Origin: an uncultured Verrucomicrobiota bacterium | Lineage (GTDB): Bacteria > Verrucomicrobiota > Kiritimatiellia > CAIKKV01 > CAITUY01 | Length of the DNA stretch: 60,674 bases | Direction of reading: 5' to 3' | NCBI GenBank assembly: GCA_964535015.1 | Contig: CAZHRU010000005.1 | Coordinates: 1-60,674 of the forward strand | Shown here: piece after piece, positions 1-60,674 of the stretch | Position numbering within the stretch: the stretch's first letter is position 1 | Layout: every line of letters starts with the position of its first letter | Translations under genes and position numbers: made by a program | The notes under the pieces: model-generated | The model's input: the letters and a program-made list of their open reading frames with translations, nothing else | Databases searched by the model: none | Told to the model about the DNA's origin: nothing

Positions 1-496
1 CAAACAGGATCGCACTCAGGAGGGTGACCACAAAACTGTCGCGCCGCCCGAAGAACAGGCAGGCCAGCGTGATGTGAAACAGGTAGGCGAAGGATACGAC
101 CGTATCCGTGGCCCCGATACGGTAGACCAGCACGGTAAGCACCAGAAGATCGGTAACCACCTGAAACCAGATGTTCGAAGCAATCACACCCCAGGGTGAA
201 CGGGGCGTCAGACGGCCGATCCACTGGATGGATGCCAGATTCAAGCCGGCCAGAATACCGGTCAGCCAAAAAGGCCACAAGCCGGGCGCATTCACCCCGA
301 ACGGCGCAAGCGTCGCCGCCCCCAGCAGCATTCCAGCCGCCCCAAACGCCCCTAATACGCCAACGGCAATCCAGCGGATCCGGGTAAACCAAAGGGCATT
401 CTGCAGGAGCACGGTGCTCGTCAGGCCACCCACCTCGGCAGGCCGCAGATCCGTCGCGGCTGAAGGGGAAGCGGTCTCGAGTTTGAATGTTCCCAT
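1..496 (-). CDS. Polytopic membrane protein, probably the N-terminal sensor region of a histidine kinase (runs off the left edge)
   Basis: Translated by hand; not in the ORF track. ATG at 496 follows GGAAGG. MGTFKLE...LWFTRIRWIAVGVLG...NIWFQVVTDLLVLTVLVYRIGATDTVVSFAYLFHITLACLFF is a run of TM helices with the 'W..R.RW.A' and 'Q...DL..LT.L....G' pattern of RegB/PilS-like membrane kinases. The kinase core lies outside the window, so the call is inferred. Confidence 0.7.
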   Translation of the reverse strand, partial: MGTFKLETASPSAATDLRPAEVGGLTSTVLLQNALWFTRIRWIAVGVLGAFGAAGMLLGAATLAPFGVNAPGLWPFWLTGILAGLNLASIQWIGRLTPRSPWGVIASNIWFQVVTDLLVLTVLVYRIGATDTVVSFAYLFHITLACLFFGRRDSFVVTLLSAILF

Positions 497-515
497 GGTG
501 CGTCCACCTTCCGAT

Positions 516-626
516 TTAGAAATAGTGCATGGCCGGCATCTTCTTCAACATCACGAGGTCGCCTTCCGCCTGCCGGATCAGGGTTTCCACCGCCGCCTGC
601 ACCTCGCCCGCCACAGGTTGTTTCAA
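516..626 (-). CDS. 36-aa peptide MKQPVAGEVQAAVETLIRQAEGDLVMLKKMPAMHYF (candidate signalling-peptide precursor)
   Basis: TTG start overlaps the upstream TGA (TTGA). GAAGG lies 7 nt upstream, most codons end in G/C, and TAA is at 516-518. It fills the gap between the prenyl synthase and the kinase. Confidence 0.65.
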   Translation of the reverse strand: MKQPVAGEVQAAVETLIRQAEGDLVMLKKMPAMHYF

Positions 627-1507
627 GCAGGAACCTTCAGCGCACTACACTCCGAAAAACGGGCAATCAGGGGCCCCACCACGTCCTGCACATACCCGTG
701 CAACGCCTGCTGAATCTCCGGCCACGGGGCCAACACACGTTCCGACTCCCGCAAAAGCATCGCCATTTGCTCCAGGGGATCAATTTCCTCACCCAGAAAG
801 GCGGTGGCCGCCGTCACTTTCCCCGTCGCCGCATCGGTGCCAAGACTCTTGTCGGCCAACCGGGGATCCGCACAGGTGTCCAGTAAATCATCCGCCAACT
901 GGTAGGCGGTCCCCACCGCATAGCCGGACTCGCGCAGGGCCGCCACCAACTTCGTCTGCGATCCACCCGCGCAGGCCGCCGCGAACCCGAATAGACTCCC
1001 GGTCTTGCGGCGCGCTATGCTCACACACATTTCCCAGGTTGAGCGACTTGCCGCCTCCGGCCCCTCAAATTCCTGCTCCGCCTCGGCATCACACATCTCG
1101 CGCAACGTGCTGATCAGAATCGGCAGATGCGAAGGCAGGCATTCCAGTATCCCCTCCACCGCCAGACTCACCATCAGGTCACCCAGCAGCACGGCCGCAC
1201 GCGTGCCCTCCGAAACCCAGAGCGCCGGCTCCCCTCGCCGGCAGGTTCCCCCATCCACAATGTCGTCATGCAACAGACTGGCCGCATGCAGCATTTCCAC
1301 CGCCGCCGCCGCACGGCATAGCACCGGACCCGGAACCCCCGCCGCGCTACCCACACGCAGGAGTAGACGCGCACGAATCATCTTCCCGCCCCCTGCCGTC
1401 GCCCCGAAACGTTCCACATGACTGTACAGGGAGGTCTGCCTCAGCGAATCCCCGATGATCCGCCGGACCTCACCCACCATCTCTTCAATTCCTGAATTTC
1501 CGGACAT
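623..1507 (-). CDS. Polyprenyl synthetase family (trans-isoprenyl diphosphate synthase fold) protein
   Basis: GKMIR, FARM LLHDDIVD..RRG, KT and SARM YQLADDLLD motifs. Confidence 0.9.
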   Translation of the reverse strand: MSGNSGIEEMVGEVRRIIGDSLRQTSLYSHVERFGATAGGGKMIRARLLLRVGSAAGVPGPVLCRAAAAVEMLHAASLLHDDIVDGGTCRRGEPALWVSEGTRAAVLLGDLMVSLAVEGILECLPSHLPILISTLREMCDAEAEQEFEGPEAASRSTWEMCVSIARRKTGSLFGFAAACAGGSQTKLVAALRESGYAVGTAYQLADDLLDTCADPRLADKSLGTDAATGKVTAATAFLGEEIDPLEQMAMLLRESERVLAPWPEIQQALHGYVQDVVGPLIARFSECSALKVPA

Positions 1508-1590
1508 TAGTTATCTCATCTCCCGTATCCAAGCCACTTGATCAATCCTAGATTTTGACATCTCGCGATGAATGGAAAAAGCGGATAGAC

Positions 1591-2724
1591 CTACGATTGT
1601 ACGGAGGCCCTGCCGATACCTTTGGAGACCCGGCCCCTGGCGTTGGCACCTTCCTCGGTGCCGGGGTCATCCGCCGTACCCGACGTCTTCAAGGCCGCTT
1701 GCCGGTTTCGCCACACCCGCGGCGACAATCCTGTCTTCTGCTGGAACCGGCGGGCAAAGTAACCCGGGTCGTCATACCCCACCATCCTGGCAATTTCACT
1801 GATACTGATGGTCGGGTTCCTCAGCAACTTCTTGGAACGGGCGATCCGCTGTTCGGTCAGGTATTCATTAAAGGGAATCCCCGCATGCTCACGAAACAAC
1901 GTGGTGAAATGATTCGGAGTCAGGCGCGCGGCACCGGCCAATTCCTTGACCGTGAGGGGAAGATCAGGCCGCTGCCGCACCAGTTCACAAACCACCTGCA
2001 CCAGCAACGGCCGGTTGCCGGCCGACCCGGCCGCCTGCGCCAGCGAGTCCTTCGCCCAGGTCGTCTCCTCAAGAAACCGCCCCAGATCCGGGCCCGCCAC
2101 CGCTCCCGACTGCAACTCATTGATGCGCTCGGTCAACTTCTGATTCTGCCGCACCACCGTTATCGCATACCCCATCGTCTTCATGGCCATCCGGAGAATC
2201 TCAATCTGGCGCGCGGTCATCCGCGGAAGTTCGCGAAACGTCTTCTCCAGCATCTTGAGATCCAGCCCAAGTTTCTCTCCCCGTTTCCGGACTTCTCCCC
2301 AGGCGTCATTCGACGAGAACAGGCACGAACTGAGAACCGCCATGCACTCATTCGACTCGCAGGAGGCCGGACATACCAGCACCGAGGCGCCCGCATGACA
2401 TCGCTGCTCCGCAGGCCCCCCGTTGCACGCCGCAACCGACATCAGGATATGGCACGTGCGGCAATGCTTCGCCCCTTCCGCCGAACTGCCTACCACCTTG
2501 CAGAATGACGTCACATTCTGCCCCTTCCCCTCGAGGAGCACCTGCCCCCACCCCGATTCCACCGGGTAGACCACCATCAGTCTCGACCCCGTCACTTCCT
2601 CGGTCATCTCCGCCAAATGCAGGATAAGGGGATGCCGCACATCAAGGACTACGCCCCCTTTTCGTTGCTTCACACTCATGATCACCGCTCTCTTGCCGGA
2701 CCCCCACAGGACATCCATGTCCAA
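1591..2724 (-). CDS. AraC-family regulator with an N-terminal PocR-like sensory domain (start uncertain, may be downstream)
   Basis: FC...C...CHAG PocR cysteines; C-terminal double HTH LTVKELA...FTTLFREHAG...VGYDDPGYFARRF. Confidence 0.85.
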   Translation of the reverse strand: MDMDVLWGSGKRAVIMSVKQRKGGVVLDVRHPLILHLAEMTEEVTGSRLMVVYPVESGWGQVLLEGKGQNVTSFCKVVGSSAEGAKHCRTCHILMSVAACNGGPAEQRCHAGASVLVCPASCESNECMAVLSSCLFSSNDAWGEVRKRGEKLGLDLKMLEKTFRELPRMTARQIEILRMAMKTMGYAITVVRQNQKLTERINELQSGAVAGPDLGRFLEETTWAKDSLAQAAGSAGNRPLLVQVVCELVRQRPDLPLTVKELAGAARLTPNHFTTLFREHAGIPFNEYLTEQRIARSKKLLRNPTISISEIARMVGYDDPGYFARRFQQKTGLSPRVWRNRQAALKTSGTADDPGTEEGANARGRVSKGIGRASVQS

Positions 2725-2737
2725 CTTATCGTAGAAA

Positions 2738-2753
2738 TGTTTAGTATGTCACA
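2738..2753. promoter_or_regulatory. CRP-like box (weak copy) TGTTT-N6-TCACA
   Basis: 8/10 match to TGTGA-N6-TCACA, between the divergent AraC and receiver genes. Confidence 0.35.
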
Positions 2754-2781
2754 TCGCTGGACATGCGTAAAGTTCGTACTA

Positions 2782-3225
2782 GTGAAAAAGACAGATCATA
2801 AACCCACCGTCCTCGTGGTGGATGACGACCCGGAACAACTCGTATCCACGCGACTGGTCCTCTCACCCCTGTACAGCGTCATCACAGCGTCCACCGACAC
2901 CGAGGCCCTCCGCATCGCCGGCACGGCCCACCCGGACCTTATTCTCATGGACGTGATCCTGCAGAGCGGCCAGAACGGTTTCTCGATCTTCCACGAACTG
3001 AGCAATGATCCCGCCACCGCCGCAATCCCGGTAATCTTCCTCACAGGCGTCAACAAAGTCACCGGGTTGGCCTTTGGATCGGACGCCGTGGGCCGTCACC
3101 TCGGCAAAGCACCCGCCGCGTTTCTGGAAAAACCCCTATCTCCTGTCATGTTGCTCCGCGAAGTGGGCAACGCCCTTGGACACACCAAGACGTCGCCGGC
3201 AGGCCATCATGGGCTTCCCGTGTGA
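2782..3225 (+). CDS. Stand-alone response regulator receiver (CheY-like)
   Basis: VLVVDDD, PDLILMDV, IPVIFLTG and FLEKP motifs; no output domain. GTG at 2782 preferred over the ORF-track start. Confidence 0.85.
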   Translation: MKKTDHKPTVLVVDDDPEQLVSTRLVLSPLYSVITASTDTEALRIAGTAHPDLILMDVILQSGQNGFSIFHELSNDPATAAIPVIFLTGVNKVTGLAFGSDAVGRHLGKAPAAFLEKPLSPVMLLREVGNALGHTKTSPAGHHGLPV

Positions 3226-4691
3226 CACGTGTCGCACCGTTCCGTCTTCCACTCGTCTCCGATATCCTCCGGATGCTTGAACTCCAAACCGGACGAAGTG
3301 AAATCCGGAAGATCCTTGCCGGGCCCCTGCGCCAAAATGGTATGGCACGTCTTGCAGTCCTTCGATATCCGCTTCCCGCTATCGCTGACGTGCCGGTCAT
3401 CATGACACCGGAAGCAACCCGGGGTGATCTTATGGCCGACATGGTTGGGATACTCCGTCCAGCGCACCTTCATCTCGGGGAAGAAGTTCCCCCGGTAGAT
3501 GGACTGCACCTCCCGGATCGCCGGCTCAATCCGCGCATCACCCGGGTACTTCGCCCGCAATTCCTTGTCGATGGCCGCCAACGCCTCCGCTTCCGTGGTG
3601 TAAACGGCCGACAGCAACTTCGCAGCCGTCGCCTTGATGGACGGCAGGGAACTGTCAATCCTTCCCTCCGACATGGCGATGTCGAGCATTTCGTTGGGAG
3701 CACGGTAGCGATGCGTAGGACGGTTATGACAGTCAATGCAGTCCATCCGCCGCACCGGTAACGCCGCCGCCTGCGCGTCGGATATCTTCGTCTTATCATC
3801 CTCGGTCCGGTACACCGTCACCTTGCCGCTCTGATCCGTCACCCGAACCCAGGGAATGACCAGGCGCTTCCGGTCGGTCGCGATGTATTCGACCGTGTTG
3901 ACGCCTTCCATGTGCCAGTGAATTCCCCGGATGGGCCCGTGGGCCGGGTCCCCGCCGCCGATGTTGAGCAGCATCTTGATCGTCCATGGCGTGTTCTTCG
4001 CGTCATTCCCGTAGTAGGTCCACGTCCGTAAAACCGCGCCGAAAAACTTCGCCGGCCAGTGGCAGGCCAGACAGGTCTCCTTGGCCGGTCTCAGGTTTTC
4101 CACCGGCGTCTCGATCGGCAGGTGGTACTTGTGGAACAGAACCGAATACACCTGGTACAACCCCGAGATCTTGGCCTTGACGAACCACTTGGCCCCCGCC
4201 CCGATATGACACTCCACACAGGAGGTGTTCGCATGGGGCGACAGGTGAAAGGCCGTGTATTCGGGCTTCATCACCTGGTGACACACCATGCCGCAAAACT
4301 GCACCGACTCCGTATAGTGATAGGTGCGGTAGGTTGCCACCGCGGAAATAACCACGAAGACGACCCCGGCCACGCCAAAGGCCGCCATGCGGGAGAGCGT
4401 TCGCCGGTCGCCAAGATCAATCACCGGCAGGCGCGGCACGTAGCCCTGTCGTTGCGTTCGGCGCCAGGTCCAGAACATACCCACCACCACCAGGCACGCG
4501 GAACCGGCCAGGAACGCCGGCACCAGCAGATAGATCAACAGCCCGAAGTACGGCGAAAGATCATCGCGCGTGGCGTCAATAACCATCAAAACCGATCCGG
4601 TAGCCAGCGCGCAGCCCCCCAGAAATAGGCCCGCCAAACTGATGGTGTTTTTCAGAAGTCTGCTGAACTTGTATTGTTCTTCCACACTCAA
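3207..4691 (-). CDS. imcH: NapC/NirT-family 7-heme inner-membrane cytochrome c, ImcH-like
   Basis: Three N-terminal TM segments; FCGMVCH plus six CXXCH (CVECH, CLACH, CIDCH, CFRCH, CKTCH, CDTCH). Start placed after AAGGAGG near 4691/4685. Confidence 0.8.
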   Translation of the reverse strand: MSVEEQYKFSRLLKNTISLAGLFLGGCALATGSVLMVIDATRDDLSPYFGLLIYLLVPAFLAGSACLVVVGMFWTWRRTQRQGYVPRLPVIDLGDRRTLSRMAAFGVAGVVFVVISAVATYRTYHYTESVQFCGMVCHQVMKPEYTAFHLSPHANTSCVECHIGAGAKWFVKAKISGLYQVYSVLFHKYHLPIETPVENLRPAKETCLACHWPAKFFGAVLRTWTYYGNDAKNTPWTIKMLLNIGGGDPAHGPIRGIHWHMEGVNTVEYIATDRKRLVIPWVRVTDQSGKVTVYRTEDDKTKISDAQAAALPVRRMDCIDCHNRPTHRYRAPNEMLDIAMSEGRIDSSLPSIKATAAKLLSAVYTTEAEALAAIDKELRAKYPGDARIEPAIREVQSIYRGNFFPEMKVRWTEYPNHVGHKITPGCFRCHDDRHVSDSGKRISKDCKTCHTILAQGPGKDLPDFTSSGLEFKHPEDIGDEWKTERCDTCHTGSP

Positions 4692-4934
4692 TCGCCCCTC
4701 CTTCGTTCGCACACCGCACTCCGACAAGTCCAGTTGCTTCTGCCTTCTCATGGCTACACTAAGGGATTTGCTCCCTGAATGCCAACTGAATGTGCGGAGA
4801 AAACGCATCCAGTCGCCGCGCATAAATACACCTGTTTTCTGTAGATTTATCCTGTTCCGGAACGATCGGCTCCATGCTATTAATGATGCCCAACTCGGCC
4901 TGTAGTTGGGGCCTCTTTGATCGTCAACGCTTGA

Positions 4935-7082
4935 ATGGAGAATAAAACCCGGATGAATGGAACACTCACAACCGTCCAACGCCGCCTCTGGATGGCGCTG
5001 GCGTCAATTCTTCTCCTCTCTGGCATCCAGGCGTTCGGATCCTCCATTTCCAACAGCGACTGCCTGGTCTGCCATGACGACCCCGCTCTCGTCCGGATCG
5101 TCGCCGGCAAGACCAACTCGCTGCAGGTCACCACAAACAGCCTGAAGAAATCCGTGCATGCCGGTCTTACCTGCACCGAATGCCATGCGGATATCAAGGA
5201 CCTGCCCCATCCGGACAAACTGGCCGCCCCCAAGTGCGGCAACTGCCATGACGATGTCGCCAAGGAATACGCCTCCAGTATCCACGGGGTCAGCCGCAAC
5301 ATGGGGGCCTCCGGCGCCGCCACCTGCTCCGATTGCCATGGCTCCCACAACATCGTACCCGTCAAACGCGGCGACTCGCCAGTCTTCAAACTCAACCTGC
5401 CGGCAACCTGCGCCCTCTGCCACAGCAATCCGAATCTCACCTCCGAATACCGGATGAAATTCCCCGAAGCCGCCGCCCAGTACATGGAAAGCATCCACGG
5501 CCGGGCCTTGCTCAAACTGGGCCTCATCATCGCCCCGTCCTGCAACGATTGTCACGGCGTCCACAGCATCCGCCGCAGTGTCGATCGCGACTCCCCGATC
5601 AATCATGCCCACATCGCCGACACCTGCGGCAAATGCCATGTCGGCGTGGAAAAGACCTACATGAAGAGCGTGCATGGGCAACTCCTCGCCAAGGGAGACG
5701 CCCGGGGCCCCGTCTGCACCGACTGCCACACCGCCCACCAGATCAACACCCAGGAAGGCGGACACCTCAAGGCCGCCAGTGACGCGCGTTGCGGCAAGTG
5801 CCATCAGGACCGCCTCGAAAACTACATGGAGACCTACCACGGCAAGGCCATCGCCCTGAGCACCTCCCATGAGGCGCCCAAGGTGGCCGCCTGCTACGAC
5901 TGCCACGGGCACCATGATGTCCTCCCTCCTTCGAACCCCCTGTCGCGCCTGTCCACCAACAACATCGTGCAAACCTGCCGGCAATGCCACGAGGGAGCCT
6001 CGGCCAAGTTCACCGAATACCTCCCCCACGCCGACCCCACCGACCGCAAGCACTACCCCCTGCTCCATTTCGTTTTTCTATCCATGACCGGCCTGCTGGT
6101 GGGCACCTTCGCCTTCTTCGGGCTCCACACCGCCCTCTGGCTGCTCCGATCCGGCTACCTCTACCTCCACGATTCGAAAACCTTCCGGGAAGCCAAGATC
6201 AGCACCCAGGTGGACGACCAGTGGTTCGTACGGTTCTCACCGTTCGAACGCATGCTGCACATCATGGTCGTCACCAGTTTTCTCCTGCTGGTCATCACCG
6301 GCATGCCGCTGAAGTTCCATTACACCGCGTGGGCCAAGACAATCTTCAACGTCATGGGAGGTGCCCCCGTGGCCCGCTCCCTGCATCACTTCGCCGCCAT
6401 CATCACCTTCCTCTACTTCGGCCTGCATCTCACGGATCGCGCGCGTGCTTGCTGGAACGGACGCCACAACGTGCTGGATCCCGAAACCGGACGTTTCCAA
6501 TTCAAGCGGCTCGTCACCGTCCTCACCGGCCCCGACTCCATGATTCCCAACATGAACGACTGGCGGCAATTTATCGCCCACCAGAAGTGGTTCTTCGGCA
6601 AGGGGCCCCGCCCGCAGTTCGAACGCTGGACCTACTGGGAGAAGTTCGATTACCTCGCCGTATTCTGGGGCGTCGCCATGATCGGCGCCTCCGGCCTGAT
6701 CATGTGGTTCCCCATCTTCTTCACCCGCTTCCTGCCGGGCTGGGTGATCAATATCGCCATGATCGTTCACTCCGACGAGGCCCTGCTGGCCGCCGGATTC
6801 ATCTTCACGTTCCACTTCTTCAATACGCATTTCCGGATCGAAAAGTTCCCCATGGATACCGTCATCTTCTCCGGACGCATCTCCAAGGCGGAAATGCTGC
6901 ACGAGCGCAAGCAGTGGTACGACCGGCTCCTGGCGACCGGCAAACTCGAGGAGCATCGCGTGCGCGACGAGTGGTTGCGCTGGAAGGACATTGCCCGCAC
7001 CTTCGGCTACATGTTCTTCGGCATCGGCCTTATTTTGCTCGTGTTGATCGCCGTGGCCATGACCACGCGTCTCCTGCATTAA
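4935..7082 (+). CDS. cbcL: CbcL-like fusion: 11-heme periplasmic cytochrome c plus FdnI/HydC-type cytochrome b
   Basis: Signal peptide and 11 CXXCH, followed by TM helices with RMLH, SLHH, WEKFDYLAVFWG and IVHSDEALLA. Confidence 0.85.
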   Translation: MENKTRMNGTLTTVQRRLWMALASILLLSGIQAFGSSISNSDCLVCHDDPALVRIVAGKTNSLQVTTNSLKKSVHAGLTCTECHADIKDLPHPDKLAAPKCGNCHDDVAKEYASSIHGVSRNMGASGAATCSDCHGSHNIVPVKRGDSPVFKLNLPATCALCHSNPNLTSEYRMKFPEAAAQYMESIHGRALLKLGLIIAPSCNDCHGVHSIRRSVDRDSPINHAHIADTCGKCHVGVEKTYMKSVHGQLLAKGDARGPVCTDCHTAHQINTQEGGHLKAASDARCGKCHQDRLENYMETYHGKAIALSTSHEAPKVAACYDCHGHHDVLPPSNPLSRLSTNNIVQTCRQCHEGASAKFTEYLPHADPTDRKHYPLLHFVFLSMTGLLVGTFAFFGLHTALWLLRSGYLYLHDSKTFREAKISTQVDDQWFVRFSPFERMLHIMVVTSFLLLVITGMPLKFHYTAWAKTIFNVMGGAPVARSLHHFAAIITFLYFGLHLTDRARACWNGRHNVLDPETGRFQFKRLVTVLTGPDSMIPNMNDWRQFIAHQKWFFGKGPRPQFERWTYWEKFDYLAVFWGVAMIGASGLIMWFPIFFTRFLPGWVINIAMIVHSDEALLAAGFIFTFHFFNTHFRIEKFPMDTVIFSGRISKAEMLHERKQWYDRLLATGKLEEHRVRDEWLRWKDIARTFGYMFFGIGLILLVLIAVAMTTRLLH

Positions 7083-7100
7083 CCATGACGAGGTGTTCCC

Positions 7101-9041
7101 ATGAACTTGCTTAGACATTACGCGCTCCTGATCGGCCTGTTCGCCAGCCTGCTGCTGACGCAGCGGGCCAAGGCGCTCGACAACAGCGACTGCTTCACCT
7201 GTCACGAGGATAAAACGTTGGTGAAAACCAACGCGGCCGGCCAGGCAGTCGCCCTGTTCGTGGACGCCAAGGGATTTGCAAAATCCATCCACGCCAAGCA
7301 CCTCTGCGTCAGTTGTCATTCGGACATCACCGAGGTGCCGCATCCGGACCGCTTCGTCGCCAAACCGGTATCCTGCTCCCAGTGCCACCGTGTCGAAACC
7401 GAGATCTACCGGAACAGCGATCACGGCAAGGCCATCCACAAGGGCGTGCCGGAGGCCGCCTCCTGCAAGGATTGCCATGGCAGCAACCACTACCTGATGA
7501 ATTCCCGCAGCCCCGAATCACCCGTCTTCCGCACCAATCTCCCCAAGACCTGCGGGCGCTGCCACGACAACGCCGCGGAGATGGAGAAGTTCAACCTCCG
7601 CCAGCACGGCCCCGGCCTTTCTTACGAGAAGAGCGTGCACGGCATTGCCTTGCTGGAAAAAGGGGAGATGAACGCCGCCAACTGCGCGGATTGCCATGGG
7701 TCACATGACCTCCACCGGTCCACCAACCCCACCTCCAAACTCTACTGGCAGACTGTCCCCACGACCTGCGGAAAATGCCATGACAATGTCAATCAAACCT
7801 ATTCCCGCAGCATTCACGGACAGGCCGCCAAGGCCGGTGTGCGCGATGCCCCCGTCTGCACCGACTGTCATGGCGAACATTCCATTGACTCCGTGAAACT
7901 TGCCGGTTCCAGGGTCTCCCCGGCCAACATCCCGGGAACCTGTAACCAGTGCCACTCGGCGCAACGCATTGTGACCCAGTACCGGTTGCCGCCGAATGTG
8001 TCGGACACCTATGCGAAAAGCTTCCACGGACTGGAGTCAAAGGGTGGTAACCCTACCGCGGCCAATTGCGCATCCTGCCACGGCGTACACGACATTTTGC
8101 CGTCCAGTGACACCCGCTCCTCGATTAATCCCCAGAACCTGCCCCAGACCTGCGGCAAATGTCATCCGGGCATCGGCACCCGCATGGGGGCCGACTTCTT
8201 CAAGGTCCATGCCCCGCCCGGCGCCGCGGCTGGAAAGCCATGGGTGGTGAATTTTGTTTCCTGGGCCTACATCACGTTGATTGTCCTGGTCATTGGAGGG
8301 ATGGCCGGTTTCGTCCTTCTCGACTACCTCCGCAAAACCCGCGAGCACCTGCGCGCCGTAAGGGCTTCCAATGGAGAACTTCGCCTCACTCCCGGAATGC
8401 GCGTCCAGCATCACGTGCTGGTGGTGCTGTTCATCCTGCTGGTGTATACCGGATTCGTTCACAAGTGGCCGGATGCCGTATGGAGCTGGCCGTTTCATGT
8501 GTTGCCCAACGGCAGTTATGTGCGCGGCATGATCCATCGCATCTGCGGCTGGGCGTTCACCGTCTTTTTCCTGGTTCACCTGGTCGCACTCGTCGGCACC
8601 CGCCAGGGCCGGCGCCACCTGAAGGATCTATGGCCCGTTTGGAATGACGCCACCGACGCCCTTGCCGTCTTTGCCCACAACATCGGACTGCGCAAGACAC
8701 CGCCCCCGCCCCGCCGCTGGAACTATGCCGAAAAGGCGGAGTACTGGGCACTGGTCTGGGGATCAGTCGTGATGGCGGTCACCGGCATCATGTTGATCTA
8801 CTCGGAAACCGTCCTGCGCCTGCTGCCGAAAGTCTGGCACGACGTGGCACAGGTCATCCATTTTTATGAGGCAATTCTTGCCGCACTGGCAATCCTGGTC
8901 TGGCACTTTTACTGGGTGGTCTTCGACCCCAGCGAATACCCGATGAACCCGTCATGGTTGCTCGGAAAGAAAGCGCCCCATCCCCCGCATACACCTGAAA
9001 CACCGCCCCAGACCGAGTCCAAGGGCCCGCATCAACCCTAG
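7101..9041 (+). CDS. cbcL: Second CbcL-like 11-heme cytochrome c / cytochrome b fusion
   Basis: 11 CXXCH; cytochrome b motifs RVQH, MIHR, YAEKAEYWALVWG, VIHFYEA...WHFY. Confidence 0.85.
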   Translation: MNLLRHYALLIGLFASLLLTQRAKALDNSDCFTCHEDKTLVKTNAAGQAVALFVDAKGFAKSIHAKHLCVSCHSDITEVPHPDRFVAKPVSCSQCHRVETEIYRNSDHGKAIHKGVPEAASCKDCHGSNHYLMNSRSPESPVFRTNLPKTCGRCHDNAAEMEKFNLRQHGPGLSYEKSVHGIALLEKGEMNAANCADCHGSHDLHRSTNPTSKLYWQTVPTTCGKCHDNVNQTYSRSIHGQAAKAGVRDAPVCTDCHGEHSIDSVKLAGSRVSPANIPGTCNQCHSAQRIVTQYRLPPNVSDTYAKSFHGLESKGGNPTAANCASCHGVHDILPSSDTRSSINPQNLPQTCGKCHPGIGTRMGADFFKVHAPPGAAAGKPWVVNFVSWAYITLIVLVIGGMAGFVLLDYLRKTREHLRAVRASNGELRLTPGMRVQHHVLVVLFILLVYTGFVHKWPDAVWSWPFHVLPNGSYVRGMIHRICGWAFTVFFLVHLVALVGTRQGRRHLKDLWPVWNDATDALAVFAHNIGLRKTPPPPRRWNYAEKAEYWALVWGSVVMAVTGIMLIYSETVLRLLPKVWHDVAQVIHFYEAILAALAILVWHFYWVVFDPSEYPMNPSWLLGKKAPHPPHTPETPPQTESKGPHQP

Positions 9042-9088
9042 TTGGTTGAATTCGCTCTTAGCCGGAACGATTCCATGTTCACAGCAAG

Positions 9089-9168
9089 GTGGACGTCGCC
9101 GTCCCGGCGACGTTGAGCAAAGGAAGTAGCAGACAGGTGTCTGACGCCGCCGGAACGTCGGCGTCCAC
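9089..9168. repeat. Inverted pair of REP-like palindromes between convergent genes
   Basis: GTGGACGTCGCCGTCCCGGCGACGT (9089) and the reverse complement of GTGGACGCCGACGTTCCGGCGGCGTC (ends 9168); each copy is self-complementary. Confidence 0.6.
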
Positions 9169-9295
9169 CAATCAAACCTCAAAGCAGACCTCATCTTCGC
9201 GGGCTTTGCGACTTCTGTTCAAACTCCATATTTTGGTTCCGGCTGCAACGGGTCAGTCAACGCCAACCGTCCCGGTGAGTCGCAGTCCAACACCG

Positions 9296-10084
9296 TCACT
9301 TCACCGTCAACGTGGCGTCTTCCACAATCAACTCATACTTGTAACCAGCGCCAAAATCCTTCTTGATCCCTACCACTCCGCTCGCCGTCACCACATCACC
9401 CACGTTCGCCAAGTCCTTCGACGTCACCACGAGATCATTGTCGCCCTTGTCCGTTCCGGACCCATCGCGCAGGTGATACCAGTTCCGCCCCAGAATGCTC
9501 GCGTTGGCTTTCACCACCTTGCCCCGAACCGCCACCTTCTTTCCTGACAAGTCCGCCTTCCCCGCCCACACATCCGCCACCGTCTTGCCACCCTCCGCCC
9601 TGTCAATCGTCCCCACCACAACAGACCCCGCCGCCGCGCCACCCGGCATTCCCATCCCGCCGCCAACCGCAGGATGCCCCTCCGGCATCCCTTTGACCGC
9701 CGCCACCGCGCCTGTCTTGCAGGAGGAATCCCCGTTCCCCTTCATAATCGCATCCACGAAGCGGATCTCGTCAAACGTCTTGTTCAACGTCTTGCTGTGG
9801 AATTCCTTGTTCAGGATCCCCGCCCCGACACAGACCGAATCCCCAACCTTGATTTCCGCCATCGGTCCGGCCACCCAGATCTTCTCCGTGCCCGTATCAA
9901 TCCTCGCATAGGTGTACCGGCTGGCATTCATCGTCTCCAGTACCGTCCCCTTGTAAGCCACTTCCCTGCCCGCCGCACCGGCCGCCACCGTATCCGGCGC
10001 CGCCACACACTTGCCGCCCATCGATGTTGACGCCGCCACCAGCGTAATCGCGACCACACCCGCCACCATCAGTTTGCCGCTCAT
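9296..10084 (-). CDS. NrfJ-related periplasmic protein with OB-fold domains
   Basis: Start at 10084 after GGGAG; signal peptide; GTVLETMNASRYTY...WVA...F.SKTL.KTFD.I.F; MPEGHP linker; C-terminal V.VRGKVVK....ILGRNWYHLRDGS...KDFGAGYKY. Confidence 0.7.
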   Translation of the reverse strand: MSGKLMVAGVVAITLVAASTSMGGKCVAAPDTVAAGAAGREVAYKGTVLETMNASRYTYARIDTGTEKIWVAGPMAEIKVGDSVCVGAGILNKEFHSKTLNKTFDEIRFVDAIMKGNGDSSCKTGAVAAVKGMPEGHPAVGGGMGMPGGAAAGSVVVGTIDRAEGGKTVADVWAGKADLSGKKVAVRGKVVKANASILGRNWYHLRDGSGTDKGDNDLVVTSKDLANVGDVVTASGVVGIKKDFGAGYKYELIVEDATLTVK

Positions 10085-10134
10085 TTGTTTGCTCCCTTGT
10101 TTTGGAAAACCCGCCGCTTGGAAAGACCAACCCC

Positions 10135-10953
10135 TCAGCTCCGCCCGTAACTGTGAAGCCCCGACAGCAGGAAGTTCACCCCGTAGTAGGTGAACAGTAC
10201 CGAGAGAAATCCAATGATCGAGATCCATGCCGCCAGCCGCCCGCGCCAGCCGCGCATAAACCGGCAATGCAGAAAGACCGCATAGACAAACCATGTGATC
10301 AACGACCAGGTCTCCTTGGGGTCCCAGGACCAGTAGGTGCCCCAGGCCGAGTTCGCCCACACGGCACCGGTCAGAATACCCAGCGTGAGAAAAAGAAATC
10401 CAAAGGAAATGGTCTGCGTCAGGATCGTCTCCAGAGTCTCCTTGGTCTCCTCCTGCGCTGAACTTCCCTTCCGGGCCGATACCAGAAAACCAATCGAGAC
10501 CAGCGCCGAAATCGCGAACCCGCCATAACCGAGAAAACACGTCATTACATGGAAGGACAACCAGTTGCTCTGCAAGGCCGGCATCAGCGGCTTGATCGCC
10601 GATTCAAACGTGCTGGCATGCGCCAGGGCCAACCCCGCAAACGCCGCCGAGGCCGCCGTCAGCCAGGGAATCTTCGCCCAGATCCGTAACACCAGGTAAC
10701 CCACCGCCACCGTCCAGGCGAAAAGCACCAGCGATTCAAACATATTGCTGAAAGGGGCCCGACCCGCCTGCTCCCACCTTACCCCCAGATACACCATCTG
10801 GATCAGGGCGCCGGCGCCAATGAGCACATCGGCGGCAATGGTAAAAAAACGCCACCGCGCCATCACGTATACCACCGCACAAACAAGCGCCCCGAAATAG
10901 GCCCCCAGACTTGCGTTAAACAATGCGGTCATGTCACTAAAGAATGCGCTCAT
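10135..10953 (-). CDS. ccsA: Cytochrome c biogenesis system II CcsA/ResC
   Basis: WGTYWSWDPKETW (WWD) motif, conserved His in FHV and LHSY, multiple TM helices. Confidence 0.95.
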   Translation of the reverse strand: MSAFFSDMTALFNASLGAYFGALVCAVVYVMARWRFFTIAADVLIGAGALIQMVYLGVRWEQAGRAPFSNMFESLVLFAWTVAVGYLVLRIWAKIPWLTAASAAFAGLALAHASTFESAIKPLMPALQSNWLSFHVMTCFLGYGGFAISALVSIGFLVSARKGSSAQEETKETLETILTQTISFGFLFLTLGILTGAVWANSAWGTYWSWDPKETWSLITWFVYAVFLHCRFMRGWRGRLAAWISIIGFLSVLFTYYGVNFLLSGLHSYGRS

Positions 10954-12185
10954 GTTACTACTCCCGGTTTCTTCCGTTGCGAATCAAGCCAGGGGCCCAC
11001 GCAAAATACCACCGTCAACCCCGCCATCATCAAGACGAACCCGGCGTACACGAGCGGCACCCCGGGATCGCGGACCACCTGCAGTGAAGTCCATTTCATG
11101 TCCTCCGGATTGTAGCCCGATTGGTAAAACGTGTACCCCTTGTATGAAACCGGCGAGTTGACCGCGATCGTCTTTTCCAGAACCACCTTCCCGCCATCAA
11201 TGAACTGAAGCGTGCTCTTGAACGCCTTGATCGCCCCCCCTCCCTTCACCGCGCCGGGATGGAACAGGAACCTGAACCGCAATGGCATCCCCACCCCATC
11301 CGCCCCCTTCGCGCGGGAGGTGAACTCAGGGAACCGGGCGAACACCCATTCGGTATTGGTTTGCCCCCCACCCTGCACCGACACTTGAATGGCGGGATTG
11401 TTCGGTTCCGACGAACTGCTCCGCACCTCGCCTGAAGAGGCGTCAATCGTAAACGCAGGAACATAGCGGGTAACGGTCAACCGGAAGTCCGGCTCCGCGT
11501 TCGCCGCCGCCCCCGGAGCGGCAATGGCCCGCACCACCCCCACCTCAACCGGAATCTCCGCCCGTAACCCCTTCTCCGGCCACTGAACCGCCAGTACGGC
11601 ATGATCACCCTCTGCCTGTTTCGGCGCGTCATACAACTCAATGGCGAATCGCGTCAGATGAACGGAAAACCCTAGTGGCACAACTCCGTCTTGAACCGCA
11701 AACTCCGAAACCGTATCCCCTTCCCGAAAAGCAAGCCCGCCCTTTTCACCCCACACAACCCGTATCACCCCGCCCGTCAGGATGAGCAACATGCTGACGT
11801 GGGCAAGGAATGAACCAATGACACGAATCCGTTTGGCGCCCGAACAAAGCCGTATGGTCAGGTACCGCCGCGCCGAACACGCGGCCAGACAGGCCGCAAG
11901 CAGGCACAGCAACGTGATGAACCACCACGAGGAAAACACATGCGTGAATCCAGCCGCGACCAGCACACGCACCCATCCTTGTGCCCCCGGATATTTCTCC
12001 ACAAACCCGGCGACCTGATCGCCCTGCGGCAGGATCGTCCCAACCAGACAAGCCAGTGCCAGCAAGGTCACAACCCCAAGGGCAAACCCAAGGGACGTCA
12101 ACACCCTGAACACAAAACCACTCGCCCGAGGAGCCACATCAGGCCCCCGCTCCGGCAATATCCCATTCTCAATCAATGCACTCAT
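10950..12185 (-). CDS. resB: Cytochrome c biogenesis system II ResB/CcsB
   Basis: GTILPQ, FSSWWF, FLAHVSMLLIL, I.VNSP..YKGYTFYQSGY, VRDPG.P.VYAG; overlaps the ccsA start. Confidence 0.9.
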   Translation of the reverse strand: MSALIENGILPERGPDVAPRASGFVFRVLTSLGFALGVVTLLALACLVGTILPQGDQVAGFVEKYPGAQGWVRVLVAAGFTHVFSSWWFITLLCLLAACLAACSARRYLTIRLCSGAKRIRVIGSFLAHVSMLLILTGGVIRVVWGEKGGLAFREGDTVSEFAVQDGVVPLGFSVHLTRFAIELYDAPKQAEGDHAVLAVQWPEKGLRAEIPVEVGVVRAIAAPGAAANAEPDFRLTVTRYVPAFTIDASSGEVRSSSSEPNNPAIQVSVQGGGQTNTEWVFARFPEFTSRAKGADGVGMPLRFRFLFHPGAVKGGGAIKAFKSTLQFIDGGKVVLEKTIAVNSPVSYKGYTFYQSGYNPEDMKWTSLQVVRDPGVPLVYAGFVLMMAGLTVVFCVGPWLDSQRKKPGVVT

Positions 12186-12358
12186 CGTTGAAAAACAACT
12201 CGTCTGCTTTCGTGTTACGCACTACTGGTGAGCCCTGAATTATAATGGTGCCCAAGACTCAGATCAACAAAATGATTGTGCCATTCCAATCCTCCACACC
12301 CCACACACGACTGACCCGCCCGCCCCCCTCTGGCGCCGTCATAGAAAAGTTCCATTAA

Positions 12359-12374
12359 TGTGATATGTGTCCCA
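12359..12374. promoter_or_regulatory. CRP-like box TGTGA-TATGTG-TCCCA
   Basis: 9/10 match to the CRP consensus with AA/TT flanks, in the AT-rich divergent promoter between resB and the c554 gene. Confidence 0.55.
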
Positions 12375-12453
12375 TTGTCGCCATTGTTCCAATAATGAGA
12401 TAGTGGATGGTACTGAAGGAACAACGAAGCCTCACTTTGAAGGAGACCGTTAC

Positions 12454-13047
12454 ATGCAAGTATTCGCTAAGTTGGTTGTGTCTGGCCTGATTGTAACCGG
12501 AATGTCGTTGGGAGCCGGTATCGGCCGCGCCCAGAGTGCCGATGCGACTCTGTACGTTGGCCTCAAGAGTTGCGGCATGTGCCACAAGAAGGACGACACC
12601 GGCAACCAGTTGGCGAAGTGGCAGTCCGGCCCCCACGCCAAGGCGTTCGCAACGTTGGGTACTCCGGAAGCCAAGGCCGCTGGCGCCAAGGTTGGCGTCA
12701 CCGATCCCCAGACGAGCGGCAAGTGCCTGAAGTGTCACTCGACGGCGTACAATTGGACCGAAACCGTTGCGACCGATAAACTTACCCCCGAAGATGGCGT
12801 CACCTGCGAGTCCTGTCACGGACCGGGCAAAAACTACAAGAGCAAGGCCATCATGGAAAGCCGCGACGAATCGGTCAAAAATGGAATGGTCTATCCGGCC
12901 ACCAAGAGTTGCCTGCTCTGCCACAACGACAAGTCGCCTTCCTGGAATCCGGCGCGCTACACCGCAAAGGATGGCAAGAAAGTCGGATTTGACCTCGAAC
13001 AGGCGGTCAAGAAGATCGAGCATCCGAATCCCGCCGCGAAGAAGTGA
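12454..13047 (+). CDS. Tetraheme cytochrome c554-family periplasmic cytochrome
   Basis: ATG after AAGGAG; signal peptide; YVG...CGMCH, CLKCH, GVTCESCHGPG, CLLCH. Confidence 0.85.
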   Translation: MQVFAKLVVSGLIVTGMSLGAGIGRAQSADATLYVGLKSCGMCHKKDDTGNQLAKWQSGPHAKAFATLGTPEAKAAGAKVGVTDPQTSGKCLKCHSTAYNWTETVATDKLTPEDGVTCESCHGPGKNYKSKAIMESRDESVKNGMVYPATKSCLLCHNDKSPSWNPARYTAKDGKKVGFDLEQAVKKIEHPNPAAKK

Positions 13048-13081
13048 TCTTTTCAGTGAGTCTTAAACAAAGGGAATCAAC

Positions 13082-15538
13082 ATGGAGTCCACGATGATGA
13101 AGATGAACGCTGCAAGTAAGACGCTGGCAACAGCGGTGGCCATCGGCATGATGATGTCGACCGGCACGATTCTGGCCCGCGATTATGACATGAAGCATTT
13201 GAGCGAGGGCGGTATCGATCCGTACATCCATGTCACCAGTATCGCCGTCGGAGCGCAGACCACGGCTGTCTCCTGGGTTGGACTCCAGGGTCCCTTCCAG
13301 GTCGAAGCCAGCACCAACGGCATGGTCAGTTGGTTCACGGTTTCCCCGCTCACCAATGCGTTGGTCGGGTGTTTCCGTCTGGCCAACCCGGGCCCCATCG
13401 CCGCCAACTTCCGCCTTGTCGGACCGGAGTTGCAGTACATATCCGTCGCCAATGGTTGTCAGGCCTGCCACCCCAACACCGTCAATAGCTGGTCCTACAC
13501 CCCCCACGCCAGCGCGTTACGGACTCTCGCCGCGCAGTCACCAAACCAGGCGACGAATACCGCCTGCCTGAGTTGCCATACCCTCGGTTATGGATATCCT
13601 ACGGGTTACAACACCACCAACACCCCTTGGAAGGGTGGCGTCCAGTGCGAGAATTGCCATGGTCCCGCCGGCGGACACGCTGGCGCCCAATTCACGCCCG
13701 CCGTGTCACAGTCCCCGATGGTCTGCGGCGGTTGCCACACGGGCGCTGACCAACCCCAGTACGACGAGTGGGCCGGGTCAGCCGGTCGAACCTACTACCA
13801 TGGCCGCGTAGGCACGAACATGCATTTCGCTTCCACCTACGCCAATACCAACATCGCGACGAGCGAAGGTCGCATGGCGCAGTGCGGTCCCTGCCATTCG
13901 GGCAGAGTCCAACATGATTTGGTGAAGGCCCCCCCGATCAGCGGCCCGAACACCAGCGTCCTCTTCCCCACAACAAATCAAGTGCTCGAAGCCGGTGTCG
14001 GGTGCGTCACTTGCCACGACCCGCATAATCAGCATCTGGAAAATGGCGGATATCATCTCCGCTATCCTCTCTACTCCACGAATGCTTACACTGTTCCTTA
14101 CATGCAATTCACCAACACGTATGGCCCCTTGTGGGGTGCCAACGGAATGGCGTTCGGTGCAAGTCGTGCTACAAACTTCTTCCTGGCCTGGACCAACCAC
14201 ATGTCGTACTACAACCCCGATGTGATGCTGTGCGGACAGTGCCACCGTGAACGCGTGTCGGAATTGACAACGGTCCTGAACAGTTCAACACACGTCTCGC
14301 ATCAATACAGCATGAATTCGGCGACCATCGGCATAACGACCGACACCAACACGGTCCCGCGCCCGGTTCTGGGCACCGGATCATCTCAACATGGCATCAA
14401 CACCAAGGGCGCCTCCTGCACCCTGTGCCACGTGCCCCATGAGTTCCATGTCGAGACCAACGGGTGCTACCTGTCCGGTTGTCATGACATCGGCGTGGAC
14501 AGCAACATGTATGAAGTCATTGAAAGCACTCAGGCTTCAATTTCCAACAGCCTCCTGCAGGTTCGCGACATGCTGCACGCCTGGGCCCTCAGCACCAACT
14601 GCCCCTCCTCCATCACCAACACCCATCTGACCGGCTACTCCCCTGCGCGCTGGACCATCAAGTGGGAATACCAGAGCGTCGGCGATCTCTCCAAGTGGGG
14701 TGTACCGTCCGCGCAAACCAACACCGGGACATCTTCGGCGCAACAGTCTGTCATCCCACTGGCAATCCGGGAAGCCCGCTACAACCTCTACCTCGTCCGT
14801 AATGATGAATCCATGGGCGTGCACAATCCCGATTGGGCGCGCTACCTCATCGCCGTGGCAAGCAACAAGGTGGCAACCGCCCTTGGCGGAACTTGGACCC
14901 GCCGAGCCATGTTCTCAACGATTAGCCCCCTCCTCGCAACCAATGTTGCCGACGGGGCAAGCACACAGGTCATCACGGTGCAGGCCAAGGATGAAGGTGG
15001 CACAAACATCACCACGGGCGGGGACTCTGTGGCCTTCTACGCCTCTGTCGGGACACTGGGCAGCGTAACCGACGTCGGCGACGGAACCTACACGGCAACC
15101 TGGACGGCGCCAACTTCGACGTCGAAACGCGTCGCCAGTATCCAGGCCACGTTGAATGGCACAGGGGTGGGCGGTTTCACCGGTTCGCCCTTCTCCACCA
15201 TTGTGCTCATCCCGGGCACCGTGGATGCCTCCCATTCCACTATCAGTCCGCTCGCCGCAACCAACTCAGTCGCCAGCGGCACCAACCGCACAATCACCGT
15301 GCAGGCGCGTGACGTGTACAACAACAACCGTGTATCAGGGGGCGATACGGTCGTGTTTAACGCCACGGCCGGCACCCTTGGCAGCACATCGAACCTGAAC
15401 AACGGCACCTACACGGTGCGCTGGACGGTTCCGGCCAACACCAACATCAACCCCGTCATCATCAGCGCCACCCTGGGTAGTGTGGATGTTGGCACCGCGG
15501 TGAGCGCCTCCAACAGCGTGATCTGGTTGACACCCTAA
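13082..15538 (+). CDS. Secreted multiheme cytochrome c (8 CXXCH + 1 CX4CH) with two C-terminal invasin-type Ig domains
   Basis: c554/c552-like heme core ending in ARYN..V..D.S.GVHNP; two repeats STISPL.ATN..A.G....ITVQA.D....N...GGD.V.F.A..GTLGS......GTYT..WT.P. Confidence 0.8.
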   Translation: MESTMMKMNAASKTLATAVAIGMMMSTGTILARDYDMKHLSEGGIDPYIHVTSIAVGAQTTAVSWVGLQGPFQVEASTNGMVSWFTVSPLTNALVGCFRLANPGPIAANFRLVGPELQYISVANGCQACHPNTVNSWSYTPHASALRTLAAQSPNQATNTACLSCHTLGYGYPTGYNTTNTPWKGGVQCENCHGPAGGHAGAQFTPAVSQSPMVCGGCHTGADQPQYDEWAGSAGRTYYHGRVGTNMHFASTYANTNIATSEGRMAQCGPCHSGRVQHDLVKAPPISGPNTSVLFPTTNQVLEAGVGCVTCHDPHNQHLENGGYHLRYPLYSTNAYTVPYMQFTNTYGPLWGANGMAFGASRATNFFLAWTNHMSYYNPDVMLCGQCHRERVSELTTVLNSSTHVSHQYSMNSATIGITTDTNTVPRPVLGTGSSQHGINTKGASCTLCHVPHEFHVETNGCYLSGCHDIGVDSNMYEVIESTQASISNSLLQVRDMLHAWALSTNCPSSITNTHLTGYSPARWTIKWEYQSVGDLSKWGVPSAQTNTGTSSAQQSVIPLAIREARYNLYLVRNDESMGVHNPDWARYLIAVASNKVATALGGTWTRRAMFSTISPLLATNVADGASTQVITVQAKDEGGTNITTGGDSVAFYASVGTLGSVTDVGDGTYTATWTAPTSTSKRVASIQATLNGTGVGGFTGSPFSTIVLIPGTVDASHSTISPLAATNSVASGTNRTITVQARDVYNNNRVSGGDTVVFNATAGTLGSTSNLNNGTYTVRWTVPANTNINPVIISATLGSVDVGTAVSASNSVIWLTP

Positions 15539-15595
15539 CGCGAAAAGGCCATTAATCCTCCGTCACGCACTGTGATGGAGGGACGTCAGGCACAT

Positions 15596-15625
15596 GGGGC
15601 TCCCGCAAAGGAGCCCCGTTCTTTT
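15596..15625 (+). terminator. Rho-independent terminator
   Basis: GGGGCTCC-cgcaaa-GGAGCCCC followed by GTTCTTTT. Confidence 0.75.
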
Positions 15626-15643
15626 GACAGACAGGTCTATGGA

Positions 15644-16891
15644 ATGAACGAGGAATTAACACCCGCCACCCCCGCCCCACCGCAACAGTCCCGGCCATAT
15701 ACCGTCCTGGACCTGTTGGCTTCGGTCAAGTTTTCCGCCGCCGTCGTCCTCCTCTTGATCCTGGCCTGTATAGCAGGAACCGTGTTGCCACAGGATGGAC
15801 AGGTTGACCAGTATCTTGTCTCGCATCCGGACGCAGCCGGGCGTATGGCGATTCTGACGGCCGTTGGCCTCACCCACGTCTTCAGTGCCGGCTGGTTCAC
15901 CGCGCTGCTCTGCACCCTTTCCGCCTGCCTTGTCGTCTGCAGCCAACGCAGGTTTAAGGCGATGATCCGCTCCTCAGGCGCCCTGCGGGGTCGCGCCATC
16001 GCCTCCCTGATCCTCCATTCAAGCTTCCTCCTCATCCTCGCCGGCGCCCTGATCCGCTCGATCTGGGGAGTGAGCGGTCATATCCAGTTCAGGGAAGGCC
16101 AAACCCTCGCCGGGTTTGAGAGCAATAAGGGATCCCGCCCCCTTCCCTTTTCTATCCGCCTGGAGACGTTCGAAATCGAACGCTACCCGGTCGAATCCAC
16201 TACCGCCGCTCAACATGAGAACGAGTCCGTATCCCAATGGGGTCAACTGACGGTGCGATGGCCTGAGAAGGAAGTGATCACCAACGTCCCCGCCATTCCG
16301 GGAACGGAACAGATTCTTAAGCCGGAGGACGAACCCGCCTCATCCACAAACACCATGAAGGTCCGCGTTCTCCGTTACGTACCTGATTTCGTCATGGACA
16401 CCGCCGCCCGGGAAATCAGGACCCGCTCACTTGCCCCCAGAAATCCCGCCATTCAAGTTGTGGTCGAAACACCGGAAAAAACAACCACCAACTGGCTGTT
16501 TGCACGTCATCCGGAATTCGGCCTGCAGATGAATGGCGAGCACGCCGAATCGGCTCCACTTGCCAATTTGTATTACCGGCATTCCTCCAGACCGCAGGCA
16601 CCGCCCCCCATCAAAACCTTCCGCAGCACCGTGGCCATTCTGGACAAGGATCACCCGCAACCGTTGATCCGCACCTTGGCGGTCAATTCACCCCTGTCTC
16701 ATCGGGGCTACACCTTCTACCAGTCAGGGTATGATGAACGTGATCTCACCTGGACCTCCTTGCAGGTCGTGCGGGATCCGGGCGTCATGATTGTCTACGC
16801 CGGTTTTGTACTGACGCTGGTCGGTCTGGTCATGCTCTTTTGCCTCTACCCGCAGAAGCCCGTAAAGCCAAATACATCCCGCTATTCGTAG
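15644..16891 (+). CDS. resB: Second ResB/CcsB paralog (no adjacent ccsA)
   Basis: GTVLPQ, FSAGWF, LILHSSF, VNSPL..RGYTFYQSGY, VRDPG; shares an inserted domain with the first ResB. Start placed downstream of the terminator. Confidence 0.85.
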   Translation: MNEELTPATPAPPQQSRPYTVLDLLASVKFSAAVVLLLILACIAGTVLPQDGQVDQYLVSHPDAAGRMAILTAVGLTHVFSAGWFTALLCTLSACLVVCSQRRFKAMIRSSGALRGRAIASLILHSSFLLILAGALIRSIWGVSGHIQFREGQTLAGFESNKGSRPLPFSIRLETFEIERYPVESTTAAQHENESVSQWGQLTVRWPEKEVITNVPAIPGTEQILKPEDEPASSTNTMKVRVLRYVPDFVMDTAAREIRTRSLAPRNPAIQVVVETPEKTTTNWLFARHPEFGLQMNGEHAESAPLANLYYRHSSRPQAPPPIKTFRSTVAILDKDHPQPLIRTLAVNSPLSHRGYTFYQSGYDERDLTWTSLQVVRDPGVMIVYAGFVLTLVGLVMLFCLYPQKPVKPNTSRYS

Positions 16892-16894
16892 TTT

Positions 16895-16910
16895 TGTGAC
16901 ATTGCCCACA
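16895..16910. promoter_or_regulatory. CRP-like box TGTGA-CATTGC-CCACA
   Basis: 9/10 match to the CRP consensus, upstream of the OmcE-like gene. Confidence 0.55.
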
Positions 16911-17052
16911 CACTCATCCATCTGCGAATATATAACCATAGTTTCGGAATCACTCTTGGGATTCCGGAAAGCACGGGGAGAGATCCTCGCGCTGTTGACG
17001 GAAGGACGCTTTTTTGAGTAAGAACTCGTTTCAAAGGAAAGGTCAGTCGAAA

Positions 17053-17709
17053 ATGAATAAGAGGATGAAGTGGATGTCGGTGATGGTCGCGGGAACACTG
17101 GTGCTGTCAGGGGCGTCGATCGCGAAGGCGGGTATTGCCGGTTCAGCGCACGACTTCAGCACCGAACTATGGAGTGCCGGGACCTTGTGCGGAGTGTGCC
17201 ATGTCGCTCACAACGCCAAAACACCTCAATTGATTCCCTTGTGGAGCCATGAAACAAGTTCGGATGCCGGGTACACAATGTATACCAGCGCCACGTTCAA
17301 TGCGGCCGGAACCATTTCCGCGGCCCCTAGCGGTCCCTCGAAAGTCTGCCTGAGTTGCCATGACGGCACAGTTGCCGTTGACAATTTCGGCGGCACTACC
17401 AATGGAACAACCTACACAACGGCGGGATACGGCCTCCTCTCGAAGGACCTTAGCAATGATCACCCGATCTCCTTCACCTATGACTCCTCACTCGTGAGCG
17501 CGGACGGCTATCTGCATGAACCCACTACCGCAACTGTTCCCAACATGGGGACCAGGACCATTTCGCAGGTCATGCTGACCGACGGCAAAATGGAATGTTC
17601 GTCCTGCCATGACGTGCATCGGCAGAAGGGAAGTTCCGGATCCGACTCGACCCTGCTGATCGTCAATGGCGCAGGGAGCAAGTTGTGCTTGACCTGCCAC
17701 AACAAGTAG
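17053..17709 (+). CDS. omcE: OmcE-like secreted tetraheme cytochrome c (cytochrome nanowire family)
   Basis: About 218 aa with signal peptide; S.HD.S...CGVCH..HN...PLW...YTSAT...S..CLSCHDG...DLSNDHP..F...ECSSCHDVH...GSKLCLTCH.K follows the motif order I recall for Geobacter OmcE. Confidence 0.75.
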   Translation: MNKRMKWMSVMVAGTLVLSGASIAKAGIAGSAHDFSTELWSAGTLCGVCHVAHNAKTPQLIPLWSHETSSDAGYTMYTSATFNAAGTISAAPSGPSKVCLSCHDGTVAVDNFGGTTNGTTYTTAGYGLLSKDLSNDHPISFTYDSSLVSADGYLHEPTTATVPNMGTRTISQVMLTDGKMECSSCHDVHRQKGSSGSDSTLLIVNGAGSKLCLTCHNK

Positions 17710-17762
17710 GTAATCGTGCCCAGCGTAGGTTGCGCTGAGGTCCGCGACGATCGTTATCCATG

Positions 17763-17793
17763 GGCATCCGCCGGGAAACCGGCGGATGCCTTT
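17763..17793 (+). terminator. Strong 12-bp GAAA-loop hairpin after the OmcE-like gene (terminator or mRNA stabiliser)
   Basis: GGCATCCGCCGG-GAAA-CCGGCGGATGCC-TTT. Confidence 0.7.
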
Positions 17794-17816
17794 AGGTTAT
17801 TCTGGGACCGCCGGAA

Positions 17817-19010
17817 ATGGGGGCAAAACATACGATGCGACACATAATTCGACCTTTTTTGCTTGCGATCAGCGCCGTCTGCCTTCTGGCCGGGTGCGCC
17901 ACCCACCGCACCGGCGCAATTGCCCCGGTCTTCTACCCGCCACCCCCGGATCCGCCCCGCATTCAGTTCCTGAAGACCTTCTCCACCTCCCGGGATATCA
18001 ATCCGCAAAGCCGGTTCTCTCAATTTATCCTGGGCCCGCTTAGTCCGCGCCCCATCATCAAACCCTACGGGATTACCATCCACAGCAACTCCATTTACGT
18101 CTGCGATACCATGCTGGGCGGTCTCGCCGTTTTGGACCTCGAAAAACCCGCCATGGACTACTTTGTGCCTGCGGGACCGGGCCGCCTCCTCAAGCCCATC
18201 AACATTGCCATCGCTCCGGACGGAACCCGCTATGTCGCGGACTCCGAGCGAGGTCAGGTTCTCGTGTTCAACCCCACCGGAGACCTCCTCGGAACCATCG
18301 GCAAGAAAGCCGAACGCCGACAGAAGGCTTCCGAGCGAAGCGCCGAACCCGCACCTGGGAAGCCCGTCACAGACAAAAAGGAAAGCGCGGATTCGGAGAC
18401 CGACTCAGTGGACATGCGCCCCATCGATGTCCTCGTGAATTCCAATCGCCTCTTTGTCGCCGACCTGAAGGGACACTGCGTCCGCGTCTTCGACAAGCAA
18501 ACACTGGCGCCGGTCATGACCATTCCCGCGGGAGTGTCTACGAATGAAGAAGCCAAACTGCTATCCCCAACCAACCTGGCGCAAGATCAGCAGGGGCGCC
18601 TGTATGTGTGCGATACCGGCGCTTTCCGCGTCAAACTCTATGACAGCGACGGAACCTTCATCCGGTCGTTCGGTCGTTACGGTAACCGGTACGGGGAACT
18701 GGCTCGGCCCAAAGGAGTGGCTGTGGACCGTGAGGGTCGCGTCTATATCGCCGACGCCCAACTCGACGCCATTCAGGTCTTTGATCCCGCCGGTCAGTTG
18801 CTCATCTCTTTCGGCCAACCGGGCACCTCCCCAATCCCGCTTATCCTCCCGGCCAAGGTGGCCATTGACTATGATCACATCAAGTACTTCCAAAAGTATG
18901 TCGCGCCGGGATTCACACTAGACTATCTATTGCTGGTCACCAGCCAGTACGGCGAACGGAAGGTCAACGTGTATGGATTTGGACACTCCGTCAAACAAGA
19001 TTCGCCCTGA
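17817..19010 (+). CDS. NHL-repeat beta-propeller lipoprotein
   Basis: Lipobox LLAGC; repeats P.GIA.D..GR.YV.D. Confidence 0.85.
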   Translation: MGAKHTMRHIIRPFLLAISAVCLLAGCATHRTGAIAPVFYPPPPDPPRIQFLKTFSTSRDINPQSRFSQFILGPLSPRPIIKPYGITIHSNSIYVCDTMLGGLAVLDLEKPAMDYFVPAGPGRLLKPINIAIAPDGTRYVADSERGQVLVFNPTGDLLGTIGKKAERRQKASERSAEPAPGKPVTDKKESADSETDSVDMRPIDVLVNSNRLFVADLKGHCVRVFDKQTLAPVMTIPAGVSTNEEAKLLSPTNLAQDQQGRLYVCDTGAFRVKLYDSDGTFIRSFGRYGNRYGELARPKGVAVDREGRVYIADAQLDAIQVFDPAGQLLISFGQPGTSPIPLILPAKVAIDYDHIKYFQKYVAPGFTLDYLLLVTSQYGERKVNVYGFGHSVKQDSP

Positions 19011-20067
19011 CCCGGCCGCGGACTCCGCACCGTCAGCGCAACGGCATTATTGGCGGTTCGCCAAGACGCCATGGCGGGCATTAGCCGCCTGTGCCTTTGT
19101 TCTGCTGATCGCCGGGTGCGCCACTCGCACCCGTCACGAATGGCTGGTACTGTTCTTCGACGGCGTCCCCCCTGAACAAGGATCCAGCACCAACTCGGTA
19201 ATCTCCACCGCCACGGCGGGCACCAGCGCCGCCACAACCAATGCGCCCTCACGCCCCTTACCCCCTGCGCCCATTGTACACTCCCCCTATGCCGACCGCG
19301 ACTGCAACGCCTGCCACGAATCCGCCTTCTCGCAAAAAATGCGCGGAAAAACGAAAGACGTCTGCCTGGGTTGCCACACCGATCTCATGGATAAGGCCAA
19401 ATCCAAACATAGCCCGGCCGACGAAGGTGAATGCCTGACCTGCCACAACCCTCATGAGTCCCCGCAGAAATTCCTTCTGACCAAAAAACCAACCGCCTTG
19501 TGCATCAAGTGTCATGACGACCTGTCCAAGGTCAAGCACCCGCACGCCCCGGTCCAAGCAGGTGAATGCCTGGAATGCCATAAACCTCACGGCTCCGCCC
19601 AACCCCATCTGCTGTCCAGCAAACCTGAAACACTTTGCGGAACATGTCATACGGACATGGCCAAAGGGAAATATCCTCACGCTCCCGCTGAAGGCGGTGA
19701 GTGCAGCGCCTGCCATAAACCACACGGCTCCGATCTCCCCCATATGTTGGCAAAAAAGAGCGGAGACCTCTGCTTCTCCTGTCATGACAAATTCACCGCC
19801 AAGTTTATGCATGCCCCAGCCAAGGGCGGCGAGTGCCTCGAATGTCACCGCCCCCACGTCTCTTCAGAACCGGCGCTGGCCAGAAAATCCATCAAGACAC
19901 TGTGTTTCGATTGCCACGACAAGGACGAAGTGAAAGGTAAAACCGCCCACTCCACCATGGGGGATACCGCCTGCACCAAGTGCCACGACCCCCACGGCAC
20001 CGACCGCAAGTTCATGCTCAAGTCCACCAACAGCGTCCCGACCGCCGCCGCACCCGCAACCCCATGA
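18973..20067 (+). CDS. 11-heme lipoprotein cytochrome c (doubled-CXXCH repeat type)
   Basis: Lipobox LIAGC then FFDGVP; 11 CXXCH in repeats H.P...G.C..CH.PH.S....LL......LC..CH. Confidence 0.9.
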   Translation: MDLDTPSNKIRPDPAADSAPSAQRHYWRFAKTPWRALAACAFVLLIAGCATRTRHEWLVLFFDGVPPEQGSSTNSVISTATAGTSAATTNAPSRPLPPAPIVHSPYADRDCNACHESAFSQKMRGKTKDVCLGCHTDLMDKAKSKHSPADEGECLTCHNPHESPQKFLLTKKPTALCIKCHDDLSKVKHPHAPVQAGECLECHKPHGSAQPHLLSSKPETLCGTCHTDMAKGKYPHAPAEGGECSACHKPHGSDLPHMLAKKSGDLCFSCHDKFTAKFMHAPAKGGECLECHRPHVSSEPALARKSIKTLCFDCHDKDEVKGKTAHSTMGDTACTKCHDPHGTDRKFMLKSTNSVPTAAAPATP

Positions 20068-22049
20068 CGACGACACGGCACAACGTGCGACGGATCCTGC
20101 TGGCACCCCTCTGCGCCTTCCCTCTTGTGGTCTCCGCACAACCGTCCACCACGGCGCCCCAACTGCTTACGCTGTGGCTCGAAAGCCCATCCATCGTCTT
20201 CGATGCCGAGAAGAAGACTGAAACCCGGAAGAGTCCCGATCCCCTCAACTCCTACGAACAGGAAACCGTCCGCCTGAAACCCTCCTTGGACTTTACCCTC
20301 CGGGGTTCGGTCTACCACCCGAACTTCCTTGAATTCTACTTCCACGGCATGGAGGGCTTGGACTCCGAGGACACCACAACCACCCTCGCCGATGAATACA
20401 ATAGCAGTAGCCAAAGTTGGTTCCATAATTACAACGCCAACGCCTTGTTGTTCAGGGAGAAGCCGGTGACGTTCCAAGTCTTCGCCGAAAAGAACAGAAC
20501 TCGTCGCGAGTACGACTTCTTCTCGACTGTGGAAGTGGATTCACAGCGCTACGGAATGAGTAGCGGAATCAACAACACCAGAGTCCCGGCCTCGGTCAGC
20601 GTTTCTCATCTGGATGAAACCGTGGATGACCAGTTCCGACCTTCCACCCTCACCGAGGATGTGGCGGGCGTCACGCTCCGAAGCCAGCGCGGCATCGACA
20701 ATACCACTGACTTCAACTACCAGTACCGCAACTACGAACGGATGGAGAATGATGACTTCTCACAGTCCGGCACCGAAAACTCCGTTCAGATTGGCGATAC
20801 CGAACGTTTTGGCCTGCGCGATCAATTCAGGCTTGATTCCAACCTGTCCGCCTTCGACCTCGCCGACGATAACGGCTCCTATAACTCGTTGTCGCTCCGC
20901 GAGTCCCTGATCAACCAACATCGCCAGAATCTTGCGAGCATCTACCGGTACAACTTCAGACAGAACGAGCGCGACACCAGCCGGAACCATACGCATGAGG
21001 CCAGCGCGGGTCTCCGCCACAGACTTTACGAAAGTCTGGTTTCTTCCGGCGAACTCCACGGCGAACGCTCCGTTGACGACAGCGCCGAGGACCGCCTGCA
21101 AAAGGACCTCTATGGCGTCAACCTCGGCGAAGACTACACCAAACGCCTCGGCCTCTGGGGCCGCCTGAGTGCCGGCTATCATGTCCGGATCGATCAGGAA
21201 CGATGGAACGCCACCGGCAACGGAGGATTTTCCGTCATCGGCGAAATGCACACCCTTGCCGACGGCATCGTAACGTTACTGAACTACCCGGTGGCGAATA
21301 TCCAGGGCATCCGGGTCATGGACCTTACCGCCTCTCGCCTCTACCTGCCGGGCGTGGACTACACTGTCATCCCCCACGGCAACCGCGTGGAAATCAGGCG
21401 CGGCGTGACCGGCATCATTCCCAACGGAGGATCCGTTCTTGTGGACTACGATGCCACCAAGGCCAACTCCTCCAACTTCCGCTCCTTCGGCGACATGGCC
21501 TCGCTCCGGTTGGACCTTTTCGGGGATTTGATCGGCCTCTATACACGGCATGGACGGCAACGGTATTCCGGGGACGGCGCTCCTTTGTACCAGGAGTATA
21601 ACAGCACCCTGCTCGGCATGGATATTCACTGGGAGTTCTTCCGCGGCGGCGCCGAGCATGAGATTTATGATTCCGAACAGTCCCCCTATACCGCCACCCG
21701 CCTGTTCGAGACCTTCACTTTCAACCCCAACACCTATTCCATGCTCACCTTCGACTTCCGCCAATCCAACCTGCAATTCCCGGACCAGACGGAAGATCAG
21801 GACATCTACCAATTCATCGGCCAATACCAAGTCAGGGTAACCTCGACCTTGTCTCTCACCGCGGAGGGCGGCCAACAGTTCGAACGCGGATTCGGCGGCG
21901 ACCGTGATGTCACCACCTGGCGCGCCGGCGCCGACTACGCCATCGGACGCCTGACGTTCTCGGCCCGCTACGACCTCCAGGACGAATCCTATCGCGATGA
22001 GGAACGGGACCGCCGCATCATCCACTTCATAGCGAAGAGGGTCTTCTGA
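20064..22049 (+). CDS. Outer-membrane beta-barrel, putative porin of a porin-cytochrome conduit
   Basis: ATG overlaps the cytochrome stop (ATGA); signal peptide; amphipathic strands rich in Y/D/N/S; C-terminal Phe (KRVF). Confidence 0.75.
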   Translation: MTTTRHNVRRILLAPLCAFPLVVSAQPSTTAPQLLTLWLESPSIVFDAEKKTETRKSPDPLNSYEQETVRLKPSLDFTLRGSVYHPNFLEFYFHGMEGLDSEDTTTTLADEYNSSSQSWFHNYNANALLFREKPVTFQVFAEKNRTRREYDFFSTVEVDSQRYGMSSGINNTRVPASVSVSHLDETVDDQFRPSTLTEDVAGVTLRSQRGIDNTTDFNYQYRNYERMENDDFSQSGTENSVQIGDTERFGLRDQFRLDSNLSAFDLADDNGSYNSLSLRESLINQHRQNLASIYRYNFRQNERDTSRNHTHEASAGLRHRLYESLVSSGELHGERSVDDSAEDRLQKDLYGVNLGEDYTKRLGLWGRLSAGYHVRIDQERWNATGNGGFSVIGEMHTLADGIVTLLNYPVANIQGIRVMDLTASRLYLPGVDYTVIPHGNRVEIRRGVTGIIPNGGSVLVDYDATKANSSNFRSFGDMASLRLDLFGDLIGLYTRHGRQRYSGDGAPLYQEYNSTLLGMDIHWEFFRGGAEHEIYDSEQSPYTATRLFETFTFNPNTYSMLTFDFRQSNLQFPDQTEDQDIYQFIGQYQVRVTSTLSLTAEGGQQFERGFGGDRDVTTWRAGADYAIGRLTFSARYDLQDESYRDEERDRRIIHFIAKRVF

Positions 22050-23071
22050 TGCCCGTATTCACCAAGACGGCCAAGACCTCCCTCGTGGCAATTGGCACGA
22101 TCTCCTTCATGGCTGCCCTCGGCAGTGCCGATGCCGCCGCCCCATCCCCTGCCCCCTCATGGCCACCCCCGCCAGCCGGGGAACGCATCAGGTATGTGCA
22201 GAGCATGTCGACCCCCGCCGACATCGGCGCCCGGGTTTCCGTCTGGGGCCGACTCAAGGGCCTCATCACCGGCATACGATCGGACCGGGTCGCCATGAAC
22301 AAACCCTTTGGCGTTTCGACCGATCAGCAGGGCAACCTGTGCGTCACAGATACCGCCGCCGGAGCCATCCTGCTGTTCAATCGTGCCGACCACCGTTTCC
22401 AGCGGTTGGACTCGATCAGCGGCAGACCCCTCCCCTCCCCGGTCGCCGCCCTCGTCCACAACGGCCAACTGTTTGTCGCCGACTCCGCACTGGCAAAGGT
22501 CCTGGTCGCGGACCTCGACGGGCGTCTGCAATTCGAAATCCAGAACCTGATCCGCCCCACGGGACTAGCCCTGTGTGACGGTAAATTGTTCGTGGCGGAT
22601 GCCGGCGCGCACTGCATTGCCGTCTTCGACCTCAAGGGAACCCTCCTCCACCGGTTAGGCTCACGCGGCACCGGACCGGGCGAGTTCAATTCCCCAACCC
22701 ACATTTCCAGCGGCACTAACCATCGCATTCTTGTCACCGACTCCCTTAATGAACGTGTCCAGATTCTTGACATGGAAGGACGAAATCTTGGTATCATTGG
22801 ACGAGTCGGAAGCGGCGGGGGTCAATTCATCCGCCCAAAGGGGGTGGCAGTGGATAGTTTCGGTCACATCTACGTCGCCGATGCCCTGCATGACAACATT
22901 CAGGTGTTCGACGAGACCGGTCGCTTTCTCCTGAACTGGGGAGAATCAGGGTCTGGACCCGGCGAATTCTGGATGCCTTCAGGCATTGCCATCAGTTCGA
23001 AGAACGAAATCTTTGTGGCCGATTCGTACAATAGCCGCGTTCAGGTTTTCCAATACGTGGGGAAGGAATGA
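22049..23071 (+). CDS. NHL-repeat beta-propeller protein (secreted)
   Basis: Signal peptide; repeats GEFNSPTHI, GQFIRPKGVAVDS.G.IYV.D, GEFWMPSGIA. Confidence 0.9.
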   Translation: MPVFTKTAKTSLVAIGTISFMAALGSADAAAPSPAPSWPPPPAGERIRYVQSMSTPADIGARVSVWGRLKGLITGIRSDRVAMNKPFGVSTDQQGNLCVTDTAAGAILLFNRADHRFQRLDSISGRPLPSPVAALVHNGQLFVADSALAKVLVADLDGRLQFEIQNLIRPTGLALCDGKLFVADAGAHCIAVFDLKGTLLHRLGSRGTGPGEFNSPTHISSGTNHRILVTDSLNERVQILDMEGRNLGIIGRVGSGGGQFIRPKGVAVDSFGHIYVADALHDNIQVFDETGRFLLNWGESGSGPGEFWMPSGIAISSKNEIFVADSYNSRVQVFQYVGKE

Positions 23072-24861
23072 TAACGATCCGCATTTCAGCAAACCGATCC
23101 CAAGAGGCAGGGCGCACCGTCCCGGGGTGCCGCCTCGGGCTGGCCCTTTGCGTTTGGATCCTTCTGACAGTGACCGGCGCCGAGGCGAAAGGTGTCAGCG
23201 GCTCCAAACACGACCTCTCCGCCTCCGGTGGCAGTTCCATCAGGGCGTCCGCCGAAGGCGACGTGTGTATCTTCTGCCATGCCCCCCACAATGGATCCAG
23301 CGAAGCCCCACTCTGGAACCGCTACACACAAAAGACATTCTATACCCCCTATTCCAGTCCAACGCTCAAGGCAACCATCGGTCAGCCAACCGGCGCGTCC
23401 AAACTCTGCCTGAGTTGCCACGATGGAACCGTTGCCCTTGGCATGGTGCGTAGCCGCTCGAAACCAATCCCGCTTTCAGGCGGACACAGCAAAATGCCGG
23501 CAGGCCGCGCCAAACTGGGAACCGATCTCTCCGACGATCACCCCATCTCCTTCACGTATGACGCCGCCTTGCTCGCCAAAAACACGCAGTTAAAAAGCCC
23601 GGCGTCATTGAAAACCGCCGCGCGCCCCGACAAGTCCGGCCAGGTTCAGTGCACCTCCTGCCACGATCCACACAACAATGAATACGGCAACTTTCTGACC
23701 ATGAACAACGCTCAATCCGCCTTGTGCATATCCTGCCACGACATGACGTACTGGGCCACCTCCGACCATCGCACCTCTGCAAAACAGTGGAACGGGCAAG
23801 GCCAGAATCCCTGGCCGCATACCGAGGGCAAGACCGTTGCCGACAACGGGTGCGAGAACTGCCATTCCCCCCACCAAGCCGGAACCGCCGCCCACCTGAT
23901 GAACTTTGCCGGCGAGGAACAAAATTGCCTGCCCTGCCACAACGGGAATGTCGCCTCAAAGAACATCCAGGCGGACTTGGCCAAACGCAGTCGCCATGAT
24001 GTGGCCGCCACGACCGGGATTCACGATCCCACCAAGAGCCCCTCCGCCTCCGCACGCCATGTGGAGTGCGTGGATTGCCACAATCCGCACGCCGCTCGCG
24101 GCGGCGCCACCGCCCTCTCCAGCAAAGCATCCCCCCCCGGACTCGACAGCACCCTCCTCGGCGTGGCCGGCGTCAGCGCCGCCGGAAGCGCCCTGAAGGC
24201 CGCCAGTCACGAGTATGAGATCTGCTTCCGCTGCCACGAAAACCAGACGCCCGGCCAGACCGCCACCGTGTCGCGCAAGTCCAACCCCTCCAGCCTGCGG
24301 CTGAAGTTTTCCGCAGGCAACGCCTCTTATCACCCCGTCGTGGCGGCCGGACACAATCCCGATGTCCCAAGTCTGATTTCCTCGTACAACGCCTCCAGCA
24401 TCATCAAATGCACCGACTGCCATAATAGCGATCAGGGTCCCGCCGCGGGCGGCCAAGGCGCAAGAGGCCCGCATGGCTCAACGTATGCCCCACTTCTTGA
24501 ACGGAAACTGGTCACCACCGACTTCGGCTCGGAAAGTCCCGCGGCCTACGCTCTGTGCTACAAGTGCCATAACCGGCAAAGCATTCTGAACAACGAGAGT
24601 TTCCCCGAACACAGCCGCCATATCGTGGATGAGAAGACCGCCTGCACCACCTGCCATGACTCGCATGGCGTCAATGAATCCACCGCCCTCATCAACTTCA
24701 ACACGGCCTACGTGTCACCCGGCGCCAGCAGCATCTCATTCCAGCACACAGGCCGGTTCCAGGGAAGTTGTTCCCTCACCTGCCACGGCACCACCCATGA
24801 CAACCAGACCTATGGAACACCCGCCATGTTTTTGAAACCCGCAACAAAACGGCGACGATAG
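23068..24861 (+). CDS. 12-heme cytochrome c (11 CXXCH + C-terminal CX3CH) with an N-terminal OmcE-like module
   Basis: Motifs counted in the translation; the first four hemes align motif by motif with the 17053-17709 protein. Confidence 0.9.
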   Translation: MITIRISANRSQEAGRTVPGCRLGLALCVWILLTVTGAEAKGVSGSKHDLSASGGSSIRASAEGDVCIFCHAPHNGSSEAPLWNRYTQKTFYTPYSSPTLKATIGQPTGASKLCLSCHDGTVALGMVRSRSKPIPLSGGHSKMPAGRAKLGTDLSDDHPISFTYDAALLAKNTQLKSPASLKTAARPDKSGQVQCTSCHDPHNNEYGNFLTMNNAQSALCISCHDMTYWATSDHRTSAKQWNGQGQNPWPHTEGKTVADNGCENCHSPHQAGTAAHLMNFAGEEQNCLPCHNGNVASKNIQADLAKRSRHDVAATTGIHDPTKSPSASARHVECVDCHNPHAARGGATALSSKASPPGLDSTLLGVAGVSAAGSALKAASHEYEICFRCHENQTPGQTATVSRKSNPSSLRLKFSAGNASYHPVVAAGHNPDVPSLISSYNASSIIKCTDCHNSDQGPAAGGQGARGPHGSTYAPLLERKLVTTDFGSESPAAYALCYKCHNRQSILNNESFPEHSRHIVDEKTACTTCHDSHGVNESTALINFNTAYVSPGASSISFQHTGRFQGSCSLTCHGTTHDNQTYGTPAMFLKPATKRRR

Positions 24862-24874
24862 GTCCGAATACCCT

Positions 24875-27568
24875 ATGAGGTCCATGACCATGGATGCGAC
24901 ACCAACACCTGCAAACCATCAGAACGGGTTGCTCATCCGCGCGGTTTCGGGTCTGTACCTCGTGAGCCTGCTCTGGTGCATCCCTGCGGCATCCCTGGCA
25001 AGTGACCCGCCCCATACCAATGCGAACGCCTGCGCCACCTGTCACCTGACCCATAATGCGTTTGGCCCGCTCCTCCTGACCAACGGGGTTGCCAATCTGT
25101 GCTTGTCGTGCCACTCCGCGGGCGGCGAGGCATCCGCCAAGCCCTTTGCCTCCGCCAACCAGGCATGGCCCTGGCCGGGTCTACCCGCCGCTACAAACGC
25201 CTCCGGCACCTCCCACCGCTGGGATGCCGGCGCGGCAGGCCATGTCGTCTTCCAGGGCGGCGCCGTGACCTCCTCCACCGGCATCATCTTTCCCGGCGGC
25301 GTCTACACCGGCGCCTACCCGAAGACCTACACCGTGACGATCACCAATGCGGGCAACGCCGGGGTCGCCCGTTTCAACTGGACCGCCACCCTCCCCGGCG
25401 GCGGTGCCGGCACGAACCTGCTCGCCGCCACCAACACCCCCCTCGACCAGGGCATTCTCCTCACCTTCGCCAACGGAACCGGCGTATCCTTCCAAGTCAA
25501 TGACCGCTGGATCATCCCCGTCCGTCCCGATCTGCGCGCACCCACCAATACGTTCATGCTGACCCGCCTCGTCAATGGATCCGTCGTTTGCTCCACCTGC
25601 CACGACCAGCATAGCCAACTCAAGACGCCCTTCGATCCGGCCGCGCCGACGAACACCACCTCTGCCGGCCGTCATTTCATGCGCGTGGCTAACGATCAGA
25701 ACCAGATGTGCCTGGACTGCCACGCCACCCGCAATGTCACCAACGCGATTCAGGGATCTCACCCAGTGGGCATCAGCACCCTTTCCAACACCCTGTACAA
25801 ACTCCCCGCCTCCCTGCCTCTCTCGAAAACCATCAACCATGTCGGTTGCCTGACCTGCCACACTCCCCACTACGCCCCCGCCAACAACGGCATGCTCCTC
25901 CGCATGACCAATACCCTCGCCCTCTGCGTGGATTGCCACCAACTGGCCAACACCAATACCCCCGGTTGCCACTTCATCACGACCAATGCCGCCACCCTCT
26001 GGCCGGGCGGCCAATACGGGTCCCTCCTGACCAATCGAACCGATGCCGCCTTGCAGGGCTCCTGCCTGAACTGCCACAGGGTACACGGCTGGCCCGATGC
26101 CGCCAATCCCACCAATGACTACCCGCGTCTCCTCGCCGACCGCGAGGAAAACCTCTGCTTTACCTGCCACGACGGCAACGGCCCCGCCGCCAAGGATGTC
26201 TACGTCGCCTTCACCAACGTCTATCATCATACGGTCCTCGATGCCGAACAGCGCCCGGGCCGCACCGTGGAGTGCCTGGACTGCCATAACGTCCATCAGT
26301 CCATTTCCAACGGCCATGTCTACACCAATTCGGCAACCTCCACCCGCAACCTGGTATCCAACCCGCTCAAGGGAGTCCCCGGTGTCGCCATCACCTACTC
26401 ATCCTTGACCAATTTCTCCGGAGTAACCACAAACCTGTACACCGCCATTCCCCAGTCCACCAATGAGTACCAGATCTGCATGAAGTGCCATTCGGGATAT
26501 GGTTACCCCGTCAATACCGCCGGAACCGCCTCTTTCACCACCAACACCTCCGCGGTAAGCGGCTCCGGCACCCAGTGGTCCAGCAACCTGGTGGGACAGA
26601 CACTCTTTCGCGCCAATGACCCGACACTTTACGTCATCACCGACGTAACCAGTGCAACCAGTCTATCCATCACCCCTCCCTATTCGGGGGCGACTGCCGC
26701 CGGCCAGTCCTTCACCATCATGGGGTTGCCGCCGGGCCTCACCCCCGTCTACACCAACGGAACGGCCGCCTTCACCAACAACAGCACCACCGTCAAGGGA
26801 ACCAGTACCACGTGGGGATCCGGAATGATCGGCCTGTGGATCGCACCCACCTCCACGCCTGCCGTCCTCTACAGGATCACGGCAGTCCTCAACACAACAA
26901 CCCTCACCATCGTCCCGGCCTATGCCGGCGCAAACAGTACCGGTCAGCGCTACCACATAACCGGAGGCACCGACCTCGCCCAGGAATTCAGCCCGATGAA
27001 CATGTCGGGGCACCCCATCTACACGGGCCTGAGCAACTACGTCAACACCCTCGCCCCGCGCGGACTCCTCGCCACCGCCCTCCGCCCGCCATGGAACGCC
27101 AACGTCGGCAACCAAACCATGATGTGCTCGGATTGCCACGACGACACGACCACCAATTACGTCCCCGGCGCTGCTCAGGGTCCCCACGGTTCCGCCTACC
27201 AATACATCCTGCGGGGCCCCAACGGCAACAACTGGCCGAATGTCACCTCCTTCGCCTCCAGTTGGTGCGCCAATTGCCACATCGACAACGTCGGCAAAGA
27301 AATGCACACCCGCGGTGAACACACTGCCGCGAACTGCTACGGATGCCACATCGTCATACCCCACGGCGGCAAGGTCTCCCGCCTCATTGGCGACCGCGAC
27401 ACCATGCCGGCCCGCTACGCCTGGAACAACACACTCACCAACATGCAGGTTTCCGCCTTCAAGAAGACCACCGCCAACAGTTACGCCGAGGGATCCAGCG
27501 GGAACTGCGCGGCCGCCTGCAGTAGCACCGACAAGCATCCCTCAATTTCAGGAGCCGAAAACTGGTGA
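24875..27568 (+). CDS. 13-heme secreted cytochrome c with inserted beta-rich domains
   Basis: 13 CXXCH, a terminal CAAACSSTDKH, two repeated ~68-aa inserts and one N-terminal beta insert; T/N-rich. Confidence 0.9.
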   Translation: MRSMTMDATPTPANHQNGLLIRAVSGLYLVSLLWCIPAASLASDPPHTNANACATCHLTHNAFGPLLLTNGVANLCLSCHSAGGEASAKPFASANQAWPWPGLPAATNASGTSHRWDAGAAGHVVFQGGAVTSSTGIIFPGGVYTGAYPKTYTVTITNAGNAGVARFNWTATLPGGGAGTNLLAATNTPLDQGILLTFANGTGVSFQVNDRWIIPVRPDLRAPTNTFMLTRLVNGSVVCSTCHDQHSQLKTPFDPAAPTNTTSAGRHFMRVANDQNQMCLDCHATRNVTNAIQGSHPVGISTLSNTLYKLPASLPLSKTINHVGCLTCHTPHYAPANNGMLLRMTNTLALCVDCHQLANTNTPGCHFITTNAATLWPGGQYGSLLTNRTDAALQGSCLNCHRVHGWPDAANPTNDYPRLLADREENLCFTCHDGNGPAAKDVYVAFTNVYHHTVLDAEQRPGRTVECLDCHNVHQSISNGHVYTNSATSTRNLVSNPLKGVPGVAITYSSLTNFSGVTTNLYTAIPQSTNEYQICMKCHSGYGYPVNTAGTASFTTNTSAVSGSGTQWSSNLVGQTLFRANDPTLYVITDVTSATSLSITPPYSGATAAGQSFTIMGLPPGLTPVYTNGTAAFTNNSTTVKGTSTTWGSGMIGLWIAPTSTPAVLYRITAVLNTTTLTIVPAYAGANSTGQRYHITGGTDLAQEFSPMNMSGHPIYTGLSNYVNTLAPRGLLATALRPPWNANVGNQTMMCSDCHDDTTTNYVPGAAQGPHGSAYQYILRGPNGNNWPNVTSFASSWCANCHIDNVGKEMHTRGEHTAANCYGCHIVIPHGGKVSRLIGDRDTMPARYAWNNTLTNMQVSAFKKTTANSYAEGSSGNCAAACSSTDKHPSISGAENW

Positions 27569-28977
27569 TTCCCCCCCTCCAGCGTGTTCTCCGTTCGCCG
27601 GGGATTGTGATGACTGAAATTGCGGCCTTGGCTCTCGCCTGTTCGCTGGGCGTACTGTGGCCAACCCTTGCCGTCTTCCAATCCCCCTGGTTCCTCGTCA
27701 TAACCGCCATTGCAGCCCTCTCCCTGCTGATCGCCGTCCGTGATCAGGGGCGCCGCCTGCTCTGCGGCGACGTCACGGCCAGGCGGGTCGGCTCCATGAT
27801 GCTTCATCTCGGACTCATCGCCATCATCGCCGCCGGTGCCTGGCGCGCCCTTTTCTCCTCTGAGGCCGTCGTGGATCTCATCGAAGGCGAAACCCTACCC
27901 CCCGCCCCAACCGCCTGGACCCATCAACCTCCCGGCCTGCTGGCCACCCCCTTTCACCTGACCCGGCCCATCACCCTGGAGGCCCTCCATGGAAGCCGCT
28001 ATCCCGACGGCCGCCTTCGCGATCTCTCGGCCACCCTCTCGGCCGGAACCGTGGCCGTCAATCACGACCTCATCCTCCCGGGCGGACGTATCTTCCTTGA
28101 CCAGACGTTCGGTCCCGCCGCCCTCCTTGAGTGGCATCCGCCGCAGAAGTCGGCCGTATTGCTCGATCCTGAAACCCGCACGGCAACCGCCACGGGGCCG
28201 GACGGACTAACGGCATACCTGCGCGCCCCCCCCATCCGCCCCGATCATGTCGAAGTTCGCGTCATGCGGAATAACGGCCTCCTCTTCTCCGGTGAACTCC
28301 GCCCCGGACAAACCCTGTCCCTCCACGGTGGCGCAACGCTGACCTTGCGCGGCATCCCCCTCTGGACTCGCCTCCGCGGCAGTCACGACCACTCGCACCG
28401 CCTCGCCTACCCCGGCTTTGCCCTCATCCTGATCGGTTGTATCCTGCTCTTCGCACGCACTGCCCCGCCTCAAGGACTGCGCGTCGTCGCGTCCGCACCC
28501 CTCTTCCTGTCGGCCATCCTTCTCGCCGGGTGTAACCGCACCTCAACCGAGGAAGCCCGCCAACTCGTCCTCCGCTACAACACCCTCGTTGCCGAGGCCT
28601 ATCGCCGCGGCGACCCTCACTTGATTGAACCCGTCGTCAGCCTCAACGAAGGCAAGAAACTCACCGGCCTCATCGGCGTTCGCTCGGACCTGGGCCTCAC
28701 CCTCGACTCCGAACTGCTGTCCCTCACGCTCATCGCTGCTGAGCAGCGCGCCCGCAAACTGCGGGTTCAAACAAAAGAGCAGTGGCGCTATCGTGACCGC
28801 AAAATCGGCACCGGTGAACAGGTCGGCGAGGAGTCCTCAGATTCCTACGAGATGCTGTACCTGTTCACTCAGACCAACCGGACATGGATAGTGGATGAAA
28901 TCCAATTCACCTCCCCACCCAGGATCGGCCGCAAACAGATGACCTGGCAGGAATCGCGTAATCCGGAAAAACCATGA
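27565..28977 (+). CDS. Reduced ResB-like protein fused to a C-terminal lipoprotein-like alpha/beta domain
   Basis: F.SPWF, MMLHLGL, V.VNHDL, D..H.LAYPGF, then a hydrophobic stretch with LLAGC and a further ~150-aa domain in the same frame. Confidence 0.7.
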   Translation: MIPPLQRVLRSPGIVMTEIAALALACSLGVLWPTLAVFQSPWFLVITAIAALSLLIAVRDQGRRLLCGDVTARRVGSMMLHLGLIAIIAAGAWRALFSSEAVVDLIEGETLPPAPTAWTHQPPGLLATPFHLTRPITLEALHGSRYPDGRLRDLSATLSAGTVAVNHDLILPGGRIFLDQTFGPAALLEWHPPQKSAVLLDPETRTATATGPDGLTAYLRAPPIRPDHVEVRVMRNNGLLFSGELRPGQTLSLHGGATLTLRGIPLWTRLRGSHDHSHRLAYPGFALILIGCILLFARTAPPQGLRVVASAPLFLSAILLAGCNRTSTEEARQLVLRYNTLVAEAYRRGDPHLIEPVVSLNEGKKLTGLIGVRSDLGLTLDSELLSLTLIAAEQRARKLRVQTKEQWRYRDRKIGTGEQVGEESSDSYEMLYLFTQTNRTWIVDEIQFTSPPRIGRKQMTWQESRNPEKP

Positions 28978-29801
28978 ACGTTTTCACCCTTGAAACCATC
29001 CTGCACTGGACCGGCGTCGGCCTCTACATCCTGGCGGTCATCACCTTCGCCAACGCCATCCTCTTCGCGCATCCCGACCGCACCCGCCGCGCCTGCTGGA
29101 TCACCGCCATCGGCCTCCTCCCCCACTCCGCCGCCCTCGTCGTCCGCTACCTCAACGTCGGCCATGGCCCCTACATGCTGAAGTACGAGGTCCTCTCCTC
29201 CAACGCCTGGATCGCCATTGCCATGCTCCTCGTCTTCATCTGGCGCCGCCCCGCCTGGTCCGCCGCCGCCCTCGTCGTCCTGCCGGCCGCCATCCTGATG
29301 GTTGGCCTGGGCCTCTTCACAAATCCCGAGGCGCGGAACCTGCCACCCACCCTGCGATCCATGTGGCTGGTCTTCCACGTCCTCTTCAATAAACTCGCCG
29401 TCGGCGCCTTCCTGCTATCCGTCGCCACAGCAACCTGCCTGCTTCGCAAACTGGGCGGCGCTTCCGCCCGCTGGCTCGACCGCCTCCCCGCACCCGATGC
29501 CCTTGAGGCCTACACCGTCCGCTTCATCGGATTCGGGTTCATCTTCTGGACCACCACCATCGGCGCCGGCGCCATCTGGGCCCACCAGTCCTGGGGCCGC
29601 TACTGGGCCTGGGACCCCATCGAAACCTGGTCGCTCGTCACCTGGCTGGCCTACGCCACCCTCCTGCATATCAAGGTGTTCTTCCGCCTCTCGGCGCGCA
29701 CCACCGCCTGGAGCACCGTCGCCTGCTTCATCCTCTCGGTCCTCACCATCCTGATCTTCCCGTTTGTGTTCCCTTCCATGCACTCAGCCTATTTCCAATA
29801 A
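28974..29801 (+). CDS. ccsA: Second CcsA/ResC paralog
   Basis: WGRYWAWDPIETW, FHV and MHSAY; multiple TM helices. Confidence 0.9.
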   Translation: MNVFTLETILHWTGVGLYILAVITFANAILFAHPDRTRRACWITAIGLLPHSAALVVRYLNVGHGPYMLKYEVLSSNAWIAIAMLLVFIWRRPAWSAAALVVLPAAILMVGLGLFTNPEARNLPPTLRSMWLVFHVLFNKLAVGAFLLSVATATCLLRKLGGASARWLDRLPAPDALEAYTVRFIGFGFIFWTTTIGAGAIWAHQSWGRYWAWDPIETWSLVTWLAYATLLHIKVFFRLSARTTAWSTVACFILSVLTILIFPFVFPSMHSAYFQ

Positions 29802-31252
29802 TGAGCCGTAAACACCCGGAAATCATGCTGGTCACCCCGCCCTACCATTCCGGGGTCGTGGAGTCCGCCGGTTCCTGGCTGCCCCTCGGCCTCCTTTACG
29901 TGGCTGGCGCCTTGCAACGCGCCGGTTACGGCGTCTCCCTCTATGACGCCATGACCCGTTTCCACACCCTGGAACAGGTCCGGCAAACCATCCGGCGGGA
30001 ACAACCGGACGCCGTCTTTGTCTCCTGCATCACCGCCACCGTCATGGACGGCATGGACGTCTGCCGTGTGGCCAAGGAGGAGTTCCCCGACACCCTCACC
30101 GTCCTCGGCAACACCCATCCCACGTTCATGTATGAGGAAATTCTCCGGGATCACCCCGAGGTGGATGTCATCGTCCGCGGCGAAGGCGAGATTACCTCGG
30201 TGGAACTAATGGACGCCTGGAAAACCGGAGCCAACCCCGGCAACGTCCGCGGCATCGCCTTTCGCGACGGAAACTCCATCGTGGCGACACCCTGCCGCCC
30301 GTTTATCCCCAACCTGGATTCCACCGCTCCGGCCTGGGACCTGGTCCCCTGGAAGGAATATACGTACCGCCCCAAACCCGGATCAATCCTCGCCGTCGTT
30401 TCCTCATCCCGAGGCTGTAAACAACATTGCTCCTTCTGCTCCCAGCGCCTGTTCTGGGAGGAATCCTGGCGCGCCGTCTCTCCCGAATCGTTCGTCAATG
30501 AACTCGAGATGCTCCGACGCCGTCACGGGGTCAACGTCGCCATGATCGCCGACGAAATCCCCACCCTGGACGCCGCACGCTGGGAACGGATTCTCGACCT
30601 CCTGATCGAACGCGACCTCGGCATCGCCCTCCTGCTGGAGACACGGGTTGACGACATTCTACGCGACGCCCACCTCCTGCCCCGCTACCGCCAGGCTGGC
30701 ATCGAACACATCTATGTCGGCGTCGAATCCGTCGACCAGGCCACCCTGGATCTCTTCAAGAAGGACGTCAAGGTCGAGCAGAACAAACGCGCCATCGAAC
30801 TCCTGAACCAGCATGACATCATCTCGGAGACCTCCTTCGTCATGGGTCTACCCGGCGACACGCCCGCGAGTATGGACCGCACCATCGAACTGGCCAAGTT
30901 CTACGACCCGGATATGGCGTTCTTCCTCGCCATCACCCCCTGGCCCTACGCCGATATCTATAATGACGTCAAGGACCACATTGCAGTTTGGGACTACCGG
31001 AAGTATAATTTGGTCGAACCGATAATCAAACCCGACACCATGACGTTGGCCGAGGTTCATGGACATCTCTTCCGGGGCTTCCGTGATTTTTACATGAACA
31101 AGATGAAGCAACTTCCAACCATGCCGGAGTGGAAGCAGGCGTTTATGAAATCACTGATGAAACTCTTGATGGACCATTCCTACCTGAAGGACCAAATGGG
31201 CGGCATGAACCCCCCTTCTATTCAACCTCTTCCCCCTACCCCAGTGAGGTGA
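29801..31252 (+). CDS. Cobalamin-binding radical SAM protein, BchE-like
   Basis: N-terminal B12 domain (PLGLLYVAG); CKQHCSFC cluster motif; ETRVDDILRD and TPWPY segments resemble BchE as I recall it; coupled to ccsA (TAATG). Confidence 0.8.
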   Translation: MSRKHPEIMLVTPPYHSGVVESAGSWLPLGLLYVAGALQRAGYGVSLYDAMTRFHTLEQVRQTIRREQPDAVFVSCITATVMDGMDVCRVAKEEFPDTLTVLGNTHPTFMYEEILRDHPEVDVIVRGEGEITSVELMDAWKTGANPGNVRGIAFRDGNSIVATPCRPFIPNLDSTAPAWDLVPWKEYTYRPKPGSILAVVSSSRGCKQHCSFCSQRLFWEESWRAVSPESFVNELEMLRRRHGVNVAMIADEIPTLDAARWERILDLLIERDLGIALLLETRVDDILRDAHLLPRYRQAGIEHIYVGVESVDQATLDLFKKDVKVEQNKRAIELLNQHDIISETSFVMGLPGDTPASMDRTIELAKFYDPDMAFFLAITPWPYADIYNDVKDHIAVWDYRKYNLVEPIIKPDTMTLAEVHGHLFRGFRDFYMNKMKQLPTMPEWKQAFMKSLMKLLMDHSYLKDQMGGMNPPSIQPLPPTPVR

Positions 31253-31256
31253 CGCC

Positions 31257-32882
31257 ATGAAGCACTACCTGCTCCTCCTGCTCTCCACCTTCCTCCTCAG
31301 CATGACAACCCATGCCGCCGCCCCAACCGTCACACCGCTGACCAGTTACTCGGCATCCCTGCAGTCCCCCACCCGAGTCGCCACCGACAGTTCCGGCAAC
31401 GTCTATGTCGTGGATTCGCCCTCCGGCTGCATCGTCGTGTTCGACGCCTTTGGCCGCGTCACCGCCACACACTCCGGTTTCAACCGCCCACTGGGAATCG
31501 CCGTGGACGCCTCGGGCCATATCTACCTTGGCGAGGAACAATCCGGCAGCATCACCGTGCTGGATCCACAGTGGACCCCCCTCTACAAACTCGGCAGTGG
31601 TAATGGCGAGTTCAGTATGCCCAACTTCATCGCCACCGACGCCCCCAGCAATACCGTCTACGTCTCGGACAGCAAGGCCAACACCATCAAAGTGTATTCC
31701 GGAGCCACCCTGATCAACCAGTTCGGAACCGGCGGCACCAACAACGGCGCGTTTGATTTCCCCGCCGGCATCGCCGTCAGCACCGGCGGCGAGGTCTTCG
31801 TCATGGACCAGAACAACGACCGCGTCCAGATCTTTGATCGCAACGGCGTCTATCTCCGCCAGATGAACTTCATGGCCGGAACAAACCGCGTCCCCACAGG
31901 GCGCCGCCAGGGACTGTTGCTCGACAACGCGGGACGCCTTTACGTGACGGACTCGTTCAACGCCATCGTCACCGTCTACGACGCCACCACGGGAACACCC
32001 CTCGGCACCCTCGGAAACTTCGGTCTCGGCGCTGGCAATCTGAACCTCCCGGCGGCCGTCTGCATGGATCCCTTCAACCGGCTCCTGGTAACCTCCGCCA
32101 ACAACGGACGCCTGGAACTCTACGGCATCGACAACTACCTTCACCTCACCGCAACGCCGGCAACCCTCGACCTCGCTTCCGGAACCAATCTCGTCTTCAC
32201 AGCCTCCCTGGGCGGAACAGGCCCCTTTTCCTTCGAATGGCGGAGAAACGCCACCAACCTGCTCGACGGCATCACCATCAACGGATCCACGAACTCCACC
32301 TTGACCATCAGCGGGGCGACCCCCGCCGATAGCGGCCTCTATTCGGTGATCATCACGGGCCCGACCACCATCACCAGTAGCGTGGCGCAAGTCGCGATCA
32401 GCGACCCGCCAACCCTCATCGGCGGCCCTTACAGCCCCACCGTACTCCGGGGCGACACGGTCGACCTTTCGGTTACCGCCACCGGACCCAACCTGACCTA
32501 CCAGTGGCAACACAACAACCTGAACATTGCGGGCGCCACCAATGACACACTGACCTTGACCGGGGTGCAACCCTCCGACGCCGGAACCTATGGGGTACTC
32601 ATCAAAAACGCGGTGGGTGCTCTCAGCCGCACTGCCACCGTCACGGTGCTAAGCCCCCCGCTCGTCATGGAGTTCCTTGGCATCGCGATTCAACCGGACC
32701 AGTCACCCATCCTCACCATCAACTCCGACCCCGGCGCCAACTATTCCCTGGACGCGTCCGATGACCTGTCAACCTGGTCGCCCCTGTTCCCATTCCTGAA
32801 CACAGCGGGAATTCTGAACCTGACCGATCCCGACACAACCAACACCGTCCACCGCTTCTACCGCCTCCGCTGGCTCCCCTGA
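31257..32882 (+). CDS. Secreted NHL beta-propeller with two Ig domains and a Verrucomicrobia-type C-terminal domain
   Basis: NHL repeats; Ig motifs FEWRRN...LTISG...DSGLYSV and YQWQHN...LTLT..QPSDAGTY; tail G.NYSLDASDDL.TW...D......RFYRL. Confidence 0.8.
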   Translation: MKHYLLLLLSTFLLSMTTHAAAPTVTPLTSYSASLQSPTRVATDSSGNVYVVDSPSGCIVVFDAFGRVTATHSGFNRPLGIAVDASGHIYLGEEQSGSITVLDPQWTPLYKLGSGNGEFSMPNFIATDAPSNTVYVSDSKANTIKVYSGATLINQFGTGGTNNGAFDFPAGIAVSTGGEVFVMDQNNDRVQIFDRNGVYLRQMNFMAGTNRVPTGRRQGLLLDNAGRLYVTDSFNAIVTVYDATTGTPLGTLGNFGLGAGNLNLPAAVCMDPFNRLLVTSANNGRLELYGIDNYLHLTATPATLDLASGTNLVFTASLGGTGPFSFEWRRNATNLLDGITINGSTNSTLTISGATPADSGLYSVIITGPTTITSSVAQVAISDPPTLIGGPYSPTVLRGDTVDLSVTATGPNLTYQWQHNNLNIAGATNDTLTLTGVQPSDAGTYGVLIKNAVGALSRTATVTVLSPPLVMEFLGIAIQPDQSPILTINSDPGANYSLDASDDLSTWSPLFPFLNTAGILNLTDPDTTNTVHRFYRLRWLP

Positions 32883-33277
32883 CACGCCTCCTTTCTATTA
32901 CCCACAAGTAGCACCGAAAAGAAGGACTTCACCACTAATTTGCACTAATTCGCACTGATGAGGAGGAGTAAAGATCCTCCTTCGCTAAAGTTACGAAGAA
33001 CAAAGAATGTTTCGCGCTTTTCCCAGCCAATGGGTACATTCCCCCAAAAAAAGCGCGAAACGACCTTCCGTGAAGAATTGGAGATAATGGGGAAGTATTG
33101 CACACAAGACGGAGTGGCCTGCTTGCCCTGAACGACGTCGACTGGTTTATTTCCCCGGAGTCCCCGAAAAACCGGCGCGGGATTTTTGGTCCCGCCAAGC
33201 GGGAACGAAAATGCCGCAACATTCTCTTTATCTTCTCTTTTTTCAGATTATCGTGATTGCTGATTCGTCATCCGGCT

Positions 33278-34837
33278 TCATCCCGGATCGCCCACGCTCT
33301 TCTGCCAATCCGTGATCCGCTCCTGCAAACCGGCCACCCGGTCTTTCTGCGCGGCATCGCGGGCCAGATTGCGCCGTTCCAGTGGATCGGCGTTCAAGTC
33401 GTACAGTTCATGCACCCCGAGACTGTTGCGGTTGAATTTCCAGTTATCGCGAGTGACCACAGTCCGAATCCGTTCTTGCCGGGAGGCGGCGATCTGCTCC
33501 GGGGTTCCACACTTCTCCATGCCGGGACGCATCTTGACTGGTTTCAACTCCTTGACCGGACCCGTCTCCCACTGAATGAAGACATCGCGCCCCGGTTCTT
33601 TCGCCTTGCCGGTCAACTCGGGGGCGAGACTCGTACCGTGCAACCCCGCCGGGACCGGTTGGCCCGCCAGTTCAAGCAAGGACGGCACCAGGTCCACCTG
33701 ACTGACGGGCGGCGTGACGCGGCGCTGTTGACGTTGCCCCGGCGCTTGCACCAATAACGGAACCCCCGCCGACTGCTCGAACATGACACCCTTTCCTGTC
33801 AACCCGAAGTCGCCCAGCATTTCGCCGTGGTCGGTGGTGAACACGATGATCGTGTTGTCGCGCAAACCCTGCTCGTCCAGCGTCTTCAGGATGCGGCCGA
33901 CATGCGCGTCGACGAGACTGCACATCCCCCAGTACCGGGCCGTCACCGCCCGTAACGCCGCCTCTACCATCCTCTCAGAACCGGCCGCCAGACGCAGGCG
34001 CAACGGACTGTCGGGCGGCAACTGCTCCTGCCAGTTCGGGGCGAGCACCACGTCCTCAGGCGCGTATTGTTTGTCCCGACAACTGTTGAAGGGCGGATGC
34101 GGCTCCAGGAAATTGACATACAGCGCCCAGGGCCGCGCTTTATGAGTCTGGATAAACTCAACCGCCTGCCCGGACAAAAACGCCGGCCGTGACAACTCCT
34201 CCGGCAGGGCGTGGATCTGTTCTCGGAAAAACCGGTTCTCGTAGGCGGGATGCCATTTCGGGTCGCCGGGTTTCAGGTTTCCGATGCGGATCGGAGTGAC
34301 GCCCCGTTTGACCAGCCAGTGATGGTAATGCGAGCGTTCGGGCCCGAACTCCTTGACCGGCGGCGAATAAGCCATATGGTAGGTGTCCTCGGTGCCGCGC
34401 CAGTCGGTGAACCCGTGCTGCGGGAAGATCTCGTCCCCGAGATGCCATTTGCCGAAGTGACCGGTGGCGTAGGCGCCCGCAGGCAGGTATTCCGGCAGGC
34501 ATTTGGCGTCGCGGTTGATGAACGTGTTGTTGTCCATCGCGCCGTGGGCATGCGCATACAGGCCGGTGAGGATGCTGCCGCGTGACGGCGTACACACGGG
34601 ATTGGTGCAGTAGGCCCGGTCAAAGACGGTTGCTTGCGCCGCCAAACGGTCCACGTTCGGCATCAGGTTGTGCTTGTTGCCGTAGCACGCCAGCGTGTCG
34701 GCACGCTGCTCGTCGGTGTAGAGGAAGAGGATGTTGGGTGGTTTCTTCATGGATGGCTCCTGGCCACGCACCAAGCGCGGCATCGCCGCCGCGGCAGTGG
34801 TGGCGGCACAGACAGTTAAGAATTCTCGTCGGTTCAA
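33278..34837 (-). CDS. Sulfatase (Cys-type, formylglycine-dependent), Tat-exported
   Basis: NRREFL Tat motif, PNILF, CTPSR..ILTG, GKWHLG, DHGEMLG. Confidence 0.95.
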   Translation of the reverse strand: MNRREFLTVCAATTAAAAMPRLVRGQEPSMKKPPNILFLYTDEQRADTLACYGNKHNLMPNVDRLAAQATVFDRAYCTNPVCTPSRGSILTGLYAHAHGAMDNNTFINRDAKCLPEYLPAGAYATGHFGKWHLGDEIFPQHGFTDWRGTEDTYHMAYSPPVKEFGPERSHYHHWLVKRGVTPIRIGNLKPGDPKWHPAYENRFFREQIHALPEELSRPAFLSGQAVEFIQTHKARPWALYVNFLEPHPPFNSCRDKQYAPEDVVLAPNWQEQLPPDSPLRLRLAAGSERMVEAALRAVTARYWGMCSLVDAHVGRILKTLDEQGLRDNTIIVFTTDHGEMLGDFGLTGKGVMFEQSAGVPLLVQAPGQRQQRRVTPPVSQVDLVPSLLELAGQPVPAGLHGTSLAPELTGKAKEPGRDVFIQWETGPVKELKPVKMRPGMEKCGTPEQIAASRQERIRTVVTRDNWKFNRNSLGVHELYDLNADPLERRNLARDAAQKDRVAGLQERITDWQKSVGDPG

Positions 34838-34914
34838 GGTTTCTCCAATGTTGGGCCTAGTGAATTCATCGCCTCAGGGTAAGCGACTTTGCGAACTGAA
34901 CGCAATAGGACGTA

Positions 34915-35820
34915 TTGACAGAAATCATGCATTATGGAATGCTGGTCGGCATGACACTCTTGTGCAGGCATGGCGGGAATGGTCCGTATATCCGTGATGG
35001 GCGTTACAACCGCCGGCACTTCGGGGAGAGATCCATCCTCAGCACCGATGAATACCAGTTGATCTTCGTTGATGACGGTGTGGTGCGTTACCGCCATGGC
35101 AAACGGCAGTTCGCGCCATCGGCGCCCTGTGCGCTGCTGGTTCCGCCCGGGATTGATTTTTCGATCGATCTGCCCAAGGGCGTCACCTGGCATCACCTGC
35201 GGTTCCTTGCGATATGCAAGTCCCTGGAATCCGTCCTGGATCCCACGCTGGAACCGAAATTTACGCCATCGTCGATACGCCGGACGTCGAAGATGCAGCC
35301 GTCGCCGCAAGAGGTCTGGGGGGTTGTGTTGCCGATCGAGGTTCCGAAGACGCTGCTGGACGAATGCCGGGCGATGATACGCTGGTGCAATGCGCACTGG
35401 TGGCGGGACGCCGTGAACTATGCGCGCGCAAACTATCACCTCGGGCTCTGGCTGTTGGATATGGTGGAGGCGGTTGGCGGCACAACGCTGCGTAAGGACG
35501 ACTGGCTGGGACGACTGGGCGCCTACTGCAAGGACAACATCATTCATGGGTTGACCGTCGCGGAACTTGCGCGGCATGCCGGGATGAGCCGGCAGAATCT
35601 CCGACATCGTCTGCAGGAGGCCTGCGGGATGACGCCCAAGGCGTATATGGATTCGATCCGGTTTGACATCGCCTGCAAGCAGTTGCGGACAACGCGGGAG
35701 TCGGTGTACATTGTCAGTCGGTTATGCGGTTATGCCTCCCCATCGGTATTCACGCGCCGGTTCCGCAAACTGGCGGGCGTTTCGCCACGTCAATGGCGGC
35801 AGCAGAACCGGGACGTGTGA
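34915..35820 (+). CDS. AraC-family regulator (cupin-like N-terminus; true start probably slightly downstream)
   Basis: C-terminal LTVAELARHAGMSRQNL...CGYASPSVFTRRF; divergent from the sulfatase. Confidence 0.85.
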   Translation: MTEIMHYGMLVGMTLLCRHGGNGPYIRDGRYNRRHFGERSILSTDEYQLIFVDDGVVRYRHGKRQFAPSAPCALLVPPGIDFSIDLPKGVTWHHLRFLAICKSLESVLDPTLEPKFTPSSIRRTSKMQPSPQEVWGVVLPIEVPKTLLDECRAMIRWCNAHWWRDAVNYARANYHLGLWLLDMVEAVGGTTLRKDDWLGRLGAYCKDNIIHGLTVAELARHAGMSRQNLRHRLQEACGMTPKAYMDSIRFDIACKQLRTTRESVYIVSRLCGYASPSVFTRRFRKLAGVSPRQWRQQNRDV

Positions 35821-35951
35821 TGCCGGCGGCAGCAGGGCGGTGCGGGGGTGGCTCCAGGCGGGCTTCGACGCGTCAGGTCTATTAACCTCATCAATGCAGA
35901 CTTGTATCATATCTAACCGAAGTGATACGGTTACACAAGGAGAGACCACTA

Positions 35952-36140
35952 ATGATCGCCCAACACGTTACGGCACGAGGAACTGGTTTGCCAGCGCGAA
36001 GTAAGTGCGCGAACGAGTCCCGCCAACAGGAATTGGAACGCCTGCGACGGATGTCCATAGAAGAAAGAGTTCGTGCAGCCTTGGAGATGAATCGCCGGTT
36101 CACGTGGATCAAACCGGATCTTGCGGAGCCTGCGAGATGA
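35952..36140 (+). CDS. Small protein (62 aa) coupled to the nucleotidyltransferase
   Basis: AAGGAG RBS; RRMSIEERVRAAL motif; stop overlaps the next ATG (ATGA). Confidence 0.55.
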   Translation: MIAQHVTARGTGLPARSKCANESRQQELERLRRMSIEERVRAALEMNRRFTWIKPDLAEPAR

Positions 36141-36691
36141 GCGACGCCGACGAGATTCTCAAAGCAGCCGAAGATGTTGTAGCGGTTCTGCGCCAACACC
36201 AGGTAGAAGCCGTCGTGATCGGTGCCGTGGCGCTGGCGGCCTTCCACTATGTCCGGTACACCCAGGACGTTGACCTTGGCGTCAACGCCGACCTGCCCAC
36301 GTTGCGCGTTGTTGCGGACACGTTGCGTGCCAAAGGGTATACGGTGGAACTGCGGGAACCAGACGCCACCGATCCCCTGGGTGGAGTACTCGATGTGATC
36401 GGCTCCTTCGGCCTTGTCCAGATCATCAGTTATTCCGGTCGCTTTCCCGCGGTGATTGATGATGCGGTGCGGCTTTCCCGAATCACGATGAAGGAGGGCA
36501 GTTCGCTGCGGCTTGTTCCCCTTCCCCAACTCATTGCACTCAAACTTTATGCCGGCGGCCACAAGTCAAAGGCCGATATCACCGAACTACTGGCTCGCAA
36601 TCCGGATTTGGATCTCAACGAGGTTCGCCATGTCTGCAACCGCTATCGCCTTGCTGGCCTGGATGCGCTGATCGCCGAATCCCGGGTGTAA
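36137..36691 (+). CDS. Nucleotidyltransferase-superfamily protein (AbiEii-like / TA-associated type)
   Basis: VVIGAVALAAFHYVRYTQDVDL (G..A....R.T.D.D); LIALKLYAG..K...DI. Confidence 0.7.
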   Translation: MSDADEILKAAEDVVAVLRQHQVEAVVIGAVALAAFHYVRYTQDVDLGVNADLPTLRVVADTLRAKGYTVELREPDATDPLGGVLDVIGSFGLVQIISYSGRFPAVIDDAVRLSRITMKEGSSLRLVPLPQLIALKLYAGGHKSKADITELLARNPDLDLNEVRHVCNRYRLAGLDALIAESRV

Positions 36692-36970
36692 TGCATTCGC
36701 CGGTCCAGTACTGACCGCTCTTCCTCGCGTCTTCTCCGGCCTTGGCCATCGGGTCCGCCAGAATCACCGCCCCCGGTTTGCCCTCCTGCAACCCCAAGTT
36801 TCCGGGGACCGTCCCTATTGAACAGGATGAACCGAGTCCATGAGCGTTTTCTCGATTTGACTTGGAAAACCCGCGATGGATTCGATACAGTTATTAGTCG
36901 TTTGAAACGTCAATACGTAAAGAATGCGATGGACGTCGGAGGTTTCTGGAAGAGACCGGATTGAGGCACC

Positions 36971-37828
36971 ATGAGTTTACCCTTGGAAACGGCGTTGGGA
37001 ATCGGCGGAACGACTCTCTACTGCCTTTCAGCAGTCCTGGCCCTTGCCGCCCTCTTGCGGTCGGGCGATCGAAAAGATAACGCCCCGGTAATCCTGCTGG
37101 CAGGCGGCATGTTGTTGCTCACGGCCTTGTTATCAATGCGACTCTGTTGCGCCGGTTACGTGCCCGTTTTTTCACGGTTTGACGCCTTGGCCGGTTACAC
37201 CCTGGCCCTCAGCGCCGCCTACCTCCTGTTGTCCGTCTTCCGCCCCACTCGCGGCATCGCCGCCATTCTCGTCCCCTATGCCGCCGTCTGCCTGCTTTGC
37301 GGAGTGTCCGCCCTTCGAATGGGCGCCGGGCCCCCCCTGCCCGTCCAGGGCTTCTGGCTGGTCTCCCATGTGATGTCCGCCTACGCCGCCTTCGGAGTCT
37401 TCACCCTGGCCAGCCTCACCGCCGTGCTATACCTCGTTCAGGACAGCAATCTCAAGCGCAAGCGCCTCGGCCTGGTCTGGGAACGCCTCCCTTCCCTGGA
37501 AACCCTCGACCACCTCATGAGCCGTCTGGCAGGGGTCGCCTTTCTCCTCCTCACCATCTCCGTCGTTCTCGGCTTCGTCCTGATCCGCCAGAGTGGCGGC
37601 GGCGACGACTGGTTTACCGACCCCAAGGTCCTGGCCACCATCGTCACCTGGATCGTTTTGGCCGTCTTCGTCCACATGCGCGCCAGCGCCGACCGGCACG
37701 GACGGGGAATCGCCCTGATGGCCCTCGTCGGCCTGGCCTGCCTGCTCTTCGCCTTCGTGGGCGTACCCCTGGTGGCCCACACCCTGCACTCGTTCCTGCA
37801 AATGCACTCCGGAGTGCCCCCGCCATGA
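36971..37828 (+). CDS. HemX/CcsA-family membrane protein
   Basis: SHV, LPSLETLD, WFTDPKV and C-terminal H; eight TM-like segments; directly upstream of hemA. Confidence 0.85.
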   Translation: MSLPLETALGIGGTTLYCLSAVLALAALLRSGDRKDNAPVILLAGGMLLLTALLSMRLCCAGYVPVFSRFDALAGYTLALSAAYLLLSVFRPTRGIAAILVPYAAVCLLCGVSALRMGAGPPLPVQGFWLVSHVMSAYAAFGVFTLASLTAVLYLVQDSNLKRKRLGLVWERLPSLETLDHLMSRLAGVAFLLLTISVVLGFVLIRQSGGGDDWFTDPKVLATIVTWIVLAVFVHMRASADRHGRGIALMALVGLACLLFAFVGVPLVAHTLHSFLQMHSGVPPP

Positions 37829-39159
37829 CCGTCGCGGTTCTCGGTATCAGTTTTCATACCGCCCCGGTCGAAATGCGGGAACGGGCCTCGGTCCGCAGCG
37901 CCGACATTTCCCTCACCCTGCAACACCTCCGCACCGAGTTCCCGGGTTCCGAAGTGGTGCTCGTCTCCACCTGTAACCGCACCGAGTTGTATACCGCCGG
38001 CATCGACGTGCGCGCCGCCAAACACCGGTTGGTCAAAATCCTCTTGAAGGTGGATGCCCACTTCCCCGCCGATGAGATCGAGAAACACTTCTACGTCAAG
38101 CGCGACCTCGAGGCCGTGGAACACCTGCTGGCGGTTGCCTCCAGTCTCGACGCCATGGTGGTGGGCGAAACCGAGATCCTGGGCCAGGTGAAACAGGCAA
38201 CCGTCATTGCCGAGGAGTCCATGACGACCGGCAAGGTACTGCGCCCCCTCTTCCAGAACGCATTCCGGACCGCCAAACGGGTCCACTCGGAAACCAGCAT
38301 CACCCGCGGCCGGGTCAGCGTGAGTTCCCTGGCCGTCGAGTTTGCCGAAAAGGTCTTCGAGGATCTCAGTTCCAAAACCGTGATGATCGTCGGCGCCGGC
38401 GAAACCGCCGAGTTGGCCCTGAAAAGCCTCGTGGATCGCGGTGCCAAGGACGTCCTCGTCCTGAACCGCTCGCTGGAACGCGGCCAGGCCCTCGCCGATA
38501 AGCACGGCGGCCGCGCCATCCAGTTCGACCTCCTCGAGGATTACCTCCACCGGGCCGATATCCTGATCAGTTCCACCAGCGCCCCCCACGTGGTGATCCA
38601 TGCCGATGCCGTACGCCGGGCCAGCGAACTCCGCCGCGGCCGCCCCATGCTGATGGTCGACATCGCCGTCCCCCGCGACATCGACCCCGAAGCCGCCCAT
38701 ATCAAGAATGTCTACGTCTACTCCATCGACGACCTGCAACGCATCGCCGCCGATAACCTCGCCAAACGGCGCGAGGCCGTCGAACATGCCTGGCACATCG
38801 TCCGCCAGGGCACCGCGGAAGTCGCCGCCCTCTTTGAAACCGCCGAACTCCGCCAGGTGCTTCAAAAGGTGGATGCCTTCGGACGCGACGTCTGCGAACA
38901 GGCCCTGCAACGATCCCTGAGCCGCGAATGCCTGGCCTCACTGCCTGAGGCAAGCCGCGAGGAAATCCGCACCCTGGCCCGGAAGATCGTCAACAAGATG
39001 CTGTCCGAACCGAGGGAGGCTCTCAAGCGGGCCGCCAGGAATAGCGAATGGGATAACTATACGCGGGTCGTCAACGACCTGTTCGGGTTCGACCGGAAGT
39101 CTCCAAACCCCGGGGAACCTGAACCGGAATCGCAACCTCCGTCTACCGGAACGTCATAA
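37825..39159 (+). CDS. hemA: Glutamyl-tRNA reductase
   Basis: TAPVEMRE, STCNRTE, SLDAMVVGETEILGQVK, GAGETA, DIAVPRDID. Confidence 0.97.
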   Translation: MTVAVLGISFHTAPVEMRERASVRSADISLTLQHLRTEFPGSEVVLVSTCNRTELYTAGIDVRAAKHRLVKILLKVDAHFPADEIEKHFYVKRDLEAVEHLLAVASSLDAMVVGETEILGQVKQATVIAEESMTTGKVLRPLFQNAFRTAKRVHSETSITRGRVSVSSLAVEFAEKVFEDLSSKTVMIVGAGETAELALKSLVDRGAKDVLVLNRSLERGQALADKHGGRAIQFDLLEDYLHRADILISSTSAPHVVIHADAVRRASELRRGRPMLMVDIAVPRDIDPEAAHIKNVYVYSIDDLQRIAADNLAKRREAVEHAWHIVRQGTAEVAALFETAELRQVLQKVDAFGRDVCEQALQRSLSRECLASLPEASREEIRTLARKIVNKMLSEPREALKRAARNSEWDNYTRVVNDLFGFDRKSPNPGEPEPESQPPSTGTS

Positions 39160-39177
39160 CAGAGAAAGAAGAAACAC

Positions 39178-40362
39178 ATGATCGGTATATCCAAACTGTA
39201 CTGCGGCACCGTCGAAGCGTCGGACCCCTTGCGATACGGACGTCAATCCAAGGACCTGCCCTCCCACCTGCTCCAGTTTTCGGCCGACAAGAAACCCGTG
39301 GTGGTCTGGAACGTCGGCAGGCGCTGTAACCTGCGTTGCGTGCACTGCTACTCCCAGTCCCGCGACCAGGACTACCCCAACGAATTGTCGCACGATGCCG
39401 GCCTGCGCCTGCTGGGCGATCTCTCCGACTACGGCGTTCCCGTGGTGCTCTTCTCCGGCGGCGAACCCCTGATGCGCCCGGACATCTTTGAATTGATCCG
39501 GTACGCAACCGGCCGCAAGATGCGGGCCGTCGTCTCCACCAACGGAACCCTGATCACCCCCGACGTCGCCGCCCGGCTCAAGGACGATGGCCTTTCCTAC
39601 GTCGGCATCAGCCTGGACGGCCTCGAGGCCACCAACGACCGCTTCCGCGGCGTCAAGGGCGCATTCAAAATGGCCCTGGATGGCGTCCAGAATTGCCTGC
39701 GCGCCGGCGTCAAGGTCGGTCTCCGCTTTACCATGACCCGCGAGAACTACAAGGACGTCGGCGGCATCCTCGACCTGATTGCCCGGGAAGGCATTCCCCG
39801 CGTCTGCTTCTACCACCTGGTCTATGCCGGACGCGCCACCAAGATGGTGCGCGAGGCGCGCATGTCGCATGAGGAGACCCGCCAGACTGTCGACCTGATC
39901 ATGGAACGCACCAAGGCGTTCCACACCCAAAACCGCAAGGTGGAAGTCCTCACCGTGGATAACCATACGGACGGCCCCTACGTCTACCTGCGCCTCTTGA
40001 AGGAAGACCCGAAACGGGCGGAGGAAGTCCTTAGCCTTCTCAAGATGAACGGCGGGAACAGCACCGGCACCGGCATCGGCTGCGTCAGTTGGGATGGCTC
40101 CGTCCATCCCGACCAGTTCTGGCGCCACTACTCGTTCGGCAACGTCAACGAACGCCCCTTCAGCGCCATCTGGTCCGACACCTCCGAACCCCTGCTGGGT
40201 AAGTTGCGTAACCGGAAACAATACCTGAAGGGCCGCTGTGCCGCCTGCAAGTGGCTGGATATCTGCAACGGCAATTTCCGCGTCCGGGCCGAGGCCATCA
40301 CCGGCGACCTCTGGGAAGCCGAACCCGATTGCTACCTGACCGACAAGGAGATCGGACTATGA
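39178..40362 (+). CDS. ahbC: 12,18-didecarboxysiroheme deacetylase (radical SAM/SPASM)
   Basis: MIGISKLYCG...LRYGR...SHLLQFS.DKKPVVVWN..RRCNLRCVHCY; SPASM cysteines. Confidence 0.9.
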   Translation: MIGISKLYCGTVEASDPLRYGRQSKDLPSHLLQFSADKKPVVVWNVGRRCNLRCVHCYSQSRDQDYPNELSHDAGLRLLGDLSDYGVPVVLFSGGEPLMRPDIFELIRYATGRKMRAVVSTNGTLITPDVAARLKDDGLSYVGISLDGLEATNDRFRGVKGAFKMALDGVQNCLRAGVKVGLRFTMTRENYKDVGGILDLIAREGIPRVCFYHLVYAGRATKMVREARMSHEETRQTVDLIMERTKAFHTQNRKVEVLTVDNHTDGPYVYLRLLKEDPKRAEEVLSLLKMNGGNSTGTGIGCVSWDGSVHPDQFWRHYSFGNVNERPFSAIWSDTSEPLLGKLRNRKQYLKGRCAACKWLDICNGNFRVRAEAITGDLWEAEPDCYLTDKEIGL

Positions 40363-41486
40363 CCGACACCCTCCGCCTTGTGTTCTGGGAACTGACGGCG
40401 CGCTGCAACCTGAAGTGCTGCCACTGCCGCGCCGAGGCCGTGGATAACTTCGTCGCCGGCGAGTTGTCCACCGCCGAAATCCTGTCCGTCGCCCGCGACA
40501 TCCGCGAGGCTGGCGACCCCATCATGGTGCTGACCGGCGGCGAACCGCTGGTCCGTAATGACTTCTTCGATATCGCCAAGGCCTGCGTCAGCATGTTCAG
40601 CCGCGTCGCCCTCGCCACCAACGGCACCACCGTGGACGACGCCATCGCCCGGCGCATCGTCGAAACCGGAATCCAGCGGGTCAGCGTCAGCCTCGACGGC
40701 GCCAACGCCGCCACCCACGATGCCTTCCGCGGCGTTCCCGGCAGTTTCGAGGCCACCCTGCGGGGGTATGACGCCATGGCCCGCGCCGGCGTCTCCCTCC
40801 AGGTCAATGCCACCGTCGCACGACACAACATTGACGAGGTCGAGGACCTCTTGAATTTCGTCATCGCCCGAAAGGCCGCCGCGTTTCACGTGTTTGCGCT
40901 CGTCCCCGTCGGCTGCGGCGCCCAGATCAGCGACGACGCCCGGCTTTCCTCCGAACAGATGGAAACATTCCTGCGCTGGCTGTTCCTGAAGTCCATCGAA
41001 TTGCGCGACCGCATTCACATCAAGGCCACCTGCGCCCCCCAGTATTACCGGATCATGCGCGAGGTCTCGCGCGAGCAGGGAATCCCCTTGCCGGGTGCCG
41101 GCCACGGTCATCCCCACGGCCAAGGCCATCCCCATGCCAAGGGTCATGGCGCCGCCAGCGGCATGGAGGCCATGACACGGGGTTGTCTCGCGGGTTCCGC
41201 CGTCTGCTTCATCTCCCGGATCGGCGATGTCCAGCCTTGCGGATATCTCCCCGTCTGCGTCGGCAATGTCCGCAAACAACCGTTTGGCGAAATCTGGCGG
41301 AGTTCACAGGTGTTCTCCGCACTCCGGGACCCCGGAAAACTCCAGGGCAAGTGCGGGTCATGCGGCTATCGCGTGGTCTGCGAAGGGTGCCGGGCCCGCG
41401 CCTACGCCGCCACCTCGGACTTCATGTCCGAAGATCCCGACTGCTCGTATGCCGGAACACCGCCCACAAACCGGGCGCCGAACTGA
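40359..41486 (+). CDS. ahbD: AdoMet-dependent heme b synthase (radical SAM/SPASM)
   Basis: LRLVFWELTARCNLKCCHC, KATCAPQYYRI, RGCLAG, VQPCGY, CEGCRARA. Confidence 0.9.
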   Translation: MTDTLRLVFWELTARCNLKCCHCRAEAVDNFVAGELSTAEILSVARDIREAGDPIMVLTGGEPLVRNDFFDIAKACVSMFSRVALATNGTTVDDAIARRIVETGIQRVSVSLDGANAATHDAFRGVPGSFEATLRGYDAMARAGVSLQVNATVARHNIDEVEDLLNFVIARKAAAFHVFALVPVGCGAQISDDARLSSEQMETFLRWLFLKSIELRDRIHIKATCAPQYYRIMREVSREQGIPLPGAGHGHPHGQGHPHAKGHGAASGMEAMTRGCLAGSAVCFISRIGDVQPCGYLPVCVGNVRKQPFGEIWRSSQVFSALRDPGKLQGKCGSCGYRVVCEGCRARAYAATSDFMSEDPDCSYAGTPPTNRAPN

Positions 41487-41499
41487 CCCAGGGGACCCC

Positions 41500-41835
41500 A
41501 TGCACCGCCTCACCCGTGAACAAAAAACCTTGGAGAAGATGATCGCCCTCTACTGCCGCGATCATCACAAACCCGGGGCGGCGCTTTGTCCCGATTGCGC
41601 GGCAGTCCAGTCCTATGCCACCGCGCGCCTGGAACACTGCAAGTTCGGAGCCGATAAACCCAAATGCTCCGCCTGCCCCGTCCATTGCTACAAACCCGCC
41701 ATGCGGGATGCTATCCGCACCATAATGCGCTACTCGGGACCGCGCATGCTCCTCCACCACCCCGTTCTGGCCCTCGGTCACACCCTGGACGGAGTCTTGA
41801 ATCCTCCACCTAAACGCGGAAGCATCCCAACGTGA
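41500..41835 (+). CDS. YgbA-family Cys-rich protein
   Basis: E.KT...MI..YC..HH....C..C.....YA..RL..C.FG..KP.C..CP.HCY.P.MR..I..IMRYSGPRM. Confidence 0.85.
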   Translation: MHRLTREQKTLEKMIALYCRDHHKPGAALCPDCAAVQSYATARLEHCKFGADKPKCSACPVHCYKPAMRDAIRTIMRYSGPRMLLHHPVLALGHTLDGVLNPPPKRGSIPT

Positions 41836-42848
41836 ATACACCCGCGCCCCCCCCTGACTCCCGGTTGCTCGTGGCTCTCCAGGCCGGACTGCCGTTCGTT
41901 CAACATCCATTCGCGAGCATTGGTGGCGACCTCGGTTTGTCCGAGGACGCCGTTCTGGCGCAAGTCCATGCACTCTTCACGACCGGTGTCGCCCGCCGCT
42001 TCGGCGCCGTCTTTGATTCCCAGAGTCTCGGTTATCAAAGCACCCTCTGCGCCGCCGATATCCCGCCGGACAGCCTCGAGTCGGCCGCCGCCCGGATTAC
42101 CCCTCACCCCGGCATTACCCATTGCTACGAACGGGAAGGACACCCTAACCTGTGGTTCACCCTGACCGCGCCCGCCGCGGAACTGAATCACGAACTGAAA
42201 CGTGTCTCCGAGGCCCTGGGCGGATACGAAGTCCTGAATCTTCCCGCGCTTCAGAAATTCAAGATCGAAGCCGTGTTCGGACGTGGCGACGGTCCGCTCG
42301 ACCCGCCGTCCCGCCAACCAACCGCCACGAATCACCCCGCCCCTCCCCTGACCGAACGCGAACGCCAGGTCGTGCGCCGCCTGCAGGCCAACATCGCCGT
42401 CTCACCGGATCCCTTCGGGGTTCTGGCGTCCGAACTCGGCTTCGATCCCGCCGAACTCCTGGCCCTTCTCAATCGCTGGAAGGAATCCGGAATCATCCGG
42501 CGCGTCGGCCTGGTCCTGCGCCACGGCAAACTCGGGTTTTCCGCCAATAGCATGTGCGTGTGGCCCGTCCCCGCCGACCGGATTACCAACGCCGGGAAAT
42601 CCCTGGCCCTCAGTCCCCACGTCACCCATTGTTACGAACGTCCGTCTTCCACCGCCTTCCAGTATAACCTCTACGCCATGATCCACGCCCGGTCCCGCGA
42701 CGAAGCCGTCGGCATCTTTGAACTCCTTGCCTCCACCGCCCGTCTCTCCAATGGCCGCATGCTCTGGTCGGCGCGCGAGTTCAAGAAATCCAGTCCCGTC
42801 TTTTTCTGTGAACCCCCTCCCACTCTAGGAAAGCCAGGTACCGCATGA
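41832..42848 (+). CDS. Siroheme decarboxylase AhbA-AhbB fusion (NirD/L/G/H family)
   Basis: Two tandem Lrp/AsnC-like units, each with PF...A..LG, RR.G and THCYER. Confidence 0.85.
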   Translation: MNTPAPPPDSRLLVALQAGLPFVQHPFASIGGDLGLSEDAVLAQVHALFTTGVARRFGAVFDSQSLGYQSTLCAADIPPDSLESAAARITPHPGITHCYEREGHPNLWFTLTAPAAELNHELKRVSEALGGYEVLNLPALQKFKIEAVFGRGDGPLDPPSRQPTATNHPAPPLTERERQVVRRLQANIAVSPDPFGVLASELGFDPAELLALLNRWKESGIIRRVGLVLRHGKLGFSANSMCVWPVPADRITNAGKSLALSPHVTHCYERPSSTAFQYNLYAMIHARSRDEAVGIFELLASTARLSNGRMLWSAREFKKSSPVFFCEPPPTLGKPGTA

Positions 42849-43663
42849 ACATCCGCGTTGGAATTCTCTTTGCCACCCCTGGCACCACCTGCGAAAGCGC
42901 CATGGACGTGTATGACCAGATCAGCCGGGCAGCCGAACTCCGCTTCGACGGTGTTGAATCCCGCTGGACCTACACCTCCGCGCCCATCCGCCGCAAACTC
43001 GCCGCACAGGGCAACACCGTCCCCACACCCGGCGAAACCCTCCTGGCCATGCAAAACGAGGGATTCACCCACACCGCCGTTATGCCATTGCATCTCTCGG
43101 ACGGCATGGAGTTTGCCGAATTGGCGCAAACAGTGGCCGACTGGAACCGCAAAGGCCAATCCATGAAGATCGCATTTGGCCACGCCCTCCTGGCTTCGCC
43201 CTCCGACTGGGAACGCGCCCTCCGCGCCCTGATCGCCGACCTGCCAAAGCCCCCCGACGAGAAGGATGGAATTCTCCTCGTCGCCCATGGCAGCCGGGAC
43301 CCCCAGGGGCAGAAGACCATCCTCGCCGCGGCACAACACTGCCGCACGGTTGACCGCCGCCTTATCCTCGGCATGATGCTCGGCAAACCCGGCATCGAGG
43401 ACGTGGTGCGGGAATGCAAGTCAAAGGGGGTTCGAAAAGTGTGGCTTCTGCCCTGCATGGTGGTCGCGGGTTTCTCGGCACAGGCTGACATCGCCGGGGC
43501 CGGCGAACACTCCTGGGCAAGCGCTCTCGAACGCGAAGGCATTGAATCCCTCCCGGTGACCAAGGGGTTGGGCGAAATCAGCGGCATTGTCCAGATCTGG
43601 ATGGATGCCGTTGAACATATGCTGACTGAATTGACGGGACCTGCCGGATGGAAGGTGAAGTGA
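42845..43663 (+). CDS. Sirohydrochlorin chelatase, CbiK-like
   Basis: GTT, PLHL..G.EF, AHGS, P.M.VAG...D.AG...SW, GLGE. Confidence 0.8.
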   Translation: MNIRVGILFATPGTTCESAMDVYDQISRAAELRFDGVESRWTYTSAPIRRKLAAQGNTVPTPGETLLAMQNEGFTHTAVMPLHLSDGMEFAELAQTVADWNRKGQSMKIAFGHALLASPSDWERALRALIADLPKPPDEKDGILLVAHGSRDPQGQKTILAAAQHCRTVDRRLILGMMLGKPGIEDVVRECKSKGVRKVWLLPCMVVAGFSAQADIAGAGEHSWASALEREGIESLPVTKGLGEISGIVQIWMDAVEHMLTELTGPAGWKVK

Positions 43664-44190
43664 TGCGCGACGAGTCGGTAACACATCCCATTTTCCCCGT
43701 ATGCCTGATGCTGGCGGGCAAACCCTGCCTCGTCGTCGGCGGCGGCCCCATCGCCGCCCGTAAAACAGGCCACCTGCTGGAGGCGCAAGCCGATGTGACC
43801 ATTGTCTGCACCGAGGTTAGCCGCGACATGCAGACCCTCGTCTCGGCCGGCAAGATCCGGCTGGTCAAACACCCTTTCACCGAGTCCGACCTCGACGGTC
43901 AATTCCTCGTCATCGCGGCGACCGATAACAGTGCCGTCAACCTCCAGATCATCAACGCCTGCCAGCACCGCAACATCCTCTGCAGTGCCGCTGACGGTAA
44001 CTGGCCAAAGGGCGATTTCATCGTTCCCGCCACCACCCGCAAGAACGGGTTCGTGGTCACCGTGGCCACCGGCGGCCGCTCATGCCGCCAGTCCCGCCTC
44101 GTCAAAGACAAAATTGCCGATATGCTTTCAACCCTTGCCAACGAAGCCACAAAGGACACTACGAATGACGACGGTCAAGACAACTCTTAA
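43663..44190 (+). CDS. Precorrin-2 dehydrogenase (SirC / CysG N-terminal domain)
   Basis: FPVCL....CLVVGGG.IA.RK...LL, LVIAATD, DFIVPA, VTVATGG. Confidence 0.9.
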   Translation: MRDESVTHPIFPVCLMLAGKPCLVVGGGPIAARKTGHLLEAQADVTIVCTEVSRDMQTLVSAGKIRLVKHPFTESDLDGQFLVIAATDNSAVNLQIINACQHRNILCSAADGNWPKGDFIVPATTRKNGFVVTVATGGRSCRQSRLVKDKIADMLSTLANEATKDTTNDDGQDNS

Positions 44191-46300
44191 GGCGGGAACA
44201 CGGAGCAGTCCGCTCGCCCGACTCCAGACCCGCGACGCCCTCGATAAACTCGAGGCGTGTTTCCCCTCTTGTTCCTTTGTAGATATACCTCTTTCCTCTC
44301 CAGGCGACCGTGACCTCAAGACCGACCTGCGGGAAACCCCGGCGGATTTCTTTACCCGGGATCTCGACCTCAAGATCCTGGACGGTGAACTGGATTGCGC
44401 CGTCCATAGCGCCAAGGATCTTCCCGATCCCGTGGCCGAAGGGCTCGACTGGTTCTGGCTGCCCTGGCGCGAGGATGCCCGCGATGTCCTCATCCGGCCG
44501 CGCGGTCAAACCGTCGCCACCCTCCCGCCCGATGCCAGGATCGGCGTCAGTAGCGCCCGCCGCGAGGCCTACTGCACCACCCGCTTCCCCAAGGCGCGCC
44601 AACTGCCAATTCGCGGAACCATCGAACAGCGGTTGGCTCAACTGGACCGGGGCGACTTCGATCTGATCGTCATGGCTGGCGCCGCCCTGAACCGGCTCGG
44701 ACTCCAGGACCGCATTACGGAATGGATCCCGGAAGCAACCCTTCCCCCGCCGGACGGCCAGGGCGCCCTGGCCGTAACCTTCCGCGCCGGTGACGAACGT
44801 TTCCTCCACCTGCGGCGCTTGTTCACCAAGTCTGTCACCTTCGCGGCCGCCGGTGTCGGCTCGGCCGGCGCCTGCACCCTCGAATGCCTCCATGCCCTCC
44901 AACGGTGCGACATCTGCCTCCATGATACCCTCCTCGGCCATGATCTGTTCGGCATGTTGCCCCCATCCGTCCAGTGCATTGACGTCGGCAAACGCTGCGG
45001 TCAGCACAGTATGCCACAGGACGAAACCACCTACCTGATCACCCGCTACGCCCGGCGCGGCCTGAAAGTCGTGCGCCTCAAGGGCGGCGATCCCGGCATC
45101 TTCGGACGCCTCGCCGAAGAGGTCGAGGCCCTCGATGCCCTGGCCCTGCCCTACCGGGTCATGCCCGGAGTCAGCAGTTTGAGCGCCGCCACCTCCACCA
45201 CCGGCATGTTGCTCACCCGGCGCGGAGTCTCGCGCGGCTTCACCGTCATGACTCCCCGTAAGGAGGGAGGCGGCACCGGTTCCGTCGCCGCCGATGTCCG
45301 CATGAAACTGCCCATCGTCTTCTTCATGGCCCTCTCCGTCGCCGACGAAGTGGCCCGCCAACTCATTGCCGAGGGCCTCTCACCCACCACCCCCGCCTCC
45401 GTCGTCTACGGCGCCGGCAGTGACCAGTCGCACTCCATCACCGGCGACCTCACCTCCATCGCAACCCTTATCAAACAAACTCAAACCGAACTCCCCGGCC
45501 TCCTTATCATCGGGGATGCCGCAAAATATCACTACCCCAACTGGGGCGCCCTCGAAGGACGCCGCGTCCTCCTGACCGCCAGTCAGGCCTTGCAGGACAA
45601 GGCCGCCGACCTTGTTGCCGACTACGGCGGCGTCCCGGTGTGCCGCCCGCTGATCAAACTGGAAACGACAACCGTGGCCCTTGACCGCATCCGCCAGATC
45701 AAGTCCTATGACTGGGTGGTCCTGACCTCACCTTCCGCCGTTCGGTGTTTTGGCGAACTCCTGCAAACCGCCTGGATCGATCGCCGTAAGGTCCCCACCC
45801 TCGTCACCTGCGGCGGCGGCACCTCCAAGGCGCTCTGGGACCTCGGCCTTTCCGCCGATATCGAACCCGCTTCCGAGTTCAGCGCCAACAGCCTCCTGGC
45901 AACCGTCCGCCCCCTTGTGAAACCCGGCTTGCGCGTCCTGCGCCTGCGCTCGGACAAGGCCGGCCCCGATCTTGCCGCAGAACTCAAAACCATGGGCGCC
46001 ACCGTGGACGATTGTGTTCTCTATCTGAATCGCCCCATCCCGCATGACGACAAACCCGACTTCGACGTTGCTTTCTTTGCCAGTGCTTCCGCCGTCGAAG
46101 TGTACGACCAGCAATGGAGCGCGTCCTCGCTCAAGGACAAGTTCGTCGTGGCCATCGGTAAACCAACTCTGGCCGCCCTGAAGAAGTCCGGCGTCACCCC
46201 CGATCTCGTCCCGCCCGAAGCCACCGTGGAATCCAGCATGGAAGCACTCGCCTGCCACTTTTCCCGACACGGCCTGCAAACCCTCAAGGAGAAACGATGA
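44165..46300 (+). CDS. HemC(domains 1-2)-CobA(SUMT)-HemD triple fusion
   Basis: GTRSSPLA, AVHSAKDLP, SSARR, GQGAL; then VVRLKGGDP.IFGR..EE, PGVSS; then RVLLT, WVVLTSPSAV, FFASASAV. Confidence 0.9.
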   Translation: MTTVKTTLKAGTRSSPLARLQTRDALDKLEACFPSCSFVDIPLSSPGDRDLKTDLRETPADFFTRDLDLKILDGELDCAVHSAKDLPDPVAEGLDWFWLPWREDARDVLIRPRGQTVATLPPDARIGVSSARREAYCTTRFPKARQLPIRGTIEQRLAQLDRGDFDLIVMAGAALNRLGLQDRITEWIPEATLPPPDGQGALAVTFRAGDERFLHLRRLFTKSVTFAAAGVGSAGACTLECLHALQRCDICLHDTLLGHDLFGMLPPSVQCIDVGKRCGQHSMPQDETTYLITRYARRGLKVVRLKGGDPGIFGRLAEEVEALDALALPYRVMPGVSSLSAATSTTGMLLTRRGVSRGFTVMTPRKEGGGTGSVAADVRMKLPIVFFMALSVADEVARQLIAEGLSPTTPASVVYGAGSDQSHSITGDLTSIATLIKQTQTELPGLLIIGDAAKYHYPNWGALEGRRVLLTASQALQDKAADLVADYGGVPVCRPLIKLETTTVALDRIRQIKSYDWVVLTSPSAVRCFGELLQTAWIDRRKVPTLVTCGGGTSKALWDLGLSADIEPASEFSANSLLATVRPLVKPGLRVLRLRSDKAGPDLAAELKTMGATVDDCVLYLNRPIPHDDKPDFDVAFFASASAVEVYDQQWSASSLKDKFVVAIGKPTLAALKKSGVTPDLVPPEATVESSMEALACHFSRHGLQTLKEKR

Positions 46301-47292
46301 ATACCTACCCTGAAGTTCGATTGCGCCGCCTGCGCCGCACCCCCGCCCTCCGGCGCCTATTCGATATGCCCATGCCCGGTCCCGACAAGTTCATGTGGCC
46401 CGTGTTCATCAAGGATGGCAAGGGCATCCGGGAACCCATTGACGCCATGCCCGGCCAAAACCGGATGAGTGTCGATGTCCTGCTCAAGGACCTCTCCCGT
46501 GTCGTCAATTCCGGCGTGGGAAGCATTCTGATCTTCGGACTGGCTGAACAGGCAGGCAAGGATGCCGCGGGCACCGCCGCCTATGACGACTGGGGCGCGG
46601 TGCAGAAAGCCATCCGCCGCATCCGCAAGGAATTCCCCGATCTCATCATCGCCTCGGACGTCTGCGTCTGCGCCTACACCTCGCATGGCCATTGCGGCCC
46701 CCTCACCACCTCCGGCGACGTGGATAACGACGCCGCCAATGTCATTCTGGCACGAATGGCCGTTTCCCACGCCGCCGCAGGCGCCGACATCGTCGCCCCC
46801 AGCGCCATGATGGATGGCCAGGTGGCCGCCATCCGTCAGGCCCTCGACGAGAACGACTTCCAGCAAACCATCCTCATGAGTTACTCGACCAAGTTCGCCT
46901 CAAGCATGTACGGCCCCTTCCGGGAAGCCGAGGAATCGGCGCCGCAAAAGGGCGACCGGCGCGGTTATCAGGCCTCCTACGCCGACCCCCGCCAGGCCAT
47001 GCGGGAATCCCAACTCGACGAGGCCGAAGGCGCCGATATCCTGATGCTCAAACCCTCCCTGTTCTACCTCGACATTCTCACCCGCCTGCGCGATCAAACC
47101 GACCTCCCCATCGCCGCCTACAACGTCAGTGGCGAATACTCGATGCTGATCGCCGCCGCCGAACGCGGCTGGGGCGACCTCGGCAGCATGGTGCGGGAAT
47201 CAACCACCGCCCTCGCCCGGGCCGGGGCCGATATCATCATCTCCTACTGGGCCAACCGGTATGACGAGTTCTTCAGAAAGGGCATCCAATGA
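46297..47292 (+). CDS. hemB: Porphobilinogen synthase
   Basis: RLRRLR, DVCVCAYTSHGHCG, APSAMMDG, YGPFREA, MLKP, YNVSGEYSM. Confidence 0.97.
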   Translation: MNTYPEVRLRRLRRTPALRRLFDMPMPGPDKFMWPVFIKDGKGIREPIDAMPGQNRMSVDVLLKDLSRVVNSGVGSILIFGLAEQAGKDAAGTAAYDDWGAVQKAIRRIRKEFPDLIIASDVCVCAYTSHGHCGPLTTSGDVDNDAANVILARMAVSHAAAGADIVAPSAMMDGQVAAIRQALDENDFQQTILMSYSTKFASSMYGPFREAEESAPQKGDRRGYQASYADPRQAMRESQLDEAEGADILMLKPSLFYLDILTRLRDQTDLPIAAYNVSGEYSMLIAAAERGWGDLGSMVRESTTALARAGADIIISYWANRYDEFFRKGIQ

Positions 47293-48566
47293 CTTCAAGG
47301 GAATTGTTCGACAGGGCAACACGCGTCATTCCAGGCGGCGTGAACAGTCCGGTCCGCGCCTTCAACTCCGTCGGAGGGGACCCCCTCTACGTGGTAAGCG
47401 GCAAAGGCTCACGCATCATGACTGTGGATGGCGCCGAACTCACCGATTTCTGCGGCTCCTGGGGCCCCCTCCTCTTCGGCCACGCCCGCCAGGAAATCAT
47501 CGCGGCCATCCAGAAAGCCGCATCCGAAGGCACCAGTTTCGGAATCAACACGCCGCGCGAAGTTGAGTTTGCCGAGCAACTCCACGAACGGGTCCCTTCC
47601 ATGGAAATGATCCGACTCGTCAGTTCCGGCACCGAGGCCGTCATGACCGCCCTGCGCCTCGCCCGCGGATTCACGGGCCGCAGGAAACTCCTCAAGTTCG
47701 ACGGATGCTATCACGGCCACACCGATGCCATGCTGGTCTCCGCAGGCAGCGGACTTCTCACCGGCGGCATCAGTTCCTCGGCCGGCGTCCTCTCCACGGA
47801 CGCCCAGGAGGTGTTCGTGTCCCCCTACAACGATCTGGAGGCCGTTCAACGCATCGTTCAAAAGGAAGGCGCCGATCTGGCGGCCATCATTGTCGAACCT
47901 GTCGCTGGCAATATGGGGCTGATCCCACCCGCACCGGGCTTCCTCGCCGGCCTGCGCAAACTGACCGCCCAATGCGGCGCCCTGTTGATTTTTGACGAAG
48001 TCATCACGGGTTTCCGCCTGGGCCCCACAACCTACGGCACACTCTGCGGGGTAACCCCGGACCTGACGACTCTCGGCAAGATTATCGGCGGCGGCATGCC
48101 GATTGGCGCCGTGGGCGGCCGCGCCGACATCATGCGCAAACTGGCCCCACTCGGCCCCGTCTATCAGGCGGGCACCCTGAGCGGCAATCCCGTCGCCGTA
48201 GCCGCCGGCCTGGCCATGCTGCAACTGAGCGTCACCGAAAACCCCTATCCGAAATTGGATCTCTTGGGACGCCGCCTGACCGATGGCATGAATGCGGCGG
48301 CACGCAAGGCCGGCCTGACTCTCCACTGCACCGGACTCGGCGGCATGTTCACCCCCTTCTTCATGAATGACGCCCCCACCGATCTGGCGACCGTAAAACG
48401 TTGCAACACCAAGACCTACGCCGCCTTCTTCCGGGCCATGCTGACTCGCGGATTCTATCTGCCGCCTTCACAATTCGAAGCCGCCTTCATTTCCGCCGCC
48501 CACAGCGAGGACGATGTCTCCCGATTCCTCACGGCGGCAAGTGAAGTGTTCGCAACCTTGGCCTGA
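47289..48566 (+). CDS. hemL: Glutamate-1-semialdehyde 2,1-aminomutase
   Basis: PGGVNSPVRAF, SSGTEA, FDGCYHGH, FDEVITGFR, GKIIGGG, YQAGTLSGNP. Confidence 0.97.
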   Translation: MTSRELFDRATRVIPGGVNSPVRAFNSVGGDPLYVVSGKGSRIMTVDGAELTDFCGSWGPLLFGHARQEIIAAIQKAASEGTSFGINTPREVEFAEQLHERVPSMEMIRLVSSGTEAVMTALRLARGFTGRRKLLKFDGCYHGHTDAMLVSAGSGLLTGGISSSAGVLSTDAQEVFVSPYNDLEAVQRIVQKEGADLAAIIVEPVAGNMGLIPPAPGFLAGLRKLTAQCGALLIFDEVITGFRLGPTTYGTLCGVTPDLTTLGKIIGGGMPIGAVGGRADIMRKLAPLGPVYQAGTLSGNPVAVAAGLAMLQLSVTENPYPKLDLLGRRLTDGMNAAARKAGLTLHCTGLGGMFTPFFMNDAPTDLATVKRCNTKTYAAFFRAMLTRGFYLPPSQFEAAFISAAHSEDDVSRFLTAASEVFATLA

Positions 48567-48582
48567 GAAACAACACCCACCC

Positions 48583-48846
48583 ATGGAAATGATGCATAGC
48601 CCCTGGTTGAACGCATTGTTTTCGCTCGTGATCAATCTGCCCTTCGGTTACTGGCGAGCCGGTTGCCGCAAGTTCTCGTTGGCGTGGTTTTCCGCCATCC
48701 ACATCCCGGTTATCCTGACGATCGCACTCCGTCTATTCATCGGCGTCGCCTTCCGCCTTTCCACACTGCCATTCTACGTACTGGCCTTTGCCGGCGGACA
48801 AATCCTGGGGGCCCACCTCCGCAAACTTCGCCACATCAACCCATAG
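48583..48846 (+). CDS. Small membrane protein (hypothetical)
   Basis: NLPFGYWR...KFS..WF..IH.P; three hydrophobic segments. Confidence 0.6.
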   Translation: MEMMHSPWLNALFSLVINLPFGYWRAGCRKFSLAWFSAIHIPVILTIALRLFIGVAFRLSTLPFYVLAFAGGQILGAHLRKLRHINP

Positions 48847-48916
48847 GATGTTGGAAACCTTTTCGTCTGCGCCCCAAGATTGATCGAGCGAACGTTGTGA
48901 GTGAACGATGAGCGGG

Positions 48917-49861
48917 TCACTCGTACGTTCGACTCACTTGTTGGGTGATGTATTCTGCTCTTTCCTCCAAGAGCATCATCTGTTCTGGCTTTGGTTCCAG
49001 CCCATGATTATGTTTCTGGATGTTTGCCGGAAAGTTGAAAACCAACGCCTCAACCACAGACCTACGGTTCTCGATCTTTCCGCCAGAGTGGTAAAAGTGA
49101 TCTCGCGTCACGATGTTGAATTTGCTCCAAAGGGAATCAATGAAGGGATTGGAACGATAATCATTGTGGTGCCACGTCGAAAGTATGAACCGCGCCGGCG
49201 AGGCCGAGAGGAGCGCAAACAGTCTCTTCTCATCCTCTTCCTTCCAACCACTATAATAGTCAACATATCGCCCGATGTAGGGGGGATCACAGTAAATGAT
49301 GTCGTCTTTGGATGCTTCGGCAATGACTGCCGCGAAATCCTCGATATTGAACGTCCATCCCGACTGGATCAGACACGCAACATCATGCACCTGATTTACG
49401 ATCTTCGTCACGTATGCCGGAGCGAACCGTTCCGGTTTCTTACAAAAAGGTATGTTCCATCCCCCTTTCCGGTTGAACCTCATCATCCCATTGAACCCAG
49501 CACGGGAGAGAAAGAGAAAATCCAGCGGGTCATGTGACTCGTTAAAACGATCTCTGACGGTTCGGAAATGCTCGTAACCCTTGTCCGGTGCCTTTTCGAG
49601 CAGCGCCCCTTCACGTTCAAGATACTCGCGCACACATTTCGGTGTGATCTCGCGGTTCTTGATTGCTTGATAGAACCGAATGAGGTGGGGGTTGACGTCG
49701 CCCAGTAGTGCCTCGCCAAAACCAGAGTTGAAAGCGACAACTCCGGTTCCGAGGAAAGGTTCAATCCATCGGCCCTTAACGGCTGGTACTAACGCCTGAA
49801 TCCAAGGCACCAACTTCGTCTTAATGCCTTGACTCTTGATCGGGGGGGTAATCACTCGCAT
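48917..49861 (-). CDS. Dam/M.EcoRV-type N6-adenine DNA methyltransferase
   Basis: G.KTKL, IEPFLGTG, D.NPHLI, YCDPPY. Confidence 0.9.
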   Translation of the reverse strand: MRVITPPIKSQGIKTKLVPWIQALVPAVKGRWIEPFLGTGVVAFNSGFGEALLGDVNPHLIRFYQAIKNREITPKCVREYLEREGALLEKAPDKGYEHFRTVRDRFNESHDPLDFLFLSRAGFNGMMRFNRKGGWNIPFCKKPERFAPAYVTKIVNQVHDVACLIQSGWTFNIEDFAAVIAEASKDDIIYCDPPYIGRYVDYYSGWKEEDEKRLFALLSASPARFILSTWHHNDYRSNPFIDSLWSKFNIVTRDHFYHSGGKIENRRSVVEALVFNFPANIQKHNHGLEPKPEQMMLLEERAEYITQQVSRTYE

Positions 49862-50784
49862 GCTGCCTCGGCGGTCTTAGTCTTCTTCTTCGTTGTAATC
49901 GGCACAATCTTGCGTTTGTCCCCACGTTTGAAGTCCAGAAAGTCCTCGATTGACCTGATCGGCGTGGCCTTGCCTCTCTTCAGACGCGTAGTGACGCCGT
50001 GGTTCATCCAGTATTCGTCAAACCACTCCTCCCCGAGTCGTGCGAAGACGCCGTTTCCGTTTAGTATGTCTTCAATCCAGGTGATCGACCCGATGTTTGC
50101 AGTGTTGCCAGAACCTTGCTTGTCGCTCGCGAGACGCCACTTCTCGCAAACAAAGAATTGGAAGTCCCGGACCACGGAAGCAATTGACCGAAGACTGTCA
50201 ACAGAAGTCAGGCGGTAACGATGAACTGGTTCGGCAACTGGACCGTCATCCAACTCCTTGACATGGACGATTTCTGTGTCGGCCAAGTCCTTTGCCGCAG
50301 TTCTCGTGTAGATGATTCCCAAGCAAAAGTGCCCGAAGTACTCCGAATATGGGAATTGAATGTTCTTGGTGGACGTTCGCTCCTTAAAGTAGGCGCCGTG
50401 GCTGCCGAGAGTGAACCCATTTACATGGCCGGGGAAATCCGGATCGCGGTACGTAGTCTTAAGGTCAACAGCAAACTTTACAGACTGGTTGCTCTGTTTG
50501 ACAAAACTGAAGTCAGGATACCAGTTCTGGTGTTCGGCCAGGACGATCGAATAACCATTGTCCTGGGCGAACTGGAGAATCCTCGGGAAAAGGTGGATTT
50601 CAAGGATCTTGGAGACGATCTTGGTGTCGGAACTGATTGTGTAAATGTTCTTGAAAATGTCGATAAACCCCTTGACGGTCCACTGCCCGTTTTCAGCAGA
50701 AACATACCCGCCAAGTCCCCGAACGAAATCTGTCAGGGCGGCCGAGAATGCGTCCTTCTCCGTCTGTCGCTCTTTGTTGTTCAT
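49852..50784 (-). CDS. EcoRV-family type II restriction endonuclease
   Basis: SDTK, QN.YPDF, AVDLKTTY, FTLG, KNI.FPY, EKW..A.D..GSGNT.NIGS match EcoRV as I recall it. Confidence 0.85.
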   Translation of the reverse strand: MNNKERQTEKDAFSAALTDFVRGLGGYVSAENGQWTVKGFIDIFKNIYTISSDTKIVSKILEIHLFPRILQFAQDNGYSIVLAEHQNWYPDFSFVKQSNQSVKFAVDLKTTYRDPDFPGHVNGFTLGSHGAYFKERTSTKNIQFPYSEYFGHFCLGIIYTRTAAKDLADTEIVHVKELDDGPVAEPVHRYRLTSVDSLRSIASVVRDFQFFVCEKWRLASDKQGSGNTANIGSITWIEDILNGNGVFARLGEEWFDEYWMNHGVTTRLKRGKATPIRSIEDFLDFKRGDKRKIVPITTKKKTKTAEAACE

Positions 50785-50849
50785 TTGGTCCCTTTCACTT
50801 TTTCACCCACCGAATAGCGTTTTATCCCTCGTGCGGCGAGTATACACGG

Positions 50850-51184
50850 CTGGGGATGGCGATCAAGCGCGTGTTGCCGCATCCTCCTGATGACACTGCT
50901 GGGCCGTGAGGCGCCTCACTTAAATGCAGAAACAATCTTCTCAGACTTTGAAATCCGAGTGATGGGGCTCTTCGCTAAAAAACACAAACTCACGCTGCCA
51001 ACATGCCTGGGTGAAGCCGTCCTTCTCGTCGCTAGGCTGGGCGGTTATATGAACCGCGGCAACGACCCACCGCCAGGCGCCGAAGTCCTCTGGCGTGGAT
51101 CTCTACGCCTCACTTTGCTTTGTGACGGGGTCGCGTTGGCGGAGTCACTCAATTTGTCTTGAAGTATTTGTGTGTAAAGGGCAG
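50850..51184 (+). mobile_element. IS4-family (IS50/Tn5-like) remnant: transposase C-terminus plus terminal repeat
   Basis: RILLMTLLGRE...ARLGGYMNR.NDPPPGAEVLWRG with the upstream part frameshifted or lost. ATTTGTGTGTAAAGGGCAG (51166-51184) matches the Tn5 mosaic end at 13/19. Confidence 0.75.
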
Positions 51185-51287
51185 GCCTTGTGCCGCGAGT
51201 GAAGAAAGTTGGGGTGATGGGCAGGTTCGCCGCGGACGATTAACGTTTGCCTCCACCGGGACGAGCCCGGTGGGCGGCTGACGTGAT
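51185..51287 (-). repeat. 103-bp repeat, copy 1 (inverted relative to 54194-54296)
   Basis: 3 mismatches against copy 2; internal hairpin CCACCGGG-acgag-CCCGGTGG. Confidence 0.9.
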
Positions 51288-51370
51288 CTTGGGTGAACGC
51301 CATAACTCGCAGATGCGCCCCGATGAAAAGTGCTTGCACTGCATACCGCCAATGACCAATATCTGCCGCT

Positions 51371-54055
51371 ATGAATATCCATAAGACCTGCTTGTCCCTG
51401 CTATCGACGTCCATGGTTTTCGCAGCCCACACCGTGGCGGCCGACTCAACAGCTACCCTCATCAATCCCTCAAAGCGGTCCTTCAGCCTGGAACCTGCCC
51501 GTCTGCAGGCCACACTCCCCTCCGACGCGAAACAAGGCACGGTTGTGGTCCGAGACGGCACCGCCGAAGTCCCCTGTCAAATCGAATCCGTAGGCGGCAA
51601 ACCGGTGCTATGGGTCGCGGCAACCATCGCCCCCACCGGCAAGGTAACCTACACCGTCTCATCCGGAAAACCCGCGACATCACCCTCCGTCAAGATCGCC
51701 AGGGAAGGCAACCAGTTCCTTCTGGATAACGGCATCATCGCCGTCAAAGTGCCCGCCGCCACCACCGAACTGGTCGGCCCCATCACCGCCCTTCGACTCC
51801 CGGATGGAAAATGGATCGGCGGCAGCACCTGGCAAACCGCAAGAAAACTCAAGTCCTTCTCCGCCTCCGTCGTCGGCGACGGCACCGTCTTCGCCAAACT
51901 CCGGCTCCGGTATGACTTCGACGGCATGGCCGGCATCGACAGCAATGTCCCTGCCTTTGCCGAGATTGACCTGACCCTCGCCCCCGGCTGGCAACATGTG
52001 GAACTGTCCGAACAGCACGAGATGGGAATCCTGGACGCATGGACATTCGAACTCTCGCAGGGCTGGTCGCCCCGCCAAGGCGTTTCGAAACCCTTTTCCG
52101 GCGGGTTCGCCGGTTCTCCCGCCAGGGAACGTGAATTGAAACCCTTCATACACGTTTCTTTTCCGCCCGACGTGTTCATCAACTTGTTCCCTCGCTGGAA
52201 CCAGCACTGCAAGGACGGCTGGGGCTTCTACGCCTCCGACGGAACCTCCGCCGCCGGGTCCATCGTCGTCCGCGCCAGCCGCTGGATCTGGCCGCACCAA
52301 AACAGTATCCGCGCACTCATCAAACCCTCCGGCGACTACGCCGGCTTGCTCTGCCCCACCTGGAAGGGACAACGCCTATGGTGGATCGTCGCCTCCGCCG
52401 CCCCCGTAGACACAAGTTACGTGGCCGCCCACGCCTGGGAACACCTCGATAAACTCAACAACGAGATGATCCTGGATTGGGATGGAAAGTTTGGGGCGAT
52501 TTCCGGCATCAATTTCTACGACGGAAACGTGATCAACCCCACCGGCGGCATCCGGGGCCGCGGCAAACGAGCCATGGCTGAGTCCGGCACCCCCGGGACC
52601 TGGGCAACCCTGGCGGAACAACAGGTGCGCATGCACCCGGATTCCTATGGATCCTATTGGAATTTCTGGAGCCCGGAGAATCCCAACTTCTTCACCGACT
52701 TCTACAAGATCCCCGTCGCCATGGCCAGCATGCTGAAGGCGCACCCGCGTTTCGAGGAGATCCGCAAACAGGCCGAGGCGAAATTCATGGAGGATCTCCT
52801 GCACTCGATCGCCCTCCCCGGCGGCGCCGGCCAGGAGTGTCCCGGTTATTTCAGTTACGCCTTGACCGGCCACCTCAAGGAATTGGCCAAGGTCTGCAAG
52901 GAACACCTCGGCTTCGACCCAACCGCCTTGGAACGCTACCAGGCGGGCATACAGTTCCTCGATCGCATCTCCCAACCGGACGGCGACATCCGCCGCATGC
53001 TTCCCATGGGCGATACCCACCCCGCCAAGGACGGCCCCAAGGTCGTCGATGTGCCCAAAGAAAAGGCCGCCTCCTGGACCACAACGGAATTCCCCGGATT
53101 CGGCGTCATTTTCAACAGCAAACCCGCCACGCCTGAGGAAACCTATCTGTCCTTCAAGAGCGGCCCCAGCCGCGGCCACTATCACGGCGACCAACTCGCC
53201 CTGCATTATGGCGCCCACTCCCACCCCCTCGCCGTGGACCACCACTGCAGTTACCACCCGCGCGCCGGCCAGGAACACATGCACAACCGCCTGGCTTTCT
53301 GGAACGACAAATTTCCCTACGCCAACATGGACGGCTACGAACGCCTGATCGCCTTCAAAACCTCACCCGCCGCCGATGTGGCCATCGGACAGGTCGAGTC
53401 CTCCCGCCTGCGCAATGTGGAGAAACTGCCGCCTGAAATCTGGCATCAGGAATATCCCCAGATTACCCTCGCCAAACCCCTCATCTACCGGCGTACCGTC
53501 GTTCTCGTCAAATCCGAACCTCAGACCTATGTGGTCCTGCGCGACCAGTTCTGGGGCGCCACTGACTTGAATGCCACGTTCTGCCTCCATGTCTTGAGCG
53601 ATAAGATCGAGCAAAAGGGCCAGACGGTGAATTTCGGCAATCTGCAACTCTATTGCGCCACGCCAACCGCCACGACGTTTGAATCCCTGCCTTGGTCGCA
53701 CGACAACGGAGGCCATGAAGCCACCCAGGGCGCGCGCCTGACCCAACGGGCCGACAACGGCGAATTCATCACCGTCCTCTACCCCGGCACCCTCCCCGCC
53801 ATCTCCCCCCTGCCCCACGGCGTCAAGGTCGGTTCCGACGAAATCGTCTTCGGCGGCACCGAACCCGTTGACGGCGGTGACACGGTCTACGCCAACGTCA
53901 AGGTGGGCGGCAAGGATGCCGTCGCCATCATCGGCAACGATGTGGACTTGAACCGTTTCCAGGGTGACATCGGACTCTTCATTCCGGATGCAGGATACCC
54001 CTTCGGTGAAACCCCCGACTGGCTCATCCGCCAGCGCATCAAACCGCACCGGTGA
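51371..54055 (+). CDS. Secreted protein with a heparinase II/III-like C-terminal domain (putative polysaccharide lyase)
   Basis: Signal peptide; GPSRGHYHGDQLAL...AVD...Y...HNR resembles the heparinase II/III G.H.H.D...HN motif. Confidence 0.55.
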   Translation: MNIHKTCLSLLSTSMVFAAHTVAADSTATLINPSKRSFSLEPARLQATLPSDAKQGTVVVRDGTAEVPCQIESVGGKPVLWVAATIAPTGKVTYTVSSGKPATSPSVKIAREGNQFLLDNGIIAVKVPAATTELVGPITALRLPDGKWIGGSTWQTARKLKSFSASVVGDGTVFAKLRLRYDFDGMAGIDSNVPAFAEIDLTLAPGWQHVELSEQHEMGILDAWTFELSQGWSPRQGVSKPFSGGFAGSPARERELKPFIHVSFPPDVFINLFPRWNQHCKDGWGFYASDGTSAAGSIVVRASRWIWPHQNSIRALIKPSGDYAGLLCPTWKGQRLWWIVASAAPVDTSYVAAHAWEHLDKLNNEMILDWDGKFGAISGINFYDGNVINPTGGIRGRGKRAMAESGTPGTWATLAEQQVRMHPDSYGSYWNFWSPENPNFFTDFYKIPVAMASMLKAHPRFEEIRKQAEAKFMEDLLHSIALPGGAGQECPGYFSYALTGHLKELAKVCKEHLGFDPTALERYQAGIQFLDRISQPDGDIRRMLPMGDTHPAKDGPKVVDVPKEKAASWTTTEFPGFGVIFNSKPATPEETYLSFKSGPSRGHYHGDQLALHYGAHSHPLAVDHHCSYHPRAGQEHMHNRLAFWNDKFPYANMDGYERLIAFKTSPAADVAIGQVESSRLRNVEKLPPEIWHQEYPQITLAKPLIYRRTVVLVKSEPQTYVVLRDQFWGATDLNATFCLHVLSDKIEQKGQTVNFGNLQLYCATPTATTFESLPWSHDNGGHEATQGARLTQRADNGEFITVLYPGTLPAISPLPHGVKVGSDEIVFGGTEPVDGGDTVYANVKVGGKDAVAIIGNDVDLNRFQGDIGLFIPDAGYPFGETPDWLIRQRIKPHR

Positions 54056-54170
54056 CGGGTTTCCTAATTTGACGCGGCGTCCGCATCCCGCTTCCATACC
54101 GCCAGGATGTCGCTCGTCATCCGTTCGGCAACAACCCGGTTCCCCGCTTATTCCAGGGTACTCCTGCGGT

Positions 54171-54326
54171 GCGCATCTCCGAGTTTTGGCGACATCACGT
54201 CAGCCGCCCACCGGGCTCGTCCCGGTGGAGGCAAACGTTAAACGTCCGCGGTGAACCTGCCCATCACCCCAACTTTCTTCACCCGCGGCACAAGGCCGCG
54301 GGGATCGCCAAAACTCGGAGATGCGC
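54171..54326 (+). repeat. Repeat copy 2 (54194-54296) bracketed by a perfect 22-bp inverted repeat (REPIN/MITE-like)
   Basis: GCGCATCTCCGAGTTTTGGCGA at 54171-54192 with its reverse complement at 54305-54326; the right arm extends to GTAG on the minus strand. Confidence 0.85.
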
Positions 54327-54406
54327 CCTACCCTGCCTTGACCCTGCCTTTCCTCTTGTGTATCTTCGCGACCATCAGTTTGAACCTCCATCAAGAGTAC
54401 ACCACC

Positions 54407-56731
54407 ATGACGCCAAAACTTGGATTTGATCCTGCCGGCTCCCGTTACCATGTCCGCGATGTCCACGCCGTGGATGTGGCCGATGCCGACCTCTGGAACG
54501 ATCAGATGGCCATCCAGATTGACCAGCGCGGACGGGTCATCGCCAACGGGTTTCTTCAACCGAACATGACCGCCTACGCGGACCCCCTCCGCGCCATGTA
54601 CGTCCGCGACGAAGCCGATGGCCAGTTCTGGAGCGCCCCCTATGACCCCGTCCAGACCGAACCGGATGAGTTCGACTTTTCCATCGGCACCGCCGATCTG
54701 CGGTGGACAAACACAACCCGCGGCATCTCCACCGAAATGACCCTCGTCATCCCGCCCGATGACCTCGTCGAAGTCTGGAGCGTCACCCTGACCAACCGCT
54801 CCCGCAAAAAACGATCTCTCTCCCTCTTCTCCTACCTGCCCGTCGGACGCCGATCGCTTCTCACCCAACGCGCCGTCTTCCTCCCCGCAATGAACGGGGC
54901 CATCCATGAACACTTCGACTATTACGTCAAAGTTGAGGACTACTACCGCATCCGCCAGCGGGCGAACCTGGTGTATTGCTTCGGTGACACTACGCCTGTC
55001 GCCTGGGAACTCAGTCGTGCCGACTTCATTGGCGGTCGCGGCCTCCACGATCCCGCACAACTGCACCAGCCACGCCTGGGGTCACCCTGCGGCGAATGGC
55101 AAACAGCCAACGAGGACACCATCAACTGCTTCCAGTATCGCCTCTCGCTCGCCCCGGGCCGGAGCCAGACCTTCCGTTTCGCCTTTGGACCTGCGCACGA
55201 TACCCGCGAGGCCGTCAAAGTCGCCCGGAAATACCTGCGGCCAAACGGCATGGATCGCGCCATGGCCGCCGCCCGCAACGTTCTCACCCGCCACGCCCCC
55301 ACCGTCCGGATCGAAACGCCCGACACCGAGTTCAACCATTTCATCAACCACTGGCAACCCCGCCGATCCCTCATGCTCGTCCGCACCCTGCGCCACTGCA
55401 TGGCGCCCCAGGGACGCAATGCCATTCAGGACTCCATGGGCGGCGTCTATGTGGATCCCGCCTCCAGCCGCCACTGGTTCACCAGCATCTGGAAGCACCA
55501 GCACCTCAACGGCTGGCTACCCCACGGCATGCCCTTTGCCGAAGGCGTAAACCAGGTTCCCATCAACAGCATCCCCCACAAGGACATCAACTCCTGGGGC
55601 CCCTCCGCCCTGCACTTCTACATGGCCGAGTCCGGCGACACCGCCATTCTCGATGTGCGCATCCCCTTCGCCGACGCCCCCAAACAGACTGCCACCCTCT
55701 ATGACCATGTCGCCCTTGGCCTGGAATGGCTCTTGCGCGACCGGACCCCGCGCGGCCTTTGCCGCATCGGTCAGGGCGATTGGAATGACCCCCTCAACAT
55801 GGCCGGCCTGCATGAAAAAGGCGAATCCATCTGGCTCTCCCAGGCACTGTCCATGGCCCTCGACGTCTGGGCCAATGTGGCCGACCTGCGGAGGGATGCC
55901 AAACGCGCCGCCCGCTACCGCAAGGAGGCCTCCGCCCTGCGACGCGCCATCAACCGCTACGCCTGGAACGGCCGCTGGTATACCCGTGGGTTTACCGATG
56001 CCGGCGAAGCCTTCGGCACCCCCGCCTGGAAGGAAGGCAAGATCTACCTCAACTCCCAAAGCTGGGCCATCATGTGCGGCGCCGCCGATGCCCGAAAGAG
56101 CCGGAAACTGATCCAATCGGTGAATCGCATGCTTATGGCTCCCGCCGGCCCCATGGTGCTCGGCCCCCCCTTCACCCGCATGGATGAACGCATCGGCAAA
56201 CTCACCCAGAAGATTCCCGGCTGGAACGAAAACGGATCGGTCTACTGCCACGCCTCCACCTTCTTCGCCTACTCCCTCTATGTCGCGCACTATCCCGACC
56301 AGGCGTTCCAAATCCTGCGGTCACTTCTGCCGGGTGGTTTTGACAACACCATTCCGTACTGCGGACAACTCCCCCTGTATATCCCCAACTTCTACCGCGG
56401 CACCGAGGCCGGCAGGAACGCCGGCCGCAGCAGCCATGCCCCGAACACCGGCACCGCCTCATGGTACTACCGGACGGCCATCGCCATGCTCATGGGGATT
56501 CGGGCAGAACTGAACGGACTGCGGATCGACCCCCAACTCCCCTCGGCATGGCGCAAGGCCAAGGCCTGGCGACGCTGGCGCGGCGCGGAGTTCGATATCA
56601 CCGTCCGCCGCCGGCCGGTCACCAGCACCACAGTCCGGCTCAACGAAAAACTCCTCAGGAACAACCTCATTCCGGTGCAACCGGAAGGCACATCTCATTC
56701 CGTACTGGTGGACATCCCCATTTCAGGGTGA
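54407..56731 (+). CDS. GH94 glycoside phosphorylase (cellobionic-acid-phosphorylase/NdvB-like)
   Basis: GRNAIQD, GQGDWND catalytic segment, GESIW, ENGSVYCH, TGTASW. Confidence 0.85.
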   Translation: MTPKLGFDPAGSRYHVRDVHAVDVADADLWNDQMAIQIDQRGRVIANGFLQPNMTAYADPLRAMYVRDEADGQFWSAPYDPVQTEPDEFDFSIGTADLRWTNTTRGISTEMTLVIPPDDLVEVWSVTLTNRSRKKRSLSLFSYLPVGRRSLLTQRAVFLPAMNGAIHEHFDYYVKVEDYYRIRQRANLVYCFGDTTPVAWELSRADFIGGRGLHDPAQLHQPRLGSPCGEWQTANEDTINCFQYRLSLAPGRSQTFRFAFGPAHDTREAVKVARKYLRPNGMDRAMAAARNVLTRHAPTVRIETPDTEFNHFINHWQPRRSLMLVRTLRHCMAPQGRNAIQDSMGGVYVDPASSRHWFTSIWKHQHLNGWLPHGMPFAEGVNQVPINSIPHKDINSWGPSALHFYMAESGDTAILDVRIPFADAPKQTATLYDHVALGLEWLLRDRTPRGLCRIGQGDWNDPLNMAGLHEKGESIWLSQALSMALDVWANVADLRRDAKRAARYRKEASALRRAINRYAWNGRWYTRGFTDAGEAFGTPAWKEGKIYLNSQSWAIMCGAADARKSRKLIQSVNRMLMAPAGPMVLGPPFTRMDERIGKLTQKIPGWNENGSVYCHASTFFAYSLYVAHYPDQAFQILRSLLPGGFDNTIPYCGQLPLYIPNFYRGTEAGRNAGRSSHAPNTGTASWYYRTAIAMLMGIRAELNGLRIDPQLPSAWRKAKAWRRWRGAEFDITVRRRPVTSTTVRLNEKLLRNNLIPVQPEGTSHSVLVDIPISG

Positions 56732-56756
56732 TGCGTGTTCGGGGAAACTCCTTCTC

Positions 56757-57398
56757 CTATCGCGTTACCATCGGCACGAACCGCACTGCCAGATCGTCCC
56801 TGACTCGCACCTGCCCGCCTTGCTTTCGCAGAATCACCAGATGCTGCTGCATGGGCAACCCTGTCGGCACAATCATCCGGCCGCCCTCCCTGAGTTGATC
56901 CACCAATGCCTGCGGCACGTTCTCTGGAGCACAGGTGACAATGACGGCATCAAACGGCGCATGCTCCGCCCATCCCCGGTAACCATCACCCGTCAGGACC
57001 GAAACAAGGTTGCTGAACCCTTCCGCCCTCAAAACCCCCTTCGCATGCTCCGCCAGACGGGCAACAATCTCGACCGAATAGACAACAACCCCCATCGCCG
57101 CCAGGACGGCAGATTGATACCCGGATCCCGTCCCGATCTCCAGAACCCGCTCACCTGCTTGTAGCCCCAACTTCTCGGTCATGTAGGCCACGATGAATGG
57201 CTGTGAGATCGTCTGTCCATCGCCAATGCTACACGGGTGATCACCATACGCCACGTCATGCCGGCGATGTGCCTCGGGAATGAACAGGTGACGCCGGACT
57301 GCCCCCATTGCCGCCAGGATTCGCGGATCGCCAATGCCATACCGCTTCAGGACCTCGACCATTTCGCGACGTTCCGCCGCCCAGATCGTCTCTTCCAT
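56757..57398 (-). CDS. pcm: Protein-L-isoaspartate O-methyltransferase
   Basis: GQTISQPFIVAYM, VLEIGTGSGYQ, APFDAVIVT, VRFVPM. Confidence 0.95.
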   Translation of the reverse strand: MEETIWAAERREMVEVLKRYGIGDPRILAAMGAVRRHLFIPEAHRRHDVAYGDHPCSIGDGQTISQPFIVAYMTEKLGLQAGERVLEIGTGSGYQSAVLAAMGVVVYSVEIVARLAEHAKGVLRAEGFSNLVSVLTGDGYRGWAEHAPFDAVIVTCAPENVPQALVDQLREGGRMIVPTGLPMQQHLVILRKQGGQVRVRDDLAVRFVPMVTR

Positions 57399-57410
57399 CG
57401 CATCCCCCGT

Positions 57411-57821
57411 TCAACCCCCCAGGTCATCGGTCTTCTTCACATCCGCGCCGCCAAGTTTCTCCAACAACGTCTTGAATCCATGCTCTTCGCGCAACGACTT
57501 CAGATCCGCATCCCGGCTCATCCATGCCACGTCATCATAACCCAATTCGACCGCCCGTTTGAGCGCTTGCATGGCCGCCTCCCGCTGGTTGAGCAAAGCC
57601 AGACTGCAACCCAAGTTATACCAGACCAAGGCATCCTCCGGGCACAACTCGGCCAACCGCCGGTCAATGGCGAGCCCGTCCTCGTAGCGCCCCACCCGCG
57701 TGTATAAATCGCCCAGCGCCTTCAACACAGCCTCGTCACTTGGCAGTCGGGCCGCCAATGACTCGAAGAAGCCAAGTTCCACAAGGTCCTTCTGGTCAAT
57801 CTCGTTGTCTTGTTCCTTCAT
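57411..57821 (-). CDS. TPR protein (PVC-type)
   Basis: LGDLYTRVGRYEDGL..D, YNLGCSLAL, D.DL..LR. Confidence 0.8.
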   Translation of the reverse strand: MKEQDNEIDQKDLVELGFFESLAARLPSDEAVLKALGDLYTRVGRYEDGLAIDRRLAELCPEDALVWYNLGCSLALLNQREAAMQALKRAVELGYDDVAWMSRDADLKSLREEHGFKTLLEKLGGADVKKTDDLGG

Positions 57822-57840
57822 GCCCCTAGTCTACCATTTT

Positions 57841-58800
57841 CTACCGCGGCAACGCCATCCCAGCCGTCGCCTTTTTTATGAAACCCGTGGTACTGAACCC
57901 CTCGACCATCGGCGTTCCCACCACCTTCCCGCCCCAACTTTCCACCACCTCACGCTCCTGCCGCACCCGTTCCGGTTCGAATGAACCACCCTTCACATGA
58001 ATATCCGGCCGAATCCGTCCAATCGCATCCAGGGGGTTGTCCTCCTCAAACTCAACCACGGCGTCCACCGCACTCAATGCCCGCAATGCCGTCGCCCGGA
58101 ACACCGCCGGGAACACCGGCCGCGTCGCCCCCTTGTACCGCGCCACCGACGCATCACTGTTGATCAGCACCGTCAATGAGTCGCCAAGCAGTCTCGCTTG
58201 CCGCAGGAACCGCAAATGCCCCACATGCAGAATATCGAAGCATCCATTCACGGTGACACACCGCCCTGAACCACCCTTCCCGATCCCCGACGCCCCTGCC
58301 GCGCAGGCAAACGACGGCACGGCGATCGGCGTCCGGTGTTCCCGGATGGATTGGAGTATCTCCTCCGTGAAACATCCCGGCACGCAATCCACGCCCAGCA
58401 CCTCCCCGCATATCGCTTCCAAGTCCGTTCGCAACCGATCCCCGGCACGCTGTGACTTTCCGATAACCCAAACCGGGGCAGGCATCCCTCTGAAACAATC
58501 CACGGCAAGGTCACCCCACGTCACGCCGGTAACCTGCCGGAGCGAGGCGACCATCTCCACCCTCACGTCGAGCGTGTGCTGGGGCCGCCCTTCGGAGACG
58601 TGCCCCCTGACCGCATCGTCCTTCTCAAGCACCACCAGCACCGATGCACCTATCGCACACGCCCGCTCCAGAACGTGCAAATTCCCCGGCTGAAGAATAT
58701 CATAGGTCCCCGTCACCACCGCCACCGGGCCCGTACCGTTCCGCTGGCGCAACCATCCCGCCAACTCCTCCGGACGAATCACTTTGTCTTCCACACTCAT
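57841..58800 (-). CDS. Tandem RfaE/HldE-type cytidylyl/adenylyltransferase domains
   Basis: Domain 1 GTYDILQPGN (degenerate); domain 2 NGCFDILHVGH...NSD.SV..YKG..RP...VKGG. Confidence 0.8.
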   Translation of the reverse strand: MSVEDKVIRPEELAGWLRQRNGTGPVAVVTGTYDILQPGNLHVLERACAIGASVLVVLEKDDAVRGHVSEGRPQHTLDVRVEMVASLRQVTGVTWGDLAVDCFRGMPAPVWVIGKSQRAGDRLRTDLEAICGEVLGVDCVPGCFTEEILQSIREHRTPIAVPSFACAAGASGIGKGGSGRCVTVNGCFDILHVGHLRFLRQARLLGDSLTVLINSDASVARYKGATRPVFPAVFRATALRALSAVDAVVEFEEDNPLDAIGRIRPDIHVKGGSFEPERVRQEREVVESWGGKVVGTPMVEGFSTTGFIKKATAGMALPR

Positions 58801-58855
58801 GATCGGCACACTATACTGCGTTGATGACAGAACCTCAAACGGCAAAGCAACCGGA

Positions 58856-59335
58856 ATGACCATGCTCGCCCAATGGCTGATTATCGACGGAAACAATCTG
58901 CTTCACACAGCCCCGGAGTTCGCCCCGCTGGTGCGAAGCAATTTCGCCCTTGCCCGTAACACCCTGGTCCGCCGCCTGGAGGAACTCCTCGGCGTGATGG
59001 CCACCCGCATCACGGTGGTTTTCGACGGGACCATCGGCGGCCGCCAAACCGGGTTCGAATCATCAGCGGTTGAGGTGTTCTTCACGTCCGCCGATATGTC
59101 CGCCGATTCCGCCATCGAACGCCTGTCCGCCGAAGCCGCGACCCCCGCGTCCGTCCTCGTCGTCAGTTCCGACCGATTGGAGCGATACACCGTGGAAGCC
59201 TCCGGCGTCCGGTCGTTGTCCTGCCGGTCATTCGTCGAAGAGGTGGCCCGGGCACAGGGCGAACTTCACAGGCGCATCCAGCGGACGGAACGCCAACCCG
59301 GCTCACACGGCACCCTCGGCGATTTCTTCCGCTAA
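58856..59335 (+). CDS. YacP-like NYN domain protein
   Basis: IIDGNNLLH, VVFDG, ADSAIERL, VVSSD. Confidence 0.85.
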   Translation: MTMLAQWLIIDGNNLLHTAPEFAPLVRSNFALARNTLVRRLEELLGVMATRITVVFDGTIGGRQTGFESSAVEVFFTSADMSADSAIERLSAEAATPASVLVVSSDRLERYTVEASGVRSLSCRSFVEEVARAQGELHRRIQRTERQPGSHGTLGDFFR

Positions 59336-59345
59336 CACTCCGGGA

Positions 59346-60167
59346 TTACGCCTGCTTCTTCGCCGCCGCCGGCGCCACAGGCGGCGTCCGCCCAATATGC
59401 TTGAGCACCGCCTTGAGGTCTTCCCATGCATCCCGTTTGGCCGTCGGATTCCTCAGGAGATACGACGGATGCAACGTGGGCATGACGTCAATCCCTTCAA
59501 ACCGGTGCCAGCGCCCCCGCACGCGCGTCACCCCCTCCTCCACCTTCAGCAACCCCCGGACCGCAGTCCCCCCCAACGCCACAATCACCCGCGGCTTGAG
59601 TAACGCAATCTGTTCCTTCAGATACGGGATGCAGGTCTCCATCTCCTCCGGTGTCGGCGGCCGGTTCGCCGGCGGACGACATTTGAGAATGTTCGCGATG
59701 AACACATCGTCCCGGCGGAGCCCCATGGCCTCAATCATCTTGGTCAACAACTGCCCGGCCGCTCCAACAAAGGCCAGCCCCTGCTCATCTTCGTCGGCCC
59801 CCGGCGCCTCGCCCACGAACATGATTTCCGGAGTCAACGTCCCCTGCCCGGGCACCGTACGGGTACGCGTCTTGTGCAACCCGCATCTCTTGCACCCCTC
59901 AATTTCCGACGCAATCGCCCCCAGACTCCGCGATGATCTGCCCGCCGATGGAACCACCTTCACCGCAATCTCCTTCTTGATGGGAATCTCCTGCGCGGGT
60001 GGCACTGGGGTTGTCTTTCGCATCACTGAATCCCCCAAATCCCTCGACGCTTCCACCTGGGCCAATCCCTCATCCTTGAGCCAGTTGAGATACTCAGCCG
60101 TCTGACCGAGGATGTCCGCCAGTTCCGCCTGCGGTTCAGTGCCCACTGCCCGCCCCGCCGTTGACAC
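59346..60167 (-). CDS. Uracil-DNA glycosylase family 4
   Basis: C..C.L...R, VGEAPG.DED, FVG.AGQLL, N.LKCRPP.NR, HPSYLLR. Confidence 0.92.
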   Translation of the reverse strand: MSTAGRAVGTEPQAELADILGQTAEYLNWLKDEGLAQVEASRDLGDSVMRKTTPVPPAQEIPIKKEIAVKVVPSAGRSSRSLGAIASEIEGCKRCGLHKTRTRTVPGQGTLTPEIMFVGEAPGADEDEQGLAFVGAAGQLLTKMIEAMGLRRDDVFIANILKCRPPANRPPTPEEMETCIPYLKEQIALLKPRVIVALGGTAVRGLLKVEEGVTRVRGRWHRFEGIDVMPTLHPSYLLRNPTAKRDAWEDLKAVLKHIGRTPPVAPAAAKKQA

Positions 60168-60674
60168 CCGTCCCGCCGTTCATCCGCGCCCGACGTAAGG
60201 CATGCAGCATGTAGAACGGCCCGAACACGATGTAACTCAACACCATGATCACCATGAACGCCGCCGCATAGACAGCAATCTTGTGCGGCACAAACAACAC
60301 GCACACCATGATCACCATCGGCACAAACAACGCCGGATGTTTCGTGGGTTTCGGGTATCGCACATTGGAAACCTGAAGAATGATGAAGGAAAGAACCCCC
60401 AGCAGAAACAACATCGCCACCGGCCCCTGACTCAGCGAAAAACGCTCAAACGGCGTGCTCTGACTGACAAACACCAGCATGGCGACCCACCCTGCGCAGG
60501 CTGTGATCGGCAACCCCGTATACCCCATTTGACCCCGGTACGGATCGTTGGCCTTGAACCGTGCCAGGCGCACTACGCCCGACAACACCACCGCCGCCGT
60601 CATCGCCACCCGCCAGAATGTCCGCGACGCCGTCATCGCATCATGGCCGGCCAGCATCACCGTGTAAATCAGCA
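60136..60674 (-). CDS. CDP-alcohol phosphatidyltransferase (PssA-like), C-terminal part, truncated at the edge
   Basis: VRLARF.....Y.GLPIT.....LQVSNVRYPK; TM helices. Confidence 0.75.
   Translation of the reverse strand, partial: LIYTVMLAGHDAMTASRTFWRVAMTAAVVLSGVVRLARFKANDPYRGQMGYTGLPITACAGWVAMLVFVSQSTPFERFSLSQGPVAMLFLLGVLSFIILQVSNVRYPKPTKHPALFVPMVIMVCVLFVPHKIAVYAAAFMVIMVLSYIVFGPFYMLHALRRARMNGGTGVNGGAGSGH

Follow-up and report, generated by a model that had tools for sequence, protein, structure and literature searches.

The window, that is, the whole stretch of 60,674 nucleotides analysed here, contains an island of multi-heme cytochrome genes together with accessory and maturation genes, a heme operon and genes for glycan enzymes. 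Its features are the following, CXXCH motifs being counted per ORF.

3207..4745, minus strand: inner-membrane heptaheme quinol oxidase of ImcH architecture, likely start internal to ORF 3207-4979 (6 CXXCH)
4935..7082, plus strand: CbcL/MtoC/MtrH-type fusion of an 11-heme periplasmic domain and a membrane cytochrome b domain (11 CXXCH)
7101..9041, plus strand: second CbcL-type 11-heme/cytochrome b fusion (11 CXXCH; Ni_hydr_CYTB 2.6e-11; 5 TM segments)
9296..10030, minus strand: conserved secreted protein whose homologs accompany the cluster in 6 class relatives and in 9 loci from other phyla
10135..12185, minus strand: system II maturation pair CcsA1 (10135-10953) and ResB1 (10950-12185)
12367..13047, plus strand: c554-like tetraheme, predicted periplasmic (4 CXXCH; Cytochrome_C554 1e-15; signal peptide)
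13082..15538, plus strand: octa/nonaheme cytochrome with two C-terminal invasin-type Ig-like domains (8 CXXCH)
15572..16891, plus strand: ResB2, an additional ResB paralog (ResB 7e-42)
17053..17709, plus strand: OmcE-homologous tetraheme, inside ORF 17014-17709 (4 CXXCH)
17817..19010, plus strand: NHL beta-propeller lipoprotein 1 (NHL 3.6e-20; lipobox LAGC)
18973..20067, plus strand: MtrA/DmsE-like 11-heme lipoprotein (11 CXXCH; lipobox IAGC)
20064..22049, plus strand: predicted large outer-membrane beta-barrel (about 28-30 strands, plus a small inserted domain)
22049..23071, plus strand: NHL beta-propeller 2 (NHL 1.7e-32; 6-bladed propeller 3.3e-25)
23068..24861, plus strand: 12-heme cytochrome, a complete OmcE-like N-terminal module with an 8-heme extension (11 CXXCH)
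24875..27568, plus strand: 13-heme cytochrome, containing a fibre-like insert and ending in an atypical motif, C-X3-C-X5-H (13 CXXCH)
27565..29801, plus strand: reduced ResB3 (27565-28977) and CcsA3 (28974-29801)
29801..31252, plus strand: BchE-like B12-binding radical-SAM enzyme (TIGR02026 BchE 432.8 bits, cutoff 481)
31257..32882, plus strand: secreted NHL propeller with two Ig domains (NHL 1.5e-27; Ig_3 1.3e-17)
33278-34837: sulfatase
36971..48566, plus strand: siroheme-dependent (Ahb) heme operon, adjacent to the island
54251-56731: GH94 enzyme

Nine ORFs between 3207 and 27568 hold the 79 CXXCH and three extended motifs announced by the sequence-only reading, a count that proved exact; the extended motifs are CGMVCH (ImcH-like protein), CYLSGCH (octaheme) and CSLTCH (12-heme protein). 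The multi-heme genes are clustered far above chance, since the island has 9 of the 13 ORFs with at least three CXXCH in the whole 3.0-Mb genome, and the stop/start overlaps from 17817 to 31252 indicate a single operon. None of the island cytochromes scores as high as the cutoff of a curated NCBIfam equivalog. The same reading had listed quinol oxidases, carriers, a lipoprotein multiheme, a barrel, an OmcE-like protein and maturation genes, and had seen in them all layers of a chain for extracellular electron transfer (EET) within about 30 kb; all these parts are present at the coordinates above and, judged from homology or architecture, all the layers are encoded.

At the inner membrane, the ImcH-like protein (about 512 residues) combines three transmembrane (TM) helices, CGMVCH, a CX3CH motif, right behind TM3 and then six CXXCH, which is the architecture described for ImcH (PMC6295460); it includes an NrfH/NapC-NirT-like region (PDB 2J7A_C, E 6.5e-5; TIGR03153 1e-11, under cutoff). 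Geobacter ImcH (GSU3259), compared by description only, shares the three helices, the membrane-proximal CX3CH, the six CXXCH and a length of about 500 residues. The first CbcL-type fusion (Ni_hydr_CYTB 3.5e-6; FdnI-like TIGR01583 8.8e-12; four C-terminal TM segments) is 67% identical to the copy in the relative G027, and both fusions join a multi-heme c domain to a HydC/FdnI-type cytochrome b, as does, by its description, Geobacter CbcL (GSU0274). CbcL has nine hemes, whereas the island proteins have 11 each; a further difference from Geobacter is that the two CbcL-type copies stand in tandem and adjoin genes of the outer-membrane module. The survey of PMC6295460 records no case of imcH next to mtrAB/mtoAB genes.

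CcsA1 and ResB1 match Cytochrom_C_asm (1e-50) and ResB (3e-43), with the WWD motif intact (WGTYWSWDPKE), and in class relatives their genes are co-located with that of the c554-like tetraheme (50-64% identity), a candidate periplasmic carrier. The product of 9296..10030 found no match in family and PDB searches. The octa/nonaheme cytochrome (Invasin_D3 1.2e-22 in two stretches; Cytochrome_C554 3.6e-15) is a candidate surface cytochrome; a terminator-like hairpin lies 3' of its gene (15594-15619), and no homolog was found near the cluster among the relatives examined.

The six genes of the 17.0-24.9 kb interval form the outer-membrane module. The tetraheme aligns over its full length with OmcE of G. 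sulfurreducens (filament, PDB 7TFS, E 2.4e-19) and of D. soudanensis (9YUQ, 6e-19); its identity to these solved subunits is low, and its best relatives in other phyla are 42-53% identical. All the heme ligands are conserved, four CXXCH and four distal His being invariant in 92 homologs, and the alignment makes the N-terminal distal His a candidate donor to the neighbouring subunit. We thus regard the protein as a putative filament subunit, an assignment read from the sequence because the AF2 model, built without hemes, is unusable (pLDDT 47.9). Outside Desulfuromonadia, the free tetrahemes share one more invariant His (H66), where the solved OmcE proteins and the N-terminal modules of the 12-heme proteins have Arg or Lys; these free tetrahemes therefore constitute a distinct subfamily. 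In the 12-heme protein, residues 22-225 match 7TFS (E 2.2e-30), and 59-60 of 60 homologs across phyla retain all the OmcE heme ligands in this module.

The 11-heme lipoprotein contains six doubled-CXXCH domains (8e-68) and matches PDB 6R2Q_A (E 8.4e-17), which we take to be the MtrA chain, and TIGR03508 (3.9e-37, under cutoff). This pairing of a deca/undecaheme of MtrA/DmsE type (E 8e-17) with a large barrel recalls Shewanella MtrCAB (PDB 6R2Q). The barrel model (AF2, mean pLDDT 86.8) has 29 long strands; Foldseek retrieved generic large barrels only, the top TM-score among them being that to MtrB (6R2Q_B), yet only 0.42. The island differs from MtrCAB in that its barrel has no sequence homology to MtrB, its MtrA-like protein is an 11-heme lipoprotein, and an MtrC/OmcA-family decaheme is missing. 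Homologs of the barrel, of about 650-680 residues, occur in 51 of 80 loci. With so generic a likeness to known barrels, the modelled protein could be a secretion pore instead of an electron conduit.

The closest known counterpart of the module is the minimal omcE nanowire cluster of Desulfuromonadia, composed of OmcE, a large barrel and a pair each of multi-heme cytochromes and beta-propeller lipoproteins, with resB/ccsB as neighbours (PMC13712944). The parts list of the island module is identical, with resB/ccsA alongside; the island differs by its occurrence in Kiritimatiellia, by the lack of the glycosyltransferase block, by the addition of the 13-heme protein, the reduced ResB/CcsA, the BchE-like enzyme and the NHL-Ig protein, and by its co-location with inner-membrane quinol oxidases and a heme operon. 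The osc (OmcS companion) operon of G. sulfurreducens (Shen et al. 2025, cited in PMC13194489), as far as that citation describes it, likewise groups nanowire subunit genes with a barrel, lipoproteins and paralogous cytochromes, and its accessory proteins are proposed there to fold, secrete and shape the filament; its cytochrome family is the hexaheme OmcS, and the likeness stated here is one of concept.

A surface-bound porin-cytochrome conduit without nanowire, in which the tetraheme would be monomeric or short and the barrel and propellers would serve only as a conduit or as an export and assembly machine for surface cytochromes, is the best surviving alternative, and we consider it unlikely. 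It draws on the fact that polymerisation is unreadable from sequence, on the poor tetraheme model, on the distinct H66 subfamily and on the disputed role of OmcE filaments in physiology; Geobacter OmcE has been reported to be dispensable for the reduction of Fe(III) oxide and anodes (PMC11077965, PMC13194489). It is opposed by the full-length homology to two solved filaments and by the invariance of the eight ligands, the N-terminal His included. Furthermore, a separate tetraheme gene with a strong hairpin behind it (13 bp, GAAA, 17762-17790, downstream of the stop) fits a subunit made in excess.

Downstream of the module, the 13-heme protein, the reduced ResB, CcsA and the BchE-like enzyme represent a lineage-specific add-on, which is the most original part of the island. 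Residues 548-617 of the 13-heme protein resemble a pyocin side-fibre chain (7e-9), and its tail motif appears as C-X2-3-C-X2-5-H in relatives and as CX3CH in an Acidobacteriota homolog. ResB3 matches ResB at 3e-9 only, while CcsA3 matches Cytochrom_C_asm at 6e-31 (WWD motif WGRYWAWDPIE); these two genes and their neighbours overlap by 1-4 nt. The BchE-like enzyme is the best-conserved island protein in relatives (74-93%) and is present in 7 of 13 OmcE-positive versus 1 of 288 OmcE-negative class genomes (Fisher p 3e-10). The heme operon noted by the sequence-only reading behind the island is present and follows the Ahb route: it encodes HemX/CcsA-like, HemA (TIGR01035, 403 bits), AhbC (TIGR04546, 670.7 bits, above cutoff), AhbD-like (404 bits, below cutoff), an AhbAB fusion (AhbA and AhbB both above cutoff), a CbiK-type chelatase, a HemC-CobA-HemD fusion, HemB and HemL. 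The same operon adjoins the cluster in G027.

The host had been taken for a PVC bacterium, and both the placement of HemL (81% identity to a protein labelled 'Kiritimatiellia bacterium', about 70% to proteins from 'Lentisphaerae bacterium' MAGs) and the synteny of the island in relatives at genus, family, order and class level bear this out. The trait is rare in the class: the island is conserved in 13 of 301 genomes, 12 of them other than the source, with ImcH, c554, ResB/CcsA and CbcL repeatedly co-located. Its GC and tetranucleotide make-up are those of the genome, and in a tree the Kiritimatiellia copies form one clade of their own (support 99/99), so that nothing points to recent import from Geobacter relatives; of the transfer from Desulfobacterota that the sequence-only reading wished to test, no recent instance shows here. 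The label 'Geobacter-type' reflects study bias: at least 12 phyla have the six-gene core, the 17.0-24.9 kb module recurs in 50 or more of 80 loci drawn from many phyla, and members of the OmcE-like tetraheme family number more than 2570.

The novelty is also lower than first claimed, such genes having been published for PVC lineages: Kiritimatiellaeota bins had yielded PCC operons (bioRxiv 10.1101/2020.04.01.018762), Verrucomicrobia had yielded porin-MHC clusters (PMC5615132; bioRxiv 10.64898/2026.05.27.727921), and homologs of ImcH/CbcL were on record from both Verrucomicrobia and Lentisphaerae (PMC6295460). In the available excerpts of the PVC cluster reports (including EET3/EET4 of bioRxiv 10.64898/2026.05.27.727921), the hosts are likewise uncultured polysaccharide degraders of anoxic organic-rich habitats, and the clusters likewise comprise a barrel, a periplasmic multi-heme cytochrome and extracellular ones, OmcE-like models being mentioned for the peat clusters. 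As described there, these clusters are shorter than the island, and the excerpts describe no Kiritimatiellia locus that unites ImcH, two CbcL, three sets of maturation genes and a neighbouring Ahb heme operon in one full chain.

The model we propose, with a probability of about 0.68, is that the island encodes outward EET from menaquinol to extracellular acceptors in a Kiritimatiellia bacterium. The futalosine route would produce the menaquinone pool, which a complex-I-type enzyme, Rnf/Nqr or both would reduce; MqnA/D, NuoH of complex-I type and Rnf/Nqr are encoded elsewhere in the genome, which makes a quinol-fed chain plausible. Menaquinol would be oxidised by the ImcH-type heptaheme and the two CbcL-type fusions, and the electrons would cross the periplasm via the c554-like tetraheme to the MtrA-like lipoprotein, in or docked on the barrel, with the assistance of the two NHL propeller proteins. 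Outside, the 12-heme protein, a tetraheme polymer and the large surface cytochromes (13-heme, invasin-type octaheme) would pass them to Fe(III)/Mn(IV) minerals, humic quinones or a partner cell. The approximately 82 hemes would be supplied by the three system II heme-lyase sets and the neighbouring Ahb operon. The protein locations, tetraheme polymerisation, direction of flow, acceptors and expression are all inferred in this scheme.

The reverse direction, from Fe(II), reduced humics, a cathode or a syntrophic partner into the quinone pool, seems to us improbable. CbcL/MtoC/MtrH homologs occur in Fe(II) oxidisers and Fe(III) reducers alike, the family being bidirectional, and Mtr-type conduits are reversible (PMC6295460); the NrfAH of the genome would be a possible internal sink. 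Against this stands the ImcH-type protein, whose homologs have so far been found only in Fe(III) reducers (PMC6295460). Besides NrfAH, the census, which covered multi-heme ORFs, revealed no terminal acceptor system; with a source MAG that is 87% complete, what seems to be missing from the rest of the genome is uncertain. The host would moreover have an excess of reductant rather than a lack, as its lineage is anaerobic and glycan-fermenting and the contig carries a sulfatase and a GH94 enzyme; of the glycan enzymes first named beside the island these two stand, and the supposed lyase is unconfirmed, the 894-aa ORF 51371-54055 having no match in Pfam, NCBIfam or PDB. That there is no EET at all, the cytochromes being a periplasmic reductase or detoxification system for a soluble compound (the 13-heme protein is weakly similar to octaheme nitrite reductases, E ~0.01) or the contig being mis-binned in a MAG, is largely refuted by the lack of matches to catalytic multi-heme families, by the barrel, lipoproteins, invasin-type and Ig domains and OmcE homolog that suggest an outward role, by the Kiritimatiellia-like housekeeping genes on the contig, and by the synteny and composition given above.

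In conclusion, the island is a local version of a widespread, previously described gene set and no new kind of system. [quoted passage not shown] The coupling of glycan breakdown to the reduction of Fe(III) or humics, which the sequence-only reading suggested, is at this stage hypothetical. In the present organism, the island may serve respiration, or it may be an electron sink that improves glycan fermentation.

The most economical reading of the island (3207-32882) is a chain for outward electron transfer, whose direction we infer from the reductant-rich, glycan-fermenting lifestyle of the lineage and from the fact that ImcH homologs have so far been found only in Fe(III) reducers (PMC6295460). 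In the model we favour, menaquinol would be oxidised by the ImcH-type and CbcL-type proteins, and the electrons would be ferried over the periplasm by the c554-like protein. The MtrA-like lipoprotein and the barrel would pass them through the outer membrane, and the OmcE-type and large surface cytochromes would hand them to minerals, humics or partners.

Features of the island and of the heme operon (coordinates, strand where assigned, product).
3207-4745 (-), ImcH-architecture protein of about 512 aa: three TM helices, CX3CH, six CXXCH, NrfH-like stretch
4935-7082 and 7101-9041 (+), CbcL/MtoC/MtrH-architecture fusions, each an 11-heme domain with a HydC/FdnI-type cytochrome b
10135-12185 and 15572-16891, further maturation genes: two ResB and one CcsA
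12367-13047, c554-like periplasmic tetraheme
13082-15538, octaheme with two invasin-type Ig-like domains
17053-17709 (+), OmcE-homologous tetraheme of 218 aa within the longer ORF 17014-17709: signal peptide, CXXCH at 46, 99, 182 and 212
17817-19010, NHL propeller lipoprotein (NHL1)
18973-20067, 11-heme MtrA-like lipoprotein with a lipobox, matching 6R2Q chain A (E 8e-17)
20064-22049, barrel of 661 aa: AlphaFold2 pLDDT 86.8, about 28-30 strands and a small inserted domain
22049-23071, second NHL propeller (NHL2)
23068-24861, 12-heme protein, residues 1-225 matching OmcE (E 2.2e-30)
24875-27568, 13-heme protein with a fibre-like insert
27565-32882, reduced ResB (ResB3), CcsA (CcsA3), BchE-like B12 radical-SAM enzyme and NHL-Ig protein
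36971-48566, heme operon of the siroheme-dependent (Ahb) type

The identities of the genes were established by Pfam, NCBIfam and PDB sequence searches and by simple topology scans; in the NCBIfam scan for ImcH, CbcL and OmcE equivalogs, no curated model was reached by the island cytochromes. The assignment of the ImcH-like protein is made by architecture. The hallmark described by Zhong and Shi (PMC6295460), namely three N-terminal TM helices, a membrane-adjacent CX3CH and 5-9 CXXCH in about 500 aa, is found complete in the 3207-4745 product, with helices at 38-56, 63-91 and 120-138 and CGMVCH at 151, directly after the third helix. This protein is 41-53% identical to ImcH-architecture proteins at other loci, and NCBIfam and PDB sequence searches returned NrfH-like similarity only. 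Both fusions possess the c domain of 3-23 CXXCH and the C-terminal membrane cytochrome b that characterise CbcL/MtoC/MtrH, with Ni_hydr_CYTB and TIGR01583-like domains and 4-5 TM segments. A MenA-type menaquinone prenyltransferase was not found in the genome, where the futalosine route (MqnA/MqnD) is found instead, along with a complex-I-type NuoH and Rnf/Nqr. In the island, a secreted 244-aa protein made of two similar halves (9296-10030, minus strand), with no family or PDB match, accompanies the cluster in six Kiritimatiellia relatives and in nine loci of other phyla. A strong terminator-like hairpin (15594-15619) lies 3' of the octaheme gene, inside the annotated 5' end of the second ResB ORF, whose true start is probably the ATG near 15644.

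The sequence-only reading had counted 79 CXXCH and three extended motifs, and our recount from the ORF listing gives exactly the same numbers: nine ORFs in 3207-27568 contain 6, 11, 11, 4, 8, 4, 11, 11 and 13 CXXCH, and the extended motifs are CGMVCH, CYLSGCH and CSLTCH. In the genome searched (3.02 Mb, 205 contigs, 87% complete), 13 ORFs have at least three CXXCH and nine of them lie inside the island. NrfA and NrfH (genome contig C6:2584-4555) are two of the four outside it and the sole clear respiratory multi-heme cytochromes there; the first site of NrfA is CXXCH instead of CXXCK.

Since the genes from 17817 to 31252 overlap or abut, they probably form one operon; it is preceded by the tetraheme gene, 3' of which stands a perfect 13-bp GAAA hairpin. 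The 6R2Q chain matched by the 11-heme lipoprotein is labelled cystathionine beta-synthase in the match table, and we take it to be MtrA of the Mtr complex. Against TIGR03508 (MtrA/DmsE decaheme) the lipoprotein scores 128.1 bits, below the cutoff of 192.2; it has MtrA homology but also 11 hemes and a lipobox, and is thus MtrA-like and not a member of the family. The comparison of the modelled barrel by Foldseek results in generic large barrels only (best TM-score 0.42, to MtrB, with 7% identity), so that it is assignable to no family; neither this comparison nor a Pfam search, which gave no match, identified an MtrB-type porin. By analogy with the companion genes of OmcS, for which a role in filament export or anchoring has been proposed (Shen et al. 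2025, as cited in PMC13194489), the barrel may serve such a function and not electron conduction.

In the outward-transfer model, the product of 17053-17709 would act at the cell surface as a putative OmcE-type filament subunit. It is a secreted protein of the expected size (about 200-230 aa) with four CXXCH, and its alignment is full length both with the G. sulfurreducens OmcE filament (7TFS, E 2.4e-19, residues 36-231 versus 21-232) and with D. soudanensis OmcE (9YUQ, E 6.1e-19). In OmcE subunits, four further conserved His complete the bis-His ligation (PMC13712944). The distal residues H33, H53, H137 and H189 are invariant in sets of 19 and of 92 homologs and aligned with His of 7TFS and 9YUQ; from this alignment, the N-terminal one is a candidate donor to the next subunit. 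The AF2 model computed without hemes from the 19-sequence alignment is poor (pLDDT 47.9). The genomic context used to recognise such subunits, a beta-propeller lipoprotein and a large barrel of the outer membrane (PMC13712944), lies directly downstream and consists of NHL1 and the barrel gene. Whether cells need OmcE filaments physiologically is a matter of dispute even for Geobacter (PMC11077965, PMC13194489).

The OmcE match of the N-terminal module of the 12-heme protein is stronger than that of the free tetraheme. In each of the 60 loci examined, a complete OmcE module (region 23068-23750 of the window) forms the N-terminal part of this protein and is fused to an eight-heme extension, the four CXXCH being present in 60/60 and the four distal His in 59-60/60. 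Position 66 is a His in 89 of 92 free tetrahemes, an additional invariant residue of those outside Desulfuromonadia, and an Arg or Lys in the 12-heme modules and in both solved OmcE proteins. Petersen et al. sought an "anchor" cytochrome in the cluster and found none; given the conservation of a complete module with its ligands and the position-66 pattern, the 12-heme protein is a natural candidate for this role. The fused module bears on the way in which such filaments are attached to the cell and electrically connected to it.

The omcE cluster of Petersen et al. has a parts list identical to that of the 17.0-24.9 kb stretch of the window, and homologs in this context were reported in five phyla (PMC13712944). 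The spread of the six-gene module is far wider. More than 2570 relatives of the tetraheme are present in the protein collection, and the scan of species-representative genomes yielded at least 569 confirmed loci; in the best 80, the neighbours are NHL1 (73), NHL2 (73), the MtrA-like protein (58), the 12-heme protein (55) and the barrel (51). As named in the database records, the loci belong among others to Bacteroidota, Ignavibacteriaceae/Melioribacteraceae, Calditrichota, Chlorobiota, Acidobacteriota, Gemmatimonadota, KSB1, Sumerlaeota, Desulfobacteraceae/Desulfobulbaceae, Proteobacteria and Verrucomicrobia. With such a distribution, the term Geobacter-type, under which the island was initially described, becomes a label of convenience that says nothing of origin. 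Porin-multi-heme clusters of Verrucomicrobia were published in 2017 (PMC5615132) and 2026 (bioRxiv 10.64898/2026.05.27.727921), ImcH and CbcL homologs in Verrucomicrobia and Lentisphaerae in 2018 (PMC6295460), and porin-cytochrome operons were mentioned for Kiritimatiellaeota bins in 2020 (bioRxiv 10.1101/2020.04.01.018762). Our literature search retrieved no paper linking Kiritimatiellia to an omcE-type cluster or describing a full co-located chain.

The PVC host proposed from the sequence alone is borne out, and mis-binning is unlikely: the closest named relatives of HemL on the contig are a Kiritimatiellia bacterium MAG (81% identity) and Lentisphaerae bacterium MAGs (about 70%), the GC content of the island is 60.1% versus 59.6% for the genome, and its tetranucleotide distance from the genome falls at the 42nd percentile of 30-kb chunks. 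The tetraheme is present in 6 of 41 close relatives, in 13 of 301 class genomes (11 of 141 genera) and, this genome counted, in 3 of 401 genomes drawn from the whole phylum. In the positive class genomes the module is syntenic and repeatedly joined by ImcH, the c554-ResB-CcsA trio, the 244-aa protein and CbcL, and in one of them by the Ahb operon. In the maximum-likelihood tree of the 12-heme protein, the 11 Kiritimatiellia sequences all fall into a single clade (99/99 support), which also holds one long-branch Bacteroidota row, within a larger group of Pseudomonadota, Thermodesulfobacteriota and Myxococcota rows. The 12-heme protein and ResB3 are 53-59% identical to those of relatives; for HemB and HemL, the same relative (G027) shows about 75%. 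These values fit an old resident that was often lost, perhaps with some exchange within the class, and do not agree with a recent import. Recent transfer from Desulfobacterota, for which the sequence-only reading had suggested gene trees as a check, is rejected on the 12-heme tree, the composition and the synteny with housekeeping-like divergence.

The heme operon downstream contains the Ahb pathway, with AhbA, AhbB and AhbC over their curated cutoffs and an AhbD-like radical-SAM enzyme at 404 bits (cutoff 500). It encodes an AhbA/B decarboxylase fusion, a CbiK-type chelatase and a HemC-CobA-HemD triple fusion, and a degenerate CcsA-like (HemX-type) gene precedes HemA; in the relative G027 the same operon adjoins the cytochrome cluster. 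A low-GC patch (55% versus about 60-64% in the flanks) lying between this operon and the GH94 region holds genes for a D12-class adenine methyltransferase and an EcoRV-type restriction endonuclease (48917-50784, minus strand), which are probably a mobile restriction-modification cassette. The sulfatase and the GH94 enzyme claimed beside the island are present; the lyase is rejected for want of confirmation, as the ORF concerned (51371-54055, plus strand, 894 aa) has no Pfam, NCBIfam or PDB sequence match.

The most original component of the island is its lineage-specific maturation block, composed of the 13-heme protein, ResB3, CcsA3, the BchE-like radical-SAM enzyme and the NHL-Ig protein and confined to part of Kiritimatiellia. 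Apart from homologs of the 13-heme and NHL-Ig proteins in a few Acidobacteriota, none of its members lies within 10 kb of the cluster at any of the 80 loci from other phyla. The radical-SAM enzyme (432.8 bits, cutoff 481) shows the highest conservation of all island proteins and is found in 7 of 13 OmcE-positive versus 1 of 288 OmcE-negative class genomes (Fisher p 3e-10). In this lineage (relatives L088, L091 and L092), the 13-heme protein has C-X2-3-C-X2-5-H as its last motif, which reads CAAACSSTDKH in the window; an Acidobacteriota homolog has the canonical CX3CH there. The protein with the altered motif always travels with the reduced ResB, the CcsA bearing WAWDPIE and the BchE-like enzyme (26900-31252; L088, L091, L092). 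Wolinella possesses dedicated CcsBA isoenzymes for special motifs, and by analogy a specialised role of the block in maturation or heme modification is conceivable. That the Kiritimatiellia-specific tail of the operon, from the 13-heme protein through the reduced ResB and the altered-WWD CcsA to the BchE-like enzyme, is a dedicated system placing a non-canonical or chemically modified heme on the 13-heme surface cytochrome seems to us improbable. If true, cytochrome c biogenesis would have a new branch that pairs a porphyrin-acting radical-SAM enzyme with a specialised heme lyase.

Kiritimatiellia, an abundant group of anaerobes that break down sulfated and complex glycans, are generally regarded as fermenters. 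Reduction of AQDS and metals by cultured Kiritimatiellales follows a route left unexplained (PMC7356697), which makes the outward-transfer hypothesis testable. The complete quinol-to-surface cytochrome chain predicted here, present in about 4% of the class, offers a concrete and testable explanation, at the level of genes, of how electrons could be exported to partner cells, humics or iron minerals. Such a process would alter the carbon and hydrogen flow predicted in sediments, stratified lakes and peat.

Follow-up and report, generated by a model that had tools for sequence, protein, structure and literature searches.

An OmcE-like tetrahaem cytochrome gene with a conserved 3′ hairpin at the head of a predicted extracellular-electron-transfer cluster in an uncultured PVC-group bacterium

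Introduction

Cytochrome nanowires have been solved from few organisms, and their secretion, anchoring and dosage still have to be explained. A 60,674-nt stretch of DNA (the window) from an uncultured PVC (Verrucomicrobiota/Lentisphaerae-like) bacterium, whose 3.0-Mb genome encodes sulfatases and glycoside hydrolases, raises the question of whether a 218-residue tetrahaem cytochrome encoded in it is the subunit of such a wire, and whether the DNA around its gene sets how much of it is made. An initial annotation had taken the gene for that of an OmcE-like nanowire subunit with the hallmarks of high-copy expression.

Results

A tetrahaem cytochrome of the OmcE superfamily

17053–17709, + strand: OmcE-family tetrahaem c-type cytochrome gene, 218 aa (phmmer, AF2, Foldseek, motifs, alignments)

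The open reading frame encodes the tetrahaem protein of about 218 residues that the initial annotation had described, with four CXXCH motifs (C46/H50, C99/H103, C182/H186 and C212/H216) and a Sec-type signal peptide (residues 1–26, ending AKA/G; AXA site, no lipobox). Alignments place its distal histidines H33, H53, H137 and H189 on the ligands of OmcE, so that the eight haem ligands, together with the short N-terminal His arm of OmcE, are all kept. The four CXXCH motifs and four distal histidines of OmcE are likewise invariant in 94 relatives, and histidine counts do not separate a monomer from a polymer. We also considered whether the near-invariant His66, part of the motif PLWxH, is a ninth, self-capping ligand of haem, and dropped the idea: at this alignment position the solved OmcE proteins and the OmcE-like modules fused to larger cytochromes have Arg or Lys, so His66 seems more likely to be a basic contact to a haem propionate.

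A phmmer search of the PDB matches the protein to the two solved OmcE filaments, 7TFS (E 3.2e-19, residues 24–218) and 9YUQ (E 5.6e-19, residues 11–218), with 37% local identity to OmcE. The initial annotation had also called for structure prediction. The AF2 model of the single chain (pLDDT 87.6) has about 17–18% helix and is otherwise coil, OmcE itself being roughly 17% helix and 80% coil (PMC13712944), and its sole Foldseek match in the PDB is 7TFS (E 5.8e-9, TM 0.56/0.60, rmsd 5.2 Å). By sequence and predicted fold, the 218-residue protein is thus an OmcE homologue of the OmcE superfamily, as first proposed.

In a FastTree phylogeny of 184 modules, the protein falls in a clade of 111 stand-alone sequences with the PLWxH motif (clade A), which is sister to a clade of fused modules (clade B; support 0.90), whereas 7TFS and 9YUQ lie in a separate eight-member Desulfuromonadia clade outside both; because the tree is midpoint-rooted, only the unrooted split is firm. 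Since the protein belongs to the sister clade and not to that of the solved filaments, its polymerisation is something that we infer, and for the stand-alone OmcE-like proteins as a whole, which form a clade apart from the solved filaments, polymerisation needs its own proof.

An omcE/uet-type gene cluster

Around the tetrahaem gene, the following genes are predicted:

15572–16891, + strand: ResB-like cytochrome c biogenesis (System II) gene, directly upstream (Pfam PF05140 ResB, E 7e-42)
17817–19010, + strand: NHL beta-propeller lipoprotein; the likely start at 17835 gives a lipobox LLAGC (Pfam NHL, E 3.6e-20)
18973–20067, + strand: 11-haem lipoprotein cytochrome, MtrA/DmsE-like (Paired_CXXCH, E 8e-68; 11 CXXCH)
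20064–22049, + strand: large outer-membrane beta-barrel, 661 aa, about 29–30 strands (AF2 pLDDT 89, long antiparallel strands)
22049–23071, + strand: second NHL beta-propeller, with signal peptide and no lipobox (Pfam NHL, E 1.7e-32)
23068–24861, + strand: 12-haem cytochrome, 597 aa, with an OmcE-like module at 23068–23763 (first ~230 residues; PDB 7TFS match)
24875–27568, + strand: 13-haem cytochrome, 897 aa (domain search, CXXCH count)
27565–29801, + strand: second ResB-like gene and CcsB-like gene, a System II haem lyase pair (PF05140; TIGR03144)

The long run of overlapping accessory genes noted at the outset is indeed present: ten co-directional genes follow the tetrahaem gene, and their nine junctions measure −38, −4, −1, −4, +13, −4, −4, −1 and +4 nt. 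Large spacers occur at just two places in the array, on either side of the tetrahaem gene itself: 161 nt upstream and 107–125 nt downstream. Two of the family assignments fall below their cut-offs, namely that of the 11-haem lipoprotein to the DmsE family (TIGR03508, E 3.9e-37) and that of the CcsB-like product to CcsB (TIGR03144, E 2.3e-40; 138.9 bits against a curated cut-off of 187.6). The 661-residue barrel carries an insert of roughly 70 residues and ends in Phe, and Foldseek matches it to outer-membrane barrels only, with a top TM of 0.43 to MtrB (6r2q_B).

These neighbours match the published minimal omcE cluster (PMC13712944). In the same study, nearby NHL propellers, multihaem cytochromes, a large barrel and ResB/CcsB serve to recognise OmcE homologues that possibly form nanowires (PMC13712944); here we find the NHL lipoprotein (17835–19010) and the barrel (20064–22049), two NHL proteins in all, multihaem cytochromes and ResB/CcsB. 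The gene layout also has the architecture of the uet (undecahaem electron transfer) cluster of ‘Ca. Tenderia electrophaga’ and Tenderiales (bioRxiv 10.1101/2022.05.06.490989), the likeness to UetA and UetJ being drawn from their description. By gene content, the tetrahaem gene thus heads a predicted extracellular-electron-transfer cluster of the omcE/uet type. Across many phyla, most of 89 loci keep the order OmcE-like gene, NHL, multihaem cytochrome, barrel, NHL, and in the majority of related loci the gene that follows the OmcE-like one encodes an NHL lipoprotein; the order differs in the Desulfuromonadia omcE clusters, in which omcE is placed after cytochrome and NHL genes, a difference that counts against the reading proposed below.

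The N-terminal module of the 12-haem cytochrome is nearer to OmcE than the 218-residue protein is, matching 7TFS over residues 22–225 with E 2.2e-30, against 3.2e-19 for the latter; the two share 43–46% identity. This closer resemblance makes the 12-haem cytochrome a candidate filament base or adaptor. A fused module and a stand-alone gene occur together in 31 of 34 well-covered loci, and no fused module was detected among the Desulfuromonadia omcE loci examined.

The same neighbourhood could instead be that of a porin–cytochrome conduit with no nanowire machine, in which the 218-residue protein would be a non-polymerising tetrahaem partner, acting as a periplasmic shuttle or an extracellular cap and docking about 1:1 on the OmcE-like module of the 12-haem protein or on an MtrAB-like conduit. 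The MtrA/DmsE-like lipoprotein, a barrel with its top TM match to MtrB, and a clade distinct from the solved filaments all agree with this, and the Tenderiales uet cluster, which follows the same logic, was first modelled as a conduit, although its authors also raise possible polymer formation (bioRxiv 10.1101/2022.05.06.490989). Both experimentally studied OmcE homologues polymerise, however, and the protein conserves their eight ligands and N-terminal His arm; moreover, in several clusters the stand-alone OmcE-like gene is present in additional tandem copies. We regard such a conduit as possible, if rather unlikely.

Upstream signals and codon usage

Three features precede the start codon, and we compared them with the two nearest relatives, L012 and L009 (82% and 70% protein identity), the relatives being present in the Logan assemblies SRR24319164, SRR24319181 and SRR24319188:

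16895–16910, + strand: CRP-like box TGTGACATTGCCCACA of doubtful function, one mismatch to TGTGA-N6-TCACA
16942–16969, + strand: imperfect inverted repeat of 10 nt in the upstream spacer (90% complementary, 8-nt gap)
17033–17043, + strand: Shine–Dalgarno region AAAGGAAAGGT (anti-SD pairing), conserved in L012 and L009

The CRP-like box that the initial annotation ascribed to the gene is present, reading TGTGA-N6-CCACA and matching nine of the ten consensus positions, but its right half is lost in both L012 (TGTCA-N6-TGCCG) and L009 (TGTTG-N6-GGGTT). It is quite improbable, in our judgement, that a CRP/FNR-type regulator bound at 16895–16910 drives the tetrahaem gene from a class II promoter. 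Boxes of this kind are slightly over-represented in the window (five against 1.43 expected, a count reached in 1 of 100 shuffles), a similar one at 12359 is identical in L009, and the genome encodes one CRP/FNR-type regulator. The geometry read from the sequence also fits, with the box centre about 41 nt before the predicted start site; that start site, however, is our own estimate from TATAAC at 16931–16936, and a consensus scan of 16500–18200 found no sigma-70 promoter. The inverted repeat is not visibly conserved. A sigma-54 promoter in the upstream spacer was also considered and dropped, inspection by eye having given GG/GCA matches only.

The Shine–Dalgarno region AAAGGAAAGGT lies about 10 nt before the ATG, and its anti-SD duplex of −6.9 kcal/mol compares with a ribosomal-protein median of −6.7. 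The ribosome-binding site, described at first as strong, is thus a good yet ordinary one, and pairing is stronger in three other genes of the cluster. Codon adaptation was rejected as a sign of high expression: the CAI of 0.603 is unremarkable (43rd percentile), in a test of low power because codon bias is weak genome-wide (ribosomal-protein median 0.695 versus a background of 0.629). This lack of a very-high-expression sign in codon usage would also suit a conduit partner.

A conserved hairpin behind the subunit gene

The downstream spacer contains two stem-loops and a U-rich tail:

17721–17737, + strand: first, smaller 3′-UTR stem-loop (MFE fold)
17763–17790, + strand: perfect 12-bp stem with a GAAA tetraloop, a candidate leaky terminator or 3′-end stabiliser (inverted repeat, fold)
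17791–17803, + strand: interrupted U-rich tail UUUAGGUUAUUCU (sequence reading)

The perfect 12-bp GAAA hairpin that had been noted just downstream of the gene is fully borne out. Its arms, 17763–17774 and 17779–17790, are 12 nt long and 100% complementary around a 4-nt GAAA loop, and the stem, 12 Watson–Crick pairs plus one G–U, is GC-rich as in an intrinsic terminator. With −29.4 kcal/mol (z = −5.8), the fold is more stable than those of all 200 shuffles. A REP-like dispersed repeat was rejected as its explanation, since the sequence occurs once in the 3.0-Mb genome. The hairpin is kept in L012, with one compensatory change from G–C to U–A, and in L009, with a 1-nt bulge; the smaller stem-loop is likewise present at its position in both, although its sequence has changed. 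The tail UUUAGGUUAUUCU departs from the consensus terminator rule of an uninterrupted U-tract with at least 5 T in 8 right after the stem, and a scan of 16500–18200 for consensus terminators returned no site. An Rfam scan of 16800–17900 (E ≤ 1) gave no match, and this segment thus has no known riboswitch or leader.

The arrangement recurs across the family. Hairpins with z < −3 follow the subunit gene in 39 of 85 non-redundant loci versus 3 of 234 control windows, and a stem followed by a T-run in 44 of 85 versus 19 of 234; the control windows are coding sequence and not other intergenic gaps, so this enrichment partly reflects terminators being common in intergenic DNA after genes. In about half of the loci (44–54 of 85), the subunit gene is directly followed by a terminator-like hairpin. 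The layout of subunit gene then hairpin is also seen in Desulfuromonadia loci fetched via the solved OmcE sequences, among them one from a Geobacter MAG with a protein 80% identical to OmcE of G. sulfurreducens. Comparative sequence evidence thus makes the 17763–17790 hairpin the best-supported regulatory element of the locus. A terminator-like element after this gene alone, family-wide, fits a product needed in excess and argues against a conduit partner. Hairpins after a major subunit gene are a common means of setting subunit excess, as in pilus operons.

Instead of terminating partially, the hairpin could be an efficient terminator, or a mere processing or stability element, that ends a monocistronic unit; the downstream genes would then form a second, separately regulated unit, its promoter lying either within the 3′ end of the tetrahaem gene or in the 53-nt stretch before the hairpin. 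The very strong stem (−29 kcal/mol) agrees with this, and its counterpart in AT-rich relatives is a canonical terminator with 6–9 T and spacers of 100–250 nt that could hold a promoter. Here, however, the U-tract is interrupted, the hairpin-to-next-start distance is 26–44 nt (about 26–65 nt counting L009), and the sigma-70 scan of 16500–18200 was negative. At omcS, moreover, monocistronic and read-through transcripts occur together (PMC2680965). We therefore hold two separate transcription units to be unlikely. Of the hallmarks of high-copy expression first claimed for the gene, the hairpin and the gene spacing stand, whereas the CRP-like box and the ribosome-binding site do not; codon usage adds no such hallmark.

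Discussion

We lean, if only slightly, towards a joint reading in which an OmcE-like subunit polymerises on a 12-haem base, while partial termination at the hairpin yields the subunit in excess. The 218-residue tetrahaem protein would be exported by Sec, with haem attachment probably provided by the System II genes (ResB/CcsB) flanking the cluster, and would most likely be an abundant extracellular subunit. By analogy with OmcE, subunits may stack head to tail, one haem being completed by a histidine of the neighbouring subunit, into a conductive filament or at least a multi-copy haem chain. We infer that the 12-haem cytochrome seeds this chain with its N-terminal OmcE-like module and would in turn link to the MtrA-like 11-haem lipoprotein threaded through the barrel of about 29–30 strands; the two NHL propellers may be assembly or scaffold factors. 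The second stem-loop (12-bp GNRA, interrupted U-tract) probably halts some transcripts and protects the resulting 3′ end, so that mRNA of the subunit would exceed that of the ten genes downstream; behind the hairpin, these genes lack the space for a separate promoter. The conjectural parts of this scheme are that the subunit polymerises, that the 12-haem protein seeds the chain and that expression steps down at the hairpin.

More tentatively, and with rather less than an even chance in our view, most OmcE-like systems outside Desulfuromonadia may be two-component: a stand-alone PLWxH tetrahaem would polymerise, a conserved 11–12-haem cytochrome opening with an OmcE-like module would be its base, and the hairpin would set the ratio of subunit to base. 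The subunit-like face of the base would then seed the wire and join it to the MtrAB-like conduit in the barrel of about 29–30 strands. If true, this would answer the question posed in a 2026 mBio paper of what anchors and initiates the OmcE nanowire, and would extend cytochrome nanowires to polysaccharide-degrading PVC bacteria. The known picture of cytochrome nanowires is not fundamentally changed by this locus. Still, a PVC-group bacterium with sulfatase and glycoside-hydrolase genes has a complete OmcE/uet-type gene set, the co-occurring large cytochrome with an OmcE-like head is a testable candidate base for stand-alone OmcE-like proteins, and the recurrent hairpin after the subunit gene offers a simple handle on stoichiometric control.

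The closest known systems are OmcE of Geobacter sulfurreducens (GSU0618, PDB 7TFS) and of Desulfuromonas soudanensis WTL (PDB 9YUQ; PMC13712944). Like OmcE, the protein described here is a tetrahaem of about 200 residues when mature, with four CXXCH motifs and four distal histidines in the same order; its predicted fold is the same too, largely coil and about 17% helix. Beta-propellers, multihaem cytochromes, a large barrel and ResB/CcsB are likewise encoded beside its gene, and a terminator-like hairpin follows the gene. Unlike OmcE, whose motif is PLWNR, it belongs to clade A with PLWxH, and its gene is first in the cluster, whereas omcE is fifth. The cluster encodes, in addition, a 13-haem protein and a 12-haem one that starts with an OmcE-like module, lacks the glycosylation gene block of the OmcE cluster, and comes from a PVC-group MAG, beyond the five phyla listed in the 2026 paper (PMC13712944). 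OmcE filaments have been solved experimentally, whereas the 218-residue protein is a putative polymer.

With uet, the locus shares a tetrahaem gene in first place (UetA), a very large barrel (28 predicted strands in UetC, about 29–30 here), two NHL proteins (UetH and UetI), an 11-haem cytochrome (UetJ, predicted to be extracellular) and ccsAB genes directly downstream. It differs in that no PPIase (UetB), cupredoxin (UetF) or trihaem c7 (UetD/E/G) domains are found among its cluster proteins, and in its host, which carries sulfatases and glycoside hydrolases, whereas electron uptake in an aerobic autotroph is proposed for uet. OmcS is a hexahaem cytochrome with no sequence relation to the 218-residue protein; yet the omcS–omcT locus of G. 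sulfurreducens offers a likeness in expression, a structural subunit gene read both as a monocistronic transcript and by read-through (PMC2680965), as we propose here.

An OmcE homologue outside the clade of solved filament proteins

17053-17709, + strand: OmcE-like tetrahaem cytochrome (subunit gene), 218 aa, four CXXCH motifs, ten His

The initial annotation had described this ORF as a tetrahaem nanowire subunit of about 218 residues, and its length and haem-motif count are as stated there. A Sec signal peptide without a lipobox can be read at the N-terminus, MNKRMKWMSVMVAGTLVLSGASIAKA|G; its AXA cleavage site was recognized by eye in the sequence rather than called by a program. A phmmer search against PDB sequences returned two full-length matches: 7TFS (E 3.2e-19), which is the OmcE nanowire of G. 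sulfurreducens, and 9YUQ (E 5.6e-19), the OmcE bundle protein from D. soudanensis. The proposed likeness was further checked by structure prediction. The AlphaFold2 model, computed from 94 homologues (pLDDT 87.6), has 7TFS as its sole Foldseek match in the PDB (E 5.8e-9, TM 0.56/0.60, 30% identity), and its mature chain is ~17-18% helical with nearly all of the remainder coil, the published composition of OmcE being ~17% helix and 80% coil (PMC13712944). In the 94-sequence alignment, the four CXXCH motifs are invariant, as are H33, H53, H137 and H189, which align with the distal ligands of OmcE. A further His, His66, is near-invariant; as the same column holds Arg or Lys in the other clades, a role as ninth haem ligand was set aside and the residue is read as a probable basic contact.

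We gathered 184 OmcE-like modules from all loci, plus the two solved proteins. A PLWxH motif is found in 95 of 127 stand-alone genes, and PLWxR in 32 of 59 modules that are fused, N-terminally, to long cytochromes. In the tree, the 218-aa protein falls in a stand-alone clade A (111 sequences) and the N-terminal module of the 597-aa cytochrome of the window in a fused clade B (53 sequences); the two are sisters with a support of 0.90 under a midpoint root, by which the splits alone are firm. 7TFS and 9YUQ group with other Desulfuromonadia in a separate eight-member clade outside A and B. The fused module matches 7TFS at E 2.2e-30, compared with 3.2e-19 for the stand-alone protein, and such a module is also encoded in 31 of the 34 well-covered clade-A loci. 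Judged by sequence and model, the 218-aa protein is thus clearly homologous to OmcE and is predicted to share its fold, but, because clade A lies apart from the Desulfuromonadia clade, it is not orthologous to the proteins observed as filaments. The OmcE-like identity stands as to homology and fold, though not as to clade, and the protein may polymerise.

Two or more stand-alone genes are present in 19 of 84 loci (L003, L106, L108 and others), often in tandem, and could encode major and minor subunits. According to a 2026 mBio paper, omcE operons encode no anchor or tip candidate (PMC13712944). The more interesting idea raised by the present locus is that the conserved 12-haem cytochrome with its OmcE-like head may form the base for a polymerising stand-alone subunit.

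The subunit gene heads a compact run of accessory genes

The subunit gene lies in a co-directional array (12367-32882) and is flanked by its only two sizeable spacers: 161 nt separate it from the ResB-like gene upstream, and 107-125 nt from the next gene downstream. The long run of overlapping accessory genes noted initially is confirmed, with ten genes whose nine junctions measure -38, -4, -1, -4, +13, -4, -4, -1 and +4 nt.

1st (start 17817 or 17835): NHL propeller lipoprotein
2nd: 11-haem lipoprotein, MtrA/DmsE-family similarity
3rd, 20064-22049: outer-membrane beta-barrel, 661 aa
4th: second NHL propeller
5th, 23068-24861: 12-haem cytochrome, 597 aa, OmcE-like module at 23068-23763
6th: 13-haem cytochrome, 897 aa
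7th and 8th: ResB-like and CcsB-like genes
Directly 3' of CcsB, 29801-31252: BchE-like B12-binding radical SAM gene
10th, last of the run: third NHL protein

The 661-aa protein, modelled from 39 homologues out of related loci (pLDDT 89), is predicted to be an outer-membrane beta-barrel of ~29-30 long strands with an insert of ~70 residues; its PDB matches are exclusively outer-membrane barrels, MtrB having the top TM (0.43). The insert (residues ~399-469) follows the 18th strand, contains short strands of its own and could be a plug or surface domain. The radical SAM gene, whose translation is coupled to that of the cytochrome maturation genes, matches the BchE model at E 1.8e-129, yet scores under the model's cut-off.

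A conserved hairpin follows the subunit gene

17763-17774 and 17779-17790: main 3'-UTR hairpin, arms of 12 nt each, 100% complementary, GAAA loop

The perfect 12-bp stem is exactly as first described. It folds at -29.4 kcal/mol (z = -5.8), which none of 200 shuffles equals, and is single-copy in the 3.0-Mb genome; no Rfam family matches within 16800-17900. Both 3'-UTR stem-loops are kept in the two closest related loci, L012 (82% protein identity) and L009 (70%). Two pairs of the main stem differ in L012, where U-A replaces one G-C and U-G replaces one C-G, and L009 has lost one base and gained a bulge, these stems folding at -22 to -23 kcal/mol with z of about -3.3 to -3.6. Among 85 non-redundant loci, the top-scoring hairpin within 160 nt 3' of the subunit gene has z < -3 in 39, versus 3 of 234 control windows, and a stem followed by a T-run occurs in 44, versus 19 of 234; the controls are coding windows, so that the contrast partly reflects how intergenic DNA generally differs from coding DNA. 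Post-subunit elements in AT-rich phyla are textbook terminators, and the Desulfuromonadia omcE loci examined carry a terminator-like hairpin directly 3' of omcE, with a large ORF 106-191 nt on.

The next start codon of the window, at 17817 or 17835, follows the hairpin after only 26 nt or 44 nt, respectively, and a promoter therefore has no room in between. The U-tract after the hairpin is interrupted, and a consensus terminator scan called none there. For omcS, a nanowire gene unrelated to this one, monocistronic and read-through transcripts are both documented (PMC2680965). Taken together, the conservation, the family-wide hairpins, the short gap, the interrupted U-tract and the omcS precedent favour a leaky terminator and/or 3'-end stabiliser, which would raise subunit mRNA above accessory-gene mRNA.

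Upstream signals and codon usage lend no support to high-copy expression

16895-16910: CRP-like box TGTGACATTGCCCACA, one mismatch to consensus
12359-12374: similar box TGTGATATGTGTCCCA, upstream of a c554-like gene, identical in L009 (4062-4077)

The window contains five such sites, where 1.43 are expected, a count reached by 1 of 100 shuffles. The box at 16895-16910 is present as annotated, but its right half-site is absent from L012 and L009, which makes its function doubtful. The genome encodes one CRP/FNR-type regulator; if it acts on the island, 12359-12374 is the better candidate site. At 16722-16737, L009 carries a near copy of the CRP-like 16-mer of the window, TGTCACATTGCCCACA, within the CDS of an 890-aa cytochrome, where, provided the frame is right, it would code for a portion of a CH..H haem motif. 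Haem-motif coding DNA can therefore yield similar 16-mers, which calls for caution when boxes are counted in cytochrome islands.

The Shine-Dalgarno region AAAGGAAAGGT is kept in relatives, yet its pairing (-6.9 kcal/mol) is level with the ribosomal-protein median (-6.7), and three other cluster genes pair more strongly, which makes it a good but ordinary site rather than the strong RBS proposed. Codon adaptation lies at the 43rd percentile (ribosomal-protein reference), which counts merely as lack of support since the codon bias of the genome is weak. The box, the RBS and codon usage thus add no support.

Host, distribution and comparison with known clusters

Near the cytochrome island, 37297-48566 holds genes of haem biosynthesis, among them hemA, hemL and an 832-aa fusion of porphobilinogen deaminase, tetrapyrrole methylase and uroporphyrinogen-III synthase. 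The best HemL matches are MAGs labelled Verrucomicrobia (72%), Lentisphaerae (64%) and Verrucomicrobiota (59%), and by this one marker the host would belong to the PVC group; sulfatase and glycoside-hydrolase genes are also in the window. The OmcE-like family is very large, a protein search returning 5,353 members at E <= 1e-5, with matches in >580 species-representative genomes of Bacteroidota, Calditrichota, Ignavibacteria/Chlorobiota, Gemmatimonadota, Verrucomicrobiota, Planctomycetota, Acidobacteriota, Gammaproteobacteria and others. Within the genus, family and order of the host, a match is present in only 6 of 41 genomes (G001-G040 included), and the one positive genome of the same genus shows the fused form alone. 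Acquisition by transfer, frequent loss or incompleteness of the MAGs may account for this patchiness.

Overall, the initial observation is largely correct and its interpretation partly supported: homology, cluster and conserved hairpin hold, and we infer filament formation and the expression step. Most of 89 loci share the order OmcE-like gene, NHL, multihaem cytochrome, barrel, NHL, and L009 is syntenic with the window cluster gene for gene. The presence of barrel and propeller is a published selector for OmcE homologues that may form wires (PMC13712944). Desulfuromonadia omcE clusters run CcsB, cytochrome, NHL, cytochrome, NHL, omcE and a ~750-aa ORF, an order unlike that of the window, and no fused module was detected in those examined. 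The window cluster also follows the same logic as uet of Tenderiales, which opens with the tetrahaem UetA and has UetC, a barrel of 28 strands, two NHL proteins and the undecahaem UetJ, then ccsAB (bioRxiv 10.1101/2022.05.06.490989). Similar OmcE-like clusters have been published for five phyla (PMC13712944), and the present locus adds one of the same general type.

Follow-up and report, generated by a model that had tools for sequence, protein, structure and literature searches.

Gene content and organization of the locus

The window, a stretch of 60,674 nucleotides from an uncultured Kiritimatiellia-like bacterium, contains a six-gene core (17817-27568), studied here together with its neighbours. 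The features of the locus are as follows.

17053-17709, + strand: OmcE-like tetrahaem cytochrome, putative filament subunit (alternative start TTG at 17014)
17762-17790, + strand: 13-bp GC-rich hairpin with GAAA loop and weak U tract, between the OmcE-like gene and NHL1
17817-19010, + strand: NHL1, six-bladed NHL beta-propeller lipoprotein (lipobox LLAGC; Pfam PF01436, E=3.6e-20)
18973-20067, + strand: cyt11, 11-haem MtrA-like lipoprotein cytochrome with paired CxxCH units (11 CxxCH; lipobox LIAGC)
20064-22049, + strand: outer-membrane beta-barrel of 661 aa, predicted to have about 28-30 strands (AF2 model; C-terminal Phe)
22049-23071, + strand: NHL2, secreted NHL beta-propeller (signal peptide; Pfam PF01436, E=1.7e-32)
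23068-24861, + strand: cyt12, 12-haem cytochrome (11 CxxCH and one CSLTCH)
24875-27568, + strand: cyt13, 13-haem cytochrome with inserted fibre-like beta domains (13 CxxCH)
27565-28977 and 28974-29801, + strand: ResB-like protein and CcsA, System II cytochrome c maturation pair (PF05140, PF01578, TIGR03144)
29801-31252, + strand: B12-binding radical SAM gene in the operon tail (PF02310 and PF04055)
31257-32882, + strand: third NHL propeller, fused to Ig domains, in the operon tail (NHL and Ig_3/I-set domains)

The original prediction had delimited the six open reading frames of the core, counted 11, 12 and 13 haems in their cytochromes and recognized two lipoboxes (those of NHL1 and cyt11), all of which were recovered. 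The overlaps it had placed at three junctions could likewise be read directly: ATGA at 20064, where the stop of cyt11 overlaps the start of the barrel gene; TGATG at 22049, between the barrel stop and the NHL2 start; and ATGA at 23068, between the NHL2 stop and the cyt12 start. The NHL1 and cyt11 reading frames share 38 nt. Coupling extends past the core (GTGA at 27565, ATGA at 28974, and one shared nucleotide at 29801), and the operon limits first proposed were too narrow, the true span running from the OmcE-like gene (17053) to at least 32882. Start/stop overlaps are commonplace in operons and are not remarkable alone, but they support co-translation. A scan for consensus promoters and terminators inside the operon gave no signal above chance.

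ResB-like and CcsA genes flank the cluster on both sides. The downstream pair (PF05140, E=3e-9; PF01578, E=6e-31; TIGR03144, E=2e-40) is dedicated to the cluster and translationally coupled, and speaks in favour of a helper function for the core. The radical SAM and NHL-Ig genes of the operon tail are co-conserved with cyt13, ResB and CcsA at three related loci (L012, L013 and L017). Upstream lie CbcL-/ImcH-like genes of the quinol-oxidase type (3207-9041).

OmcE-fold modules and multihaem cytochromes

The gene directly upstream of the core encodes a small protein with four CxxCH motifs that matches the solved OmcE filaments in phmmer searches (7tfs_A, E=2.4e-19; 9yuq, E=6.1e-19) and keeps all four non-motif histidines common to 7TFS and 9YUQ (AHD, CHVAH, NDHP, CHDVH). 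The same set of four CxxCH motifs and four further haem-ligand histidines is found a second time at the locus, in the N-terminal domain of cyt12: residues ~22-225 (23131-23742) constitute a complete OmcE module (residues 22-225 match 7tfs_A, E=2.2e-30, and 9yuq, E=6.3e-25), followed by an 8-haem extension with an MtrC-like domain (PF22113, the generic MtrC domain II/IV, 44 bits versus a cut-off of 30). Exactly 11 CxxCH motifs and one longer motif are present in 45/49 cyt12 orthologues, and the cyt12 N-domains form a single clade (support 100/99).

The hairpin 3' of the OmcE-like gene was missed by a simple terminator scan; the surrounding segment (17700-17825) folds at -58.8 kcal/mol (z=-3.8), a value matched by 0/200 shuffles. 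A strong hairpin in this position fits a highly expressed structural subunit.

Cyt11 matches PF09699 (E=8e-68) and PDB 6r2q_A (E=8.4e-17), which, judging by its length of 333 aa, we take for the MtrA subunit in the Mtr structure, although it is labelled differently. Against the DmsE/MtrA model TIGR03508 cyt11 scores 128.1 bits versus a cut-off of 192.2; it carries 11 haems and is lipid-anchored. As for the OmcA/MtrC model TIGR03507, neither cyt12 nor cyt13 matches it at E<=0.01, and cyt11 alone scores (22 bits versus a cut-off of 209). Cyt13, which is confined to a subset of the related loci, contains a segment (residues 548-617) similar to an F2-pyocin side fibre (25ve, E=6.9e-9).

The outer-membrane barrel

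The protein originally predicted to be a porin is modelled by AF2 as a large outer-membrane barrel (pLDDT 88.7, pTM 0.78) with a beta insert of ~70 aa at residues ~399-465. Its sequence matches no family in Pfam or NCBIfam and no PDB entry in profile searches, and none of its 64 homologues has a functional name. Among the best-ranked Foldseek matches, MtrB (6r2q_B) has the top TM-score, 0.42, which is a weak match; FimD ushers, TonB receptors and LptD are also matched. With about 28-30 strands in the model, the barrel probably exceeds the 26 strands of MtrB.

The cluster as a whole resembles MtrCAB/Pcc (6R2Q) in combining an elongated multihaem cytochrome on the periplasmic side, a large barrel and a surface multihaem cytochrome. 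It could accordingly be a plain conduit of this type that makes no filament, in which the barrel houses cyt11, while cyt12 and cyt13 act as reductases on the cell surface, the small tetrahaem cytochrome is a monomer at the surface or in the periplasm, and the NHL proteins stabilize the cytochrome complex of the outer membrane, a role suggested by Deng et al. 2018 in Desulfovibrio ferrophilus (PMC5815863). The likeness of cyt11 to MtrA, the place of MtrB among the barrel matches and the MtrC-type domain of cyt12 all agree with such a conduit, and similar Verrucomicrobiota clusters have been modelled as Mtr-like in a preprint on peat bacteria (bioRxiv 10.64898/2026.05.27.727921). Mtr systems lack both propellers and OmcE modules, and the locus has both. 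Two separate OmcE-fold modules with all their haem ligands are kept in nearly every related locus, the solved OmcE relatives form filaments, and the hairpin described above suits an abundant structural subunit; we therefore consider a conduit without a filament unlikely.

NHL beta-propellers

The propeller fold given to NHL1 in the original prediction is borne out by its AF2 model, which is six-bladed (pLDDT 90.1, pTM 0.85) and matches the NHL domains of TRIM2/3 (Foldseek TM 0.8). The N-terminal strand RIQFLKT is read in this model as closing the ring and completing the sixth blade. The motif PPPP-PRIQF had been entertained as a free docking peptide, but this was dropped on finding that AF2 places its strand at high confidence, which makes the motif at least partly structural. 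In NHL1 orthologues the N-terminal motif FFPPPPDEPRIQFLTSFS is present in 46/51 and a lipobox-like motif in 41/51. NHL2, 29% identical to NHL1, carries the motif WPPPPAGERIRYV; its signal sequence was searched for a lipobox cysteine and has none, although 17/47 of its orthologues possess a lipobox-like motif.

NHL2 is also 31% identical, over 93% of its length (E=7e-37), to an NHL lipoprotein of a Geobacter relative. The gene for this lipoprotein adjoins omcE, and the OmcE encoded there shares 78% identity with 7TFS. The N-terminal motif is common to the orthologues of NHL1 and NHL2 and to this lipoprotein. The propellers belong to a cluster-specific family whose members also adjoin omcE in Geobacter relatives, and the N-terminal motif, shared by PVC-type and Geobacter omcE-cluster propellers, is a new, family-specific character. 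A second new observation is that, at most of the loci inspected, a propeller gene adjoins one that encodes an OmcE-fold cytochrome: among Desulfobacterota an NHL gene adjoins an OmcE-type gene in 9/10 loci, and at one related locus (L077) it adjoins a split version of cyt12.

Neither of the six-bladed propellers NHL1 and NHL2 has a redox motif. Weak Pfam SGL matches (E~1e-8) and a PAL structure at rank 37 of the fold search raise the question of whether the NHL proteins are enzymes, either lactonase/SGL-like or amidating-lyase-like, linked to the cytochromes by chance. This is very improbable, and the idea was dropped: the fold search ranks NHL interaction domains without enzymatic function highest, the columns invariant among NHL1 orthologues include no histidine or metal-binding cluster, the sole invariant cysteine being that of the lipobox, and the operon position of the propellers is fixed across at least eight phylum-level lineages. 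The likeliest role of NHL1 and NHL2 is a non-catalytic one, in assembly or as a scaffold, in which they would act on OmcE-fold modules. The original prediction, which is partly supported overall, had proposed them as structural chaperones or caps, a role that they may have. It had named no established function for them, which holds for OmcE-cluster propellers in general; the cluster type itself is already described (PMC13712944).

In D. ferrophilus, deletion of cytochromes in NHL-containing clusters left Fe(III) oxide reduction unimpaired (PMC9769857), a result that may weigh against assigning a helper function to the present core, with which those clusters have NHL genes in common.

Conservation of gene order

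The synteny comparison proposed with the original prediction was carried out on related loci gathered with a 13-sequence barrel alignment. About 50 genomes of at least eight phylum-level lineages, mostly Verrucomicrobiota, share the order OmcE-like / NHL1 / lipoprotein cytochrome / barrel / NHL2 / 12-haem cytochrome. A lack of conserved synteny, which the original prediction had named as a refutation, is thereby not borne out, and the earlier idea that the genes encode a dedicated cytochrome machine, spanning the envelope and associated with an OmcE-like subunit, is supported. The exact order is found in 26/56 related loci with a barrel gene; in four further loci of the 56 the small cytochrome best matches the cyt12 N-domain rather than the OmcE-like protein of the window, and the remaining loci are mostly truncated by contig ends. 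In six metagenome contexts the order is identical at barrel identities as low as 25%. Limisphaerales and peat MAGs are among the related loci, and the helper set extends beyond Desulfuromonadia to Kiritimatiellia, Verrucomicrobiota, Lentisphaerota, Planctomycetota, Acidobacteriota and further groups.

NHL1, the barrel and the 12-haem protein constitute an invariant trio, which is a new finding. In a lineage of Verrucomicrobia subdivision 3 (L013, L017, L024 and L041) NHL2 is missing, and at some of these loci cyt11 is not found next to the cluster either, so each of these two genes is dispensable. Their joint loss, which would have indicated a partnership, was considered and dropped, because L012 retains NHL2 with no cyt11 beside it, and L016 retains cyt11 but not NHL2.

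Comparison with omcE nanowire clusters

The cluster type is already known from papers of 2025-2026, one of them in mBio (2026). As described, omcE clusters consist of OmcE, two multihaem cytochromes, two beta-propeller lipoproteins and a large barrel proposed as a "secretion pore or anchor"; the filament anchor is said not to be encoded in OmcE operons, and the secretion, initiation, anchoring and termination of nanowires are stated to be an open question (PMC13712944). The reference filaments are OmcE of G. sulfurreducens (PDB 7TFS) and WTL of D. soudanensis (PDB 9YUQ). The locus in the window has the same parts: an OmcE-type tetrahaem cytochrome, two propellers (though only NHL1 has a lipobox here), two multihaem cytochromes (cyt11 and cyt12, and also cyt13), a large outer-membrane barrel and an adjacent ResB-like/CcsA pair corresponding to resB/ccsB. 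Sequence homology extends to the OmcE module, the NHL propeller with its N-terminal motif, the MtrA-like cytochromes and ResB/CcsA. The barrel corresponds by its AF2 fold; hhalign detected no homology between it and the 746-aa barrel found in the Geobacter-type cluster (probability 1.3%), and none is therefore claimed.

Several differences distinguish the two types. Geobacter-type clusters are ordered resB-ccsB-MHC-MHC-NHL-omcE-barrel, whereas the PVC type is omcE-NHL1-MHC-barrel-NHL2-MHC. The fusion of an OmcE module to eight more haems is a feature of the present locus; no such protein turned up when the omcE cluster of a Geobacter relative was inspected. Unlike the omcE cluster, the PVC-type locus has no block of glycosylation genes, and its host belongs to a PVC lineage outside the five phyla listed in PMC13712944. 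The solved OmcE relatives are filaments; the PVC-type homologues are putative filament subunits.

Comparison with Uet, osc and peat EET clusters

The Uet system of Ca. Tenderia electrophaga and Gallionella, proposed for electron uptake (bioRxiv 10.1101/2022.05.06.490989; PMC9900912), has a similar parts list: extracellular tetrahaem UetA, 28-strand barrel UetC, NHL proteins UetH/I, undecahaem UetJ, and CcsA/CcsB immediately downstream. It has in addition a prolyl isomerase (UetB), three triheme c7 cytochromes (UetDEG) and a cupredoxin (UetF), and domains of these three kinds are absent from the ORFs of 13082-32882. By this likeness, and with haem wires being reversible in principle, the machine might oxidize extracellular donors such as Fe(II) minerals, reduced organic matter or partner cells. 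The CbcL-/ImcH-like quinol-oxidase-type genes upstream, as in Geobacter reducers, together with the missing Uet components, make such a direction improbable, although sequence itself does not reveal direction.

The osc (omcS-companion) genes of G. sulfurreducens, as summarized in PMC13194489 and PMC13712944, also combine a nanowire subunit gene with genes for outer-membrane proteins resembling channels (OscEFG) and for OscD, a beta-propeller-like protein whose proposed task is to preserve the shape of OmcS nanowires (Shen et al. 2025, cited in PMC13194489). Their subunit is OmcS, with six haems, versus the OmcE-like tetrahaem protein at the locus, and the prolyl-isomerase chaperone OscH has no counterpart here; no OmcS-like or prolyl isomerase gene is present within 13082-32882. 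The EET1-4 clusters of peat Verrucomicrobiota and Acidobacteriota are similar by description, with syntenic porin and multihaem genes and "OmcE-like" and "MtrA-like" cytochromes of 8-13 haems; NHL or propeller proteins are unmentioned in that preprint (bioRxiv 10.64898/2026.05.27.727921).

Proposed function

The six genes are probably the helper core of a PVC-type cluster for an omcE nanowire or outer-membrane electron conduit. Points that weigh against this reading are the barrel, which matches the MtrB fold weakly and shows no homology to its Geobacter-type counterpart by hhalign, and the loci from which NHL2 or a neighbouring cyt11 is missing. From homology and anatomy, the following topology, electron path, filament formation and propeller role may be proposed. 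The CbcL-/ImcH-like quinol oxidases of the inner membrane would reduce periplasmic carriers, from which the lipid-anchored, MtrA-like cyt11 would take electrons into or through the barrel. Outside the cell, cyt12 would receive them, its C-terminal 8-haem part with the MtrC-like domain lying beside an N-terminal module that presents an OmcE-type interface, on which the OmcE-like tetrahaem cytochrome would polymerize, or by which it would be capped. Cyt13 would be an optional additional surface cytochrome with fibre-like domains. NHL1, predicted to be an outer-membrane lipoprotein, and NHL2, predicted to be secreted, may hold, deliver or dock OmcE-fold modules at the barrel, in loose analogy to the chaperone of a chaperone-usher system or to barrel partners of the BamB/LptE type.

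A bolder version, possible but doubtful, is that the cluster assembles a heteromeric cytochrome wire in the manner of a chaperone-usher system. In it, cyt12 would be a built-in primer or anchor that makes the electrical connection between filament and barrel, and the NHL propellers would be dedicated periplasmic or outer-membrane chaperones, each serving one OmcE-fold module, that block premature polymerization through its unsatisfied haem/His interface and deliver it to the barrel. If this were true, cyt12 would be the anchor that OmcE operons are said not to encode (PMC13712944).

As a single locus, the cluster is another member of a described type and not a new kind. Its relatives reveal the helper set as a rigidly conserved unit far beyond Desulfuromonadia, and suggest candidate partner pairs, namely a propeller with an OmcE-fold module, and the barrel with cyt11 and cyt12. 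The locus also suggests that uncultured PVC bacteria of fresh water and soil are likely to exchange electrons with their surroundings.

Gene organization

The six open reading frames of the original prediction, which described a coupled operon of propeller, cytochrome and porin genes, are all present on the forward strand, together with one gene before them and four after:

17053-17709, + strand, small OmcE-like tetrahaem cytochrome
17817-19010, + strand, NHL1, NHL propeller lipoprotein
18973-20067, + strand, cyt11, 11-haem lipoprotein
20064-22049, + strand, outer-membrane barrel (the predicted porin)
22049-23071, + strand, NHL2, NHL propeller
23068-24861, + strand, cyt12, 12-haem cytochrome
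24875-27568, + strand, cyt13, 13-haem cytochrome
27565-28977, + strand, ResB-like protein
28974-29801, + strand, CcsA
29801-31252, + strand, B12 radical SAM protein
31257-32882, + strand, third NHL protein (Ig fusion)

The predicted overlaps (ATGA at 20064, TGATG at 22049, ATGA at 23068), haem motif counts (11 in cyt11, 11+1 in cyt12, the odd one being CSLTCH, and 13 in cyt13) and lipoboxes (LLAGC in NHL1, LIAGC in cyt11) were likewise borne out. A 38-nt overlap joins NHL1 to cyt11, NHL2 carries a signal peptide but lacks a lipobox cysteine, and the downstream junctions are also coupled (GTGA at 27565, ATGA at 28974, a 1-nt overlap at 29801). Such four-base overlaps, commonplace in operons, support co-translation and nothing beyond. 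The operon exceeds the span first proposed, starting with the OmcE-like gene and ending at 32882. Between the OmcE-like gene and NHL1 lies a 13-bp GC hairpin with a GAAA loop and a weak U tract (17762-17790, z=-3.8), which may be a partial terminator or a stabiliser setting the ratio of subunit to helpers; a hairpin directly 3' of the small gene would fit a structural subunit expressed above its helpers.

Multihaem cytochromes

The small OmcE-like protein matches the solved filaments of G. sulfurreducens OmcE (7TFS, E=2.4e-19) and D. soudanensis (9YUQ, OmcE-type, E=6e-19), and keeps all four CxxCH motifs and all four other conserved histidines. Residues 22-225 of cyt12 match 7TFS more strongly still (E=2.2e-30) and are followed by an eight-haem region with an MtrC-type domain. 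Of the proteins at the related loci, cyt12 is the most conserved (43-56% identity), with exactly 11+1 haem motifs in 45 of 49 orthologues. All 49 cyt12 N-domains form one clade (100/99) in a maximum-likelihood tree. That clade groups with the Desulfobacterota OmcE clade that includes 7TFS (97/95), and the small PVC-type subunits (those of the cluster form found in the window) fall elsewhere. This monophyly and alliance indicate that the OmcE module of cyt12 derives from a single ancient fusion. Three loci (L020, L021, L025) encode small OmcE-like proteins that are almost identical, with branch lengths of 0.04-0.06, although their MAGs carry the labels Verrucomicrobiota and Ca. Acidoferrum (Acidobacteriota); this reflects either mis-binning or recent transfer.

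Cyt11 consists of units with paired CxxCH motifs (PF09699, E=8e-68), matches chain A of the Mtr complex 6R2Q (E=8e-17), taken as MtrA from its length, and falls below the DmsE-family cut-off. Its orthologues (loci L001-L063), most of which have a lipobox-like motif, range from 5 to 21 CxxCH, with nearly all counts odd (5, 9, 11, 13, 15, 17, 19 or 21); one orthologue has 3. Cyt11 looks like an adjustable-length wire of paired units, whereas cyt12 is apparently fixed at 12 haems. Cyt13 carries fibre-like beta inserts within its 13-haem cytochrome; a domain of ~70 aa (residues 548-617, 26516-26725) matches the side fibre of the F2-pyocin in its N-terminal region (25ve, E=6.9e-9), and after it comes a second, similar repeat.

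Outer-membrane barrel

The barrel has no family assignment, and none of its 64 homologues bears a functional name. Its model (33 homologues) has ~28-30 strands (pLDDT 88.7, pTM 0.78) and a C-terminal Phe. MtrB had the highest TM-score (0.42) among the best-ranked Foldseek matches, but E-values to ushers, TonB receptors and LptD were similar to that of MtrB, so the fold means only "large outer-membrane barrel". The barrel contains a ~70-residue beta-domain insert (residues ~399-465, 21258-21458), and the corresponding profile positions (368-466) match part of a 1826-aa ORF in a genome of the same phylum (G754:C125:374-670).

NHL propellers

The NHL1 model is a canonical six-bladed NHL propeller (pLDDT 90.1; TM 0.8 to the NHL domains of TRIM2/3). 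An N-terminal motif, FFPPPPDEPRIQFLTSFS, is found in 46 of 51 NHL1 orthologues, with WPxPPxxPRIxY in NHL2 orthologues and YFWPPLPERPRLEWIGAYSS in the Geobacter-type NHL protein; this family-specific motif is thus common to NHL1, NHL2 and the Geobacter-type propeller. In the NHL1 model it forms a confidently placed N-terminal strand, which in our reading would complete the sixth blade.

Conservation and distribution

Conserved synteny had been set beforehand as the point on which the prediction could fail, and the same gene order recurs. Six metagenome contexts have the order small tetrahaem, NHL, cytochrome, barrel, NHL and ~550-590-aa cytochrome, with barrel identity falling from 51% to 25%. 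A scan of species-representative genomes yielded 59 loci, the nearest in a Lake Mendota Kiritimatiellia MAG (90% identity). Hosts are mostly Verrucomicrobiota, and include Victivallales, Phycisphaerae/Planctomycetota, Ca. Acidoferrum, Nitrospirota, Aminicenantes and one deltaproteobacterial MAG. The exact six-gene order is present in 26 of the 56 loci with a barrel gene; in four more the small cytochrome best matches the cyt12 N-domain, and the remainder are mostly interrupted by contig ends. A Verrucomicrobia subdivision 3 lineage is without NHL2 and, at some loci, the adjacent cyt11. Thus, the invariant core comprises NHL1, the barrel, cyt12 and the small tetrahaem protein.

Within the phylum of the window the barrel family is patchy: only 3 of 379 high-quality genomes carry it, and it is absent from the sampled genomes of the same genus and family. 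The tail module from cyt13 to the NHL/Ig protein (24875-32882) is 72-74% (CcsA) and 76-77% (radical SAM) identical to that of four subdivision 3 loci (L012, L013, L017, L041), whereas the core genes in the same comparison are far below this (30-55%), a difference that points to a history of its own or to tighter constraint on the tail.

Comparison with other clusters

A Desulfobacterota relative of Geobacter encodes an OmcE 78% identical to 7TFS in the order purHD-resB-ccsB-MHC-MHC-NHL lipoprotein-omcE-746-aa protein-glycosyltransferases, which agrees with the omcE cluster described in PMC13712944. Three proteins of the window have homologues there: NHL2 (31% identity, 93% coverage, E=7e-37), cyt11 (E=9e-34) and CcsA. 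No relationship was detectable between the two barrels. The window cluster is a PVC variant: its genes are arranged differently, its barrel is either unrelated or strongly diverged, and one of its cytochromes is a fusion with an OmcE module. PMC13712944 lists five phyla for omcE clusters, PVC not among them.

At a second locus of the same Geobacter relative (L077, 8460-11558, minus strand; genome G105), the gene for an NHL propeller (that genome's best NHL2 homologue, E=2.6e-57, 35% identical) directly adjoins a gene for a 4-haem OmcE-like protein; the next gene encodes 7 CxxCH motifs and is homologous to the C-terminus of cyt12. The two cytochrome genes look like a split cyt12. Judged by their lengths and arrangement, the ORFs next to this locus may be type IV pilus or type II secretion genes. 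Of 10 Desulfobacterota OmcE loci, 9 have an NHL gene directly adjoining the OmcE gene. This adjacency and the L077 arrangement give the broadest rule across cluster types: an NHL propeller beside an OmcE-fold cytochrome.

Similar associations have been described. Tenderia's Uet cluster is made up of much the same components, among them a 28-strand barrel and two NHL proteins; NHL genes adjoin outer cytochromes in D. ferrophilus (PMC5815863, PMC9769857); and, as cited in PMC13194489, propeller-like OscD of the osc cluster has been proposed to act in OmcS nanowire morphology. A 2026 preprint (10.64898/2026.05.27.727921) reports that Verrucomicrobiota carry syntenic clusters of porin and multihaem genes, OmcE-like cytochromes included, and leaves propellers unmentioned.

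Proposed function

The observations consist of gene content, folds, homologies and synteny only. The original prediction is partly supported: the trans-envelope machine and its tie to OmcE have good support, and the chaperone or cap role of the propellers is putative. Upstream, at 3207-9041, a minus-strand gene for a NapC/NirT-type (ImcH-like) cytochrome diverges from two tandem 11-haem and cytochrome b fusions (CbcL-like); these genes are likely the inner-membrane entry points of this electron-transfer island. We infer the topology, polymerisation and propeller role as follows. The CbcL-like and ImcH-like quinol oxidases would pass electrons to periplasmic carriers, lipid-anchored cyt11 and the barrel would make the trans-outer-membrane step, and the OmcE module of cyt12 would join this conduit to an OmcE-type polymer. 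The propellers would be non-redox assembly or scaffold subunits for OmcE-fold modules. The value of the locus lies in testable pairing rules rather than in its newness.

Follow-up and report, generated by a model that had tools for sequence, protein, structure and literature searches.

In the filaments of the cytochromes OmcE and OmcS, each subunit contains one haem whose ligand histidine is supplied by the adjacent subunit (eLife PMC9473688; Biosci Rep PMC12203936). The minimal omcE cluster is composed of OmcE, two multihaem cytochromes, two β-propeller lipoproteins and a large β-barrel (Petersen et al. 2026, mBio, PMC13712944). According to these authors, the anchor of such a filament should resemble OmcE and contain nine histidines, and no OmcE-like candidate for an anchor or a tip is encoded in omcE operons. 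The OmcE-like protein Dsoud_2415, which has four haems and a single additional histidine, has been proposed as a filament terminator or anchor, a role that Petersen et al. doubted because the protein is encoded outside the omcE cluster (PMC13712944). The osc cluster, which is the companion of omcS, encodes the OmcS-like paralogs OmcT and OscC together with porin-like and accessory genes (Shen et al. 2025, as summarised in PMC13194489).

Here, we are describing a 12-haem cytochrome, P0001, encoded in a cluster of the omcE type on a 60,674-nucleotide stretch of DNA (the window). All six gene types of the minimal omcE cluster are present in the window and adjacent to each other, with the barrel being putative and the second propeller devoid of a lipobox (Table 1); β-propeller lipoproteins and a large barrel are, hence, common to OmcE clusters and to this one. 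The barrel is assigned on the basis of its size, its cluster-conserved position and a weak Porin_4 match, and the 11-haem lipoprotein scores 128 bits against the MtrA/DmsE model TIGR03508, which is under the cut-off of that model. The cluster lies entirely on the + strand and continues, after the 13-haem cytochrome, with ResB/CcsA-type maturation genes. The 13-haem cytochrome likewise opens with a short N-terminal histidine arm (SDPPH). The strong hairpin following the gene of the stand-alone OmcE-like protein, P0002, would agree with an arrangement in which subunits are numerous and accessory proteins few; a scan of positions 16800–25000 for sigma-70 promoters found none. The ATG of the P0001 gene overlaps the stop codon of the upstream NHL gene (ATGA).

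Table 1. Features of the omcE-type cluster and of the cytochrome P0001, in coordinates of the window.
Feature	Position	Strand	Basis
P0002, stand-alone OmcE-like tetrahaem protein, 218 aa, presumed filament subunit	17053–17709	+	7TFS, E 3e-19; 9YUQ, E 6e-19
13-bp GC hairpin with U-rich tail, likely partial terminator	17760–17795	+	fold z −3.9
NHL β-propeller lipoprotein 1 (LLAGC lipobox)	17817–19010	+	Pfam NHL, E 4e-20
11-haem lipoprotein (LIAGC lipobox), MtrA/DmsE-like paired CXXCH	18973–20067	+	Paired_CXXCH, E 8e-68
Putative outer-membrane β-barrel, 689 aa, ends in KRVF	19980–22049	+	weak Porin_4 match; barrel inferred
NHL β-propeller 2, without lipobox, translationally coupled to P0001	22049–23071	+	Pfam NHL, E 2e-32
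P0001, secreted 12-haem c-type cytochrome, 597 aa	23068–24861	+	ORF list, translation
Signal peptide of P0001, residues 1–40 (ending LLTVTGAEA, followed by KGVSGSKH)	23068–23187	+	cleavage site inferred by eye from the sequence
M1, complete OmcE-family tetrahaem module, residues 41–228, haems 1–4	23188–23751	+	
KHDLS motif with H48, the presumed donor histidine	23206–23220	+	
C8, 8-haem domain (seven CXXCH and one CX3CH), with 11 conserved non-motif histidines	23752–24861	+	
H234, a possible additional ("ninth") histidine to close M1	23767–23769	+	role inferred
C568-SLT-C572-H573, atypical CX3CH binding the last haem	24769–24786	+	
13-haem cytochrome, distant P0001 paralog with inserted β domains	24875–27568	+	BLAST, E 7e-17; hhalign, 99.5%

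P0001 is composed of one OmcE module (M1) and a different 8-haem domain (C8), the latter being related to the neighbouring 13-haem protein. It carries no lipobox, and C28 is kept in just 7.5% of the relatives. While stand-alone OmcE ends just past haem 4, in P0001 a further 369 residues with eight haems follow M1. The original prediction had counted these as eight more haems, which is right as to the number of sites; seven of them, however, are CXXCH and one is the CX3CH of C568–H573. This atypical site is kept in 92–97% of 80 relatives and is also present in the homologs from Desulfuromonadia. The AlphaFold2 model of P0001, computed without haems, is of moderate confidence (pLDDT 73, pTM 0.69).

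That a full OmcE-like module heads the 12-haem cytochrome had been read from shared motifs, and alignment bears this out. In a BLASTP comparison, residues 33–225 of P0001 (nt 23164–23742) align with residues 16–217 of the 218-aa P0002 at 36% identity (E 4e-29), thereby covering the whole mature P0002 and confirming the predicted span of 23190–23740. The motif pairs KHDLS/AHDFS, CIFCHAPHN/CGVCHVAHN, PLW, SKLCLSCHDGTVA/SKVCLSCHDGTVA, DLSDDHPISFTYD/DLSNDHPISFTYD and CTSCHDPH/CSSCHDVH were all found in the translations of P0001 and P0002, in register. In searches of all PDB chains, M1 matches full-length Geobacter sulfurreducens OmcE (GSU0618; 7TFS, residues 6–231; E 2e-30) and D. soudanensis OmcE (9YUQ; E 6e-25), compared with the weaker values of P0002 for the same two chains (Table 1); thus, M1 is nearer to Geobacter OmcE than P0002 is (E 2e-30 versus 3e-19 for 7TFS). 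The four CXXCH sites and the four distal histidines of M1 (H48, H74, H158 and H202) stand in the order of OmcE, and the two proteins also have the N-terminal histidine arm and the motifs PLWN, SxxCLSCHDG and DLSxDHP in common. In a Foldseek search of the PDB with the P0001 model, 7TFS was the sole significant match (E 1.9e-7, 203 aligned columns, TM 0.61 normalised to the target). Against the family of stand-alone OmcE proteins, M1 reaches 100% (E 3e-70) in hhalign. In the BLAST control, M1 matched OmcE along the full length with E 1e-33 to 1e-36, while the same queries matched unrelated multihaem proteins of the window with merely E 1e-4 to 1e-5; the relationship is therefore no artefact of the CXXCH motifs. 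Just two OmcE-like modules, M1 and P0002, are contained in the 3.0-Mb, 87% complete genome bin.

The spacing of histidines and CXXCH sites had suggested that P0001 comprises three tandem OmcE modules, an architecture that was rejected, since an unrelated multihaem family, used as a control, reached equally high scores. Residues 229–395 (M2) are collinear with the OmcE family (hhalign, 97.9%, E 4e-13); the family of the unrelated 11-haem lipoprotein, however, matched all P0001 modules equally well or better (98–98.5%, E 1e-13 to 1e-15), including M2 itself (98.5%, E 3e-15). BLAST fails to separate the M2–OmcE match (E 2e-5) from unrelated multihaem proteins (E 1e-4), a profile search of the PDB for tandem modules returned motif-level matches and nothing more, and the C-terminal part (M2 and M3), when modelled on its own, gave a poor structure (pLDDT 63) without any fold match. 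The description of P0001 as one module plus an 8-haem domain was therefore kept.

The conservation of histidines was scored across 54–80 relatives from more than ten phyla. In addition to the twelve histidines of the haem-binding motifs, 15 further ones are invariant or near-invariant in the P0001 family, namely H48, H74, H158, H202, H234, H269, H310, H319, H331, H341, H422, H469, H515, H518 and H533. Since twelve distal ligands are needed, at least three of the 15 are spare, so that H48 could go to a partner with no haem of P0001 being left unligated; this surplus permits a donation of H48, but falls short of proving it. M1 has exactly the eight histidines of a filament subunit, all of which are haem-ligating and invariant. 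H48 is found in 79 of 80 relatives and would lie on a free arm about eight residues past the inferred mature N-terminus, which compares with mature positions 8, 7 and 7 of the N-terminal histidine in OmcE, D. soudanensis OmcE and P0002, respectively. The donated histidine of OmcS is His16, near the N-terminus. This analogy, together with the unchanging position of H48 on a free arm, suggests that H48 may serve as an inter-subunit ligand. H234, which is invariant in the fused forms, is located ten residues past the CXXCH of haem 4, and H577, beside the last haem, is kept in 82% of the relatives.

M1 and the stand-alone subunits constitute two old branches of the OmcE family. In a maximum-likelihood tree of 132–138 tetrahaem modules, M1-type and stand-alone OmcE-type sequences fall on opposite sides of a single branch (SH-aLRT 99, and 96 after adding the Desulfuromonadia). 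The M1 side holds 75 modules, among them the heads of 42 fused proteins, 16 separate proteins from Nitrospirota and six from Desulfuromonadia, each preceding an 8-haem gene, and ten heads of other large cytochromes, with such M1-headed cytochromes occurring in Rhodocyclales. All 63 stand-alone OmcE-type proteins, Geobacter OmcE and P0002 included, are on the other side, and the M1 branches are shorter than theirs. On the evidence of these sequences, M1 is an ancient, slowly evolving paralog branch that is sister to the stand-alone OmcE-type subunits. Given its position opposite P0002, it is no recent copy of the local subunit.

The P0001 family comprises at least 7,967 database clusters; the best 120 of these relatives are 52–73% identical over the full length. 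The family has no name of its own and, where members are named, they are called "predicted CXXCH cytochrome family protein". The public locus closest to the window is from a Kiritimatiellia MAG (89% identity), and relatives are, by record title, present in Verrucomicrobiota, Lentisphaerota, Planctomycetota, Beta- and Gammaproteobacteria, Nitrospinota and Nitrospirota, as well as in Acidobacteriota, Myxococcota, Binatia, Gemmatimonadota and Desulfobulbaceae. Across phyla, a recurring gene order is seen—OmcE-like, NHL, (11-haem), barrel, NHL, fused gene—and in 30 of 42 loci the fused gene is immediately preceded by an NHL gene. A stand-alone OmcE-like gene is found in each of the 24 fused-type loci for which at least 6 kb of upstream flank is available.

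One and the same 8-haem domain invariably comes after M1, whether within a single protein or, as in Nitrospirota and Desulfuromonadia, as the product of the following gene. In about 20 loci from Nitrospirota/Thermodesulfovibrionales, the order is NHL, 4-haem M1-type protein and 8-haem protein, each of the two cytochromes having its own signal peptide. Among the 13 Nitrospirota loci with M1 and C8 and with enough flank, ten have no further OmcE-like gene. The Desulfuromonadia, the group where OmcE filaments have been observed, were covered by whole-genome searches of six genomes (G. hydrogenophilus, G. argillaceus, Pelotalea chapellei, Geobacter sp. OR-1, a Desulfuromonadales MAG and Trichloromonas). 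No P0001-type gene was found within 10 kb of omcE in these genomes; in all six, a split trio of NHL, M1-like and C8-like genes is located elsewhere. Its C8 part is 42–43% identical to residues 286–583 of P0001, its M1-like proteins have an extra histidine (HHPVSF), and the trio adjoins type II secretion-like genes; in G. hydrogenophilus, its neighbours are T2SS-F, T2SS-E, PilM and secretin genes as well as lon. We take the Geobacter trio to be GSU1785–1788, merely mentioned as cytochromes in the literature.

All of the separate 8-haem proteins start with a signal peptide, followed by 3–13 residues and then H-x-D, which is the same design as that of the OmcE N-terminus. This arm suggests that M1 and C8 are joined by a link of the type used between subunits. 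In a MAFFT alignment, the N-terminal histidine of the separate C8 proteins is set on H251 of P0001 (59% conserved) and not on H234, which had been considered as its counterpart. The sister branch of M1, its constant pairing with C8, the stand-alone OmcE-like gene in all assessable fused-type loci and the retention of the eight haem-ligating histidines are new observations.

In the reading that we prefer, and to which we assign a probability of roughly 40%, P0001 is a pseudo-subunit adaptor that caps or anchors an OmcE-like polymer. M1 would take the place of a subunit in a polymer of P0002-type subunits, and H48, on the free N-terminal arm, would reach into the open haem of the last P0002-type subunit, forming the same His-to-haem cross-link as that joining the subunits of an OmcE filament. 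On the far side of M1, no further subunit would be accommodated in this proposal, because that side is filled covalently by C8; in the split forms, C8 would be held there through its subunit-like arm. P0001 would, in this way, close the polymer at one particular end, and C8 would add eight haems to its haem chain in the direction of the 11-haem lipoprotein and the β-barrel. Its role would be that of a base or anchor, or possibly that of a tip. The proposal builds on the homology, architecture, conservation, synteny and co-occurrence described above, while the identity of the donated histidine, the docking, the polarity and the cellular location are deduced.

An adaptor or primer presenting an OmcE-type interface had been postulated in the original prediction, and that idea is upheld in part. 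In its favour, P0001 contains a complete OmcE-family unit inside an omcE-type cluster, the eight haem-ligating histidines and the N-terminal histidine arm are kept, as docking would need, and a stand-alone OmcE-like gene accompanies the fused form wherever this could be assessed. Against it, the motifs on which the idea had been built belong to the haem core and are, hence, uninformative on any interface, M1 is an old separate paralog rather than a copy of the local subunit, and M1 and the 8-haem protein are unlinked to omcE in Desulfuromonadia and mostly without a second OmcE-like gene in Nitrospirota.

Several described systems provide a background for a pseudo-subunit of this kind. OmcE is a stand-alone protein of about 220 aa (200–300 aa in the family), while M1 continues into eight more haems and belongs to a separate branch. 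By haem and histidine count, M1 can be likened to Dsoud_2415, since together with H234 it would have nine histidines for four haems and, thus, the same arithmetic; unlike Dsoud_2415, M1 of the window is encoded inside the cluster and is fused to eight more haems. OmcT and OscC are, like M1, paralogs of a filament subunit encoded inside a nanowire helper cluster; in contrast to M1, they belong to the OmcS fold family and are not reported to be fused to another multihaem domain. As an analogy only, the terminator, anchor and tip subunits of chaperone-usher pili can be considered, where a subunit-like protein using one side of the interface fixes the end of a fibre, and where subunits donate an N-terminal extension to their neighbour much as the arm of P0001 might do. 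The proteins are, however, unrelated, no usher or chaperone homologs are present with P0001, and the link would be a His-to-haem iron bond instead of a donated β-strand.

The strongest alternative, which we regard as only slightly less probable than the pseudo-subunit, is that NHL protein, M1 and C8 constitute a self-contained 12-haem electron-transfer rod in a pathway of the porin-cytochrome type, leading from the periplasm to the outer membrane without any contact to the OmcE-like protein; the likeness to OmcE would then reflect shared descent of a tetrahaem building block. The trio being unlinked to omcE in the six Desulfuromonadia genomes and the ten Nitrospirota loci devoid of a second OmcE-like gene speak for such a conduit, as do the separate tree branch of M1 with its short branch lengths and the M1-type modules heading other large cytochromes in Rhodocyclales. 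Furthermore, no protein of the cluster is conserved more strongly than P0001 (about 1 bit per residue, compared with 0.07 for the barrel, between Kiritimatiellia and Betaproteobacteria), which matches a part embedded in the envelope and the slow evolution reported for the periplasmic components of porin-cytochrome complexes (PMC12977616). As in the conduits MtrCAB and Geobacter OmaB-OmbB-OmcB, a barrel of about 690 aa is flanked by multihaem cytochromes in the window, and the 12-haem chain of P0001 would be long enough to span the outer membrane. Unlike conduit cytochromes, however, P0001 scores far under the cut-off of the MtrA/DmsE model (TIGR03508, 48.5 bits versus 192.2), is no lipoprotein, in contrast to OmcB, and is larger for its haem number than MtrA (about 46 versus about 33 residues per haem). 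An independent conduit would also leave unexplained why the N-terminal histidine arm and all subunit-type ligands are invariant, why all 24 assessable fused-type loci also hold a stand-alone OmcE-like gene, and why the separate C8 proteins have subunit-like N-terminal histidine arms.

It is improbable, in our view, that P0001 itself polymerises head to tail, with H48 being donated to the last, CX3CH-bound haem of a neighbouring P0001, yielding a wire with 12 haems per subunit or a co-polymer with the OmcE-like protein. The free N-terminal histidine arm and the atypical, yet conserved terminal haem site would suit such an arrangement, and there are predictions of haem-rich, nanowire-like cytochromes for Desulfuromonadia (bioRxiv 10.1101/2024.01.05.574438). 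However, given the surplus of at least three conserved histidines, every haem, the last included, can be ligated from within, H577 is well conserved directly beside that haem, and the gene is located downstream of the likely partial terminator, among accessory genes and not in a high-expression position. A chance resemblance of CXXCH-rich proteins, as multihaem proteins mutually inflate their profile scores (98%, E 1e-13 in the controls), or an assembly chimera is refuted by the distance of the M1–OmcE match from the multihaem background, by 7TFS as the only fold match, and by the recurrence of the fused architecture in 42 loci and more than 7,900 database proteins.

Returning to the pseudo-subunit reading, its extension to the whole family can be put forward only tentatively: in most phyla, OmcE-type nanowires may have a specialised pseudo-subunit of the M1 branch as their base or closure, joined via the His-to-haem link of the subunits, with C8 wiring the filament to the outer-membrane conduit. 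Such a protein would be the anchor, terminator or nucleator postulated by Petersen et al. (2026), and fused and split forms would represent two states of one joint.

With regard to how cytochrome nanowires start, stop, stay on the cell and receive electrons, P0001, with more than 7,900 database relatives in over ten phyla, is a concrete and widespread candidate for a nanowire anchor or cap. If the pseudo-subunit reading is true, H48 would be seen donated into the last subunit, with the cap at the haem-4 end; fused and split forms of M1 and C8 occur in nature and allow a comparison. If, on the other hand, the independent conduit is true, the combination of NHL, 4-haem and 8-haem proteins would be a conserved unit in extracellular electron transfer, Geobacter included.

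Unrelated multihaem cytochromes score against each other at up to 98% probability and E 1e-13 (profile-profile and BLAST scores), and claims of homology among such proteins need family-level controls. The secreted 12-haem cytochrome P0001 consists of an OmcE-family tetrahaem head (M1) fused to an eight-haem domain (C8); in the Nitrospirota loci L032-L052, L110 and L122, its counterpart is a pair of secreted proteins, of which the 4-haem part often terminates in ...GH or ...EW past the haem-4 motif, and a further OmcE-like gene is absent from most of these loci. A split form is also found in Geobacter and relatives (L155-L160, six Desulfuromonadia genomes), where genes for an NHL protein, an M1-like 4-haem protein and a C8-like 8-haem protein form a trio apart from omcE; these M1-like proteins have an extra histidine (HHPVSF). 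In G. hydrogenophilus, the trio adjoins genes for T2SS-F, T2SS-E, PilM and a secretin, together with lon. This trio may correspond to GSU1785-1788, a region that neighbours the genes of the atypical OxpG type II secretion system.

Other architectures occur in the Gammaproteobacteria loci L131, L135, L142, L146 and L154, where the fused protein has a greater length, 695-713 aa, and the stand-alone partner is an OmcE-like protein of 291-294 aa with five haems, of the type that Petersen et al. 2026 (PMC13712944) noted as "5-haem OmcE-like". Proteins with 11 haems and 800-900 aa, often in tandem, are encoded in Aromatoleum, Rhodocyclales and Gallionellaceae (L129, L134, L136, L140, L141, L149); they combine an M1-type head module with a remainder resembling the 13-haem cytochrome of the window. 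On contigs L028 and L029, labelled "Thermoplasmata archaeon", NHL genes and a fused gene for a 12-haem protein stand in a cluster of the bacterial type, reflecting either mis-binning or horizontal transfer.

Relative to P0001, the 13-haem cytochrome encoded downstream of it contains inserted beta domains. Its N-terminus comprises a signal peptide followed by SDPPH, six residues and CXXCHxxH, and with this SDPPH start, a short N-terminal His arm is present in three proteins of the window's omcE-type cluster. At its opposite end, P0001 has a short basic tail; such tails (e.g., TRRR, LRRF, PRR) occur in many of its homologs in alignment A2.

Features and their coordinates (window positions unless a locus is named)
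Feature	Position	Strand	Remarks
GC-rich hairpin	17760-17795		13 bp, GAAA loop, U-rich tail; directly 3' of OmcE-like gene; fold z -3.9
P0001 C-terminal tail	24835-24858		KPATKRRR
13-haem cytochrome	24875-27568	+	distant paralog of P0001, E 7e-17 (BLAST)
NHL, M1-like, C8-like trio (example)	L155:8982-11975		

The hairpin behind the OmcE-like gene is likely a partial terminator, through which the subunit would be expressed above the downstream genes.
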